64,000 bases of DNA from Pachysolen tannophilus NRRL Y-2460 (GCA_001661245.1 KV454016.1:289868-353867), one strand, 5' to 3'; counted from the first letter of the stretch, positions 1 to 64,000 are shown. Numbers and translations are program-made. The notes: generated by a model not told the origin, from the sequence alone.

Positions 1-2317
1 CAATATTTTTCACAGGAATATTTTCATTTTCCAAAAGTGAACTATTTTCATCCTCTTCTTTAATATCAATTGTAGGAGATTTCTCTGTTGATTTTTCAGA
101 AAGTTCTAATTCTCTTAAAATTCTCTTGTTTTTCCTTTTCTCAAATTGAACTTCAATCCATTTTCTTTTTTCTTCTGAATCTTCCCCACCAAATAAATGA
201 GATGCTCTTTTCTGAACTCTAAATCTTAAATCATTATCTTTATTCCTCTCACTATTAGAAATTCTCCATTTTTTCTTGCGTTCTCTATTTTCCAGTTTAA
301 TCTTTTCTTTCAATGTCTTTTCATCATAAAAATTTTTCCTGTTTACATCATATTTTTTCGCAGTAAACACTTGGTACTTGTTATTATTAAGATTATTATT
401 CTTAGTAATACTAATATTATTATTGTTACCCACACTAACATTAAAATTTTTAATGGCTTCAGTGATAGCATGAGTTATTATTGAAATTGTGTTTTCCGGT
501 AACTCTTTTTGTGTTCCCGAAGTAATCTTTTTAATAGCTGTTTGAATAGAATCATTCAGCAGTCCCTTATCAAAAGTCGATAACGGCTGCACTTTTTGCG
601 TCTGTTGCTGCAGATGCGGTTGGAGAGGTTGCGGTTGCAGTTGTTGCAGTTGTTGCAGTTGTTGTTGATGATGATGATGATGTGGTTGATGTTGATGTTG
701 ATGTTGTTGATTTAACAATTTTTCTTGTTCTGATATTTCCTTTAACGAAGAGATAGAAGAATAATCCCTCATAGGTTTCATACTTGACCTTTTCAATGCT
801 AAAGTTTCCTTAATCGATAAAGGCTTCAATTGTGATTGTGCTGTAGTAGAAGTTAACGAGGCAAATTGTTTTTGTGGTCCCTGTACTTCACTAACATTGT
901 TCTTCTTCAGTTGAACATTCAGATTCGAATTATCAATGATTGAGGAACCAGGAGGAGACTTCGGTTTCCTAGTATATGCTCTCTTCTGTTTAACTTCATT
1001 TGGAGGTTTAACCGATTTAACTTGAGTTGGAGCTTTATTTTTCTTTTGTTCCAGTTGCTTTGTGGTAGTATTGCTAGTGCTAGCACTAGCGCCAGTGCCA
1101 GTGCCAGTGGTAGCAGTTGTAGTTGTAGTGGTAGTTGTAGCTATTGGTATAGTTTTTGGTGTAATTGTTTGTTGCGGTGATTTTTTTGTAACTACTGAAT
1201 TTTTCAAGATATCTGAAATTTCCTCAATTGTTCGACTTTCATGGTTACCAAATTCAATTGAAGTGGCCATTTGTATGGCGTTGTTTAAAATCTCATTGAT
1301 ATTAATCTCATCTTCATCTGTTGCAGCATTATTATTATTATTATTATTATTTTTATTTTCATTGTCATTATCATTATTATTATTATTACTTGAATCCTTT
1401 AATTTGTTCAACTGTTTTAGAACTTTCTGTTGCTGGGATTCATCCTTATCTTTTTCTTTTCCTCCAGTCTCCAACTGTTCTTCTTCTCCATGAGTCTTAT
1501 TCACTGTATGTTCTATAATCTTGGACAATTCTTCTTGAAGATCTTCACCAACAATGTCCTTAAATTTTTCCTTAGGAGTTTCTTTAGAATGAGTCTCAAG
1601 AATAGCATCTGTAATCAAATTTTTCAAATGTAAAAGGTGCATATCGCCACTATCCTTACCACTATGGTTATTGTTATCCACTTCTTCTTCTTCTTCTTTT
1701 TCTTCTTGCTCTTGCTCAACATGATCATCATCTCCTTTCTTTATGTGAGTTTCGCCAAGTTGAAAATCGTGATTATGTTCATGCGCATGATCGTGATCTT
1801 TTATGAATTGACCAACATTCTGTAATATACTTTCAAGGTCAAAATTATCATCATCAGCACCAGCACCAGCATCAGCATCAGCATCAGCATCACTACTCCT
1901 AGCATTATTCAGTGAATGCTCCTCACCATGACCATGTTCAGAACCAACATTAGTACCGCTACTATCATTATCATGATTATCATTGCGAAACAATTGCTGT
2001 GCAACTTCTTCAAATATCCTTTGATGATCAAGCTCCTCTTCCTCATCTTCCGAATCTACCTTCACATCATCATCATCATCATCATCATCATTATGATTAT
2101 CATTATTATCATTATTATCATTATTATTATTATTAGTCTCATCATCATTATCATTCAACTTTGCAGAACTATCAACATTAATACCTGCATCACCATTACC
2201 ATTGCCATTGGCTCTACCATCATTCTCATCATCATCACTACCGCCACCATTTAGCAGCGTCATCGCATTAGCAATCACATCTGCCAACGCTTGGTTCAAA
2301 TCATCTGCGCTAGACAT
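1..2317 (-). CDS. DUF3020-domain low-complexity protein, 3' end truncated by the window edge
   Basis: ATG at 2317 (MSSADDLNQALADVIANAM...). The same frame near 130-300 reads NRERKKKWRISNSERNKDNDLRFRVQKRASHLFG, matching the recalled fungal DUF3020 motif. Acidic, Asn and Gln tracts lie in between. Absent from the ORF track because there is no stop inside the window. Confidence 0.75.
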   Translation of the reverse strand, partial: MSSADDLNQALADVIANAMTLLNGGGSDDDENDGRANGNGNGDAGINVDSSAKLNDNDDETNNNNNDNNDNNDNHNDDDDDDDDVKVDSEDEEEELDHQRIFEEVAQQLFRNDNHDNDSSGTNVGSEHGHGEEHSLNNARSSDADADADAGAGADDDNFDLESILQNVGQFIKDHDHAHEHNHDFQLGETHIKKGDDDHVEQEQEEKEEEEEVDNNNHSGKDSGDMHLLHLKNLITDAILETHSKETPKEKFKDIVGEDLQEELSKIIEHTVNKTHGEEEQLETGGKEKDKDESQQQKVLKQLNKLKDSSNNNNNDNDNENKNNNNNNNNAATDEDEININEILNNAIQMATSIEFGNHESRTIEEISDILKNSVVTKKSPQQTITPKTIPIATTTTTTTTATTGTGTGASASTSNTTTKQLEQKKNKAPTQVKSVKPPNEVKQKRAYTRKPKSPPGSSIIDNSNLNVQLKKNNVSEVQGPQKQFASLTSTTAQSQLKPLSIKETLALKRSSMKPMRDYSSISSLKEISEQEKLLNQQHQHQHQPHHHHHQQQLQQLQQLQPQPLQPHLQQQTQKVQPLSTFDKGLLNDSIQTAIKKITSGTQKELPENTISIITHAITEAIKNFNVSVGNNNNISITKNNNLNNNKYQVFTAKKYDVNRKNFYDEKTLKEKIKLENRERKKKWRISNSERNKDNDLRFRVQKRASHLFGGEDSEEKRKWIEVQFEKRKNKRILRELELSEKSTEKSPTIDIKEEDENSSLLENENIPVKNI

Positions 2318-2593
2318 CTACAAAACCTTATCTCAATCTCTTTTATCTCTTTATCTCTTTATCTGATAAGGGTTTTGTTTTATTTTTTATCTTACTAAAA
2401 CAAGGAAAAGTGACTGTTTATATGTGACTGCAAAATTTTCACCTTTTTTAATAATTTCTTAATTTTTAATCTTCAACTAAAAACCCATAAAAAGTAGTGT
2501 TGAAAGTAAACAAAAACTCCCAAAATAGTAAGAACAACCAAAAACGGATAATTTGAGCAGAAATGAACTAAAATGGATTAAAAAAAACAAAAC

Positions 2594-2713
2594 AGGGGCT
2601 GTGTAATCACATCATATAGGGGCTGTGAAGTTTTTTTTGTTTTTTAAAAACATCAGGGGCGTTTAGTGATTTTTACAAAATTTATAAAAAATTGTAAAAT
2701 GTTTTGGGGCTGT
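2594..2713. promoter_or_regulatory. Cluster of AGGGG (STRE-like)/GGGGCTGT motifs in a divergent promoter
   Basis: AGGGGCTGTG at 2594 and 2618, AGGGGCG at 2655 and GGGGCTGT at 2706, in otherwise AT-rich DNA. Confidence 0.45.
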
Positions 2714-2882
2714 TTGGAGTTTTAGCTTTCTTTGAAAGGAAAGATGATAGTGAGGGCCATTCTTTGGACCAGTTGGGTCACTTAACTCTAACAAAAAAAA
2801 AAGAAGAAAAGGTTACTGGTAACGACAACAATATCAATAATATAATAATATCACTAACGATAAGGATAGCAAGAAGAGAATC

Positions 2883-4794
2883 ATGGGTGATACCTCTACA
2901 TCTATTGAAGATCTAGTTGCCAATTGGCTTTCTATGGATGTTGTAAGTATGAGATTTTAAAAATTCAAGTCTTAGAGGTATTAATTATTTAACTAACTAA
3001 TTTATTTATTTAATGAATATATAGAACCCCATAACTAGACAAGAAATTATTGAATTACAACGTAGCGGTAATGTTCACGAATTGGAGCAAAGATTAAGGG
3101 GCCGGATTTTGTTTGGTACAGCGGGGCTACGTGCTCGTATGGAAGCTGGTTTTACTAGGATGAATGATGTTACTGTATTACAGGCATCTCAAGGTTTAGC
3201 TAGTTATATTTTAAAACAAAAATTTGATGAGCCAAGTATTGTAATAGGACATGATCATAGACATAATTCTGAGCGTTTTGCTTTTATTACAGCATCTGTT
3301 TTCATTTTGAAAAAAATAAAAGTTTATTTTTTAGGTAATACAGGATTAAAAGTTATTCCAACACCATTAGTTCCATTTACAGTTGATTATTATCATAGTT
3401 CATGTGGTGTAATGATAACTGCTAGTCATAATCCTGCAGCAGATAATGGTTATAAGGTCTATTGGGGGAATGGATGTCAAATAATCCCACCTCATGATAG
3501 ATTAATTCAAGATGAGATTATGAAAAATTTAAATCCGTGGGAAAATTGTTGGAATTTAAATGAAAATATTAAAATTGCAATTTTGGAAAAAAAATTTCAA
3601 CAAATTAGAGATTTAATGATTGAAAATTATATTTCAAGTATTGAAAAGAAATTAATTAAAAATTTTTTTCAAAAATCATTAAATGGAAAAACAAAAATTA
3701 AAGTTGTTTATACTCCAATGCATGGTGTAGGTTTAGAAATTGTTGAAAAAATAATTAAAAAACATTTAAAATTTGTTGAATTAATAATAACAACAGAACA
3801 AGCAAAGATGGATCCAGATTTTAATACTGTTAAGTTTCCAAATCCTGAAGAAAAAGGTGCTTTGGATTTAGCAATTCAAACTGCAAATTCAATTGAAGAT
3901 TGTAATTTAGTATTAGCAAATGATCCAGATGCTGATCGATTTTCTGTTGCTATTAAATATCAAGGTTCATGGAAACAATTAACAGGTAATGAAATTGGTT
4001 TATTATTTGCAGATTATGTAATCTCGCAATTTCCTTTAAATCAATTAAATAATATTTATATTTTAAATTCAACTGTTTCATCACAAATGATAAAATCAAT
4101 GGCTTCAAAATTAGGATTTCATTATTTAGATACTTTAACTGGATTTAAATGGATTGGTAACAAAGCTATAGATTTAGAAAAATCTGGATTTCAAGTACCT
4201 TTTGCTTATGAAGAAGCAATTGGTTTTATGTTTCCCGTGGTACATGATAAAGATGGTATATCTGCATTAATAGTCTTCTTACAAATGTATAAGAGCTGGC
4301 TCTTTAACAACACAAATGGTATTGAAAAATTAAAAGAATCTTTTGAAAAATTTGGGTTTTTCAAAGAATGTAATGGGTATTATATCGTACCAGATACAGA
4401 AACAACACCTTATATTTTTAATCAAATTATAAGAAATTCAAAACCATACCCTACTACTATAGGCACAGATTTCATAGTAACCCAATGGAGAGACTTAACT
4501 TTCGGATACGACTCAGCTACACCAAACCACAAACCACAACTACCAGTTGACAACTCCTCACAAATGATTACATGTGTCTTGAAACCTACAGATTCACATT
4601 CTCACATTGTCAGTGATGAAGAATTTGTCAGATTCACCGCTAGAGGTTCAGGTACAGAACCAAAACTAAAAGTCTACATTGAAGGAAAGGCCTCTACGGA
4701 ACAAAGCGCTCTTGAACTAGCACAAAGAGCCTGGCAATCTCTCAAAACCGAATGGTTCAAACCTTCTGAAAACCATCTCATCGAGAAAGTGTAA
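2883..4794 (+). CDS. PRM15: Phosphoribomutase/phosphoglucomutase (PRM15/PGM3 family); exons 2883-2942 and 3025-4794
   Basis: Motifs FGTAGLR, ITASHNP (catalytic Ser), DPDADR and RGSGTEPKLK. Intron 2943-3024 has GTAAGT, an AACTAAC branch point and TAG, and joins in frame (MGDTSTSIEDLVANWLSMDV|NPITRQEI). Confidence 0.92.
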
Positions 4795-5312
4795 GATCCT
4801 AAGAAAAACAAACAGTAGTGCACCAAACACCCAAACATCCAAAAATGGTAATTTTCTTTTTCTTTATATACAAATTCGGGGGTAATAATAATAATAATAA
4901 TATTAAAAAAAAATGATAGTAATAAAATGATAATAGTAATAATAATAATAGTAGTATTAAAGGAATCAGCCACTCTTCTTGATCCAAAAAAGAAAGTACA
5001 CGAGCGTCTTAAGATATATTGGTATTAAAGACTTTATTTCAAGTAGATTAGTTTGAGTTGATTTATTTTTCATCATTAAAGAATTAATATAAGATTGAAA
5101 GAAACGTTGTTTTACAATCAATATATATATATATATTAAAAAATTTTTTTTTTTTCTTTCTTTCTTCTCTTGTTCTTTTATTGATTGTGTTAATTTACAA
5201 TCAGTGTTGACGTTGATTTATATTGGCGTTTATAATTTTTCAAAGACTGGTGGCAGCGATTAGACCCTGCTCGTTTGTACTAGGTTTGAAGAAAGAAATT
5301 TTTGGTGATATA

Positions 5313-6887
5313 ATGAGAATTTTGCGATCACACGGGAAGAAGACTGATTTACCATTGTAAGTTTTAAAATATATTATTACATATATATATTTTATTAAGT
5401 TTAATCAACTAACAAAAAAATAAATTTTTTTTTTTTTTTTTTTGCTTTAAATTAGTTCGCAACCTTTATATCCAAAGAAGAAGAGTGGTTTGAGTAGTTA
5501 TATCAGATATAAGAATGAATTATATAAAATTTTAGGAGTGATTGTTGTAATATTTTTCATTTATTCAATATTTAAAAAATCAAATTCTGAAATAGATGCG
5601 CGTTCTAGTGCACAAGAATTGGATGATTTATTGGAACTGAAATTACATAGTATTCTGGATGATCATAGACATTATACAGTGACAAAAGATGGAGTAATAG
5701 ATAATAATGAAGATTCTTCAAATAAAGAATTAGAAGAAAATTCTTTAGGGTATGATGTTGAATTTTATGATCTTAATTATTATCAAGCAGATGATTCAAA
5801 TGGTGAAGCAAAAGATGATGTCATACTTTTATGTATACCATTAAGAGATGCAGAACCTATATTACCATTAATGTTTAGAAATTTGATGAATTTAACATAT
5901 TCTCATAGTTTAATAGATTTAGCTTTCTTAGTTAGTGATTGTTCAGATGGTGATCAAACTTTACAAACATTATTTGAATATAGTGTACTTTTACAAAATG
6001 GTACATTATTAGATTTTTTAGATAAAGAAGAAGAATTGAAAAAATTAGAAAAAAGACAAGGTTCAAAAGATTTATATTTAAAATATATGGAAGAAGCATA
6101 TGTAAATAGATTAAAAAATGCTTTTCAACCACCTTATCATCAAAATTATACAAAACCTTTTAGAAGTGTTGAAATTTATAATAAAGATTTTGGACAAGTT
6201 ATTGGACAAGGTTTTAGTGATAGACATGATGTTAAAGTCCAAGGAATTAGAAGAAAACTTATGGGTAGATCAAGAAATTGGTTAGTATCTGCCGCGTTAA
6301 AACCTTATCATTCATGGGTTTATTGGAGAGATGCAGATATTGAAACTTCACCTGGAGAAATTATTCAAGATTTAATGAAACATGTTGATTTTGATGTTAT
6401 AGTACCAAACGTTTGGAGACCATTACCAACTTTTTTAGGAAATGAACAACCTTATGATTTAAATTCATGGATTGAAAGTGAAGCTGCTTTACAATTAGCA
6501 TCCACGTTAGGTGAAGATGATGTCATAGTGGAAGGTTATGCAGAATATCCTACTTGGAGAGCTCATTTGGCCTATATAAGAGAACCTGAAGGAAATATAA
6601 ATGAATGTATAGATTTAGATGGTGTTGGTGGAGTTTCAATATTGGCAAAACTGAAAGTATTCAGAAGTGGAGTTAATTTTCCTGCATTTACTTTTATGAA
6701 TCATGCAGAAACTGAAGGATTTGGTAAAATGGCTAGAAAAATGGGATTCAGAGTAGGTGGTTTACCACATTATACAATATGGCATGTTTATGAACCATCA
6801 GATGATGATTTGAAAAGTATTGGGAAATTGGAAAGAAAGAATAGGAGATTACTACGTAGAACAAAGAAGAAAACTATTAGTGAGTAA
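5313..6887 (+). CDS. VAN1: Golgi mannan polymerase I subunit (Anp1/Van1/Mnn9 family, GT62); exons 5313-5356 and 5456-6887
   Basis: WVYWRDADIE, WRPLPTFLG..QPYDLNSW and LPHYTIWHVYEPS match Van1. N-terminal transmembrane segment. Intron 5357-5455 (GTAAGT, AACTAAC, TAG) joins in frame and supplies the ATG. Confidence 0.88.
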
Positions 6888-7367
6888 TTAAAATAGCTAT
6901 TTATCTTGTTATCATATTCATAATTACAATTAAAGTTGTGAGAAATTGTACATTTATAATTTGCAATAATGTTAGAAATACAAAAGAAAGCATAAAAGAA
7001 TCAGAAAAAAAAACTAAAAAAATTAATAAATAAATAATTAAGAGTAATGAAAAAAAAGAAAAAACAATGAAAAAAAAACAACAGCAGAAATATGGTTTTT
7101 ATTTATAGACTTAGTGGTTCCATTTTTATTAAAACATTTTTGTTAAAATCTATAAAAGTTCATTTCAGAACTAATATTTCATTTTTTTCTTTTGTTGTGG
7201 ACCATGTTATGTATAATGTAAAATATAGTACTTTTAAGTGGTGAAAATGAAAAATGTTTTATCTTAAGTTTAATCAATGAAACGGAAATTAAAGAATGGA
7301 AATTAAAGAAGTAAAAAAGTAAAGAAGTAAAGAAGTAAAAAAAAAATATTATAACAAACCTCATCTA

Positions 7368-8939
7368 TTATAAAACCAGGATTCCCATAATGAATCCAAA
7401 TAATCCTAATAATGAAGTTGGACACAGGCCTAAGCCACCAATGTTTGAAGAATGAGAAGATGAAGATGAAGACAGAGAAGCTGAAGCTGAATTGTAGACA
7501 GTTGAAAATGATGATGAATAATATCCAGAATTATTGGAACCATTATTGAAAGCAGTAACACTTTGTCCCGATGAAGAGACAGAACTTGTAGCAACTGAAT
7601 ATGTAGATGTACTGACAGTTCCAGAACTCACACTAATATCATTGTCATTTCTAAGGGCAAATCCAACAGTTTGGTTTGTTATACTGAAAATAGAGTAAAC
7701 GGTTTTCAAAAAAACTCCTCCTAAAATCCAAGAATCATCACCTCCTAAATCTATTCCTTGGATATTACTAATACAGTAACCGTAGTATATAGAAGTATCA
7801 GGGTAAGCATCTCCAAGATAACTATCTGGGTGTAAAGAAAAGTTATATCCACCAATCTCAAATTCTATAACTTCTGTAGAATTACAATAAATTGCATAAT
7901 TTTCACCATCACCAACAGAATTATCAAAATAAGAATGAACTTTTAAAGCATCTTTTGAGTTTAATACTAACGCAGTAGTACCTGAATCAACAATAGCAAA
8001 ACGAGAATCGTTTCTCTCTTGACCATTTATTGTTTGTGAATCAGTGAAAACAATTTGTGTTTCGTCAATATAGACACCAGATATTTCAATTTTCCAATAA
8101 GCATCTGAATTTGAAATAACATCAGTAGAATATATATCTCCATAATATAATTCATCTAAAATTGAACCTATAGTCAAGATACCAGTAAATGAATCCTGCT
8201 CTGCAGTAGTACCATTATTTAAAAAAATTGTAAACATATCCGACGAAATCAGATTTTCATTATATAAAGTCCCTATCAAATCCATTGGTTTATTTGAAGA
8301 AGAGTTTGAAGATAACCCCAAGATACCGCTAATATCATATTCACTCAAGGACAGTGGAACCTCAGTAGCCATTCCAATTTCAAAATCCACCAATTCAAAC
8401 CCTCCAATAGTTACATTTTCCAGTGTGATGTCTCCTTCAGCGGTTCCTGAAGAATACGCCAAAGTAAATGAACTAGTAGCTGAAGAAGTGGTTGTAGAAG
8501 ACGCAGTAGAAGTTGCAGAAGAAGAGCTATCATTATCATCACATGAGGAACAATCACTAGCATAAACCCATAAATAAGGTGAAGCAGTATCTAAAAGAAC
8601 CGTATAGTTACTATTATTGATTGTCACGTTCAAAAAATAAGCTTCGTAGTCGTCATTACTGGTTAAAAGTATGATTCCATCAGTTAATTCCAACGTTGAA
8701 GAACTTGACGAAGATGATGATGATGATGATGACGATGACGATGACGAAGAAACTTCATCATCTTTAGTAACTAGACTTCCCTTGTATAACGACGAAGATG
8801 TCACAACTTTCGATTCTGTTTCGATATCAGAAACTTTATAACAGCTATCGGATGATTCTATATAAGTGGGCGGAGAAACAAGAAATGCAAGACATGATGA
8901 TACTATTACGTTCAATAGTATGAAAATTTTTATAACCAT
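7368..8939 (-). CDS. Secreted, probably GPI-anchored pepsin-family (yapsin-like) aspartyl protease
   Basis: Signal peptide, LLDTAS and IVDSGT catalytic motifs, WILGGVFLK..YSIF, Ser/Thr-rich stalk and hydrophobic C-terminus. Confidence 0.88.
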   Translation of the reverse strand: MVIKIFILLNVIVSSCLAFLVSPPTYIESSDSCYKVSDIETESKVVTSSSLYKGSLVTKDDEVSSSSSSSSSSSSSSSSSSTLELTDGIILLTSNDDYEAYFLNVTINNSNYTVLLDTASPYLWVYASDCSSCDDNDSSSSATSTASSTTTSSATSSFTLAYSSGTAEGDITLENVTIGGFELVDFEIGMATEVPLSLSEYDISGILGLSSNSSSNKPMDLIGTLYNENLISSDMFTIFLNNGTTAEQDSFTGILTIGSILDELYYGDIYSTDVISNSDAYWKIEISGVYIDETQIVFTDSQTINGQERNDSRFAIVDSGTTALVLNSKDALKVHSYFDNSVGDGENYAIYCNSTEVIEFEIGGYNFSLHPDSYLGDAYPDTSIYYGYCISNIQGIDLGGDDSWILGGVFLKTVYSIFSITNQTVGFALRNDNDISVSSGTVSTSTYSVATSSVSSSGQSVTAFNNGSNNSGYYSSSFSTVYNSASASLSSSSSSHSSNIGGLGLCPTSLLGLFGFIMGILVL

Positions 8940-9429
8940 GCTACTTTGATTTCTCTTCTTCTTTTATTCTAACCTGTTTTGTTCTGGCTTGAAGATCTTC
9001 TTTAGTAAACTTCAATTATCAACTCTGCCAAATTACAATACAAACACTATTATGCAATAAAATGAAAAATTCAAGAATTCAAGAAATGAAGAAATGAAAA
9101 ATGAAAAAAAAAAATAGTTAGAAAAAAAGGTAAAAAAAAAAAAATAAAAAAAAAAAAAATGCAAATTGAATATAACGAGTGATTCAACTTTTGATATTGC
9201 TACTGGTCTTCAGTTTATATTAGCAATCCTACCGTTTTTACTTCTTATGTTGAATTAATTTTTTAAAAATATTTCAAATATATATAAATATACATATATA
9301 TATATATATATAATACCTGTAAATAAATAATACCCCAAATATCACGCATGTATTCTTCCATTGACTTTTTCCCTTTTTGGTTTAGGGAATCTCGGGCAAA
9401 TAGAGAATTTCCTTTTATGGAAATGAAAA

Positions 9430-9522
9430 ACGCGCGTCAGGTCAGAACGGGTGCAGAACGATTGCAGAATGGGTACTAAACATTCTTACATGATGAATAG
9501 TATTATTTTGATGACGCGCGTC
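9430..9522. promoter_or_regulatory. Two ACGCGCGT (MCB/CGCG-type) sites upstream of the aspartyl protease
   Basis: ACGCGCGTC at 9430 and the perfect palindrome GACGCGCGTC at 9513-9522. Confidence 0.4.
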
Positions 9523-9817
9523 GATCTTAAACAAATGGGTCAATTAGTGAACCAAAACAAAATTTTTTGGTTTTACCAAGTAATTTTGTATAGTTACTGG
9601 GCGTGTTTTGGGGAAGCCGGAGATGACGAAATATGATCTGGTTGTTTTGATCTTTGATTTTGCGTCCTCTAATGTGAATTCAAGTTGTTATGTGAAAAGA
9701 ATATTAAAAAAGTAAACAAAACTTGCGGTTAATTCCGAATGTTTTTATTTTTTTTTTTAATTTTAATCTTTTTCATTTTTTTGAAAGAGGAGGAAGAGGA
9801 GGGGGAGGAGGTTTCTT

Positions 9818-12364
9818 TTAAAAGTTATCTAATTCCAGCATGAGTTCCTTTTCCAACTCTTCGTCGTCTTCGCCGTCATCTCCATCATCTCCGTCGTGTT
9901 CATTGTCGCCATCAACACGATCATGAGCGCCATTGTTGCTGTCATCATTCTCGTCATTCTCGTCATTGTTGACCTTGTTGACAACGTTAATGTTGTTGAT
10001 TTTGGAATCTCCATTAACACTAGATGATCTTACTTTTTTTTCATCTTTTGCCTCGCTGTGATCGGTCTCATTTTCTTCGCCTTCTCTTTTTCTTTTCTTT
10101 ATATTTGGAATATCTTCAATTTCAGCTTCAGCTTCCTCATCCTCATCCGAAGAACTTATTAAATCCTTCATTTCAGCACCAAATTCACTCCAATCAATTC
10201 CGCCAATGAAATCAGTATCAGTATTTTGTAGTTGATCGGATTTAATATTTTCTGTTTTAACTGTTGGATTTTTCAGTAAATAATCATCAACTTCCTCTTT
10301 AGATAAAATACCATCAACTTCAACTAAATAATCATCTTCTGGAACTTGTTCCCATAAGGCAATACATTTAAACAACCAGTCTGGGTGAACTACTTTTACC
10401 TCTGGATTCAAAGTCTTTGCTAACCTTACTTTGAAAGTTCCTCCTGTTCGACAAATAATATGTGTCACCGAATCAATATAATTGGGTACAACACTTGCAC
10501 CAAATGATCTAGCCCATATTACAATATCTGCAGAATCTAATCTAGTTCCTAAAGGTAATATACCGCTGAATAAAAAAACACATTCATTGAAAACAAATTT
10601 TTTCATTTCAGTCATTATATCTTTGACATCAGGCGGCTGATTTTTATGAGCTTCAAACTCAAAATAAAATTCATTATGAACTCTAACTAAAGCTTGTAAT
10701 AAACTTTCCAACTCAGTATCATCATCGTATAATAAATTTCTACTATTATCCTGATCACCATTTATGTTAATTGCTTCAAATCCATTATTCTTATTTTCCG
10801 TGTTGTTATCTTTACCAACTTCTTGATCTTCATCATTGATAATACTAACATCACTACTATTACTAGTATTATTATTGTTATGAGCGCTAACACCACCACT
10901 GCTGCTACTATTGGTAGAAACCGTAGATTCTTTTGAATCCAATATTCTATCCAAATCATGTTGTAATTTTGCCAATGGTCTTTCATGTTGTTGTTGCTCT
11001 AAAGACGCACTACGTTCAGATGACTGCACTGCTAATAAATCAGCATTATCTTCTCCTCCACCCAATGCTAGTATTCTATCAACAGGTGAATTAGACGCTG
11101 TTGATAATATTGTGGAACCTTCATCATTTTCCGCATCACTTGAATCTCCGGCGTTTGTATCATCTTCAATTATTTCGTTATGTTCTGAATGTTCTCCAGC
11201 ACTATCGCTTTCACTATCATCGGAGATGGCTTCTTCATTTCCAATATTATTACTACTATATTGTTGTAATTCTTTTGCAGCATTTATTTTTTCTTCCAAA
11301 TCTGCAACTGATTTTCTTCTCTTTGAAGGTCCCAATAATGTATTTTGCCTTGGTAAAAAAGAAGAATTGATATCTCCAATTCCAACGAAAAAATCATATG
11401 GTATTACTTTGATCAAATTGGGGCTCCAATTCCAAACATCACCTCTATCATCAATAACTACAACCATTGATTGGTCAACTGGGAACAACCTTTTCAAAGA
11501 TTTTTGTGTAAGAGATCCACTTTCATCTCTTGATAATATTCTATCACTAAAATATTTACCATCAGGATCTATTATTTTGGCAATATTTTTAGCATATGCT
11601 CTTGTTGCCATTGTATATATGTGCATTTCATATCTTTCAGAAATTTTTTCTAAAAAATTTTTTAAACCAGGTCTTAATTTAACATAATACCAACATATAC
11701 TCGGAGGAGGTTTAGGTCCTGTATAACCTAATGGAAGTACAACTGATTCTTCTAATGCAAATTGTTGTACATCTTTAACAGCTTCATAATTAGGGTTACT
11801 AGGATCATTTTTCCATTCTCCAACCGTTGGATCCACTGTGGCATGAATTACCGTTTGATCCAAATCTACAACTAAAATTAATTTTTCTTCTTTTAATAAT
11901 CTTTTACTAGAAATTTGTTCCAATTTTTCAGCTTCATCCATTGAAACTTTTAAATTTGATGACCCACCATAAGACATGGTCACCTGCGCTCTATCCTGAT
12001 AATTATAACCCAAATAATCTATTTCTTCCAAATCTGCACCACATAAGGCACATAACCCACCATATTGAATAGAATGCTTACAAGGTTCCAAAATAGTTGC
12101 AATTTCTTGTTCTGAATGAATAATCTCATCTCCAGGTTGAACTTTCACCTCCTTGAGTTCTCCACTAACCGGTATTTCAAATGACCCACCAAATTCCTCT
12201 CTTACTTTTTTATCAGAGTCCTTAGGATCCTCTCTATACTCCCAATACTTATATTTTAATACAGTAGTATGTTTATCTATATGCTCATTTGGTTTCATCA
12301 ACACAGATACAACTACAACCGGAAATGGAACCGACTTAGGCAACTTTATACTTGTAGTAGACAT
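9818..12364 (-). CDS. FCP1: RNA polymerase II CTD phosphatase
   Basis: LVVDLDQTVIH (DxDxT), YVKLRPG, IDDRGDVW and a C-terminal BRCT domain (VHPDWL). Confidence 0.95.
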   Translation of the reverse strand: MSTTSIKLPKSVPFPVVVVSVLMKPNEHIDKHTTVLKYKYWEYREDPKDSDKKVREEFGGSFEIPVSGELKEVKVQPGDEIIHSEQEIATILEPCKHSIQYGGLCALCGADLEEIDYLGYNYQDRAQVTMSYGGSSNLKVSMDEAEKLEQISSKRLLKEEKLILVVDLDQTVIHATVDPTVGEWKNDPSNPNYEAVKDVQQFALEESVVLPLGYTGPKPPPSICWYYVKLRPGLKNFLEKISERYEMHIYTMATRAYAKNIAKIIDPDGKYFSDRILSRDESGSLTQKSLKRLFPVDQSMVVVIDDRGDVWNWSPNLIKVIPYDFFVGIGDINSSFLPRQNTLLGPSKRRKSVADLEEKINAAKELQQYSSNNIGNEEAISDDSESDSAGEHSEHNEIIEDDTNAGDSSDAENDEGSTILSTASNSPVDRILALGGGEDNADLLAVQSSERSASLEQQQHERPLAKLQHDLDRILDSKESTVSTNSSSSGGVSAHNNNNTSNSSDVSIINDEDQEVGKDNNTENKNNGFEAININGDQDNSRNLLYDDDTELESLLQALVRVHNEFYFEFEAHKNQPPDVKDIMTEMKKFVFNECVFLFSGILPLGTRLDSADIVIWARSFGASVVPNYIDSVTHIICRTGGTFKVRLAKTLNPEVKVVHPDWLFKCIALWEQVPEDDYLVEVDGILSKEEVDDYLLKNPTVKTENIKSDQLQNTDTDFIGGIDWSEFGAEMKDLISSSDEDEEAEAEIEDIPNIKKRKREGEENETDHSEAKDEKKVRSSSVNGDSKINNINVVNKVNNDENDENDDSNNGAHDRVDGDNEHDGDDGDDGEDDEELEKELMLELDNF

Positions 12365-12435
12365 TATCTATTTCTGCTCATGTAACAATTTCACTGATGC
12401 TACCTCAAACAAAAGATATGAATATTCAATCTATC

Positions 12436-12472
<37 letters not shown>

Positions 12473-12952
12473 CAGTATTATTTATCATTATATTTTATTA
12501 TTTAGCAATTCGATAGAAAGACATCACTTCAAGGTTGAGTCGTTCGGACACGACCGTTTTTAAGGTCACCATTTTTCCAACCATCATCATCAACGGTAAG
12601 AAGTGATAAATAACAGAGCTATTGGGTGCCATTGATAGTAGCAAAAAGTATAGAAAGATAGAGGAGATGAATATGTATTGTCTACAGTTAATTATTTTAT
12701 CCGTAGTAGTTTTGTAAAAAATGATACAAGCTTGAGAAGTAAAAATAAAAAAATACTTGAAAGAAAAGAAACGTAGTTTGAGCTTGTTGCAAGAAAAATA
12801 ACAATAGATAATAAAAAAACACACTTAAAAAAAGAAATAAAAGACCCTTCCATTAGTTCTTATTAGAGTTTATGGATAACCTAAAAAAAAAAAAATTAAC
12901 AAAAAAAAACAGAAAAAAAAAAGGAAAATTAAAAAAACCAATCAAGTCTAAG

Positions 12953-14293
12953 TTAACGGCCATTGGAATAACAGTACTCTTTGAACTCTTCCTCCGAGGG
13001 CATATTAAACTGAAGCCATCTAAAATTCTTATTGCCATTCCCTGCGCAGTAATGTTCGAGAAATTTCAAGCCCAACTCTTTGTCTTCGAGTTTTTCTAAA
13101 AACTTATAAAAATTTAATCTATTGGTATACTGTTTGGAAATTGTATGGTTTGCGCCTCCTCTCCATCTTGTCTTGTATTTTTGTTCCAATTGCCTCACTG
13201 AAGGTTGTCCATTCAAGCCGACTTCATATTCCAGCCATGCTTCTGCAATACTAATTTTTGAAGGTTGGGATAAGATATATAGTGGTTCTTGGTCTTTATA
13301 ATTTTTCTTTTTTTTCAAAACTGGTTCATCTTCCGTTGAAGTAGGTTCGGAAGACTGCCTTCTTGCTCTTTGCATTAGGTGGTGTTGCTGCTGCACTTGC
13401 TGGTGTTGTTGCAGTTGTTGTTGTTGTTGTTGTTGCTGATGTGGTTTATTAGAAGATGGTGGATTTGAAAGTTGTTGAACCATTGGAGAGCCATCGACGC
13501 TATTAGAAGTTACAGGTCTTATCTGTTGGTGTTGTTGGTGTTGATTTTGTTGATGCTGGTGCTGTTTTTGTCTTTTTCGAGAAGTAGCAGCTGCAGCTGC
13601 CACTGTTGGGATATCGGAAACATTAGGAGCAGTTGGAGTAGCCGTGTTAGTGGTAGGAATACTATAACCCCTATTTGATGTCGGAATGTGATTTTGACCA
13701 CTATTAGTCCTATTTACATGAACACCATTTCCCGACAAACCTCCAACATTGTTATTATTGTTATTGTTATTACTATTACTATTGCTGTTGTTGCTGCTGC
13801 CACCACTACCACCACTACCACTACCATTTCCACCGCTATTACTGTTGTTGTTACTGCCATCATTATCAAGAGCAGAGCCATCAAGGTATAAGTTATCATT
13901 CAAGACATTTGAATCCACTAAATTAGCAAAACCAACCAATTTCCTGAATTCATCATTTCTCTTCTGTCTTTCATTTTCATTCAACCCTGGAGAACTATTA
14001 TTCAAAGAACTCAAAGTATACAAGTTGATCTTATTTGTGATTTCAATTTGCTTTGATAGCTTGTGTATACTATCACCTATCGATTTAAAACCTTCCTTTA
14101 ACGTGGTGGTCAATAAATCAAAATTTGTACTTTGCTGTGTAGTATTATAATGCGTATAACTAGTCAAACTTCTTAAATTATTATTTAAAATCGATATATT
14201 CTGATTCAATGAATCTATATTCAACTGCTGCTGGAATTGAGTAGCAGTATTCGGATTACTGGGTGCAGGATCTTGTCTATAATTTGGAAACAT
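12953..14293 (-). CDS. GCR1_C-domain transcription factor (Msn1/Hot1/Gcr1-like)
   Basis: C-terminal WLEYEVGLNGQPSVRQLEQKYKTRWR matches the GCR1_C domain; Asn/Gln-rich middle region. Confidence 0.8.
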   Translation of the reverse strand: MFPNYRQDPAPSNPNTATQFQQQLNIDSLNQNISILNNNLRSLTSYTHYNTTQQSTNFDLLTTTLKEGFKSIGDSIHKLSKQIEITNKINLYTLSSLNNSSPGLNENERQKRNDEFRKLVGFANLVDSNVLNDNLYLDGSALDNDGSNNNSNSGGNGSGSGGSGGSSNNSNSNSNNNNNNNNVGGLSGNGVHVNRTNSGQNHIPTSNRGYSIPTTNTATPTAPNVSDIPTVAAAAATSRKRQKQHQHQQNQHQQHQQIRPVTSNSVDGSPMVQQLSNPPSSNKPHQQQQQQQQLQQHQQVQQQHHLMQRARRQSSEPTSTEDEPVLKKKKNYKDQEPLYILSQPSKISIAEAWLEYEVGLNGQPSVRQLEQKYKTRWRGGANHTISKQYTNRLNFYKFLEKLEDKELGLKFLEHYCAGNGNKNFRWLQFNMPSEEEFKEYCYSNGR

Positions 14294-14780
14294 GTCTTAA
14301 TAATATATTATCAATCAATATCTTTTAATTCAAATCTTCACTTTCAAACTACAAAACCAAAAAACAAAAAAGAAAAAAAACAAAAGAACGACCAACAATC
14401 CTCTTATGCTGATGGCGCCTACCCCGTCTTCTAATGATATCCAATCTATCTTCTAGTTAAAAAGAATTTATTGATAACAAATTGTTTTGTTTATTCAAAT
14501 CGGAAAATAAAATTCTTGTTCTGAAATTTCATCAAAAAAATTTTCTCAGAAAGAACGTTCTTTTAGGCGAGTTGAAATACTACCGAAGTTGATGATGATG
14601 AAGATGAAATTAAACATTAATAAGCACAAAGCAGTTAATACAAGATGATTCTCAAGAAATTAGTGGAAGAAAGAGAAATAGGAAGAGTAGAAACAATAAT
14701 CCAATGCCAATTAAATCCCAATTCTTTTATAGGGGAAAGGCCACCAAAAAAGAAAAAGAACATAAACACAAGAAACGCAC

Positions 14781-14811
<31 letters not shown>

Positions 14812-14872
14812 AAATAACTTTATAACCTTACTAGAACTAGGTAACTAACTAATCTCTGGTGGTTGTCTTTCT

Positions 14873-16156
14873 TTAGATATCTCCACTTAATAAAACTTCA
14901 ACTGCACCTTGAACCGAACCACCGCTTCTTCTTAAAGCTCTAACGTTTCTATCGAAATCGCTGAACCCCATATCATTCAACTGACGCAACTGTGTTTCGT
15001 ATCTTTCTTCTGGGGGTCTGTTATCTGTTTCAACAGGAGCTGAGCCTGCCGCGCCAGCTCCACTTCCTAAGAGCATACCCATCAACTCCGGATTTAAAAA
15101 AGGGTTAGCATCTGCTGAACCAGAACCAGCACCAGAACCAGCACCTCCAGCACCAAAGTTTCCACCGGCAAGCAAACTGGCAAACGGGTTAGCTTGCGCA
15201 GAAGGCGTACCGTTAGGGAACAATGCTGCAAATGGGTTGGCTGCTGCTGCTGCCGATGATGCTGATGCTGATGATGCTTGCCCCAGAAGCGGAGAGTTGG
15301 TGTTGTTGGCCGAACCTTCTCTACTCTCGTTGGAATTTGAGTCGGTATTCGCATTAGCACCTGTTGGACCTGGAGCAGGGAATGGTGTGGTAGATCCTCC
15401 GCTTCCTCCAAGACCTCCTCCTAACCCGCCTAGGGTACGATTCATTTGCATCATTTGTCTCATCATTTGAGGGTTTGTCAACATTTGTCTCATGTAATCA
15501 CTTTGTAACATCTCTCTGGCCATTGGACCCATCGACCTCAACTGCGGAGACTGCTGTATCAAAAAATCCAACATCTGAGGATCAGATAGCATCTGTTGCA
15601 TTGCAGCTTGCATTCCTGGACTTTCCAACATTTCAGATAATTGATTTTCATCTGGTAATGAATCCATACCACCATCCGCACCAAACATCGACAGTGAAGG
15701 CATCGGAACATTATAACCAGCATACCTAGCACCTGTTAACCCAGCTAAGGGATTAAAAGCACCAGTACCCGCAGCAATATTTGAAGGAGCAGATGTAGAT
15801 GAATCTGTATTGCCTGATGATTGCAGTCCAGCTGTTCTCGATCCTGTATTAGTACCCGATAAAGATGAACTTGTCCCAGCACCAGAGCCAGCACCAGAAC
15901 CAGAACCAGTACCAGCACTCTTAACAAGATGAATCGTATGCCCAGACTGGATCTTATAACTAGCTACCGTATCTGCATCTTTCAAAACTCTACCTGAATA
16001 TATTAATCTCTGTCTATCAGTTGGAACATCTGCTTCATGTGAAATTTTTTCCTTAAGCTCTGCAATGGTAAGAGACGGCAACACCGTTAACGAATACTTC
16101 TTATCACCAGATGACTTGATTGTAATCGTGATCTCTTCATTCGTTTGATCGGCCAT
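14873..16156 (-). CDS. DSK2: Ubiquilin-like UBL-STI1-UBA proteasome shuttle
   Basis: N-terminal UBL (QRLIYSGRVLKD), Met/Gln-rich STI1 region, C-terminal UBA (PPEERYETQLRQLNDMGF...GGSVQGAV). Confidence 0.96.
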   Translation of the reverse strand: MADQTNEEITITIKSSGDKKYSLTVLPSLTIAELKEKISHEADVPTDRQRLIYSGRVLKDADTVASYKIQSGHTIHLVKSAGTGSGSGAGSGAGTSSSLSGTNTGSRTAGLQSSGNTDSSTSAPSNIAAGTGAFNPLAGLTGARYAGYNVPMPSLSMFGADGGMDSLPDENQLSEMLESPGMQAAMQQMLSDPQMLDFLIQQSPQLRSMGPMAREMLQSDYMRQMLTNPQMMRQMMQMNRTLGGLGGGLGGSGGSTTPFPAPGPTGANANTDSNSNESREGSANNTNSPLLGQASSASASSAAAAANPFAALFPNGTPSAQANPFASLLAGGNFGAGGAGSGAGSGSADANPFLNPELMGMLLGSGAGAAGSAPVETDNRPPEERYETQLRQLNDMGFSDFDRNVRALRRSGGSVQGAVEVLLSGDI

Positions 16157-16603
16157 ATTTCCTGATTATCAATATCTTTCTTTTCTTCTACTTCTTCTTC
16201 AATAAAAATAGAAAAGCAAAAGTTGAAAAAGTTGAAAAGTTGAAAAAAAAAAATTTTTTTTTATTTTCTTTCAAACAGAATTAATTAGAAAAATCCAAGA
16301 AATACACAATTCTGTTGAACAAATCAAACAATTATTTATTGAAATAGATTTTAATATCTTTATTGCTCTTTTTTAAAGACCTTTCTTTATCTATTCCTTC
16401 TGTTGATTATCACCAAATAACAATCAACGATTTTTTTACAAAAAATAAGGAAAAAAAGACGCTCAAGCTTTTACGTGTCAACAGAATGGAAGATTCTGGT
16501 GCAAATGGTTTTACAAAATGGTTAACTAATTGATTGATTGATTGATTGATAAGATTATATATATACAAAAAGAAAAGAAAGAAAAAAACAAAAATTGATA
16601 AAG

Positions 16604-19030
16604 TTAAAGATCACTAGCATTACCTATGATTTCCATTGCTTGGGAATCACCTCTTTTTAATCTAGGATCATCCAAAGCTTCTGAAAGTAGTTCCCAAGGG
16701 TTTTTAGAACCACCCCATTTTAATACATTATTTTTAAATTTTTCACCATTTTCTCTTGATAATGGGTCTTTTTCAAAAAGATGTTGCCAAATTTTTGATG
16801 CGATTGCTCTATCGAATAAATATGAATAATAGAAGGATCCATAAGAAAATAAATGACCAAATTTTCCTGGCCAATTTGATTCTAAATCAGCAAAAACTTT
16901 TAATTTTTTTTCTAATTGATGATATATATCAACACTATTAAAATTTTTATCAAATACAATATTTGAATGTAAGATTTGATCTAATAATGCCATTTTAATT
17001 TGTCCAAAAATTTCATAATTTTTTAAAAAATTACTATCTTGTTGATAACTTTCTAATAATTTTAAAGGTAATTTTTCATTTGTTTCATGATGTCTTGCAA
17101 AACTAGTTAATACTCTTGGATCTCTTGCAAAATGTTCCATTAAGATTGATGGTAATTCAACAAAATCAGTAGCACAACGGGTTCCACTGACATTATGTAA
17201 ATTTGTTCTACCCAACATTGAATGCATTGCATGACCCATTTCATGGAAAAGTGTTTCAACTTGATATAACGATAATAATGTTTTTCTTGTTGATTGATCT
17301 GGTGCAAAACAACAAACTAATGAAATAACTGGTAATTGAACTAATTCTCCCATACTTGTCTTATTTGTATGAATTGTTTTCAATTTTAAATTATAAACAT
17401 CATTTTTATTTAATTCTTCAGGATATATTTTTCTTGAACAACAAACGGTGAAATGTGCAGGATTTGAAGTCTTATTTGGTCTATAAAATAAATCAAGATA
17501 TATTATACCAATAAGACCTTCATTTTCAGATACAACATTAAATTTTCTAACATCAGGACTCCAACATTCACCTTCTTCAGTCTTTGCAGGAACTAATGAA
17601 ATTCCATAAATTGATTTAAATAAATTGGATAATCCTTGTACTACAGTTCCAACAGAGAAAAATGAAGAAATATCCAGAGTATTTGTTGATTTTTTTTTCA
17701 TCATATGTAATGTAGTTAAATAATCTCTATCCCAAGGTTTTACTGATGAAATAATTTCTTCATCTGATGCACTTGGATTTGAATTTTTTTGATATTTATA
17801 TAAAATTTTAATTTCTTTCAAGACATCATCATGAATTTGTTTTAATAATTTTTGTAAAAAAGACATTACATTATCAGGAGTCTTTGCCATTTTTTCTTCT
17901 AATTGATAATGTGAATAACTTGGTTGTTTTAATAAATGTGCCAATACTCCTCTATATTTAATAAAAGATTCTAATAATTGAATTTGTTCATCTGGTGTTT
18001 GATGTAAAGTTAACCATATTTTTTTCCTTACTTCTTCATTTTTTGAAGTTCTTAATATATCAAATGGTATTCTACCATAAGTTGAAATTTTATAATAACC
18101 TTTTGAATTTTTTTTCAATAAATCTTTAAAAGAAGGATCAAGATCTGATAATTGTTCTTCTTTAACCAAAATATGATCTTTACCACTATTACTTACACCA
18201 TTAATGAAATGTTGCCCCACTAATGATATATGTTGACTTAATTCTACAAAATTTGCCTTTGTTTGTTCATCCATATTAATTCCTGATTTTAAAAAATCGG
18301 TTAATAATAAATTACCAACAGAAAGTTCTTCTTGTGATAATTTTTTATAAATTTCTGGAGTTTTCAATACATGATCTAATTTTTCATAAAGTGAAGAACA
18401 AGTATTTAAAACATTCATATATTGATATAATTCTTCATGACATTCTTGAGCAGCATTTACAAAACTTTTGTTTGGATGAACAAATCTAACAAATTCCAGT
18501 AAATCTATAGCTCTACATAAAATATCACTCAATCTATCCAAATTTCTAATAAAACTTTGATAACCTTCAGGAGAATTATCATTGATAATATGATCAACCA
18601 ATAATTTGGCTTTTTCCAATGATTCAAATGCATATTCTTTTAAACCTTTTGGAGTTTTCAAATATGGATTTTGAAACAAACCAGATGAATTTGCAGATGC
18701 ATTAAAATTGAAAAATGAAGCAGATTTAGTTGAAGATTCATTAAATTTATGCCAAAAAGTTTCATCATCAAAAACTTTCCTAAGAACTTGATCTTGATTA
18801 TCCAACAGATTCTTTAATAACAGCAGTCTAGAATCTTCACCATTATTCTCAGACTTAATAGGCGGTGGAGCATTCGAACTCAGCGGCTTGATATCCAAAT
18901 GACTACTCAAAGACTTTGGCCCCGTCAAAACATACCTTCTCGGTATATATATTATATTCGATTTATAATGATGATTCAAAGTAGAAGCAGAAACCCATTT
19001 CCTAAAAATATGCGATTTTTTCAAAAACAT
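16604..19030 (-). CDS. OCT1: Mitochondrial intermediate peptidase (M3 family)
   Basis: TLFHEMGHAMH (HExxH), GTRCATDFVELPS, FGHLFSYG; basic presequence-like N-terminus. Confidence 0.95.
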   Translation of the reverse strand: MFLKKSHIFRKWVSASTLNHHYKSNIIYIPRRYVLTGPKSLSSHLDIKPLSSNAPPPIKSENNGEDSRLLLLKNLLDNQDQVLRKVFDDETFWHKFNESSTKSASFFNFNASANSSGLFQNPYLKTPKGLKEYAFESLEKAKLLVDHIINDNSPEGYQSFIRNLDRLSDILCRAIDLLEFVRFVHPNKSFVNAAQECHEELYQYMNVLNTCSSLYEKLDHVLKTPEIYKKLSQEELSVGNLLLTDFLKSGINMDEQTKANFVELSQHISLVGQHFINGVSNSGKDHILVKEEQLSDLDPSFKDLLKKNSKGYYKISTYGRIPFDILRTSKNEEVRKKIWLTLHQTPDEQIQLLESFIKYRGVLAHLLKQPSYSHYQLEEKMAKTPDNVMSFLQKLLKQIHDDVLKEIKILYKYQKNSNPSASDEEIISSVKPWDRDYLTTLHMMKKKSTNTLDISSFFSVGTVVQGLSNLFKSIYGISLVPAKTEEGECWSPDVRKFNVVSENEGLIGIIYLDLFYRPNKTSNPAHFTVCCSRKIYPEELNKNDVYNLKLKTIHTNKTSMGELVQLPVISLVCCFAPDQSTRKTLLSLYQVETLFHEMGHAMHSMLGRTNLHNVSGTRCATDFVELPSILMEHFARDPRVLTSFARHHETNEKLPLKLLESYQQDSNFLKNYEIFGQIKMALLDQILHSNIVFDKNFNSVDIYHQLEKKLKVFADLESNWPGKFGHLFSYGSFYYSYLFDRAIASKIWQHLFEKDPLSRENGEKFKNNVLKWGGSKNPWELLSEALDDPRLKRGDSQAMEIIGNASDL

Positions 19031-19775
19031 GCTAAACTAAAACCGTAAATGCAAAAAAAAAAAAACAATAAATAAAAAAAAATCCCTCACTAACCTATTA
19101 TCAATATATCCATATATATATATAGATATACCGATGAATAAATAAAAAAACCCAATATATATATATATATATTTTATAGTTATATAATTATATATTGTGA
19201 TAACTCTCTGCTCATTATTACCCTTCATGGATATTTTAACTGACTGACTCTTAATAATTACTAGCTAACGATTGGTAATTTAATACACTACTTTTTGCAT
19301 TGCGAAAAAAAAGCAAAAAAAGAAAAATTACTTGATTCGTCATTTTGTGTTTTAAACACTACTTAAGTAATTTTGTTTCGTGAAAAAAAAAAATTTTACA
19401 TTTATGGAAGTAGTGCTTTTGGTATCAAAAAAAGAAAAAAAATTAATAATATCATATCAGAGGCTGTTGAAATTAGTTGATTTTTTCTTTATTTTTCAAG
19501 GGCTGTTAAAATGGCGCCTCAGTTTTGAATTTATGCACCTTTTATTGCATAATCTCTGCTTGTATGCATGTAAAAACTATGAAAGGTAGCAATGATATAG
19601 CTATATTATTGCTGTTTCTTTCTCATAATTTTTCATATTGTTGGTCCAAGATCCCACCCAACCAAGACTTATTTCTTGTGTTAGAGTAGTGTGTATTGCT
19701 GAGGTTGGTGGAGGGAGGGGAGGAAAAGGGGGTTGGTTTCTTTAGGTTTTTTTTAAGAAAAAAGTTCTTTTTTGT

Positions 19776-19785
19776 GCCACAGTCT
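19776..19785 (-). promoter_or_regulatory. Met31/Met32-like site (AGACTGTGGC) upstream of JLP1
   Basis: GCCACAGTCT on the + strand, about 200 bp upstream of the ATG of a sulfur-scavenging gene. Confidence 0.5.
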
Positions 19786-19979
19786 AAGGTTTTTCTAAGA
19801 AATAAGTTGTACTTATTTAATTAATTTGTGTGGTTCTCAATTATGTATTTTTGTATTTTTGTTCGATATCCGATTTTATAGATAGAATAAGTAGGGGAAG
19901 TGGTAAAGAAAATGAAGTTATCAATTAATAATATTAATTATATTGTATTTTCTTTTTTTAAAATTAAGTATTAAACAAT

Positions 19980-21218
19980 ATGTCGCAAACAACTTATGAG
20001 ACTCAAAATTCTGTTCAAGAAGAACAATTGAAAGAGATTATTCGTAATACAGGTACTTTGAACGTTCGTGTAGGTACTAAAGAAAAATTGGTTAATGGTC
20101 CAGATCCTGCTGGTTTAAAAATTTTACCAGAAGCTGCTCGTAAAAGATTTGAAGAATCTGGTGTGGACGTTTCAAAAGGTTATCCAGAAAGACCAGATAA
20201 ATCAAAAGTTCCAGTTTATGTCGATGAAGCTTTTGCTGTAAGAAATGAAGATTTCCCTTATATTGAAAGAGGCAAATATGCTGATCCAGAGAAAAAACTG
20301 CTTTTTGCTGCTGCTAAAGAAGTTAAAGATTTAACAAAACATATCGGAACAGAAATTGTTGGTTTACAATTGGCTGAATTAAATGAAAAACAAAAAGATG
20401 AATTGGCTTTATTAGTTGCTCAAAGAGTGGTTGTATTTTTCAGAGATCAAAAACTTTCTCCACAAAAACAATTGGAATTGGGTGGTTATTGGGGACAAGT
20501 TGAAAAACATCCTCAAGCTCTCAGAGTTCCAGGTTTACCAGGTGTTTCTGTCATATGGAATGACTATAGAAGAAATGTTGGTCTACCTTTAACTTTTAAA
20601 AGAAGTAGTATTGGTAATACATCTTGGCATACAGATTTAGTTCATGAACACCAACCTGCAGGTATCACCCATTTACATAATGATACAATTCCTAAAGTTG
20701 GTGGTGATACCTGTTGGGTATCAGGTTATGGTGCTTACGATAAGTTATCTCCAGCTTTCCAAAAATTCTTGGATGGGAAAGAAGCTGTATATTGTTCTGC
20801 ACACGGTTATTTAGATAGAAATGATCCTTTTAGTGGACCTAAAAAAGTTGAAAGAATACACCCTTTAGTAAGAACTCATCCAGCAACTGGTTGGAAATCC
20901 TTATTTGTCAATAGATCAATGACAAAAAGAATTGTTGGATTAGAACCTGCAGAATCAGATTTGATATTAAATTATTTATTCGAAGTTTATGAAAAAAATT
21001 TGGATATTCAAGTTAGATTTAAATGGGAACCAAGCAATAAAGAAGGTTACGGAACTTCTGCAATTTGGGATAATAGAATTTCTCAACACAGAGCAGTCTG
21101 GGATCATGAAGGTAAAGAACCTAGACATGGTACTAGAGTTACTTCTTTAGCTGAAAAACCGTATTTTGATCCAAATTCAAAATCTCAACGTGAAAGTCTA
21201 GGTTTATCATTGGACTAA
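19980..21218 (+). CDS. JLP1: Alpha-ketoglutarate-dependent sulfonate dioxygenase (TauD family)
   Basis: WHTD (HxD), GGDT, HPLVRTHPATGWKSLFVN and WDNR..QH motifs. Confidence 0.9.
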   Translation: MSQTTYETQNSVQEEQLKEIIRNTGTLNVRVGTKEKLVNGPDPAGLKILPEAARKRFEESGVDVSKGYPERPDKSKVPVYVDEAFAVRNEDFPYIERGKYADPEKKLLFAAAKEVKDLTKHIGTEIVGLQLAELNEKQKDELALLVAQRVVVFFRDQKLSPQKQLELGGYWGQVEKHPQALRVPGLPGVSVIWNDYRRNVGLPLTFKRSSIGNTSWHTDLVHEHQPAGITHLHNDTIPKVGGDTCWVSGYGAYDKLSPAFQKFLDGKEAVYCSAHGYLDRNDPFSGPKKVERIHPLVRTHPATGWKSLFVNRSMTKRIVGLEPAESDLILNYLFEVYEKNLDIQVRFKWEPSNKEGYGTSAIWDNRISQHRAVWDHEGKEPRHGTRVTSLAEKPYFDPNSKSQRESLGLSLD

Positions 21219-21671
21219 ATAGCTTTCTTTTTTTTTTTTTTCTTGATATTTTTTTGACTCAATGTTTATCATCTATTCTATGGAGTTTTTCACAGAATTG
21301 AAATTTAATCTATATCGTAGAAAGACTATTTTCAATGTTTTCTACAACATGGAAGATAAAAGGTAAAAAGCTTTTAAAAGTACATTATGAGTTATAGATA
21401 CGATATTATAATGGAACACCTTTTGCTTTTTTTTTTCTTTTTCTTTTTTTTATTTTGTTTTTTTTTTTCGTTTTTTGTAACTTTTTTTTTTTTTTTTTGT
21501 CTTTTTTGCGTTTTCACAACAAAGAAAATTATTTACTTAATTGTGGTTACAATACGAATAGTGATTTTTTATACTAATGAGTTTCTGTATGAATAAACTT
21601 TCAATTGAAAGAAATTCCAAGATAACTTATGAAACTGCACTTGTCCAGATTTTCAATCTAAATCATGTAGT

Positions 21672-24600
21672 TTATCTAATGTATCCCCCTTCAAGTGATA
21701 CATAACTACCTCTATTAAACTTCTTTTTATTTTTTTTCTTCCTGTTACCGTTATTATTACCACCATTATTGGTCATATCAGCATAACTACCGCCAAATCC
21801 ATTGCCATTCATGGGAGGATACAGCATTGCAGCTGGAGGCAGAAAATGGGCAGGAATTGCAGCAGTGGTTAAGATATATGGGTATTGATGTGGATGCTGC
21901 ATAGGAGTGGCATTAATAGGATAATACTCTTCAAAATATTGCTGTGGCAGCATCTCGGGATTGATATTCCCACTATTCCCATATTGATCTTCAGTCAAGA
22001 CGTGAGCAGCATATAACAAATTATCGTGCTGTGATTGTGCCAAGTACTGTGCCATTACCTGTGAGCCAGATGTGGCAAAAGGGTTAAATTGTGCATGATC
22101 AAATGAATTAGAGATTGGAAGCTGCGAGAACTGTTGTGAAGCAACACTACCATTACCACTTCCGCCACCACCACTTTCGCCGCCACCAGGACTCATGCCT
22201 GCAGAAACTAGTAACGCATGCTGTTGTTGCAGAGATGGTGGTACTTGATAGTACTGAGACGCTTGGGATCTTGATGACTGCCTAGAATGGTTATGAAATT
22301 GTTGATACAACGGAGGAAAATCGTAAGAGCTCGACGATGATCTGCTATTGTTTTGTCTAAATTCAGTGCTATTATTATATTCATTGATATTAGTGGCACT
22401 ATTATCACTCTTACTTTTTCTATAACTAACACCATTATTTTTACTATAGCGATTAAGATGACCGCTACTGTTGTTAAATTTCTTTTGATTCTTCCCGTTA
22501 AATTTTGTAGAATGCGAATCTGCTGATCCAGTGTTTGAACCAGCTAAAACAGCAAGTTCATTAGGATTACTAGAACCAATAACAATTGAAATAGAGTCAT
22601 CCTCGGAATCGCTATAGTCAAAAGTAACAGGACTTGGTGAAGAGGATATCAAATTAACTGGCGGAATTGATGACGAAGAAGATTGTTGTTGATCTTGAGG
22701 CACTGGTTCAAAAACAGCTTCTGAATCATTATCGCTATTTTCTCCTTCATCATCAGCCTGATTTTTCAAATCACTGGATGTCTGCAGTTTTCCATTATCA
22801 TCATCATCATCATCAGCATCCCCTTTTACCGTATGATTTTGTTCTTCGATGGCATATTCTTTTATTTCCACTCTAACATTTTTCTGTCCTATTTCTTCTT
22901 CGACAACTACTATTCTATTTTCTCCTGTTTCGCTCTCTATTTCTTTTTCTTCTTTTATAATTTTGTCTTGTTCTTCTTTTTGTAATTGTTCTTCTGGTAA
23001 TAATTCTTCATTTTTACTTCTTTCTTCAATATCCTCTGTTAATGGTTTCAAATCTGGATCAAGGTCATCTAATGTTACAAAAGAATCTTCCACAGGAGAT
23101 ACCTGCTTTTCTTCCAGATTCAAAGATTTAGACATAATACCAATACTAGCAAATACAAGCAGGGCATCACCATCTTGTAATTGAGGATTGCTCTTGTCCA
23201 GATTATCATGTAACGTATCTACTGAACAAGTGTCCTCATTTATTGTAGAAATGGATTTTGCTTTTGATTTCTTTCTGGGTTTTGGAGGATTACCACACCG
23301 ATCCTTACCGAATGATATTTTATACTTCAGGTAACGATCATTGAAACGTTTTTGAAAATGTTCATTATTTTTCTTTTTAAATTCATCAACAACTTTAATT
23401 GCAGAAGTAATATTTAAAAAATTGACAAATGCACAGAAACCATCTTTGAAAAAATTTATTTGTTCAATTTCACCAAATTCACTAAAATCTTGTCTTAAAG
23501 TTTCTTCATCTGGAACTCTTAAATCGCTAAATTGTTCAGTAACTCCTATATAAACATTTCTTGAAGCACCAGCAGTTACAGCAAGAGCAATTTGATTTGG
23601 TAATTTTCCTGAATGTTTACCCCATCCAACTTTTAACTTCCTATTATGTATTATTAAAGAATCCATATTTGTAGATGCATAAAATTGTGCAGCAGCTAAT
23701 GGATCAATAAAAGTTAAAAAGCAAAAATGTTTTTCTTTTAATAATTTAATTGATTGTAAAAGTCCACCTCTAACAATATTACATATTTCTTCACAAGTTG
23801 TATTTGGATGCAAATTTCCTAAATAAACAGTTCTATTTCCTACATTACTTGCACCACCAACAGTAGTAGCTAATGCAGCAGCAGCTTGAGTATTTTGGGA
23901 TAAAGTTGAATTCAAAATGTTATTATCATTCATACCTGGGAAATAACTATCTGTATTATAATTGTTATTAGTGATGTTACCATTACCATTAAAATTATTA
24001 TTTGTATTGCTATTTCCATTATTATTAATATTAGTATTATTTCTCAGTTGATTTTTAGAACAACGATCTTTACCGTAAAAAATTTTACAATTGGACCATA
24101 CTGAATCCAAAGGTAATTGATCAACAGCTTTTATTGCACTTGCAATATTTGTAAAATGTACAAATGCAATTTTCTTATCAGCTATGAAATCAATAGATTC
24201 AATGATTCCATAATTACCTAATTCTTCTTTTAAAAATTCTTCAGTTATATGAGAAGGTAAATTACCAATATAAACATTTCTTGTGGCACTATCATTTTCA
24301 ATAGCAGATTTCACTATTGGAGAAATAGAATTTGATAATGTCCATGAAATTTTTAAATTTGGAGCATTTAATGATATTGCTAATTTATGATTATTACTTA
24401 TTTGTTTAAAAAAAGATGCAGCTGTTTTTTGTTCTAAAAAAGATATGACAATAGATTTATTTTGTGAATTATTTTCATCTTTCAAAAAATGACAATTTTC
24501 CACAGGTCCATAATTGACATTATCTAATAATTTTGATAATGTGACATTTTCTGGTAAATCATGGAAAATAATAGATCTACTATTTGTTACCATGTTGCCA

Positions 24601-25262
24601 TTTGATGAAATATTTGAATTCAATTGGGAATTATACTTGTTATAATTTAAACCATCTCTTAATGAACTTGAAGAAGAAGAACTACTTAATGGTTTCATCA
24701 TTTGTGGTTGTCTTTGTAGTTGAGAATGTAACTGATAATTAAGACCTCTCTTTCTAGCATTTTCCGGAGGAGTATTAATCATTGGAGCTTGTGGAAACTG
24801 TGGACCCGACATTGCGGCTTGGAAATGCAGAAACTTGTTACCATTACCATTACTGTTACCATTACCGTTACTTATACTGTTATTATTACTATTATTATTG
24901 TTATTATTATTATTGTTGTTATTACTATTATTATTATTGTTATTGTCATGATTATTACCGCTATTATTACCATTATTGACATTCACATTTGTACTACTAC
25001 TCCCTCCAACCCCGCTAAAACTAGGTCTCGCTGGCGAGACATTAATTGGAGTTTGAACAAAAGGTGATCCCAAGAGTAATTGTCTCGGTAACATCGAAGC
25101 GCCATAAGTAAGATCAAACGGTGTCTGAGGAGGGTACTGCTCCATCATCGAATTTGAAGGTGGTATGGAATTTCGATGTGTAAGTTGCGGCGGCGGCGGC
25201 AGCGGTTGGTGATAGGGCTGTGAACCATTGGGATATTGAGTATATAGATGATGTGGATGCAT
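21672..25262 (-). CDS. MRN1: Multi-RRM RNA-binding protein (Mrn1/S. pombe Nrd1 family)
   Basis: ATRNVYIGNL, GNRTVYLGNL, KVGWGKHSG and GASRNVYIG motifs, with YGKDRC/FGKDRC at the RRM ends. Confidence 0.85.
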   Translation of the reverse strand: MHPHHLYTQYPNGSQPYHQPLPPPPQLTHRNSIPPSNSMMEQYPPQTPFDLTYGASMLPRQLLLGSPFVQTPINVSPARPSFSGVGGSSSTNVNVNNGNNSGNNHDNNNNNNSNNNNNNNNNNNSNNNSISNGNGNSNGNGNKFLHFQAAMSGPQFPQAPMINTPPENARKRGLNYQLHSQLQRQPQMMKPLSSSSSSSSLRDGLNYNKYNSQLNSNISSNGNMVTNSRSIIFHDLPENVTLSKLLDNVNYGPVENCHFLKDENNSQNKSIVISFLEQKTAASFFKQISNNHKLAISLNAPNLKISWTLSNSISPIVKSAIENDSATRNVYIGNLPSHITEEFLKEELGNYGIIESIDFIADKKIAFVHFTNIASAIKAVDQLPLDSVWSNCKIFYGKDRCSKNQLRNNTNINNNGNSNTNNNFNGNGNITNNNYNTDSYFPGMNDNNILNSTLSQNTQAAAALATTVGGASNVGNRTVYLGNLHPNTTCEEICNIVRGGLLQSIKLLKEKHFCFLTFIDPLAAAQFYASTNMDSLIIHNRKLKVGWGKHSGKLPNQIALAVTAGASRNVYIGVTEQFSDLRVPDEETLRQDFSEFGEIEQINFFKDGFCAFVNFLNITSAIKVVDEFKKKNNEHFQKRFNDRYLKYKISFGKDRCGNPPKPRKKSKAKSISTINEDTCSVDTLHDNLDKSNPQLQDGDALLVFASIGIMSKSLNLEEKQVSPVEDSFVTLDDLDPDLKPLTEDIEERSKNEELLPEEQLQKEEQDKIIKEEKEIESETGENRIVVVEEEIGQKNVRVEIKEYAIEEQNHTVKGDADDDDDDNGKLQTSSDLKNQADDEGENSDNDSEAVFEPVPQDQQQSSSSSIPPVNLISSSPSPVTFDYSDSEDDSISIVIGSSNPNELAVLAGSNTGSADSHSTKFNGKNQKKFNNSSGHLNRYSKNNGVSYRKSKSDNSATNINEYNNSTEFRQNNSRSSSSSYDFPPLYQQFHNHSRQSSRSQASQYYQVPPSLQQQHALLVSAGMSPGGGESGGGGSGNGSVASQQFSQLPISNSFDHAQFNPFATSGSQVMAQYLAQSQHDNLLYAAHVLTEDQYGNSGNINPEMLPQQYFEEYYPINATPMQHPHQYPYILTTAAIPAHFLPPAAMLYPPMNGNGFGGSYADMTNNGGNNNGNRKKKNKKKFNRGSYVSLEGGYIR

Positions 25263-25584
25263 TATTATAATTTTATATTATATGAACTTTTTCCCGATAT
25301 TATTTTTTTAATTATTTTTAATTTTATTATTTTTAATTTTAATATTTTAGTATTTTCTTTTCTCTAATTCCAGGACGTTTTTTTGTTTTTCCGATTCTTG
25401 GTTAAAATTATATATCAAACACATAAATATATATATAGATATATATATATATATATATTTAATATATTAATAGCTATTGATAATAGCTTTCCTTTTCTTT
25501 CCTTCTCGGTTGATAATAAATAACTTTAATCAATCGATGATTTTCTTTCTAATATTGCAATATTTCACAAAAAAAGATTATATA

Positions 25585-25628
<44 letters not shown>

Positions 25629-27478
25629 CCTTGTCTTGAGATGTGAAATTTTTAAAGCGCACGCCTTGGGAAATTTTTTTTTTTCCCTCCTTTCTTAAAA
25701 CAGCAGGGAAGAGATCAATTTTTTTTTTTTAAATACAATTTATTATAATATATCGGACGGATTTAATGTTAGAAAAAAGTAATAACTGGAAGCGAAAGGA
25801 AAAGTTTGAAATGTATGTTTGATGATCTATAAATCTATCTATCTATATATCTATATATCTTTGTTTTAAATGCTTGAAGCATACATATAATAGAAGAAAA
25901 CAAACAAAGTAAAATGGGTTATAAGTAATAAGGCACTAAAAAAAAAAAATTTTTTTTTTTTTTCCTTATTTCTTCTATTTTGCCTACAAATAATAAGAAT
26001 TAAAATGTTAAACGTTACAAGACAGTTTGGGAAAACAAGTAACAATTAACAAAAAAAAAAAAAATTCTTGCCTTTCAGATTGCCTATGTATTGCCCTCAA
26101 AAATTTTTTTTTTTTTTTGAATGTTAACCGGTTTGTTAAAGAGAAACGTATACTTACTATAAAGGCTGTTTTTAGCCACTTTGTTCATTTTCTTTAATTT
26201 GTTCAAGTTCTAAAGTTTCTTTGCTTTGTTCGTTTTTGGTCAAAATGAAGAAGATTTTTTATACGCGAGCTGCACAAACTTTAAATTTCAAGAAATTTCA
26301 TCTGTTTAATGTACTATTTATAATTAAAGTGATTTATTGAAATAATTAAACTGAAACACACAATATTTATTAATGAATTAGTTTTCTAGTATCAAGAATT
26401 TAAGAATCTCCCATTCTTTAAAAGACAAGATTTTATTTTATTTTATTCTATTTTGTCAATTTAAAAAAAATATTTCACTTATTTCTTTTAAGAAAAAAAA
26501 ATAAAAAATTACGTTTTGTAATTAATAACAAAACCGTATTTGCTTAAAAAAGTTTAGCCTGCATATTAATATATTAAATAAAATAAGTAAGTAAGTTAAA
26601 AAAAAAAAAAAAAAAAAAAATTAACAAAAATGAAAAAATCTGTGACATAAACATGAACACATATATACTCACAATAAACTTCCCTTATGGGACAACAACA
26701 TATTGTACCTGTTGTATTTCTTATATAGTATACTATAATATGTCATAATGTGCCCTCGATGTGCAAACTGAATCTAAAGTCCGCGAAAAAAATCCAAAAA
26801 ATCCAAAAAAGAAGCTTGGCAATGGTTAGTTTCCTGCACCTTGTTATAGATTTTGATGTATGGAAAATAAGTTCTCCAACAGTTAAAACTCGAAACAAAA
26901 TAAAAACAGAAAAAGATATAATTAAAAATATTAGTTATTTATTATTTCTTCTTCTTCTTTTTCTTTCCTTGACACCATTGGAGAAATGAATATTTAAAGA
27001 TAGAACCTAATAATATCTTTTTATTACGAGTCAAAATCAAAACCAAACAAAACGAAAAAAAAAAAGAAAAGAAATTTGAGTCAATTTTACAAGGGAGTTA
27101 AAAATAATTCCACGTGTACTTTTCTTTTTATCGTTTGGTTTACCTCATCATTTTTTTTTACAAAATTCTTTTAATGTACACATGTAAGTGTGCATTAAAA
27201 GAACAAAAAAAAATATAAAAATATATATAGTAAAGATCAGAATGGATGAGCAAATAACTTACAATACAAATAATATAATAATAATTGAAAAAAAGTTTTA
27301 TGTTAATCCTTATGATAATATATGAATAATCATTTTAAAATTTTCTCTTTGGTGGTTACAGATTAAATAACATTATATACCTCTTTTCGGGAGTTGTGAT
27401 TTGCCTGAACATCTAAAACTTAAAAATTTACCCATGTCGATCTAAATAAACAAAGAAGAAAATTATTCATTATTCTTT

Positions 27479-27513
27479 TTATTATTGATGATGATCATCA
27501 TCATCAATAATAA
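27479..27513. repeat. 16-bp inverted repeat built from (TAT)/(GAT) microsatellites
   Basis: TTATTATTGATGATGA-tca-TCATCATCAATAATAA. Confidence 0.7.
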
Positions 27514-28398
27514 TTAATTAATTGATTATTCGAATCGTTCAAGTGTTTTCGGTGTTATTGCTCGAAGCAAAGGCATTAGTTCCAGTAAATTGAAAAAGTT
27601 TTTCTTTTTTTTCTTTCTTGTATGAAATAGGATTTACAATGCCTAAACTTTTGTAAATTGTTATTTGTTCAGTTTTCCTCGGGAACTAATAAACTTTTAC
27701 CATCTGAGAAAATGGAATAAAATTTTTTTTTTTTTTAAAAAAATCGTGTAGATTCAAATTGGCCCGAAATAAGCGGTTTAAAGAAAAGAAAAAAATAAAT
27801 AGATATATAATGATTGATTTTTGATCATATATTGTAATGTTTATCCGTACCGAAAACCGTATTACTTATACTTCGCTCGGCCCACTATTATTATTATTAT
27901 TTAATATAAGCGGTGTAAGGAGTTAATACCTTGTAGGCTATTACAAAAAACTTTCTTCCTTTGAATCTATTAAAAACCTAGAATCGAGATCAATTATAAT
28001 GTGATTATGCAACAAAAAATGTATTACTTTCAAATACTTCTTCATCAACAACAGGGCGTTCTGATAAATTGTTTAATTTCATGCAGTATATCTCATCGAC
28101 AAAATACGTAATATTTACAAGCTGTGCTATTACAAATTGGTTTAAATCAATTATCCTGATAATTAATTGTTATATGCTATATAGAATAATAATAATAATA
28201 ATAATAAGAATAAGTAAAATTCTATACTTTGTTAATTTTTATTTTAAACCTTTCCTTATGGAATTTACCAACCATAATAATAATAATAATAATAACCACT
28301 GCACTTAACTGCATCAACAAAACAAACAAATATATATATATATATATATTTTTTTTAAAAAAAAAACTCCCTAATCAACCAACTAGTAAAACTATTTT

Positions 28399-29163
28399 TC
28401 AAGATGAATTTGAATTTAACCAAATCCTATAATTCTGTTGGGCTGTCTTAAAACTATTATTTATTGAGACATTTTGTTCCAACTCTTGATCAAATCTATC
28501 TATATGTATACCATTTTCTAATTTTAAAGTGTCCAATACACTAGTACCATAAATTATATTATAATTTGAAGATGATCGATCTCTCAACTCATACGAGGAA
28601 TTTAAAGAAACATCCAAATCTAAAAATTCTGGTTCTTGCATATGGCGGCAGGTGCAATTGGTGGGTATCGTCTTACTACTACTATTAGCGCTGATGTTAC
28701 TTGTAGCAGCATTACTACTCTCATGACTATGACTATTCTCATTCTCATTTTCATTATCGTTTTCATTTCCATTATCATTTTCATTATTAGTATTGTGATG
28801 ATTATTGCTTGCTATCTTGGAATCATATAAAAAATGATGTCCATGATTGCATTTCGGTGTAAATACTTCATCTGTATATGAAGAAGGAGAACGGGATGAA
28901 AAAATTGATCCCGCCGTTGACATTTTACTAGACACTGTAGATACAGCAGAATTATTTCTTTGTCCAAGTCCCTGTTGCAATTGCTCATTCTGTCCATTAT
29001 TATTATTATTATGAAACTCTAGCGCCGGTAATTGTAATTGTAATTGTTCTATAGTTAAACTTGTTGTTGTTTCATCCAATTGACGACATCTTAATGAACA
29101 ATAGATGGATCCAGGCTCACATGGTTTCCCATCAACAACACAAAATTCATCTTGGAAAAACAT
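28399..29163 (-). CDS. ECL1: Ecl1-family (extender of chronological lifespan) protein
   Basis: N-terminal FCVVDGKPC...IYCSLRCRQLD motif and C-terminal NYRIWL. ATG is at 29163; the ORF-track start at 29166 is GTG. Confidence 0.7.
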   Translation of the reverse strand: MFFQDEFCVVDGKPCEPGSIYCSLRCRQLDETTTSLTIEQLQLQLPALEFHNNNNNGQNEQLQQGLGQRNNSAVSTVSSKMSTAGSIFSSRSPSSYTDEVFTPKCNHGHHFLYDSKIASNNHHNTNNENDNGNENDNENENENSHSHESSNAATSNISANSSSKTIPTNCTCRHMQEPEFLDLDVSLNSSYELRDRSSSNYNIIYGTSVLDTLKLENGIHIDRFDQELEQNVSINNSFKTAQQNYRIWLNSNSS

Positions 29164-29715
29164 CACGATAGAGAGAAAGAAAGAAAGAAAGAAAGAAATA
29201 AAAAAAATTTTTTTTTTTTTTCCCTTTGTCCTTATTATATATATATATGTTAAGAAAAAAAAAAAAATTTAACTTTTAAATCTTTTATTTAATAATCCTC
29301 AATTAACAAAGAAGAAGTATTGGAAAATGACAAATACTTAATCTTATAAGTATTCAATTCCTTTACTCTACTCTAACTTAATGAATTAATTTGATATAAA
29401 AAAAATATTCATTTTATTTAAGAAAATTACGAAAGGATTGATACATATATATATAATATATATATATATAGATTAGGTCTAGATGACTTAGTTTCTACAT
29501 TAATTATAACCATATTTCTATCACTACCATAACTACTACTACTATTTACTACTGCTATATTATGTGTGTAATAACCACAAAAGGTGGTGGTTAAAAAGCC
29601 GCAGTAAGGTGAAAATTTTTTTGGGAAAAATAAATATTAACTCATTCTGAAAATAAATGAGGAATTTGCATGAGAACACATGATCGGTGTAATTTCATTA
29701 TAGCGGTTATAACAA

Positions 29716-29774
29716 GAAAAGACAAGGCAAGGCAAGACAAGACAAGACAACTAAAGACAACTAAAGACAAGACA
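29716..29774. repeat. Pentamer microsatellite (AAGAC/AAGGC)n
   Basis: AAAAGACAAGGCAAGGCAAGACAAGACAAGACAACTAAAGACAACTAAAGACAAGAC. Confidence 0.7.
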
Positions 29775-31202
29775 GGAACAATTTGTTCATTTACTTATTA
29801 CCTGTTTTAAAATTGTATTGTAATAATAATAATAATAATATTAAAAATTAATTAATTAATTAATTAATTAATTCCCTTTAATTCATAATAATTAGTTTAT
29901 TGGTACTTATTGAAACGAGATTCTCTAATCCGTGTATGTAGTGATACTTTTAGTTTGTACCGTCCCTCTTTTTTTTTTTTCTTTATTTCCTCTCCTACGA
30001 TTCTTATACGACTTGAACTTGCTAGATCACGTTTTCCTGCCAATTGTTTTGTTTATTACTTACTCCATGGTGTTTCGGAAATTTTCTCTTTTTCTTTCTC
30101 TTTGATGAGTAGAATAGTAGAACGTGATACTTTTTTCTTTTCTTTTCTAGCTAGGCGGGCGGTGTTTTAGAACTGGTAAACTTTTTTTAAATTTCTTCGT
30201 ACTTTTTCTTTGAATAATGGGCTACAATTGGGCGGGGCTCTTGTTTAACTATGGTAACTTTTTTTTCCGGTCGACTCCTTTCACTCTTATTCCCAGTCGT
30301 GGTTGGCTCGAGCAAGTAAAAAAAAAATAAAGAGTTGAGTTTTTGTTCTCGAGCCAGCAACATAAGGAGAAAGAAAAATTGCTCAGACGGAAGAATAAAG
30401 ATAGTCTAGGCCGGGTCAAAATTGCGTAGGTTACACCAGAGAAAAATGGAAGAAGGGAAGCAGGAAGTAAGAAAGAAGGGGGGAAGAGAGAGAGGAGGCA
30501 GAAGACGGGGGGATGGCGAAACAAGGCACATAACGGAGAAGAGACAAGGCTCAATAAATTTAAAAGAGAGAAAAAGAGAGAAGAGCCAGGAAAAAAAAAA
30601 ATAATAATAATAATAATAATTATTATTATTATTATTTCAGAATAATTTGCTTACATTTTTACTTTTCAGAACATTCTGACATCTTATCGAAATAATCAGG
30701 AAAACTGTGTAATTTTTTTTATTTTATCTTGTGTGTGTGTCTGTCTGTCTATATGAAAAATGTTTTAAATGTCTTGTTTTTGTGTTTTACAGGTCATAAC
30801 GCCTCATCATCACAGTCACCATTTCCTTTTCGTAAATCCAAAAAAAAAAAAAAATAGAAAAAATATAAACATGTGTGAGTGTGTGTAGAGATACCTAAGT
30901 GTGTCACACTCGCATATAGAAATTGTGATGGAATTAAAAAAAATATAATGAAACCTTTTTTTTTTTTTTTTTTTTTTTATTTTTATTTTTCTTATGATGT
31001 TTATTTGTTTACTTTTTCTGATTTCACGATAATAATGAAAAATGAGCTCATCGCTTGAAAAAATACAAGGTTATTGATGAGGTTAAAAGGATTTAAGAGC
31101 CTCAATATTAATGATCGTCAACACCTTTATTTATTTATTTTTTTTGTTCTGTTTTTGTTTTTGTTTTTAAATCTTTTCTTTTCTTTCTCTATCACCTCCT
31201 CA

Positions 31203-33377
31203 TCAGTTTAAAAATCGTAAATTGTAATAATATACCCATAATCTTCCATAATAATCATACTTATCCACCAAGTTTTCATCAATCTCCACAACACTCCCTC
31301 TTGGAACTGATTGATCTAAACCACCTCCTAAAACGTCATATGCACACCACAAATATCCTTCACATTGTCTAGTCATTGTCCAGCCTCTTGAAGGCTCAAA
31401 ATGATCCAGTTTATTTTGAACGTTATATTCCCCAGGTACTGGTTTCAAATAATTTTTAATTTTGATCAGGTTTCGATATTCATATTTTAAATCATTTTCA
31501 GTAGGTTTTATAGTACTATTATGCAGAATTTCTAAATTATATTGGAAATCATTTTGATAAGAATTGATTTTTTTACATTTTAAAAATCCTGAATTCATCC
31601 ATGCTAAAGTCTTACCATCACTATCTAATATATGTCCAGGGTGAGTAGAACATAATTCTCTAGCAACCATTTTAGAATCGTCAAATGCTTGTAAAGGAGT
31701 TAATTCACCAACAGCAACAGCAAAATTATTATTAAATTTATAATTATAATTTCCAGCATATAATTGACCCATCCAAATTAAATCTTTCTCACCATGAAGT
31801 CTTACTTTTATTAATTTGAAAAAATTCAATTGAATTGAAATTAAAATACCACTAAGATATTGTTTTTTATTCATCAATAATAATCCACTTTCCATTTGAT
31901 GTTTTGAAAATTTTTGGAAAAATCGATTGTTAGTAATTACTTTATCAGAATAAGGAAATTCAGATTCAAAAAAACTTGAATCTGCTTCATCAATCAATAA
32001 ACTTCTAAAGTAATTAACATAACCTTCTTCAACAAAATCATTTGCTTCTCTATCCTTATAAAAACTTGTATTTGATTTTAAATAATTAGATTCTTGAAAA
32101 AAATTTTCAATTGGAATTAATGGTATTGTATCAGAATCTAACATTATCACTTCTTCAAATGATGAAAATAATAAGGCTAATAATTTCATCGAATAAGTTT
32201 GAAAATGGTTCCTATAACGAGATTTGATCACTTTGGAAATATCTACAAAGATCAATTCTTGTTCACGAAATTGACCTTTAAATTGAACGTTTTCACCTTC
32301 ACCTTCACCTTCACCTTCACAACATGTATTTTCAGCTGTTGCAGCTTTATACAACAACTCCTTATTCAGTTTTGATAAATCGTTATTATAAACAATCTCT
32401 ATTGGTAATTCATTATTCAAAGTTCTTAGCAAGGCAATTAATCCAGCCAATTCTGGGACCAATGCATCATTCACTGTGACAACAATACCTTTCCCATTAA
32501 GATTATGTTGTAAATTTTCAAGAAAACATGGACTTGATTTCTCTGTTTTCTCACGTTTAAATGATTTAAGTTTACCATTTTTAAAAATTGAATATTTTGG
32601 AAAAGAAAATGAAAGCCATGGATATATTAATTTTTCTGCATTAGAACATAATTTAGCTTCATTAACTCCATTGAAAAAAAATTTACCAAAAATTGCAGAA
32701 TTGATTAAGATATTGTTAATTTCATTCATGATTTTTCTATTATGAGCCAATTTTTCACGTCTATTATTGATTAAACTTTGTTTAAGATTTTCATAACTAT
32801 AACCGAATTCAAAATTTTTAAGTTTCTCTTTGAAAAAGGATTCTATTTTTGAAAATTTTTGCAATCTAGAGTTTAAAAACTGCTGGAAATCAACTAATAC
32901 ATCTGTAAAGAAGGCATCATCTTCTAAAGTTTGAAATTCAAAGTTAGTTATTGGCAAAATGTCTCTATAGAACTTTTTACATTTTGCATCCAATGATAGC
33001 TCATTAAACTTAGCCTCACCTTTTAAGATTCTATATGGATTTTTAGTTTCTTTTGACTGGAATTTAATTTCTTGATTTGTTAAATCATCAAAAAGTGGTT
33101 TCTTATCCAATGCTTTCTGGATATATTCTAAATCGTCCCTTCCCAATTCATCCAACGCTTTGATTTGTTCTGTATTTAAAGAGTGCTTCTTAATATTGTT
33201 TAATATTTTGGTAGTCTTATCGTTCAAAAGTTCATTTGCAAGCCATAACGATACATTAATTAATACAAAGAGCACCAGAATTGCTATTAAAGACGTCCTG
33301 ATATGTCTTTTAAAAGTAATCCGAGACATATATTCTTTAAAAATTCTATTGTAAGCATTTTTCAGCGCAAAAATCAT
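31203..33377 (-). CDS. Alpha-1,3-mannosyltransferase (MNN1/MNT family, GT71)
   Basis: Type II transmembrane segment, KGIVVT, LRTLNNELPIEIVY, SFEEVIMLDSD, MESGLLL, ELCSTHPGH and YLWCAY. Confidence 0.9.
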   Translation of the reverse strand: MIFALKNAYNRIFKEYMSRITFKRHIRTSLIAILVLFVLINVSLWLANELLNDKTTKILNNIKKHSLNTEQIKALDELGRDDLEYIQKALDKKPLFDDLTNQEIKFQSKETKNPYRILKGEAKFNELSLDAKCKKFYRDILPITNFEFQTLEDDAFFTDVLVDFQQFLNSRLQKFSKIESFFKEKLKNFEFGYSYENLKQSLINNRREKLAHNRKIMNEINNILINSAIFGKFFFNGVNEAKLCSNAEKLIYPWLSFSFPKYSIFKNGKLKSFKREKTEKSSPCFLENLQHNLNGKGIVVTVNDALVPELAGLIALLRTLNNELPIEIVYNNDLSKLNKELLYKAATAENTCCEGEGEGEGENVQFKGQFREQELIFVDISKVIKSRYRNHFQTYSMKLLALLFSSFEEVIMLDSDTIPLIPIENFFQESNYLKSNTSFYKDREANDFVEEGYVNYFRSLLIDEADSSFFESEFPYSDKVITNNRFFQKFSKHQMESGLLLMNKKQYLSGILISIQLNFFKLIKVRLHGEKDLIWMGQLYAGNYNYKFNNNFAVAVGELTPLQAFDDSKMVARELCSTHPGHILDSDGKTLAWMNSGFLKCKKINSYQNDFQYNLEILHNSTIKPTENDLKYEYRNLIKIKNYLKPVPGEYNVQNKLDHFEPSRGWTMTRQCEGYLWCAYDVLGGGLDQSVPRGSVVEIDENLVDKYDYYGRLWVYYYNLRFLN

Positions 33378-33734
33378 ATTCTTACAAAGCTGACTGACTC
33401 CATTAATTCAAACAACAACAACAACAACAACAACGAACAAAATAACAAACAACTACAATCACAAAGCCTCCTCTTATATGTAAATATGTATATGTTCTGT
33501 TAAGCGCAGTAAATAAATCTTGTACTTTCAATTTTTTTTTTTTTTAAAGTATTTCTCTCGAGTTAATTTTTTTTTACTTACCAAATCGTGCATACAAACT
33601 GCAAAGGAAGAACTTTACAGTTCATAGCACCTTAAAAACACATAACCATATATTCTGAGGTAATATATATATATAATAAATCTAAAGAAGATAATAATAA
33701 TAAATAATATAGCATATTTACTTTCTTTAAGGAG

Positions 33735-34089
33735 CTACCGATTTTCTGACCAATACTTAAGCGATCTTAAAAATACACTAAAATTTAAATTTTCATCGTT
33801 TTTCACAAATAATACTGGCGCTTTTTCATAATTATAAATAGGTAAACCATGTAGACAACCATCACTATGTATTGTTTTATCTTTATTAATATTTAAGATT
33901 AAGTCGCTTGAACCATATCGATTCAATTCTTTATCTACATCTTGGTAAACCTTGTTATACAATTCTTCACCTACTAAATTGTTATTAATATTTGCAACGT
34001 AATTTTTAACAAAATTGACCATATGTTCTTTATGATCTTTCTTGGATAATAATAATACAGTCAAGCCAGATTCTTTTGAATTGGAATTT

Positions 34090-34121
<32 letters not shown>

Positions 34122-35303
34122 TTCGTTATGATATTCGTTATCAACTTTATTTTCGTGTTGCCATTTATCAAACATTTCTCCAAAGCTAACACGCTCATTC
34201 AATTCCATATCTCTAGGAGAATAGGGAGATAATGGATCTTTCATATCATTTGAAGTAATAGGTGTTGTAACGTTATTATCCAAATTTGGTTCTGGAATGT
34301 AACAACAAGCATTAGTGTTAAAATTAATAAATTTAATTGAAGGATGGTAGCTATCATGATATAAAGCAACCAATTCACTAGCAGTAAAATTTGCAACTTT
34401 TTTCAAATCATTCCATAACTCACCTGATTCTTCATAAATGGTTAGAAATTTAACACCACTTGCCAAACACCAAGTTGAAAGTCTTGCTGTTTCTGTGTAA
34501 ATTCTAACTTTTTCAGCAGCTATATGTGTTTTCTTGGAAGTAAAATATTCAGCTCTTTCTGATAATACTTTAGAGACTAATTTCTTATCAGGAACGGTAA
34601 TTTTTTTATCTGCATTTAAATATGGTTGTGGAATTTCTGGTGGAGTATTCAGATCGTAGTTTAAAAATTTGAAGATAAAAGTGATATGATCAGGAATGGT
34701 ATCCAATTGAGAAACTGAATTAATAATTGAATATTTAGAAGTTGGCACAACATTCACCAAGACCCTTGATGAGACAACATCAGATATATATCCAGGTATA
34801 TCGATTAATCTATATGCCCATTTAACAATACTATTTTTATGATTTGTTACTCTACTTCTCATGGTAATAATTTGTTTATCGTGTAATTCGATATCATCAT
34901 GCATCAAAGCTTGAATAACATTCCAAAAAACTTGATAAATCAAATAATAAACACCAATAATTTTAGCCTTAATTTTGAAAAAACGCTCATAAATATTACA
35001 AAAACAATTGAATATTAGTCTTTTAATATTAAAAGATAAAACTGATGTTGTTGAAGGATTTATATTATCAAGATTAGTAGCTCCTCCACCTAAAATCTCG
35101 CCAAGCGCAATCCCCCTATATTTCAAATCATTTTCATCAAACATATTCAAAGAAACATTCTTGTCCTTCTTGAGATATTCTTCAAAACTAACTTCATTAT
35201 GAAAAGGATCATCATTCAACTGGTCTTGTTCCTGCAATTCCTTTGGCGGGTTAAAAACATCTTCATTAAAAGACTCTTTGAGATCTTCTCTTGCTTCGGC
35301 CAT
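33735..35303 (-). CDS. Divergent Nus1-like cis-prenyltransferase-fold protein
   Basis: IPDHITFIF, LSTWCLASGVKFLTIYEESG, LTVLLLSKKD and DLIL resemble Nus1/NgBR segments. First ATG is at 35303. Confidence 0.55.
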
Positions 35304-35692
35304 AATCCAAATAACCACTAAGCACTAAAAAAACGAAAAAACATAAAAAAAAAAAAAAAAAAGAAATAGAAAACACTTCACCAATAATTGGATAATTAAA
35401 ACAATTAATTATTATTTAAATAACATTTATCCCTTGTTTCTACATGTATTAAACCCAATCTTTTTTATTTCAACTAACCCCCTTTTTTTAACCTCATTTT
35501 AGTCATCGGCGCTTAAATTTTTATTTTTCATTTTTATTTTTACCTTTTTTGATTTTTGAGTGATAAAACACTACCTTTGTTTATTTTAACCATTTAATAT
35601 GATAAATAATACCGAAATTCGTAGTTTTTAAAGTCAAAAGAAGTGAATTGTTTCTTTAATAAAAGTTATTCATATTCAACTGTAATTGAAAA

Positions 35693-36022
35693 ATGAGTGA
35701 TCCGTGCAAATCAGAAGCCTGTGCGATTCAAGGTATGTGGGATTTTTTGTTTTTTTTTACAAATTGTTTTTCATTTTACTGACCACATTTGTATTTTTTC
35801 TTTTTTTTTTCTAAAGATTGTCTCAAACAAAATAACTATAATGAATCAAGATGTACAGTTTTAATTGATCAGTTGTACGCTTGCTGTTCCAAATTCTATG
35901 ATGCTCATCCAGATGTTACAAGCACGACATGTTGTCCGAAATTAAATTTGTTAAATATAAAGATGAAGCAAAGACTACAAGAAAAAGTGGATGCGGAAAT
36001 GATTGCTCACAGAAGCTCATGA
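35693..36022 (+). CDS. CMC4: Mitochondrial Cx9C protein (MTCP1/Cmc4); exons 35693-35732 and 35817-36022
   Basis: Spliced product MSDPCKSEACAIQ|DCLKQNNYNESRCTVLIDQLYACCSKFY...CCPKLNLL. Intron has GTATGT, TACTGAC and AAG. Confidence 0.88.
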
Positions 36023-36805
36023 AGAAAAAATATGTTTCTTACTTACAAGCAAAAGGAAAAAGAATTTTCGAAAATTGTATACAACCAGCATGTTTCTATA
36101 AATAAGACAAAACAGGTTGATACACAAGATTAAAAAGTATATATAATAAATGTTTGTTTAGAACCGCATTGCTTAACTATTTCAAATTAATGAAGTATAA
36201 GCATGACAAAACTAGGCTGGTAAAAACCGATTAAATTCAAATGAATTCAACCGAAATCGATCTAAGACTCACCCGAGCACGAAATTATCAACCGAATAAT
36301 CAATAAAAGATCACATACTTCTAAAATACACATGATCCGTGACTCTAATGGGCGTCTATTGTAAAAGACATTGTATGAAGAAAAAAAAAAAAAAAAAAAG
36401 AAAAAAAAAATTTTTGTTAAAAAAAAAAACAGCGTTTCCACTTATTTTTGTAGTGAAAATTTGGAGCTTGAAAAAAAAAAAAAAAAAAATGGAAAAACAA
36501 AAAAAAAGTTTTTCCGTTTTGGGTATATTTGCATATAACCGCACTACCACAGTAAGTGTGAGATTTATTTAAAGGGAATACAACATTACGAAAGTTGTAT
36601 TGAAATACATATGTCTATATACATAGAAAATGACAAAAAATAATAGTCCAAATGGATTTAAGTGGATTCCAGTGGATACAATTGCTAGTGATATTAGTAA
36701 ACAGTAGTAGCTTCGTTTACATCTTTATTGACGGGCGTACTTGTATCTCGTGGTGTAGGGTGCAGGGTGAAATATGGTATTGCGTTGCGGTACGGTGAAT
36801 AATAT

Positions 36806-37678
36806 CTAATCTTTCTTTTTATCATATTCATGGATATCAGGAACATGTTCTTTTAATTTTGAATCATCTACAACCCAAAAGCTTTGACCTGTAACGTTGC
36901 TTACGGAGTTTTCTACTTTTACATTTTTTTCGAATTGCAGAATTGCAGTATCAACTTCAACTGGATCAATTCCATGATCGATCAACTGTTTCCGTAAAAC
37001 TGCAATATGGAAACTCATTTTCAATTCTCTTTGCATTAATTTCTTTCTTTCTTGTAAAATCTGTAATTCTCTCTTCCTTTGATAATTGTTAAAATTTTGT
37101 TGTAAAAGTTGAATATTTTTCAAATTTTTAATATTATTTTCAAAAATTTCAAGTCTTAACTGCTTTGACATTTGATAATTATCAACTGCAAAATAAATCA
37201 AGGCTAATAATGCCAATCCACTGGCAAGATTTTTCAAAGATGACAGTTGAGAATATTTGGAATTCGAACCAGAAGATGAAAAACCCGAGGAGGAATTATT
37301 AATATTTGAAATAGAATCAGATCGCTGGGTTTGCAGTTGTTGTTCATTTGATTTGGTAGATGCCGATGTTGATGATGTCAAAATATTACCTGTTGACAAT
37401 GAATTTTCTGCTTCATTTTGAATCTCATCAAAGGTCTTTGGTGGCTCACTCAAATTATCAAAATAAGTTGGAGGTCCAGTGTAGGAAGTGTTATTACCAT
37501 TTCCTTTACTGGCAACGCTAGTATCATTGGCACTGACATTTGTATTACCGCTACCTGTATCGCTCTTAACAGCTCCATATTTGAACGTGGGCCTACTACT
37601 ACTCCGTACTCTCGAGGAAAAAGCTCTAGTGGCCTTAATATTTTGTCCTACCAATAGTAGGGTGCGAACTCTTATCAT
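36806..37678 (-). CDS. Uncharacterised probable mitochondrial single-TM coiled-coil protein
   Basis: 290-aa ORF with an Arg/Ser-rich presequence-like N-terminus, one hydrophobic segment (LASGLALLALIYFAV) and a following coiled coil. Confidence 0.7.
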   Translation of the reverse strand: MIRVRTLLLVGQNIKATRAFSSRVRSSSRPTFKYGAVKSDTGSGNTNVSANDTSVASKGNGNNTSYTGPPTYFDNLSEPPKTFDEIQNEAENSLSTGNILTSSTSASTKSNEQQLQTQRSDSISNINNSSSGFSSSGSNSKYSQLSSLKNLASGLALLALIYFAVDNYQMSKQLRLEIFENNIKNLKNIQLLQQNFNNYQRKRELQILQERKKLMQRELKMSFHIAVLRKQLIDHGIDPVEVDTAILQFEKNVKVENSVSNVTGQSFWVVDDSKLKEHVPDIHEYDKKKD

Positions 37679-38292
37679 GATGGATGGTTAATCATACATA
37701 TATTGGGAAAATAGTTTGAATAATTGCAATCTTTTTAATTTTTTCTCTTCTTTTTCTCTTAATAACAAAACTTTTCTTAACTAACAGCAACTTCTTTTTC
37801 TTTTTCTTTGGCCTTTTTTTTTTACCAATGACTTCTCAAACTTGTCTAATCAATGAGAACTACTTTCAATAGTCTTCAAAGTAGAGATGGGCTCTTCGAT
37901 AAAGTGTTACTTATTGTCTATGGACCAATTAGCTCACTTGACTTACTGAATGCACGACTAAAGAATTGCTATAAAATTACCAAACTACAACTACAACTAC
38001 AATGACAAGAAATGAAATGAAAGGAAATGAATAAAGAAATGGTGAGTGATATCTTTTATTGGTCCAATTCAATAACAATTGGTTAATGAATTAAATATGA
38101 AAATAAACCATGGAATCCCCAAACCAAGAAAGCAAAAAAAAATTAAAATTAAAATTAAAATCAACTACGAAAAGAGTAAAAATCAAATTATAATAATAGT
38201 CTACAATGGGTGAATGAATGCCCTTCCTTTTAAAAATCTTTTATTACTAAGTTTGTTTGTTTTTGTTTCTCTTTTTAAGTTTATTTTGAAAC

Positions 38293-38964
38293 TTAATGAC
38301 GTCTTGATTCAGCAATAACTTTGTTCATTTCTTCAACCTTCTTTCTAGCTCTCAAGTGAGTACCTAATCTCTTTTTAGCTAATTTCTTAGCTCTCTTTTC
38401 ACCAGCATTTCTGATCAATTCAATGACACGTCTTTCATATGGAGCTAAACCTGAAACTTCCTTAACAATACTTCTAACAAAAGCAGTTCTCTTTGATAAA
38501 GCACCTTTTCTGTATGAAATTTTAGGAGCAACCTCTTTTGGGGTGGTTTTAAAACCTTTGTTGGAACCAACAGCAATACCTATAATACATTAAAGTTAGT
38601 ATAAAATGTCAATAATCAATAAAAAATAAATCATACAAACACTTGAGACCTGAATTATATTAAAATGAAAAATTAACACGGATAAATCAAACAACTAGAA
38701 ACCAAAAGAACTATTTTTCCCAATAATATTCACCTTGATCTTCTTAAATTACTTCAAACCATATCCTAGTACATTCTTCAGTCTTATAGGGAGGGATAAA
38801 AATCTATCATCCATTTCTTACAAAACGTAATAATAAAATTCTTTTGAAAAAACTTTCTAATCAAACACAATATAATTCAAGTTCAAGTGGATGACAATAA
38901 TACAGATCCTCATCCCCTTGATCCTCTGTTTCCTTATTCAATAATACCTACCTGACTTAGCCAT
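38293..38964 (-). CDS. RPL36: 60S ribosomal protein L36 (eL36); exons 38964-38952 and 38579-38293
   Basis: Spliced 99-aa product [30 protein letters not shown]...[14 protein letters not shown]...ESRRH. The 372-nt intron has GTAGGT, TACTAAC and TAG. Missed by the ORF track. Confidence 0.95.
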
Positions 38965-39077
38965 TTTCACAATTTTATATATACTGATGTATTATTTTAA
39001 ATATTAACTATATAAAATAATTTTATTTTATCAATTAATTATTTCACCCATCATGAAAATTTTAGCTGTCTAAGAAA

Positions 39078-39109
<32 letters not shown>

Positions 39110-39161
39110 AAAAAAAAAAAAAAATTTTTTCGAGCCAAATTGGGGTTGCAAACCCTAAAAA

Positions 39162-39471
39162 NNNNNNNNNNNNNNNNNNNNNNNNNNNNNNNNNNNNNNN
39201 NNNNNNNNNNNNNNNNNNNNNNNNNNNNNNNNNNNNNNNNNNNNNNNNNNNNNNNNNNNNNNNNNNNNNNNNNNNNNNNNNNNNNNNNNNNNNNNNNNNN
39301 NNNNNNNNNNNNNNNNNNNNNNNNNNNNNNNNNNNNNNNNNNNNNNNNNNNNNNNNNNNNNNNNNNNNNNNNNNNNNNNNNNNNNNNNNNNNNNNNNNNN
39401 NNNNNNNNNNNNNNNNNNNNNNNNNNNNNNNNNNNNNNNNNNNNNNNNNNNNNNNNNNNNNNNNNNNNNNN
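39162..39471. other. Scaffold gap (310 N) with near-identical flanks
   Basis: 39048-39161 is repeated almost exactly at 39472-39584. Confidence 0.95.
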
Positions 39472-39502
39472 CCATCATGAAAATTTTAGACTGTCTAAGA
39501 AA

Positions 39503-39534
<32 letters not shown>

Positions 39535-39574
39535 AAAAAAAAAAAAAATTTTTTCGAGCCAAATTGTGGTTGCA

Positions 39575-39716
39575 AACCCTAAAAACATAACAAGCACAAA
39601 GAGACAAACAAACACACATCCGTACACCCAAAACTACGAGAGAAAGACACCTGGGCTAAAACTGCTGGGGCAGGTTGCTGGGCAGGGCTACGGCCTTTTA
39701 AAGCAGCCGCCTAACC
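39575..39716. promoter_or_regulatory. RPL36 upstream element cluster (Rap1-like, Tbf1-like, IFHL-like)
   Basis: AAACCCTAA at ~39575, ACATCCGTACACC at 39616-39628, GGGCTA/AGGGCTA, two copies of TGCTGGGCAGG, and GCCGCCTA at ~39706. Confidence 0.55.
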
Positions 39717-39998
39717 TTAAGAGTCAGCAACAGTAGCAGTAGCAGTAGCAGCAGCAAGAAAAAAACAACATCCAGACACCTGGAAGAAAATGTATTTGAC
39801 ACTGGGGACACTACCGCACTACCACAATACCGCAGAACCGGCATTTTAGTTAGTATTATGACTGTTTCTACTATTAAATGATTGAATAGTTGGTTAGTTG
39901 TATTGTGTTCTACTTATTATTATACTACTATATACAGAGAACTAATGAGGTTAGTTTTGTGTGTTGTTGTTGGATGAAAGCCTAGCCTTGACAAAAAA

Positions 39999-40763
39999 TT
40001 AGATGATTATATTTGAAAAATCAAAGCCTTTTTCTGCCAACCTGTTGGTTATATCCTCGATTGATTTATTTTTGTATTCTTCATTATAATCTTTCCAACT
40101 TAATTTTTCAATATGATCTTGCTGGAGTAATGGGAATAACTCTCTGACAAGAGCTCTTTTCCCAACTTTGAATCTATAGACTTTATCACCAATGGTTACC
40201 TTGTTAAAAATTGTTACTAAATTATTTTCTGAATCTCTAATTTTATGTAAATGTTTCTTTGGTAACAACAGCTTATTTCTTGTTGAAAGTATATCAAACT
40301 TTAATTTCCAACCTGTTGGTCCCAATTCTTTAACTCTAGCAGATTTTTCCTTTGTTATATAATTATCCAATCCACCTTCTTTATTAATTGTTCTCAAGAC
40401 TCTTGCAGTAATTTTCAATTCAACAGCTTTCCCTAAAGTTTCACTCCATAAAGATTTAGAAATAACATTAGGTGACCATTTTCTTCTACTCTTATTTTTA
40501 AATTCTGAAATTTTATTACCAAATTGTAAAAATTGACCACCATAAAGACCTTTATTACTCTGTTTATAATAATGAGATTCACCATATTTGTAATCTGGAT
40601 ATTCTGGAATTTTTTTAGGAATCCTAACATTCCAAGGCTTAACATCTCCAATTTTTAATTCAGGTTGTTTTGCAACTCTTCTTTGAGTTACAAATTTATA
40701 TTGTCTTGCCCAGCTAGATGACGTTGTTGAAAATGATCTTACTAAATTCGTAAATCTATTCAT
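39999..40763 (-). CDS. MRPL24: Mitochondrial ribosomal protein bL28m
   Basis: YKQSNKGLYGG..LQFGNKISE..NKSRRKWSPN and LRTINKEGGLDNY..K.KSARVKELG..GWKL. ATG is at 40763. Confidence 0.93.
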   Translation of the reverse strand: MNRFTNLVRSFSTTSSSWARQYKFVTQRRVAKQPELKIGDVKPWNVRIPKKIPEYPDYKYGESHYYKQSNKGLYGGQFLQFGNKISEFKNKSRRKWSPNVISKSLWSETLGKAVELKITARVLRTINKEGGLDNYITKEKSARVKELGPTGWKLKFDILSTRNKLLLPKKHLHKIRDSENNLVTIFNKVTIGDKVYRFKVGKRALVRELFPLLQQDHIEKLSWKDYNEEYKNKSIEDITNRLAEKGFDFSNIII

Positions 40764-41129
40764 CTTCTCATTCACAATTTTTCAAAAACAAATAATTTGC
40801 AATATAAAAAATTGCTGAAAAAAAATTTACAAAAAAAATAAAAACCAATAAAGTTAAGACCAACTATCGAAGTGAGAACACACAAACCCTACTATAACTT
40901 ATTATTAACTTTATTAACAAATTACTACTGTTGTATTTTACAAACTAAACGGTTTCTCTGTAATGTTGAAAAATTTGGTCATTTTAACAAAAATACAAAA
41001 TGAGAAACTTCACACGACTACTTTTCAACTCTTTATAAACAATAATTCAAGTCAAAAAGAAAAAAAACTGTTCACATAGATTTATATATATATATATATA
41101 TATATATTTATTTATATATTTAGAATTAT

Positions 41130-43292
41130 TTAACGCATCAAATTTCTTAGCTTATTCTTTAACTTATTATGTTCATTGTTCAACGATTCCAGTTCCTTTA
41201 ACGACCTATTGTATTGCAATTCTAATGTTCCTAATTGTTCTTCTAATAATCTGTTTGTTTCCATTACTTCCAAGTTTCTTTGCATAGTTTTTTGAATTTC
41301 AATATTCATATCTTCTTCCGTCTTTGAATCTTTTTCTGCTAATTTTGCTTCTAGCTCACTCAACTTCTCATACAATTCTTTAATTTCTGCTTTTAATTCT
41401 TTATTTTCATCTTCAAGATTTGCAATTTTAACTTTTCCTTGAATCATTTCATTAGCAACTTCAACGTGTTCTTTATTTAATATCGCATAAGAACTTTCTA
41501 ATTTACGAGTTTCTCTTGTCAACAGTCCATTTTTCAATCTTAAAGTTTCCAATTCTTCTTCTCTTTCTTTTTCTAATCTATGTATTTCTTCATATTCTGT
41601 CTCATATTTTTTCAAAGTTATAGGTAAAATATTAATAGCCATAGAATCAGATACTAAATCATCTAATCTATAAGATTCAACAGTAATTTCATTGATTTCA
41701 TTTGAAGTAGAAGGATCCAATAAATAATAATAAAATAATTTATCTTTAAGAAATTCTAATAATTGATCAAATTGTAGTGTTACCAAATAATCTTTATTTT
41801 TAATCATAAAATTAATAGAAAATTTTAATATAGTTTCTAAACCTTCTGCAATGACAGTATCAAAAATTCTTAAAACTATTTCTAATGGGAATTTATAACC
41901 AAATAAAGTTAAAAACCATTGAGTTGCATACATTGATGATCTAACTCCTTGTCTGGATAAATGAGTAAATAATTGAGGACATAAATCTTCTAATAATCTA
42001 TCAAATTGATACAATTTTAAAAGTAAACCAGGCATATCTGGTAAATATAATGATCTAAAATTATAATTATTCATCAAGGTAACCAAGAGACAAAAAGCTT
42101 CACTTTCATTCATATTCATCAACAATGGTACTGCAATAAATGCCATACCTTGAGTATATCCAACTTCAGTATCATGTAAAGAATATGCTTTAACAATATC
42201 AAAAACTTCTTGAATTTTATCTTTCAAATCATTTTCAGTAATAAATCTTGTTCTCATTAAATCTCTTTTAATTGATCTTTCATGATTACTAGTACCAACT
42301 TTTAAATTGCTGAAAACTTGTTCTAATGCAAAAGATTTAGAATTTGCAATTAATTGCCAAACCATACCTCGTAATTCTTTAGGAATACCACTACTTATAT
42401 TTTTAATTAATAATTCAGGTTCATTTTCTGCAACAAATGAATAATCATTAACAACTTTTGACCAAAATTCCCAATCAATATTAATAGATTGAGAATCATA
42501 AGGAATACCATCTCTAATTTCATTAAAAGTAGATTTTATTCTTTTTGCTCCAGTTGTAAATTGTTCTCTATCATTAGCCGATTTTGAATTCAAATCTTCA
42601 GTATTATCATGTAATCTTGATAATAATAAACCATAATTATCCAGCTTTGCATTTGTTTCACTTGCAGTATCATTATATGAAGTTAAATCAGTAACACTTT
42701 CCTTTGATGCATTTGAAGATTTTGTTTTCAAGTTAAACCATGATTTAAAATGTTTCCGTGATTCAGAAGCAAGAGACCTATTACTCCTGGTACTTCCAAC
42801 ACTATCACGTCTTATAGGTAAAGGAGGTGGAGGCACCGATGAAGATGATTCTTCAATCAAAGAATTATTTTCCGCAGAAGTATCAAATTTGTTTTCCTCT
42901 ACCGTTTCATCAGCATCATTATCTTCCTGAGCAAGCTGATATTCATTATCAGACACCTCATTTGAATTTTTTCCAATTTCTGGTTCTAATGAAGAAACTG
43001 CCTCTACTGGAACAGGAACTGGATCTAAAATCAGAAGACCATTTATATTCTTTTCTTCAACTGCTTCACCCGTCACCTCTTGTTCCTCATTTTCTTCCAC
43101 AGGTTCATCATCATCATCAATCTGATCATCAACATCATCATTATGATCATCATCAACATCATCGTCGATTTTTAGATCCTCCAATCCTTTGACTTCTTCT
43201 TTATCAGTAAGTGCCGCATTAGCAGCCTCTTCAATAATATCATCAATTGTTGCATCAGCATCCGCCGATGAGCTTTCAGGTATATCTGACAT
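41130..43292 (-). CDS. GYP5: TBC-domain Rab GTPase-activating protein (Gyp5/Gyl1-like)
   Basis: GIPKELRGMVWQ, IKRDLMRT (Arg finger), VGYTQGM (Gln finger) and YATQWFLTLF; acidic N-terminus and C-terminal coiled coil. Confidence 0.85.
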   Translation of the reverse strand: MSDIPESSSADADATIDDIIEEAANAALTDKEEVKGLEDLKIDDDVDDDHNDDVDDQIDDDDEPVEENEEQEVTGEAVEEKNINGLLILDPVPVPVEAVSSLEPEIGKNSNEVSDNEYQLAQEDNDADETVEENKFDTSAENNSLIEESSSSVPPPPLPIRRDSVGSTRSNRSLASESRKHFKSWFNLKTKSSNASKESVTDLTSYNDTASETNAKLDNYGLLLSRLHDNTEDLNSKSANDREQFTTGAKRIKSTFNEIRDGIPYDSQSINIDWEFWSKVVNDYSFVAENEPELLIKNISSGIPKELRGMVWQLIANSKSFALEQVFSNLKVGTSNHERSIKRDLMRTRFITENDLKDKIQEVFDIVKAYSLHDTEVGYTQGMAFIAVPLLMNMNESEAFCLLVTLMNNYNFRSLYLPDMPGLLLKLYQFDRLLEDLCPQLFTHLSRQGVRSSMYATQWFLTLFGYKFPLEIVLRIFDTVIAEGLETILKFSINFMIKNKDYLVTLQFDQLLEFLKDKLFYYYLLDPSTSNEINEITVESYRLDDLVSDSMAINILPITLKKYETEYEEIHRLEKEREEELETLRLKNGLLTRETRKLESSYAILNKEHVEVANEMIQGKVKIANLEDENKELKAEIKELYEKLSELEAKLAEKDSKTEEDMNIEIQKTMQRNLEVMETNRLLEEQLGTLELQYNRSLKELESLNNEHNKLKNKLRNLMR

Positions 43293-44035
43293 TCCTTATA
43301 GCTCAATTAAAAAAATAAAAATAAAAAAAAAAATGCAAAAAAGTTAATACAGTTAACACAATTAACCGGCAAGACAATATCTATCAATCAATGATGTAAT
43401 AATATATATATATATATATATATAAGATAATATTTAATAATGATATTAAATAATAATAATAATAATAATAGTAATATCTATTTAAAGCAAAGCTTATTCC
43501 AATCTAAGTATAAAATACTTGAAACAATGCTATCTAAAATGAATTGAATTGATTATCTATATTTTTATAAAATAATCATTAATTAAACTGTTTTTGTGTA
43601 AAAAATCAAATACATTTATTTATTTACTAGCTTTAGCGGTTTCCTTTTTCCTATTTTATTTTAGTAGTAAAAAAAATCTCGACCAATTTTTTTGTTCCAT
43701 TAATAAAAAGAACACCAAATTTCATGTAATTAAACGTAAACTTATTAAAATAGAAACACTCAAGCTAGATAATCAATCTGTTATCCATATATCTTGATCA
43801 CTAAACTTTTTTTGTTTTTTTTCTTTTAAATTGAAAAGGCTAGCAAAACTCAAGTTATTACCCAAAAAATACTTTTATTATTTTACGATATTTTGGATTT
43901 TCCCTTACTTTGTCGTTTTGTGTTATTATATTATGCAAACATTTTTCGTTTATTAGTAGTACTTAGGTAAATATACTAAGCAATATGATTTGTTTTTTGT
44001 TGTTTGGGTTTTTTGTCTCCTCTTCTATAAAGATT

Positions 44036-44109
44036 GGTTTCGTGGTCTAGTTGGTTATGGCATCTGCTTAACACGCAGAACGTCCCCAGTTCGATCCTGG
44101 GCGAAATCA
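44036..44109 (+). tRNA. tRNA-Val(AAC)
   Basis: GGTTTCGTGGTCTAGTTGGTTATGGCATCTGCTTAACACGCAGAACGTCCCCAGTTCGATCCTGGGCGAAATCA folds as a cloverleaf with anticodon AAC and is followed by a T-run Pol III terminator. Confidence 0.97.
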
Positions 44110-44419
44110 ATTTTTTTTTGGTTTTTTTTTTTACTTTCAAGTCTAGCTAAGTTCACACAGTAAGTGTGGCTCATAGAATGGCCCTTTGCCGAACTTCGGA
44201 CAAAGTAGAGTCATTTTTTATGGGTCACCAATTGACCTTCTTTTTGCATTTTTTTTGAGTTTTGTTTGCACAACCCGTTATCTGCGTATACGAATACGAA
44301 ATTTCTTATCTCAATATAAAGATCATAAATTTGCCACTTTTTTTTTTACTTTATTTTTATTTTATCTTAATATAATAATATATTTAATACGTAATTCCAT
44401 CAATATTGGGGTTGTAAAA

Positions 44420-45880
44420 ATGGTGGTTGGTCGTACTTTTAAAGATATAATTTCTTTAACGAGAAAAGCGGCCAGAAATATCCGACTGTCATTGGATGAA
44501 TTAGCTGAGGAATTTGTACAGAGGCAGCAACAACAGCATCAACAAGCTCAACAACAAGCGCCAGCTCTTGTTGGAGTTCCTGTTAGAGCAAATAATAGAC
44601 CAAATGGTTCTTTTTTAAATAGAGCAAATCCTTATGGAAGAAGGTTTTTCTGTACTGGGACACGGTGGGGAATTACTCGTCTGTGTACTCTGAGATGTCC
44701 TTTGAGATCAATTAAATCTAATCGTCAGGCTATTAGGCATGCTAGTACTTATCTGAATTATAATGGTAATTATCGTTTTGCAAATTTGAAAAATGCTTCA
44801 AAAAGATTAAGTAGTGGTAATTTTTGGTCATTTTCTTCATTTAGAATTGCAAATAGAGTGGGTTTAAATACAGCAATTCATTACCGTAATGGAGGAATTT
44901 TTCCAAGTGGATTATATTCAAATTTTGTAATGACTAATTCAAGAAATTATTCAACTTATTCAAATTTTACTCATGAAGCTATTATGAATTTAAATCAATC
45001 AATTAGAGCAATGTGTTTACAAGGTAAAGCTACGAATTTCCATAAATATAACAAAAATAATAATAATAATAATGATGATGATAAATTTTTAATTCAAAGT
45101 CATCAAGGGGGTATTAATTATTCATCAACTTATGCAACTGAAATTTTAAAATTGGCTAATAGAAATTCATCATTTGTAGAAAATGATATTAATGGAAGTA
45201 TTGTAGATTTTATCTTAAAACCAAAAAATTTTTCAATTCCATCAATTACATTTATTGATGATACTATATTGGATGAATTGAAAAGAGATTTTGAAAGTTA
45301 TAGATCAGACATTCAGATTATTTATGATGAAATAGATTTAATCAAATCTACTTTTGGTTCTTTGGCAATGTCTATAGAAGATAATGGCCATATTATAAGG
45401 ATTCATTTTCCAAATTGTGATGTTGAAAAATGTGAATTATTGTTAAGAGATTTAGGTATAACAAAAGGAATTGTTCGTGAAAATATCAATATTAATAATA
45501 ATATGGAAAATTGTGAAAATTCAAATAGTTCTAGTAGTATTTCAAGTGAATTTTCTGGTGCAAATTATTCAAATGATATTTTATCAACAACAGTTTCTCA
45601 AGGTGATGTTGGTTCAGATTTGTCATCTTATTATGCTAATCTGGAAGAAGAAGATGCTTTGACAGAGGATGTATTATCAGAAGATTATTTCCCTATGTTA
45701 ACTGCATATAGTAATAGTCCAGTTAATAATATTAACAGATTGGAATTGAACACTCCAAACGATACAGAAGGTTTTATGATGGGTAATGGTATTAATTCTC
45801 TTATTAATGATAGTTCAGAAGATTTATTATACGTTCAAGATTTCGAAATTAATTCTCCTCCTATTAGAATAATTACTTGA
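44420..45880 (+). CDS. Spg5-like (stationary phase protein 5) fungal protein
   Basis: ATG at 44420 in AAAAATG context. PALVGVPVR and IRIHFPNCD..KCELLLRDLGI.KGIV resemble the recalled Spg5-like family; acidic Ser-rich tail. Confidence 0.55.
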   Translation: MVVGRTFKDIISLTRKAARNIRLSLDELAEEFVQRQQQQHQQAQQQAPALVGVPVRANNRPNGSFLNRANPYGRRFFCTGTRWGITRLCTLRCPLRSIKSNRQAIRHASTYLNYNGNYRFANLKNASKRLSSGNFWSFSSFRIANRVGLNTAIHYRNGGIFPSGLYSNFVMTNSRNYSTYSNFTHEAIMNLNQSIRAMCLQGKATNFHKYNKNNNNNNDDDKFLIQSHQGGINYSSTYATEILKLANRNSSFVENDINGSIVDFILKPKNFSIPSITFIDDTILDELKRDFESYRSDIQIIYDEIDLIKSTFGSLAMSIEDNGHIIRIHFPNCDVEKCELLLRDLGITKGIVRENININNNMENCENSNSSSSISSEFSGANYSNDILSTTVSQGDVGSDLSSYYANLEEEDALTEDVLSEDYFPMLTAYSNSPVNNINRLELNTPNDTEGFMMGNGINSLINDSSEDLLYVQDFEINSPPIRIIT

Positions 45881-46581
45881 ATTGTTTCTTTTACTTTTCA
45901 CTGCATTTCATACATTTTCATATTTATTACGGGTTAATATTTTTTTGGTTTAGGTCCCATAGTTTTTTTTTTTTTTTTTTTTTGATTTATACATTTCTTC
46001 AATTCAATTCAGATACATCTATATGAGTGAATTTACGACAAATAATTAATTTACAAGAAAAAAAAAAAGAAATTCTTTACTTTTGTAACTTTAAATCATC
46101 ATATTAAAATAAGTAACTAATAGTGGCGGATATCTTCTCCAAGAAGCATTCAAGTCTCCGCAATTGTCATTCCGTAAAAATCTCTCGTAATAATAATATT
46201 TTTCTTTTTCTCTTTTCTTATATATGTGAAAAAAAAAAAGGAAACCCCCGCATAATACATAATATGTTAAACTATAAACCTCTCAAACTACTCGATAACA
46301 ATGTTCTTCAGTCAGTATGAAAACTAGAAAAAAAAAAAAACTTTAAAAATCAGTAAGTACCAACACCACAAGTCATAATAACAACCATGTTAGTAAAAAC
46401 AACAGATAGCAAGGAAAAGAAAAGTCAACAATAATAAAATAAAATAATAAAATAATAAAATAATAAAATAAAAAAATAAAAAAAAATTTATATCTATAAA
46501 ACCTCCCTTTTTCTTTGAAAAAGACAAAAAAAAAAAAAATTAACAAACAAAAATAAAATTAGGAATATTCTGTAATTTTGT

Positions 46582-49500
46582 TCAGGCAATTTCTCCACCT
46601 GTTTTCTTTTTATTAACACCACCAAAGGACATAGGATCCATGAATTCATCAAAAATCAATGAATAAATGTCATTCAAAACATGGCCATTTCCATTAAGAC
46701 CAGCATTGCTACTATGGTTATTAGTATTGTTACTATCATTAAACCCTTTTTTAACCTCTTTACTCTCATTATTATCATAGGATGGCATCAATAAATCTTC
46801 CATATCATCGTTATCATTAGTATCTATAACGTTCTCAGTCTGTTCAACTTTAATGTTAACAATATCATGATTATTTTGTTTTTTCTGAACCGGAGAAACA
46901 ATATCATTCAAGTAATTCAATTCTTGAGTAGATAAAGATTGGCCATTAGGTTTCGAATCAAAACTATTTCCGTTAGCAACAGGGTTGAAATTTGTTGAAA
47001 AATAAGCATCAACATTGACCGGATCTTGTACATCAAGATTATCTCTATTGAGAGTAGAATTTTCAAATTTCATGAAAGATGAACATAATCTGTCTATTAC
47101 TTTTATGAATTTAACAGCTAACTGATTAAATCTAGATAATTTAGCCAATATATTTTTGGATAAATTAATGTCATGCATCCAATTTTCATTGTATTTTGTA
47201 TTTTCAGGTTCTGAACATAAACATACAATCGGAATCAACACTGCTTGAAATAAAAAATATGTACAGTACCAAATAGAAATAATTGAAGATTCATTAGAAG
47301 CGATGTATTCTTCGATTGAACATATAGTTTCATGAGATGCTCTTAAACATATATCACGACATTCCTTACCTTCTTTGGATTTCGATTGAGACAATATCTC
47401 TGGATTTTTAACACCTATAACTCTTTGCCAAATAAATGCTCTAAACAATATAATTTGTAAATTTTTATACCTCCAAATTAATCTATTTCTAGCCAATTCA
47501 AACCATTGAGGAATTTCTTTCTTCTTATTATATAAATCCTTAGGTGTAATTTTAAGGAAATTCAGATGTGCCACTGCTTTATCTTCAGAAAAATAAAGAG
47601 GTAAGTTTGCTATAAAACAATTCAATTCTTGATTTAATTGTAAACATTCCAGAGCTGTTGGAGCTGGTTTTGAAATCAAACGGTTATAAATTGAAGATGC
47701 TAAAATTGTGAATCTTGTTTGATATTTTAAGCCAGAATACACAGTAGGATAAGGTTTTTGTAATGATTCTGATGATATTATATCATTATCACTTAACATA
47801 ATTTCATTTAATTCTTCATCATTAATGTTTGAAACTTCATTAATATCAATCATATCTATAGATGGAAGATTAATTGGTCTACCAAAAGTTATTGCAGCAC
47901 CTGCATCAAAAATATATATCCCCCACCATAATCTTCTTCTAATTTCCAAATTAAGTAAATTAGCCTTAACAGTTCTTGAATCACTTGAATTTAAATTAAA
48001 TTCTTTATGTAATCCTAAAGACATTGCCATTCTTACTGCAAGTCCTAAATAATTCCAACCAGTATTTGGTTTATTTCTCTTTTGAGTATAATTACTCAAT
48101 AACATATAACATTCCAATAACATGACATTACCAATTTCGAAAACATTAATTTTTTTCAAAGTTTTTTTAACTTTCTTGTAATAAAATAAATCTATCTTTG
48201 AATTTTCACCATTTATACACCATGCACCAATTGCTAAGACAGTGTTAACTAACATTGAAAAAGTTTGTTCATCTTTAACTGGGATTTCACGAATATATTG
48301 TTTGATAAATGTATCTCTGTGGATAAAGGGATAAGAAGTATGATAATATTTAAAATACAGAGCAATAAATTGATCTTGAACAAATTTTGAATTCAATTGT
48401 TTTTCAATAGCACCTTTTTTAGATACAAGATTTTTCCTTTCTTTTGAATGCAGATTAAATACTTCTTGAGGATAATCCAGGTCTAACAACATATCGAAAT
48501 CACCAGAGGCGACTCCATCTTCATCATCTTCATTATCTTCGTCGTCTTCATTCTCTTCATCTTCAATCTGACGTTCTTCATCAATTTTACCAATTTTCAA
48601 AGTTCTTAATAATGCAGAACTCGAAGCCAATCCAAAATAACCTGCATTATTTGGAGTACCATCACTATTAAAAGAAAATGCAGCCATTCCATCAACCGTA
48701 TTCATAGATTGCAAACATGGACTTGTCATACCAGAAGACGATGATGAGTTCAGGGCGGTTGTTGTAGCCGCAGTCATCATATCATTTGGTGGAATTGATG
48801 ACAATGAGGTTATTGAATTCCTCTTATCAAAAATTGAAGAAGATGAGTTTGATTCATTTTCTTCTGCAAGTAATAAATAATCATCATCATCATCATCATT
48901 ATCTTCATACCAATCAAACCCATTGACACTATCGTTCACCAAATACTCCTCGGGCATTGTTGGTCTGAATGAAGAACCATTCTGGTGTTGGTTATATTGG
49001 TTTTGTTGGTTGTGTTGCAGCAGCAGCAGCTGGTTATGTTGGTTTTGTTGTGGGAAATGCAATCTTTGCATTGATACTGGTGGCGACGGTAAAGACGCAG
49101 GTACTACTGATGTCCCTGCCTTAGAAATCGACGAATTTCTCGAGTCATAATATGAAGCCGCCGATGAAGGAGGGGAATTCAAAATTGAAGATGCTTCAGA
49201 TTGTCCTGAATTAAGCGCCAAGTTTCCTGCTGCTCCTACTACTCCCGCTCCCCCCGCCGAGGTGGAAGATGATGATGAAGTCGAAGTCGAAGTAGAAATC
49301 GAACCGCCCATGCCCAAACATCTATTATTCCTCTTCAAATCTGTAATAAAAGCATTTCTAACACTACCGCCATTACCAACATTACCAACATTACCGCCAA
49401 TGCTGCCAATGCTGCCAATACCACTATTGCTCGCGCCCTTTGCTAATAAATCATCCAAATTTTCATTTGGAGGCAATAGCCTCGATAACAATGTTTCCAA

Positions 49501-49761
49501 ATCCCTGCATTTATTTTCAACACTTGTTAGATGCGCCCTTGTTAAAGGGGACCTAACCATTCTTGGTGAATATTTACAATCCCAACTGTGTTGTATACAT
49601 TTCGAACATTTTGGATATTCTTTGGAACAACGAAGTTTGCGTTTACGACAAGAATCGCAAGCCTGTTCTATAGGTGGTTGACTTTGTTGATTTAATTGAT
49701 GTTGATGTTGATGTTGATGTTCGCGCTCACTACTAGTGGAGATACCGGCCGACCTATTCAT
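46582..49761 (-). CDS. GAL4: Zn2Cys6 transcription factor, Gal4 ortholog
   Basis: [25 protein letters not shown]...C.YSP...[12 protein letters not shown] (Gal4-specific linker), a fungal TF middle-homology region and an acidic C-terminal DIYSLIFDE. Confidence 0.88.
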
Positions 49762-50597
49762 TACACCGAAATATACCTATATATTCAATAAAATATATAT
49801 GGTATTATATAATTTATTTCCTCCTATTTGGAATTCAATCTCTATCTATGATACCGGATATATACCATATATGACATATATATATATATATATTTAATAT
49901 ATATATAATATATAAAAAAATATATATGTATATTAAATTATATTATATTATAATTTAATGCTCGAATCCTGTAATGTATCTATAGTGGGGTAAAAAATTG
50001 GCAAAAATTTTCTCTTTGTTAAGATTTAATTGAAAATAACAGGTGATGCCTTTGTTCTCTTATATAAATATATAAATATATAGATATATGAATATATATA
50101 TTTATATATATAGCGCTTAGATAGAAATATATATATATATATATATATATCTAGTATATATAGATGATCAATATGCTAGGTAGTATTGTTATCAATGATG
50201 AATACGCTCTTATTAATATATTAAATGGAAAGATGTTGCATTTACAGACGTATTATTAAAAGTCAAAAAAAAAAATAAAAAATTAAAAAAAAATCATCAC
50301 ATATTTATTTATTATAATTATTATAAATATTATTTTTATATAAACAGGCGTGGGATTATTTTTTTTATTTTTAAAGTTTCTAGCTCGCAGCTAGGAGCTT
50401 TTCATTTCGAGACATTTAATTACTTTTGACTTGACTAAAAAAGAAAGAAAAAATAATAATAATAATAATGGTTGTATTTCTAATATTATTATTATTATTA
50501 TTATACTGTTAAGCCATGCTTTTTTTCATGTTCAGTTTTTTTGTTTTTGTTCTTTTAGTTCTAAGAACATTGGAATATAATTTTGAATATGCCGCCC

Positions 50598-50642
50598 ATT
50601 GATCTATAATCATTGATCATAGATCAATGATTATAGATCAAT
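50598..50642. repeat. Perfect 21-bp inverted repeat with a 3-nt spacer
   Basis: ATTGATCTATAATCATTGATC-ata-GATCAATGATTATAGATCAAT. Confidence 0.95.
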
Positions 50643-50797
50643 TCGAGAATAATACCTTGTTACTCTTTTATGTAGGATTAAAACTCTGCTTTAAACTTTG
50701 AAAATGACGTTTTCCTCTTTTTACACAATAAGAAATTAAAGTAAGGAGCAGAGGAGAGTAGAAAAAAAGGAAAATGAGAGGAGAATTAAACTAATTT

Positions 50798-50834
50798 GAC
50801 TAGATTAGACTAGACTAGATCAGACTAGACTGAC
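50798..50834. repeat. (GACTA)n pentamer microsatellite
   Basis: GACTAGATTAGACTAGACTAGATCAGACTAGACTGAC. Confidence 0.7.
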
Positions 50835-52975
50835 AGTTTTTTTTTTAAAAAAAACAAAAATTAGATGAAAATGAGTTGATTTTTTTTTTCTAGCTAAATG
50901 TTTCCCTTTCAATTGATTTAAAAGAGGGAAAAAAAGCGCTGATTAACGAACGGTTATATCTATTACTTACAACATAGATGTGAAAATTCCTATAAAATAA
51001 ACCTAGTTTCAAAAATTCCTAATTTTAAAATCCTAGGTCCTATCTCCTTTGTTTTTAACCTCTACAGTATGCACAGTAAAGAAAGATAAATTTTATTTTT
51101 TATTATTTTTCTCTTTTATCTTTTTGGTTTGAGATTACATTACATGTGCCCTTTTAGTTTTTAGCAATCAATCAAGAACTCATCCGAGATTAGTATACTA
51201 TTATCGGGATTATTTATAAATTATTATTAATAATAATAATAATAATGACAATAATACCGGACCTAGTTATTAAAAATGTCTCCGAACCAGCACCGAAACC
51301 CCTTTATTCCCTATTGTTTTACATTCTTTATTTTATTTATTTATATTAAATACAGATTAAATACATGATTGATATTGGTTAAACTTTCCAATTATTATTA
51401 TTGGATTTAAAGCCGATTGGAAAATTTTATCTAGATATTCAATAATACCTATTTTTGGAATTATGTCCAGTAAAATACATTAAAATAAAAAAAAAATTGA
51501 TAGTTACAATAGAAGCTTCTATGATAATACCTTTGGGGGAAAAGGCAACAAAAAAGTACCAAAAAAAAAACAAAAAAAAATCACTCTTATTATAATTATT
51601 ACATTAGTACATTTAATATATTACATATAGATTTTTTTTTATCTAATTTGACCCCATCTTTTTTTTTTTTTGAAGATTTTTTGAAGATTTTTTGAAGCTT
51701 GTTGAAGATTTTATTCTTGTGTATAAGTAATATAATATTGTAGAAATTGTCAGTTGTAAGGTAAAAATATTTAACATTTTGGTAAAATTGATAAATTACC
51801 TCCCAAGTAAATTACAATTTTTATTAATTATTTGATTCTTAAGTTTAAAGTAAGAGACGAACCAGACAAACGTTTACAAATAATTTTTTTAAACTTGAGT
51901 GGTAAGTTTCCGAAAAGCATTTTTCACGCATAAAACAATGCAGATTATAGACGCTCTTTTCGTAATCACATGTTTCGGAGTAGTTTAACAATTTCCACGG
52001 TGGTTATTTACAACAATTATTTTTAAAACCGAGGTGAATGATTAAATAAATAAATGAATGAATGAATAATCATAGTATAATTCAATTCAGGCACAATTCG
52101 GATTTTGAATAGCGACAAAAAAAAAGGCTAACCAATTACTTAAGCTGCATGGAAACTTTTACATCATTACCTTTCCTTCTTTGCTAGATAATAATAATAA
52201 TAATAATAATAAATCAAAAGTTTTTCAAAAAAAGAATTTAATCACTCAAAAACAGAAACTTTTTTCACCTTATAATACAAAATTAGACCCCAAAACAATA
52301 AAACTGTATTTTTCTCCTTTTATGATCATAAGATTAGCAAAATGTAAATATAATTACTATTTGGGCTAGAATTGGATTCAAAATAAACAAATAAAAAAAA
52401 TAAAAATTAAAAAAAGAACTCCCCTCGTAATCTTACAGTATCAATAGGATGATGTATGTAAACCCATTTTTTTTTTTTAAAAAAAAAGAAACTTGATATA
52501 AGTTGCTGCTTTCATAGATTTAATCTTTGAAACAGTACAAGTAAAGGAAATCTACTTATTTCTCCATTGCTTAATATAATTTAAATTATCTTAATTTATT
52601 TAGATGTCTTAAATTCAAAATAGTTTTTATAAATAGTAATACTTTAAACAAATAATAAATTTGAATTTCATTATATACAAAGAAAAAAATCAAATAATAA
52701 TAAAAATTAAAAATAAAAAAAAAAAAATAAACAACAACAACAACAACTATACAATTGACCATAAAAAAAGTCAGTTTATTCTTTTATTTCAATGATAATT
52801 AATATCTTTATCTCTCTCTCTCTCTCTCCTCAACCCCGAGAAAAAAAAATGGGGAAAAGTTATAATTTAAAGCTTAATTCAAAGGCTCACTTTATGGAAG
52901 AAAATACACAAAATAAAAATAAAAATAAAAATAAAAATAAATTTAAAAAGCATAATTTGGTTCCATTAATTTCAT

Positions 52976-54828
52976 TTAAACAAATTGTGAAAGTTGAGCA
53001 TGTGCCATCAATTCTTCAACTTTTTTACTCAAATTAGGATCTTCTCTGATTTTTAATTGCATCTTTGCAGCTTCAGCAAATGAAGTTGCTTGTAATTTAT
53101 CTTCATAACCTCTTGCCAAATCAGCAGCTTCTTCAAATAATTTGATGGCTTCTTCAACTTTACCTTGTTGTAATTTGACTTGAGCCAAGATACTTCTTGC
53201 TGATTCAGATTTAGGATCAATTTTACAAGCTCTATCCAAAATTTCAATGATTTCATCCATATTAGCTGGATTTTTTACCAATAATGCAGCTTTGTTTACC
53301 AATGGAACAGCTCCAATGCTAAAAGTTGGTAAATTTTTCTGTAATCCAGCAGCAACATCAAATTGTTTTAAAGCTCCTTTTTCATCACCAGAATCTAATA
53401 AGATTTCTCCATAATAATTTGGTATTTCTGGAGAAGTTGGGAATTTTTTTTTCAGATCTTGGAATTTTTGTTTTGCATCTTCAACTTGACCATTTCTATA
53501 AGCAATACAAGCTAATTGAATATAAGCATAAACATTTTCAGGATTTAATTCTTTTGCCTTGATGAAATTTTCCTTTGCTCTTTCTAAATCTTGAGTCAAA
53601 TAATATAATTGTCCAATATGATAATAAATATCTGGATCTTGATCATTTAAACTATGTGCCATATCAAAATATTTGTTAGCAGATTCCAAATCACTTTTAT
53701 CAGCATGAATTAAAGCCAATAAAACATATCCTTTTGGTCTCGCATTTAAACTAATTGCATAATCAATAGATTTTAAAGAACTTTCAATTTCATTTTTAAG
53801 AAATTGCATTGCTCCTAAATATTCAAATGCAATAGCTGCTTTTTTCGCATCTGGAGAATCACTTGTTAAATCGGTTCCATACCTATCACAAGCTTGTTTA
53901 AAAGCTACATCTGCTGCATCATAACCTTCAGGGGTATTCAATTGTAATTTTCTTAAACCTTCAGCTAAAAATTTATCCCCTTCAACATTATCTTCATCAA
54001 GACCTTCAACTGTTGTTTCTGGAATGAAAGCTTCAAAAAAAGCAGTTATAGATCCTGCAGTTGGTAAAGATGGAACTCTATCTGCCAATTTTGCTTGAAC
54101 AACTTTAGCTGATTGTTTTTTCAAATTTGTTTCCAACATGGATTCACTTGTCTTATTATTGAATCCACCATATATGGTTAATGCAGTCAAATCAAACATA
54201 GCATCGGTATATTTTTCAAGATTTTCATAAGCTTGTGCTCTTCTTACTAAACATTTTGAATAATCTGGTTTTAATTTTAAAGCTTTTGTAGTATCAGCAA
54301 TTACATTTTCATTATCATCCAAGGCAACATAACAAGCAGAACGATTAGAATAAAAAACAGGATCTTCATCACATTTTATAGCAAAAGAATAATATGTAAT
54401 TGCATCTTCATATTTCTTGGCTTTAAATGCAACATTACCTTCTTCTTTTAAAGCTAATGCCCAATTTTTTTTTCCTCATTAGATAATCCACGAATAATCT
54501 CATCATCAATCTTAGGTAATCCAGTAGCTTCATCAACGGGATAAATCGGTGGCATATCACTTTTCAGCTCTTGAGATGAAGGAGAAGATGGTGAATTGGT
54601 ACCTGTAGCAGCACCAGACTTCTTCTTCTTCTTCTTCTTCTTCTTTGAAGCAGAAGACGATACATCAGGATTCAACCCTAAAGATTGCGATTGACTATTG
54701 AAGTATAAGTAGGCCCCAATCGCAGTCGAAGTACCAACAGCAGCAGTCAATGCAATTGCAGATCTATGAGTAGAAGCAAACCTGGACGCCCTGTCCCAAA
54801 ACGTTTGCGATTCAGCAACACTGGACAT
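52976..54828 (-). CDS. TOM70: Mitochondrial import receptor Tom70, split by a frameshift at an A9 run (54465-54473)
   Basis: The upstream ORF carries the TM anchor and poly-Lys. After the shift the frame reads WALALKEEGNVAFKAKKYEDAI...DPVFYSNRSACY and runs into the TPR ORF (AMFDLT, YIQLAC, PEIPNYYGEIL). Confidence 0.9.
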
Positions 54829-55286
54829 AATTTTTTCAAAATATTTTATTCCTTATTTGTTTGCTAAAAAAAAAAAAAAAGAAATCAAAATAAAAAAAAA
54901 AATCAAAATCAAAATCAAACACACACAAAGAGATACAGATATACAGATATACAAACACAAATATCTAATCTCACTCACAAAATTTGATGATGATTAGTAA
55001 AAATAACTTTTAAAATACATCATCAACTTTTTTTTGTAACAAGAAACTTCCACCCATTTCAACTTTTTTTTTGATTTTTTTCTTTGAAAAATTTTGTATT
55101 TCCTCATTCGGAAATTGAGCTATTCAAACACTACTTTTCCAAAATTTTTGGTTTTTTGAAATCCCAAAAAATTGTATTATAGTGGTGATTATATATAATA
55201 ATAATAGATTTAATTAATTGAGGAATTATTCATTTTCCATTGGAAGTAGGGTAGTAATATATTGACGTTTCAATTTTCAGTTCAGT

Positions 55287-55307
55287 GGTGTGTGTGTGTG
55301 TGTGTGT
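55287..55307. repeat. (GT)n microsatellite
   Basis: About 10 GT units just upstream of the ATG at 55370. Confidence 0.8.
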
Positions 55308-55369
55308 TGTTTTTTTTTTTCCCTAGATTGGTTGTTGTTTTTTAGTTATTTGAAGAGGAGGAAATTCAG

Positions 55370-55583
55370 ATGCCCTTACCGGGAGATAACAGCAGTGCAG
55401 TTTTAGCTGTAGATAGGTATGCATACCCCAACCGACAAATTGTGACCAATAGCAATGCCGGACATGAAGATGAAGTAGAGGACGAAGAAGTTGATAATTT
55501 TTCTGAGATATATGGTGGTCAGAATTTGCAAAGATTGTCTATCAATGATAATACTACTGCTGGCAGTAATAATACTAGTACTA

Positions 55584-55616
<33 letters not shown>

Positions 55617-57739
55617 GTAATGGCGGCAGTTTTAATTTCGAGGAAAGCAGGGAGAATTTTTCTCATTCTCGTTCTCGTTCTCATTCTGGATCTGGATCTG
55701 GGTCTCCGCAAACTCTTTCGTCGCCGCCGCTTATAGTGACTGCAAGGCAGCTTCAAAGACTTCATCCGAACGAGTCGTACCGTACGCTGGTGAATGATGA
55801 AGAAGACAACGATTCGAATGCGACTAATGAGGAAGAGTTAGTGCGGGTGGAGACTGGAACAAGTGCAATTGATGCAAGGGAAGGTCCTAGGGAAGGTCAT
55901 GGGGCAGAGAATGTGCTGGAACCTTTGGTACTGGAACCTCTGGTACTGGAGCAAAGAGACTTGGGTCAAGAGGAGCTGGTGAGTAGGGCCACAGCTGCTG
56001 GATCATTATCCTCAATGTTGAACATACTAGCATCTTCTTCGAATAGTTTATTGGACCATCTGGCAGGCGCTAGAAGAAACGAGCATAGAAATGCAACTGC
56101 AATATACGATGGTGAGAGACATGTGAATTTCGAAGATATGGATAGGCGCCTATCGTCCTGGAGAATAGTCAGAGCAAATAACAGTGCTCACAACAACAAC
56201 AATAATAATAATAATAATATTAACCATATTGAAAAAGGTCCCGGTGTGATTAGTGATGTTATTACTAATCTGACATCTAATCTTTCAAAAACCATTTTCA
56301 AACAACATTTCAAACATTATCTCAATACTACTAGATCCAAATTGGACACTGTAAATTATAAATCAATGAATAAAAAAATGGATGAATTTTTAGTCAGTAG
56401 AAAAAGAGCAAAATTGATGAATAGAAAAAATATGATTCGTAAGCTGTCTTCCAAAAAGAGAAAGTTGAGTCAATTGAAAGACATTGAAGAAGAAGAAATT
56501 CTGGATAATAAATCAATTTCAACGATGATAGAACCAAATAGTTTTTTACAAAATGGTATCATATTAAAATCAGCTCCAGCAAAATCCAAAAATTATAATA
56601 ATGAATTGATGATAAAGATAACAAATGTTTCATATGAAGAAAATTTAGTACTTGGAACTTTTTTCACAAGTAACGATTCTCCTACTTCAAATGAACAACA
56701 AGAACAACAGTTTAAATTTCATGGAAATATAATAGATTTTGATCATCGTGATTTAAGATATACAACACATCACGGTAACGATGCCATGTCACCTACTTCT
56801 TCAACTTCATTTGATGATACATCTCTGAATATGGATTATTATAGAGCAACTTTAAGTAATGAACATCGCAAAGTAAATGATTTAAAGAAAAAATTGAGTC
56901 GTTGGTTTAAATTACCTCCTTTTAATAAATTATCTTTACAAAAAGATTTTGAAAAAATTTTGATGTGTAATTGTTGTTTAAAAACATTAAATCAAAATTT
57001 TATATTAATGAATTGGAATTTATATATTGATTCAAAAAAAGATTTTTTACATTTGTTAACATCTTTGAATAGATTAACAGGTGAATTATTTATAATATCT
57101 GGAGAATTAGATTATTTTAAAAAATGTCCAGGTTGTAATACAATTCATGATATTACTTCTACTGGAAATTCAATAATAGATAACATATTAAGATCACAAG
57201 AGGATTCAGTTTTGAGACCGTTAAGGCGATTAATATATGCAGATAATAATAGGAGCAGTGAAGCTTTACGTATATTCGGTGATATTAGAAATGGAGGAGG
57301 GTCACATAGTGATAGAAATTATATATTATTAAGAGATTTAGAAGAAAATGTTTGGAGAGATGAACAAAGTAGAGTTGAACAAGTCAATAATAATGGAATT
57401 TTAGAAAATAATTCTAATTCTGAAATTGTTGAACATGAAGAAACTTCAGAAGATGAATTTAAAACTGATAAAAGATTGAAATCCAACAATAAAACAGGTC
57501 TTAAGATAAAAGAAAGTAAGAAAAGAAATTCAAAATCTCTTAAAGAATTTAAAAAAAAATTTTCAGTCAATGATATTGATATTTATGATTATGATGAGCA
57601 GTATGTTACAAAGTTTGTTCCGTATACCGATAAGGGACAATTCAACGATGATACGAATCGAGATAATAGCACTATGGGTAAAAAGAGTAATGGGGTCAAC
57701 CTGGGTTTTTATAATTGTTTTTCATTTGGTTTTTCTTAA
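55370..57739 (+). CDS. Uncharacterised protein, possibly with a divergent Vid24/Gid4 (Vac_ImportDeg)-like domain
   Basis: 789-aa intact ORF. SFLQNG, IKITNVSYEEN.VLG, F.GNIIDF, RWFKLPPF and NFILMNW occur in the order expected for this domain. The CDS is secure; the family call is tentative. Confidence 0.55.
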
Positions 57740-58453
57740 GTCATTTTTTTTTTTTTTTATTTTTTTTTTTTTTATTCCTCTCTTCACAAATACAGGAAAT
57801 CAATTTTTCAAAATGATAAAACCATAAAGAATTTGAATTTGATTTTCTTTATCTATAATTTGTCATTCTATAATTATATCTTGGCTTTTTTTGTATATTC
57901 AATAAAATTGGTGGTATCTTTATGCAAAATTAAAAAAAAATATATATATAGTCTACAACAAAAAACTTGGTAATCAGCTATAGCTGAGGGAAAATTTATT
58001 GCTGTAAAATTCACTCGACTTTGTCAATTGTAAGTGATTACTCTTATAGCTGCTTTCAAAAACAATCTAATTGTCGCAGAAAGGATTTGATTCAAAGTCA
58101 AGTCAAGTCAAGTCGAGTCAATTTACTTCTTCTATGACATTTACAATTATAACTCACAAATTCAAAATTCAAAATTCAAATCAGAAACATGAAACCTATT
58201 ATTCAATTCATCCCATATTTCTTTATCTATGAGTATAAAATAAGAAATCAACAGATATAGAATCGAATTTGGTATTAATGAATTACATATAAAAAATAAA
58301 ACATTTGTTTTTTTTAAGTACCATTTAAATCCATTGTTTTTTCTTTTTTACTTTTTCTTTTTTTTTTTTATTTTTATTTCTTTTTGCTTATCTTTAATAT
58401 CATTTAAATTTCTAAATACGTATATATACATATATATATAGATATATATGTTT

Positions 58454-58505
58454 GTGTGAGTGAGTGAGTGTGTGAGTGAGTGAGTGCGTGTGTGCGAGTG
58501 AGTGT
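58454..58505. repeat. (GTGA)n/(GT)n microsatellite
   Basis: GTGTGAGTGAGTGAGTGTGTGAGTGAGTGAGTGCGTGTGTGCGAGTGAGTGT. Confidence 0.8.
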
Positions 58506-58548
58506 ATTGTAAGTGTGTTGTAAGTTCTAAAACAAGATATTACGGAAG

Positions 58549-59152
58549 ATGTCTTTGAACCCGGATGATTATATTCCAACTATTGATGCAATATTAAGTG
58601 TGTCTGACTTGGAGAAAATTACTGTTAAGAAAATGAGAAATGCTCTTCAAGAATTATTTGATGTTGATTTAACACCGCATAAGAGTGAAATGAATGATTT
58701 AATAATGGAAAGATATTATAAACTAGATGATGAACGACTGGCAAAGAAAAAAAAAATCCAAGAAAGAATTAGAAAAAGAAGATCAAATAATGGCTGCTAA
58801 ATTACAATTATCTTTAAATTCTAGAGCATTAAGAAAAGAATTAAAAACATCATCTCTGAATAAAAAACGTAAGACACCGAAAAGAGAAGGATCAACAAAT
58901 TCAGGTGGATTGATGAAACCCATGAAACTAAGTCCGAAACTTATGGAATTTTTACAAAAAGATAATATACCGAGAACAGAAGTAGTTAAATTAACATGGG
59001 ATTATATAAAAGAACATAATTTACAAAATCCACTGGATAGAAGAGAAATCTTATGTGATGACAAGATGGAACCAATATTTGGAAAGAAAATGACCATGTT
59101 CTCAATGAATAAACTCTTGTCAAATCACATCTTTCCCGTGGAGGAAGAATAG
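58549..59152 (+). CDS. DEK-C + SWIB domain protein (Uaf30/Tri1-like), split by a frameshift at an A10 run (58747-58756)
   Basis: ORF1 IDAILSVSDLEKITVKKMRNALQE is DEK_C-like. ORF2 PRTEVVKLTWDYIKEHNLQNP.DRREILCD...MFSMNKLLS.H is SWIB. Removing one A fuses them. Confidence 0.88.
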
Positions 59153-59527
59153 AATAAAAATAGATGTATTTGTGGAAAAATTGAAAAAAAAAAAAAAAAA
59201 AAAAAAAACCAAAGGATACTTACTTACTTACTTACTTATACTGGTTAGTAAATTGTACCAATGAATATTCAAGCGATAGAATACTTCAATCTTAATGACT
59301 TGATGCTGAATTTTTATTTTTTTTATTTTTATTTTTGTTTTATTTTGTTTTATTTTGTTTTTCATTTTGTTTTATTTTGTGACATGAAGGTACAATGGGG
59401 TTCCGAATCGTTATCATATTATACTTACTTACATATAGTAGTTAGTAATAGTAATTAGTAGAATAAAATAGAGAGAGAGAAAGAGTGAGAAATTAACTGT
59501 GGAAAAAAAGTTAATAAAATTCCAAAA

Positions 59528-59755
59528 ATGCGTAGCGCACTTGTGTAGTAAATAATGTATGAAGTGCACAGACTAGTACGCATATGTTTTGTTAGTAAAT
59601 GCGTACCGCAAAATGTTAGTATAAAAGCGACTAATAATATGCACTTTATGTATTTGTTGTGCGCTAAATTATGCGTACCGCATTTGTTATCTTTTCGTGC
59701 ACATTATAATGCGCTGTTGAAAACGCTTTTAGATTTATATGCGCGCTATTGTTAA
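59528..59755. repeat. Degenerate ~71-bp-period array of ATGCGTASCGCA palindromic cores
   Basis: Cores at 59528, 59599 and 59671, plus a degenerate ATGCGCGC at 59739. Confidence 0.7.
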
Positions 59756-59982
59756 TTTTGTTTTTTTTATTTTTATTTTTAAAAAAGGAATTTTAGGAAA
59801 AAAAAAGGTAGGTTCCTGTGAGATCATAATGAGACTGCTGTACATTTACGCGGTTTATGAATAATAATAACATTTTCCTCAAATTTTCAAGAAAATAAAT
59901 AGAATTGTTGTTTCAGCCGTATTATCTTTAAGAAAAGATTAAAGTCAAAGAGTGAGTTGGGTAGGTGGATTAGTTGTGAATT

Positions 59983-62900
59983 ATGGAAAGTAGAGTGGGA
60001 TCAAAAGTTTCAAATCGACAATCTCGTGTAATAGAGACCTTATCACATTTATCGGTAACTTCCACGTCGACAAATATTATTGATCAACCGGTATCTATCA
60101 ATCAAGATGAATTATATGAAGTACTTCTTAAAGTCTCGATAATAAATTATAGAACAGAACCGAGGTTTAGAAATTTCACTCCTAGGAAAAGTGGTGTTGT
60201 ACCTTCATCATCATCATCATCATCTGCTTCTTCTACTTCTGCTTCTGCTTCTGCTTCTGCTTCTTCTTCTTCAACAATTACAAAATCAAATAGTAGTACT
60301 TCATTACTGCTTTCCAAAAATAATAATACTTCTGTTAAAGGGGATAGATCATCAAGGCGGTTTCATAATTTTAGGCATTCATTTGAACATGTCAAATTAC
60401 CAAGTGATACTATTTCAAATTTAAAAGAAAAATTGAATTTAATTGCATTGAAAAAGGATAGTAGGTATCTGATTGATGATTTAACGAGGAGGTGTCTTTT
60501 ACGTTATTATAATGAATTACTTGATCCTGCAAATAGTAAAGAAATTAATCATATAAAACAACCTGAACAAATTGTTGTAAGATTTGTTGCTTGTGCAACT
60601 AAAGAAATAAATAAAATGGGTACAACGGGATCGGATGAAATAAGTGTAATTCTTTATAAGCAAACAGATTTATTTATATCAATATTAATAGATATTATTA
60701 AAAATGAAAAAAATAGTGAGGCATTAATTAAAAAATTGAATGAATTTAAATCATCAATGAAACCAACAGCTGCAATTGCTAAATATGATTCTTTACAAAA
60801 ATCATTGACTCAACAAACAAAAATTAGTGATATTAATATTATTAAACCTACTTTTAAACTTTCTGAAATGAGTTTGGCTCAACATGTTGGTAAGATTTTA
60901 CAAATAGATCCAATAAAATTACAACAGGATATTGATAGATTAAAAGATAATATTACAGAAAAATCCATATATGATGATTTAAGAAAAATATTGAAAAATC
61001 TTCAAGATCATAATAATGAAGTTGTTTATCAATTAGATGATTTTAATGTTATTAAGGATTATTTAAATTGGAAATCTGGAGAAGAAAGATCAATTAAAGC
61101 ACTTATTGATCGATTTACACCTATATCAACAACAAATAAAATTGAAATAACAAATCCAAAAAATAATTATATTATTATACCTAAAGAAAAAAGAGAATTT
61201 TTTGTTGAATTAGTTCAAAAATGTCTTGAATATGATGAAATGAATAATAATTCCGTAAATAATGTCACTTTGGAAACTCCTACAACTTCTTCACTTTTCT
61301 CCAAGACTTCAATGGATTTGATAGAGTATTGCTCAAAATTATGGAGAATTGATCATTTCACCAAGGCAACGTTGATATTTACAGCTGCTCATCGATCTGT
61401 TTTAAAACTTAACCCTCAAGAAGCTGAAGTAATAGATTTTGTCAAAACTGCAGATATTTTTAACCTTGCAAAGAGAATAGTTGTTGATCAGGGGAAATTG
61501 ACTTGGAATACATTAAGTTGGCCAATGATCGATAGAGTAGAATGGGTTTGTAATTTGACAATAACTTATAACCAAATAATGAATGGAATAAGAGAGTCAA
61601 TTACAAGGATATATTCTAAAAACAAGCCTAAATTTGGACCTTTCTTGGAATTATTAGGTTCTAACGTTGAATGTGACCCTTTATTTTACGAAATTGATAA
61701 AAGTGGGATACCTAAAAAATGGGAAAAAAAATTGTCAAGGGCATTAGTAAGAACTGCTGAATCAAGATATGTCGATTTATTGAAATCAATACCAACAGAT
61801 AATTCTTTAGGTTTAATTCATATTGTTGAAGTTGCTAACAGTGTTATCGAAGATGCAAGGATGTTGACTAAAAGGTATCCAAACCCGTTATTGGGTTTTT
61901 TGTATATACCACATACATGTGCTGGCTTTACAACTGCTACATTTGCTGCAGATGCCAAAAACATGTTATTGCATATAAAATCTTACTCTGAAGATTCAAT
62001 AAGTTATGGAGACTCAATCGAGGTTTATAAAACTTTAGTAGAAATTAGATCAATTTTTGAACAAGTTAGTTCACCATCAAAAAAATTTAAGTTTGATCTA
62101 GAAGAATTTTTCTTCCCATTTGTTGATGAATGGTGTGATGATAGTGGAAAGAAAATTTTGAAGATGATTGATCAAGCATTATTAGAAGATAATTTTGAAA
62201 GTGTTGACGTGGGGAATGGCAAAATGTATAGTTCGTCTGTTGTCGATATTTTCACAATGATTAACCAATTATTTAAAGTATTAAAAGATTTAAACTGGGT
62301 AGATGATTATCAGTTGGCAAAATTTTACACAAAGTTGTTGAAATATGTATCCGATGGTATTGTCACTTATTCAGTTAGGATAACTGATGAAGTGATGAAC
62401 GAATTAGATCAATCAGAGGCACAACAAATTTCTATCAATGAATCAAATAATAGTACGTTATTGAATGGTACGACAGAATGGTTTAAATCTGCTGTTTCTG
62501 GGGGTAGCAAGTTAACACCACCTGAAGCTTATGATTTTAAACCTAGGACTTGTGTTGCATTAAATAATTTGCAAGCTTTCTTGAACAATTTAAACAGTTT
62601 AGAACAACAATTGGATCCTGAAAGGTTATCTTCAATCATTGGTTCTAGAGAGAGAAGTGCTTCGAGGAAATTTACAAGTCATTTATTTTCAATTAGAGTA
62701 ATTAAAGCAGAAGATTTGAAGAATTTCAATTCAAGTAGATTATCGGATCCCTATGTGATATTAGTTGACGCTCAAGCTAAAAGAAGAATAGCAAAGACTA
62801 GAGTCATCACGAATGATTTGAATCCTGAATGGGATGAAGAATTTGAATTGATTATACCTTCAGGTTCTAGCGCGATAATTGGTGCCACAGTTTGGGATGC

Positions 62901-64000
62901 TTCCACTAAGATTGGCTCGCACAACATTTGTGGTAGAACCGTTATAAATTTGCAGCCTAATAGATTCAATAATGATGGTATTCCACAAGATTTAGAATTA
63001 GATTTAGATACACAGGGGAAATTGTTTGTTCAAGTTTTCATGGAAAGTGAAAGAGTTGATGCCATTTTTTGTATGGGTAGAGCTCATAGATCATTAGTAA
63101 GGGCACAGGAAAGAATTGTGAAAGTAATTGTCGCAAAGTTTTCAACTTTTATTAATTTTGCATTTTCTAGAGAAACATTAAAATCCATTTGCGGTAGTAA
63201 TGGTTTAACAAAAGTTAGTCAACAAACTCTGTGTAATGCTATTGTGCCTTTATTTGACTATCTTAATTCAAATTTTCAAACTTTAGCTAGCCATTTAACT
63301 GATGATCTATTGTTAAAAATTATGTTACAAGCTTGGAAAGTTGTTTTACTTAGTGCTGATTCTTTATTATTACCTAAATTATCAAGTGCAAAATCTTCTT
63401 TAAAAATGCATTTAACTAAGAGCCAAAGGAGATTATCGAATTCTTGGCAAAATGCTGTCACTACTGCTATGGCAAATGTAACTGGTGGCAACACTATCAC
63501 TGGCTTTGGTAGAGCTTTAACTCATCAGGAGGTGGATTGTGTATTCGAATGGTTAAGATCGTTATGTTATGATTTTTTCCATAACAATGGTGAAGGTCCA
63601 CCAATTGAAGACTTGAAAAATGAACATTATCAGCAGCTATTACTAGTCCCAGTATTGTACGATAGAGATGCCGTCCATTTAAAACATGAAGTTGAGAAAT
63701 TATCGTTGGCCACATTAAAACTCATTAGACAAAAAAATAACCTCGAAATATTTGGCAATAATAACAGCGATGGCCAAGAATTAACAAGAACAGGAACTTT
63801 GGCAAGATCAAAGACAATCATGGCCCAAGGTTCTGCAAAGGCAAGAGCTCAGGCTGCTCGAGAAGCAAGAGATGCAAGATCAGATCCAATCGCCGCTCAG
63901 GCAGCAGCAGAAGATTTGGTTCTCAGATTGCTATTGATCAAGCACGAAGAACGTTTTGTAGTAGGCAGACTAGAACAAAGAGAAAGATTAGCCCGAAGCA
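59983..64000 (+). CDS. Munc13-homology (MHD1-C2-MHD2) protein, YOR296W/Ync13-like, 3' end truncated by the window edge
   Basis: ATG at 59983 (MESRVGSK...NYRTEPRF) opens a frame that appears open to the window end. It contains SSSVVDIF, a C2 domain (IRVIKAEDL...SDPYV...TRVITNDLNPEWDEEF) and AIVPLFDYLNSNF. Absent from the ORF track. Confidence 0.85.
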   Translation, partial: MESRVGSKVSNRQSRVIETLSHLSVTSTSTNIIDQPVSINQDELYEVLLKVSIINYRTEPRFRNFTPRKSGVVPSSSSSSSASSTSASASASASSSSTITKSNSSTSLLLSKNNNTSVKGDRSSRRFHNFRHSFEHVKLPSDTISNLKEKLNLIALKKDSRYLIDDLTRRCLLRYYNELLDPANSKEINHIKQPEQIVVRFVACATKEINKMGTTGSDEISVILYKQTDLFISILIDIIKNEKNSEALIKKLNEFKSSMKPTAAIAKYDSLQKSLTQQTKISDINIIKPTFKLSEMSLAQHVGKILQIDPIKLQQDIDRLKDNITEKSIYDDLRKILKNLQDHNNEVVYQLDDFNVIKDYLNWKSGEERSIKALIDRFTPISTTNKIEITNPKNNYIIIPKEKREFFVELVQKCLEYDEMNNNSVNNVTLETPTTSSLFSKTSMDLIEYCSKLWRIDHFTKATLIFTAAHRSVLKLNPQEAEVIDFVKTADIFNLAKRIVVDQGKLTWNTLSWPMIDRVEWVCNLTITYNQIMNGIRESITRIYSKNKPKFGPFLELLGSNVECDPLFYEIDKSGIPKKWEKKLSRALVRTAESRYVDLLKSIPTDNSLGLIHIVEVANSVIEDARMLTKRYPNPLLGFLYIPHTCAGFTTATFAADAKNMLLHIKSYSEDSISYGDSIEVYKTLVEIRSIFEQVSSPSKKFKFDLEEFFFPFVDEWCDDSGKKILKMIDQALLEDNFESVDVGNGKMYSSSVVDIFTMINQLFKVLKDLNWVDDYQLAKFYTKLLKYVSDGIVTYSVRITDEVMNELDQSEAQQISINESNNSTLLNGTTEWFKSAVSGGSKLTPPEAYDFKPRTCVALNNLQAFLNNLNSLEQQLDPERLSSIIGSRERSASRKFTSHLFSIRVIKAEDLKNFNSSRLSDPYVILVDAQAKRRIAKTRVITNDLNPEWDEEFELIIPSGSSAIIGATVWDASTKIGSHNICGRTVINLQPNRFNNDGIPQDLELDLDTQGKLFVQVFMESERVDAIFCMGRAHRSLVRAQERIVKVIVAKFSTFINFAFSRETLKSICGSNGLTKVSQQTLCNAIVPLFDYLNSNFQTLASHLTDDLLLKIMLQAWKVVLLSADSLLLPKLSSAKSSLKMHLTKSQRRLSNSWQNAVTTAMANVTGGNTITGFGRALTHQEVDCVFEWLRSLCYDFFHNNGEGPPIEDLKNEHYQQLLLVPVLYDRDAVHLKHEVEKLSLATLKLIRQKNNLEIFGNNNSDGQELTRTGTLARSKTIMAQGSAKARAQAAREARDARSDPIAAQAAAEDLVLRLLLIKHEERFVVGRLEQRERLARS

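Follow-up and report, generated by a model that had tools for sequence, protein, structure and literature searches.

The window analysed here is a stretch of DNA of 64,000 nucleotides, in which 22 open reading frames (ORFs) of at least 150 amino acids are found; 91 of their 13,339 codons are in-frame CTG, and 19 of the 22 ORFs have at least one. Six ORFs were cited in a preliminary description made from the sequence alone, and Pfam domains support their gene labels: Anp1 family (6.8e-92) for the VAN1-like ORF, ubiquitin and UBA for the DSK2-like ORF, peptidase M3 for OCT1, TauD for JLP1, TPR for TOM70, and Zn2Cys6 (Zn_clus), Gal4_dimer and Fungal_trans for the GAL4-like ORF. The five single CTG codons and the run of four CTG codons named in that description were all found where it had placed them (Table 1), and the peptide contexts that it quoted for the five codons match the translated ORFs (SILAK-x-KVFR, MPS-x-SMFG, IDL-x-EFVR, DPEKK-x-LF, and FQD-x-KKKFP, where x is CTG). 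In DNA, the run of four lies in the order CAG CTG CTG CTG CTG CAA. The CTG-rich segment in an ORF without a Pfam family has the codons CTG GAA CCT TTG GTA / CTG GAA CCT CTG GTA / CTG, and its two 15-base copies (55916-55945) differ by TTG vs CTG, which is a Leu/Ala difference under the CUG-Ala code. One further CTG stands within a Ser-rich tail, SASASxSSSSSS (x = CTG).

Table 1. CTG codons and CTG-bearing features of the window, numbered from its first nucleotide.
Feature	Position	Strand	Basis
CTG codon 261, Anp1/Van1-family ORF 5871..6887	6651..6653	+	in frame
CTG codon 155, DSK2-like ORF 14873..16156	15692..15694	-	in frame
CTG codon 178, OCT1 (mitochondrial intermediate peptidase) ORF 16604..19030	18497..18499	-	in frame
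OCT1 ORF, 6 CTG codons (50, 69, 70, 75, 178, 452)	16604..19030	-	ORF reading
CTG codon 107, JLP1/TauD-family ORF 19980..21218	20298..20300	+	in frame
GT71 mannosyltransferase ORF, 6 CTG codons (5, 34, 337, 618, 637, 657)	31203..33377	-	ORF reading
(CTG)4, codons 245-248, Gln-rich tract, GAL4-like ORF 46582..49761	49018..49029	-	codon positions
CTG codon 249, TOM70 ORF 52976..54199	53453..53455	-	in frame
CTG-rich segment with 15-base tandem repeat, ORF 55370..57739	55916..55948	+	ORF without Pfam family

The sole tRNA gene detected in the window by ARAGORN is tRNA-Val(AAC), and a tRNA(CAG) gene is absent from the ARAGORN result, which concerns this window only. A whole-window Rfam scan at the gathering threshold gave no match and missed the tRNA-Val(AAC) itself, which a targeted Rfam scan reported at 53 bits; the blank of the whole-window scan is therefore no evidence of absence.

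Homologues carry alanine, or columns in which alanine is the leading residue, at all five cited CTG sites, and the residue is mostly Ala by these alignments. For the VAN1-like codon 261, Ala is present in S. cerevisiae Mnn9 (3zf8, 'lvkAevhr'), a paralogue and the only one compared, without a Van1 orthologue, and for TOM70 codon 249 it is present in Tom70 (2gw1, 'seAkrkfp'), with Thr in Tom71 (3fp2, 3lca). The column of OCT1 codon 178 in 119 orthologues consists of A 54, C 49, S 11, T 2, V 2, and L 1; the S. cerevisiae orthologue has Cys there, and a Leu is seen in the distant neurolysin, at the extreme edge of the local alignment. At DSK2 codon 155 the residues are A 81, M 22, L 11, S 2, E 2, and G 1 (n = 119), and all 22 Met rows and 10 of the 11 Leu rows have a diverged downstream motif (e.g., MDQLGFGADGM) instead of SMFG-DGG. 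The JLP1 codon 107 column, which is a gap in 58 of 150 representatives, has A 27, S 18, N 17, E 7, H 6, D 4, R 3, P 3, L 2, T 2, and V 1 in the 92 aligned. The preliminary description had given Ala as the homologue residue at these sites and had proposed the tabulation of orthologue residues as a check; this statement stands for all five sites as mostly Ala, and for OCT1 in 54 of 119 orthologues, but does not extend to the Cys of S. cerevisiae OCT1 or the Thr of Tom71. In the tabulation neither Leu nor Ser dominates the cited sites. At conserved orthologue positions, CTG is thus aligned with Ala and not with Leu, with a modest edge over Ser and with variable columns at many of the CTG sites.

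Among the other CTG sites, Leu dominates none of the CTG columns of the GT71 mannosyltransferase ORF, and some sites have a conserved residue other than Ala (E in 61 of 96 at OCT1 452, P in 74 of 96 at MNN 637, and K in 28 of 67 at MNN 618). MRPL24 codon 165 is aligned with Ile of S. cerevisiae bL28m in a weakly aligned, unconserved stretch. The three CTG sites of an aspartyl protease, for which a PDB search gave matches at a threshold of 1e-12 and none at 1e-30 or 1e-22, are occupied in distant PDB homologues by T/A/Y/Y, A/Q/G/G, and D/L/L/A, and site 230 is Leu in cathepsin E and chymosin. In PDB searches with JLP1, the TauD-family alignments start at residue 108 or later, past CTG codon 107, and with FCP1 the alignment stops at 681, short of CTG site 697. 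Roughly 70 of the 91 CTG sites are outside the homologue comparison, as they fall within low-complexity or unalignable stretches or belong to unsearched proteins; the ORFs concerned include GAL4-like, RRM, TBC, C2/MUN, and SPP41-like ones and three without a Pfam family.

The meaning of each codon was also estimated by codon-by-codon inference from four homologue alignments (2,029 of 2,371 query positions), which recovered all 51 of the 51 control codons with at least five occurrences. Of the 16 CTG sites that these four proteins contain, ten were used and six were dropped for low occupancy. The scores for CTG were -0.9 for Ala, -3.4 for Ser, -5.4 for both Pro and Lys, and -13.7 for Leu; Ala is thus the top-ranked residue, Ser comes second, and Leu is ninth of the 20. 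The mean Leu frequency is 0.043 in CTG columns vs 0.524 at genuine Leu codons, and when 10 true Leu sites were drawn at a time, none of 20,000 resamples gave a score as low as the Leu score of CTG, the minimum being -6.0. By this comparison Leu is excluded as the meaning of CTG, and chance does not account for the pattern. Of all residues Ala fits best; on the basis of the window alone it is separated from Ser only modestly, the margin being no more than 2.5 log units from 10 sites. Among resamples of ordinary Ala codons, 99.8% have a higher Ala score than CTG, which indicates that the positions of CTG are less conserved than those of GCN codons.

Public protein records were also compared. P0001 equals the GT71 mannosyltransferase ORF, and P0098 equals the OCT1 ORF, letter for letter only when CTG is translated as Ala, and the identity fails with Leu or Ser. 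These two copies have Ala at 12 of the 12 CTG codons that they cover, and P0218 (PACTADRAFT_86383, Pachysolen tannophilus NRRL Y-2460), which is identical to the DSK2 ORF in its first 345 of 363 residues, has Ala at three of three, codon 155 among them; Ala in such public copies is the depositors' choice of a code and not a measurement. The nearest other named relatives by OCT1 are Kuraishia, Candida arabinofermentans, Ambrosiozyma, and C. boidinii, with 59-64% identity. Since the best OCT1 matches besides its own copy reach only about 63-64%, the window does not come from any of the other sequenced taxa compared. The DSK2 record of P. tannophilus, with its 345 identical residues, and the neighbouring taxa place the organism in the Ala clade, as judged from these matches. 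That clade, in which Pachysolen, Nakazawaea, and Peterozyma are grouped, is described as having split off, within Pichiaceae, from the Leu2 clade (PMC5951914).

We therefore assign the window, with a probability of about 97%, to nuclear DNA of Pachysolen tannophilus (NRRL Y-2460 or a near-identical strain) in which CUG is translated as alanine, i.e., NCBI translation table 26. The CUG-Ala nuclear code claimed in the preliminary description is borne out by the Ala-favouring columns, the Ala-only public records, the record named as P. tannophilus NRRL Y-2460, and the literature on that strain (tRNA identity and LC-MS/MS), which agree with one another, and its assignment of the genome to the CUG-Ala clade can be sharpened, because the genome is that of the founding species itself. 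Its statement that the code is known and not new is also right: code, tRNA, and proteomic proof were already published for P. tannophilus in 2016. In the work of Muhlhausen et al. (2016, PMC4937558), as far as it bears on the present case, codon, new meaning, and organism are the same as here, CTG is found at Ala positions of conserved proteins in both, and no difference from the window was found, so the window exemplifies the published code. That report gives 16,824 CUG positions genome-wide in 80% of genes, describes CUG as being found chiefly where alanine is conserved, and assigns Ala by LC-MS/MS to 97.2% of the 907 CUG positions with full support. Reference 12 of PMC5951914 is a second 2016 report on CUG = Ala in Pachysolen, and the CUG-Ala relatives Nakazawaea and Peterozyma, which are different genera, have the same code as the window (Krassowski et al., 2018, PMC5951914). 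Of the basis for this assignment, tRNA identity and peptide proof come from the literature, while the sites, the exclusion of Leu, the fit of Ala, the public records, and the species, through its named record, come from the present analysis.

Other decodings of CUG can be weighed against these data. That CUG is standard leucine, with Ala at the five sites being picked coincidences, could draw on the Leu, Ile, or Val found at CTG-aligned sites in a few distant homologues and on the 15-base repeat, where one copy has CTG and the other the Leu codon TTG; but CTG columns do not resemble those of other Leu codons, Leu is ninth in rank with a score below every one of the Leu-codon resamples, and the database copies P0001 and P0098 are unequal to the window ORFs with CTG = L, which makes this decoding vanishingly improbable. 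Reassignment of the same codon to another residue is familiar in budding yeasts from the CUG-Ser codes (table 12 of Candida albicans, Ser1; Ser2 of Saccharomycopsis/Ascoidea), and some members of the CUG-Ser clades show Leu/Ser ambiguity or stochastic decoding. Decoding of CUG as serine by a tRNA-Ser(CAG) of either type would fit the second rank of Ser, the Ser found in several CTG columns (11/119 at OCT1 178 and 18/92 at JLP1 107), and the CTG within the Ser-rich tail. However, CTG columns of the window favour Ala over Ser, which is a minority residue with a lower summed score; among the cited sites, the conserved ones have far more Ala than Ser (54 vs 11 in OCT1, 81 vs 2 in DSK2, and 27 vs 18 in JLP1), Mnn9 and Tom70 carry Ala at the CTG-aligned sites, P0001 and P0098 are unequal to the window ORFs with CTG = S, the nearest relatives are Pichiaceae and not Ser-clade yeasts, and for P. 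tannophilus both peptides with Ala and an Ala-type tRNA(CAG) as the genome's sole CAG tRNA are reported (PMC4937558). A serine code is thus extremely unlikely.

It is likewise very unlikely that CUG is ambiguous, with Ala predominating and another residue in a biologically meaningful minority of cases, as in Ascoidea asiatica (Ser/Leu) and in Candida albicans with 3-5% Leu. Ambiguity would be tolerated at positions like the CTG sites of the window, with their unusually low conservation and hydrophilic character; in the peptide data, matches at the 907 CUG positions include 8 ambiguous and 18 non-Ala ones (PMC4937558). Similar numbers of differences are reported there at the unambiguous AUG, with CUG judged as unambiguous as AUG, and the tRNA(CAG) described has no long variable arm for Leu or Ser charging (PMC4937558).

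The placement of CTG codons differs from that of other codons in the window. Mean flank hydropathy is -1.07 for CTG vs -0.66, -0.35, and -0.59 for Leu, Ala, and Ser codons, respectively, and the flanks of CTG differ from those of Leu (p = 6e-4), Ala (p = 3e-8), and Ser (p = 4e-5). We rejected flank hydropathy as an identifier of the residue, because CTG is below Leu, Ala, and Ser alike and the measure does not favour Ala. Gln codons adjoin 16 of the 91 CTG codons vs 52 of the 657 GCN codons, and CTG columns are less conserved than GCN columns. A less likely reading of these data is that CUG-Ala codons are used differently from GCN-Ala codons; the difference is seen in one window and is perhaps covered by published codon-position analyses. 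Most CTG may be young codons, derived through a change of one base either from CAG within Gln tracts or from TTG, the latter as seen in the 15-base repeat. Such young codons would persist only where Ala is harmless, e.g., because one low-copy tRNA decodes them.

In the mechanism favoured here for the CUG-Ala code, the decoding tRNA would have the anticodon CAG on an alanine-type body (G3:U70, A73, and no long variable arm), and alanyl-tRNA synthetase would ignore the anticodon; since the enzyme would be blind to it, the CAG tRNA would be charged with Ala. The P. tannophilus tRNA(CAG) is described as having A73 and G3:U70 and as lacking the long variable arm on which charging with Leu or Ser depends, and the route proposed for the CUG-Ala and CUG-Ser codes alike is loss of tRNA-Leu(CAG) and capture of the codon by a tRNA with a synthetase that takes no account of the anticodon (PMC4937558).

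The CUG-Ala reading of the window adds nothing new to biology, and its consequences concern annotation and recognition. Under CUG-Ala decoding, all of the 91 CTG codons in the 22 ORFs are Ala and a standard-code track miswrites them as Leu, so ORF and protein tracks for P. tannophilus need table 26; otherwise 91 residues in 19 of the 22 ORFs are wrongly given as Leu. The present case also means that reassignment of a sense codon is recognisable from raw sequence through a handful of conserved motifs.

The reading of CTG as alanine in the genes of the window, which had been proposed in the preliminary description, is supported by homologue columns, codon-wise scores, database copies and the literature. 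In the window, which has a G+C content of 29.6%, 91 of the 13,339 codons in the 22 ORFs that are 150 aa or longer are in-frame CTG, and 19 of these ORFs contain at least one. All the CTG codons named in that description are present and in frame where it had placed them, and its gene labels are backed by Pfam domains (Anp1 family for Van1-like, ubiquitin and UBA for Dsk2-like, peptidase M3 for Oct1, TauD for Jlp1-like, TPR for Tom70, and Zn2Cys6, Gal4_dimer and Fungal_trans for Gal4-like). No tRNA(CAG) gene was found in the window by ARAGORN; the sole tRNA gene there is tRNA-Val(AAC), which was overlooked by the Rfam scan of the whole window at the gathering threshold.

Features of the window and residues of homologues at CTG sites
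Feature	Position	Strand	Observation
CTG, Van1-like 261	6651-6653	+	A in S. cerevisiae Mnn9 (3zf8), sole paralogue compared
CTG, DSK2 155	15692-15694	-	A 81, M 22, L 11, S 2, E 2, G 1 (n=119)
CTG, OCT1 178	18497-18499	-	A 54, C 49, S 11, T 2, V 2, L 1 (n=119 orthologues)
CTG, JLP1 107	20298-20300	+	A 27, S 18, N 17, E 7, H 6, D 4, R 3, P 3, L 2, T 2, V 1 (n=92)
CTG, TOM70 249	53453-53455	-	A in Tom70 (2gw1); T in Tom71 (3fp2, 3lca)
Four consecutive CTG, GAL4-like ORF	49018-49029	-	in frame
CTG, OCT1 452			opposite E in 61/96
CTG, GT71 mannosyltransferase 337			E 32, D 13, A 9, L 9
CTG, GT71 mannosyltransferase 618			K 28
CTG, GT71 mannosyltransferase 637			P 74
CTG, GT71 mannosyltransferase 657			E, D, K
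CTG, GT71 mannosyltransferase 5, 34			within badly aligned N-terminus
CTG, MRPL24 165			opposite Ile of yeast bL28m; stretch unconserved
CTG, aspartyl-protease 173			T, A, Y, Y
CTG, aspartyl-protease 196			A, Q, G, G
CTG, aspartyl-protease 230			D, L, L, A
DSK2 ORF	14873-16156	-	uninterrupted, 427 aa, C-terminal UBA domain
N run	39162-39471		310 N
154-aa ORF, one of the 22	39155-39619		artefact of read-through across the N run
tRNA-Val(AAC) gene	44036-44109	+	ARAGORN; targeted Rfam tRNA score, 53 bits
15-base tandem repeat, ORF without Pfam family	55916-55948	+	CTG GAA CCT TTG GTA / CTG GAA CCT CTG GTA / CTG

For the codon-wise inference, log-odds profiles obtained from homologues alone in four alignments were summed per codon over the query positions with an occupancy of at least 50% (2,029 of 2,371), and the true amino acid was recovered for all 51 control codons with at least five sites. 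CTG was scored at 10 of the 16 sites in these proteins, six being left out because of low occupancy, and the scores were -0.9 for Ala, -3.4 for Ser, -5.4 for both Pro and Lys, and -13.7 for Leu. Ala ranks first and Leu ninth of 20. Ten random genuine Leu sites gave a mean Leu score of +12.5, and since none of 20,000 draws of such sites was as low as -13.7 (minimum, -6.0), leucine is excluded on the window's own evidence. Alanine is the best-fitting residue, with a modest margin over serine. The Ala score of CTG is below 99.8% of draws from ordinary Ala codons, showing that CTG is located at less conserved positions than GCN.

The homologue comparison covered about 20 of the 91 CTG sites. Because queries were translated with CTG as X, they could not bias the alignments; for JLP1, table 26 served to translate the query of the search and the counted alignment had X at site 107, where 58 of 150 representatives have a gap. 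The motif DLAEF given in the preliminary description for OCT1 178 holds for many yeasts but not for S. cerevisiae, which has Cys, and Leu is found there in the distant neurolysin, within the first columns of a local alignment. At DSK2 155, the rows with Met (all 22) and most of those with Leu (10 of 11) have a diverged motif following the site (e.g., MDQLGFGADGM). The GT71 mannosyltransferase has a Leu-dominated column at none of its CTG sites, and for the aspartyl protease the residues listed come from four distinct homologues in the PDB, all of them distant. The mixed residues at these other columns indicate that many CTG codons are at variable positions, and a few are opposite hydrophobic residues of distant relatives.

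Among public proteins, P0001 and P0098, copies of the GT71 mannosyltransferase and OCT1 ORFs, match the window letter for letter solely when CTG is Ala, and Leu and Ser fail; this Ala reflects the depositors' choice of code. The DSK2 copy P0218 (PACTADRAFT_86383, Pachysolen tannophilus NRRL Y-2460; 363 aa) shows Ala for each of the three CTG codons. Its first 345 residues are identical to the window ORF, after which it follows a different gene model with an unrelated tail and no UBA domain listed, and the 3' end of the public model may be incorrect.

The next-nearest named relatives for OCT1 (59-64% identity) are Kuraishia capsulata, Candida arabinofermentans, Ambrosiozyma monospora and C. boidinii, which are placed in the Leu2 clade in PMC5951914; according to the same source, the Ala clade branches off from the latter within Pichiaceae and includes Nakazawaea and Peterozyma together with Pachysolen. 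Two matches from Logan assemblies, P0101 (OCT1) and P0229 (DSK2), are 63-64% identical and have Leu at 2 of 17 and 3 of 14 Ala-conserved columns, the highest in their sets; P0101 supplies the sole Leu counted at OCT1 178. Both may come from another CUG-Ala yeast translated by the standard code.

Copies of the 15-base repeat have a single T/C difference (TTG vs CTG), which would be silent by the standard code and is Leu/Ala here (AEPLV AEPAV). The mean flank hydropathy of the 91 CTG codons is the most hydrophilic (-1.07 vs -0.66 for Leu, -0.35 for Ala and -0.59 for Ser), and a Gln codon adjoins 16 of them, vs 113/1138 for Leu, 52/657 for Ala and 68/1305 for Ser. In several cases CTG breaks into Gln runs, such as QQQxQQxQQxQ in an SPP41-like ORF and NQxxxxQH in the GAL4-like ORF.

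Alanyl-tRNA synthetase recognizes the acceptor stem, without reading the anticodon. The tRNA(CAG) of P. tannophilus NRRL Y-2460 is reported to group with alanine tRNAs and to have A73 and G3:U70 without an extended variable arm, and in the model published there, the ancestral tRNA-Leu(CAG) was lost and the codon was captured by an anticodon-mutated tRNA-Ala (PMC4937558). The same report describes 16,824 CUG positions, for the most part at sites of conserved alanine and affecting 80% of genes, and LC-MS/MS in which Ala was found at 97.2% of the 907 CUG positions that had full support, with non-Ala exceptions about as frequent as those at the AUG control codon (PMC4937558). As the preliminary description correctly remarked, the CUG-Ala code is already known, having been published for P. 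tannophilus (PMC4937558), its founding species, to which the window belongs. The sole value of the present result is therefore practical, namely annotation with table 26.
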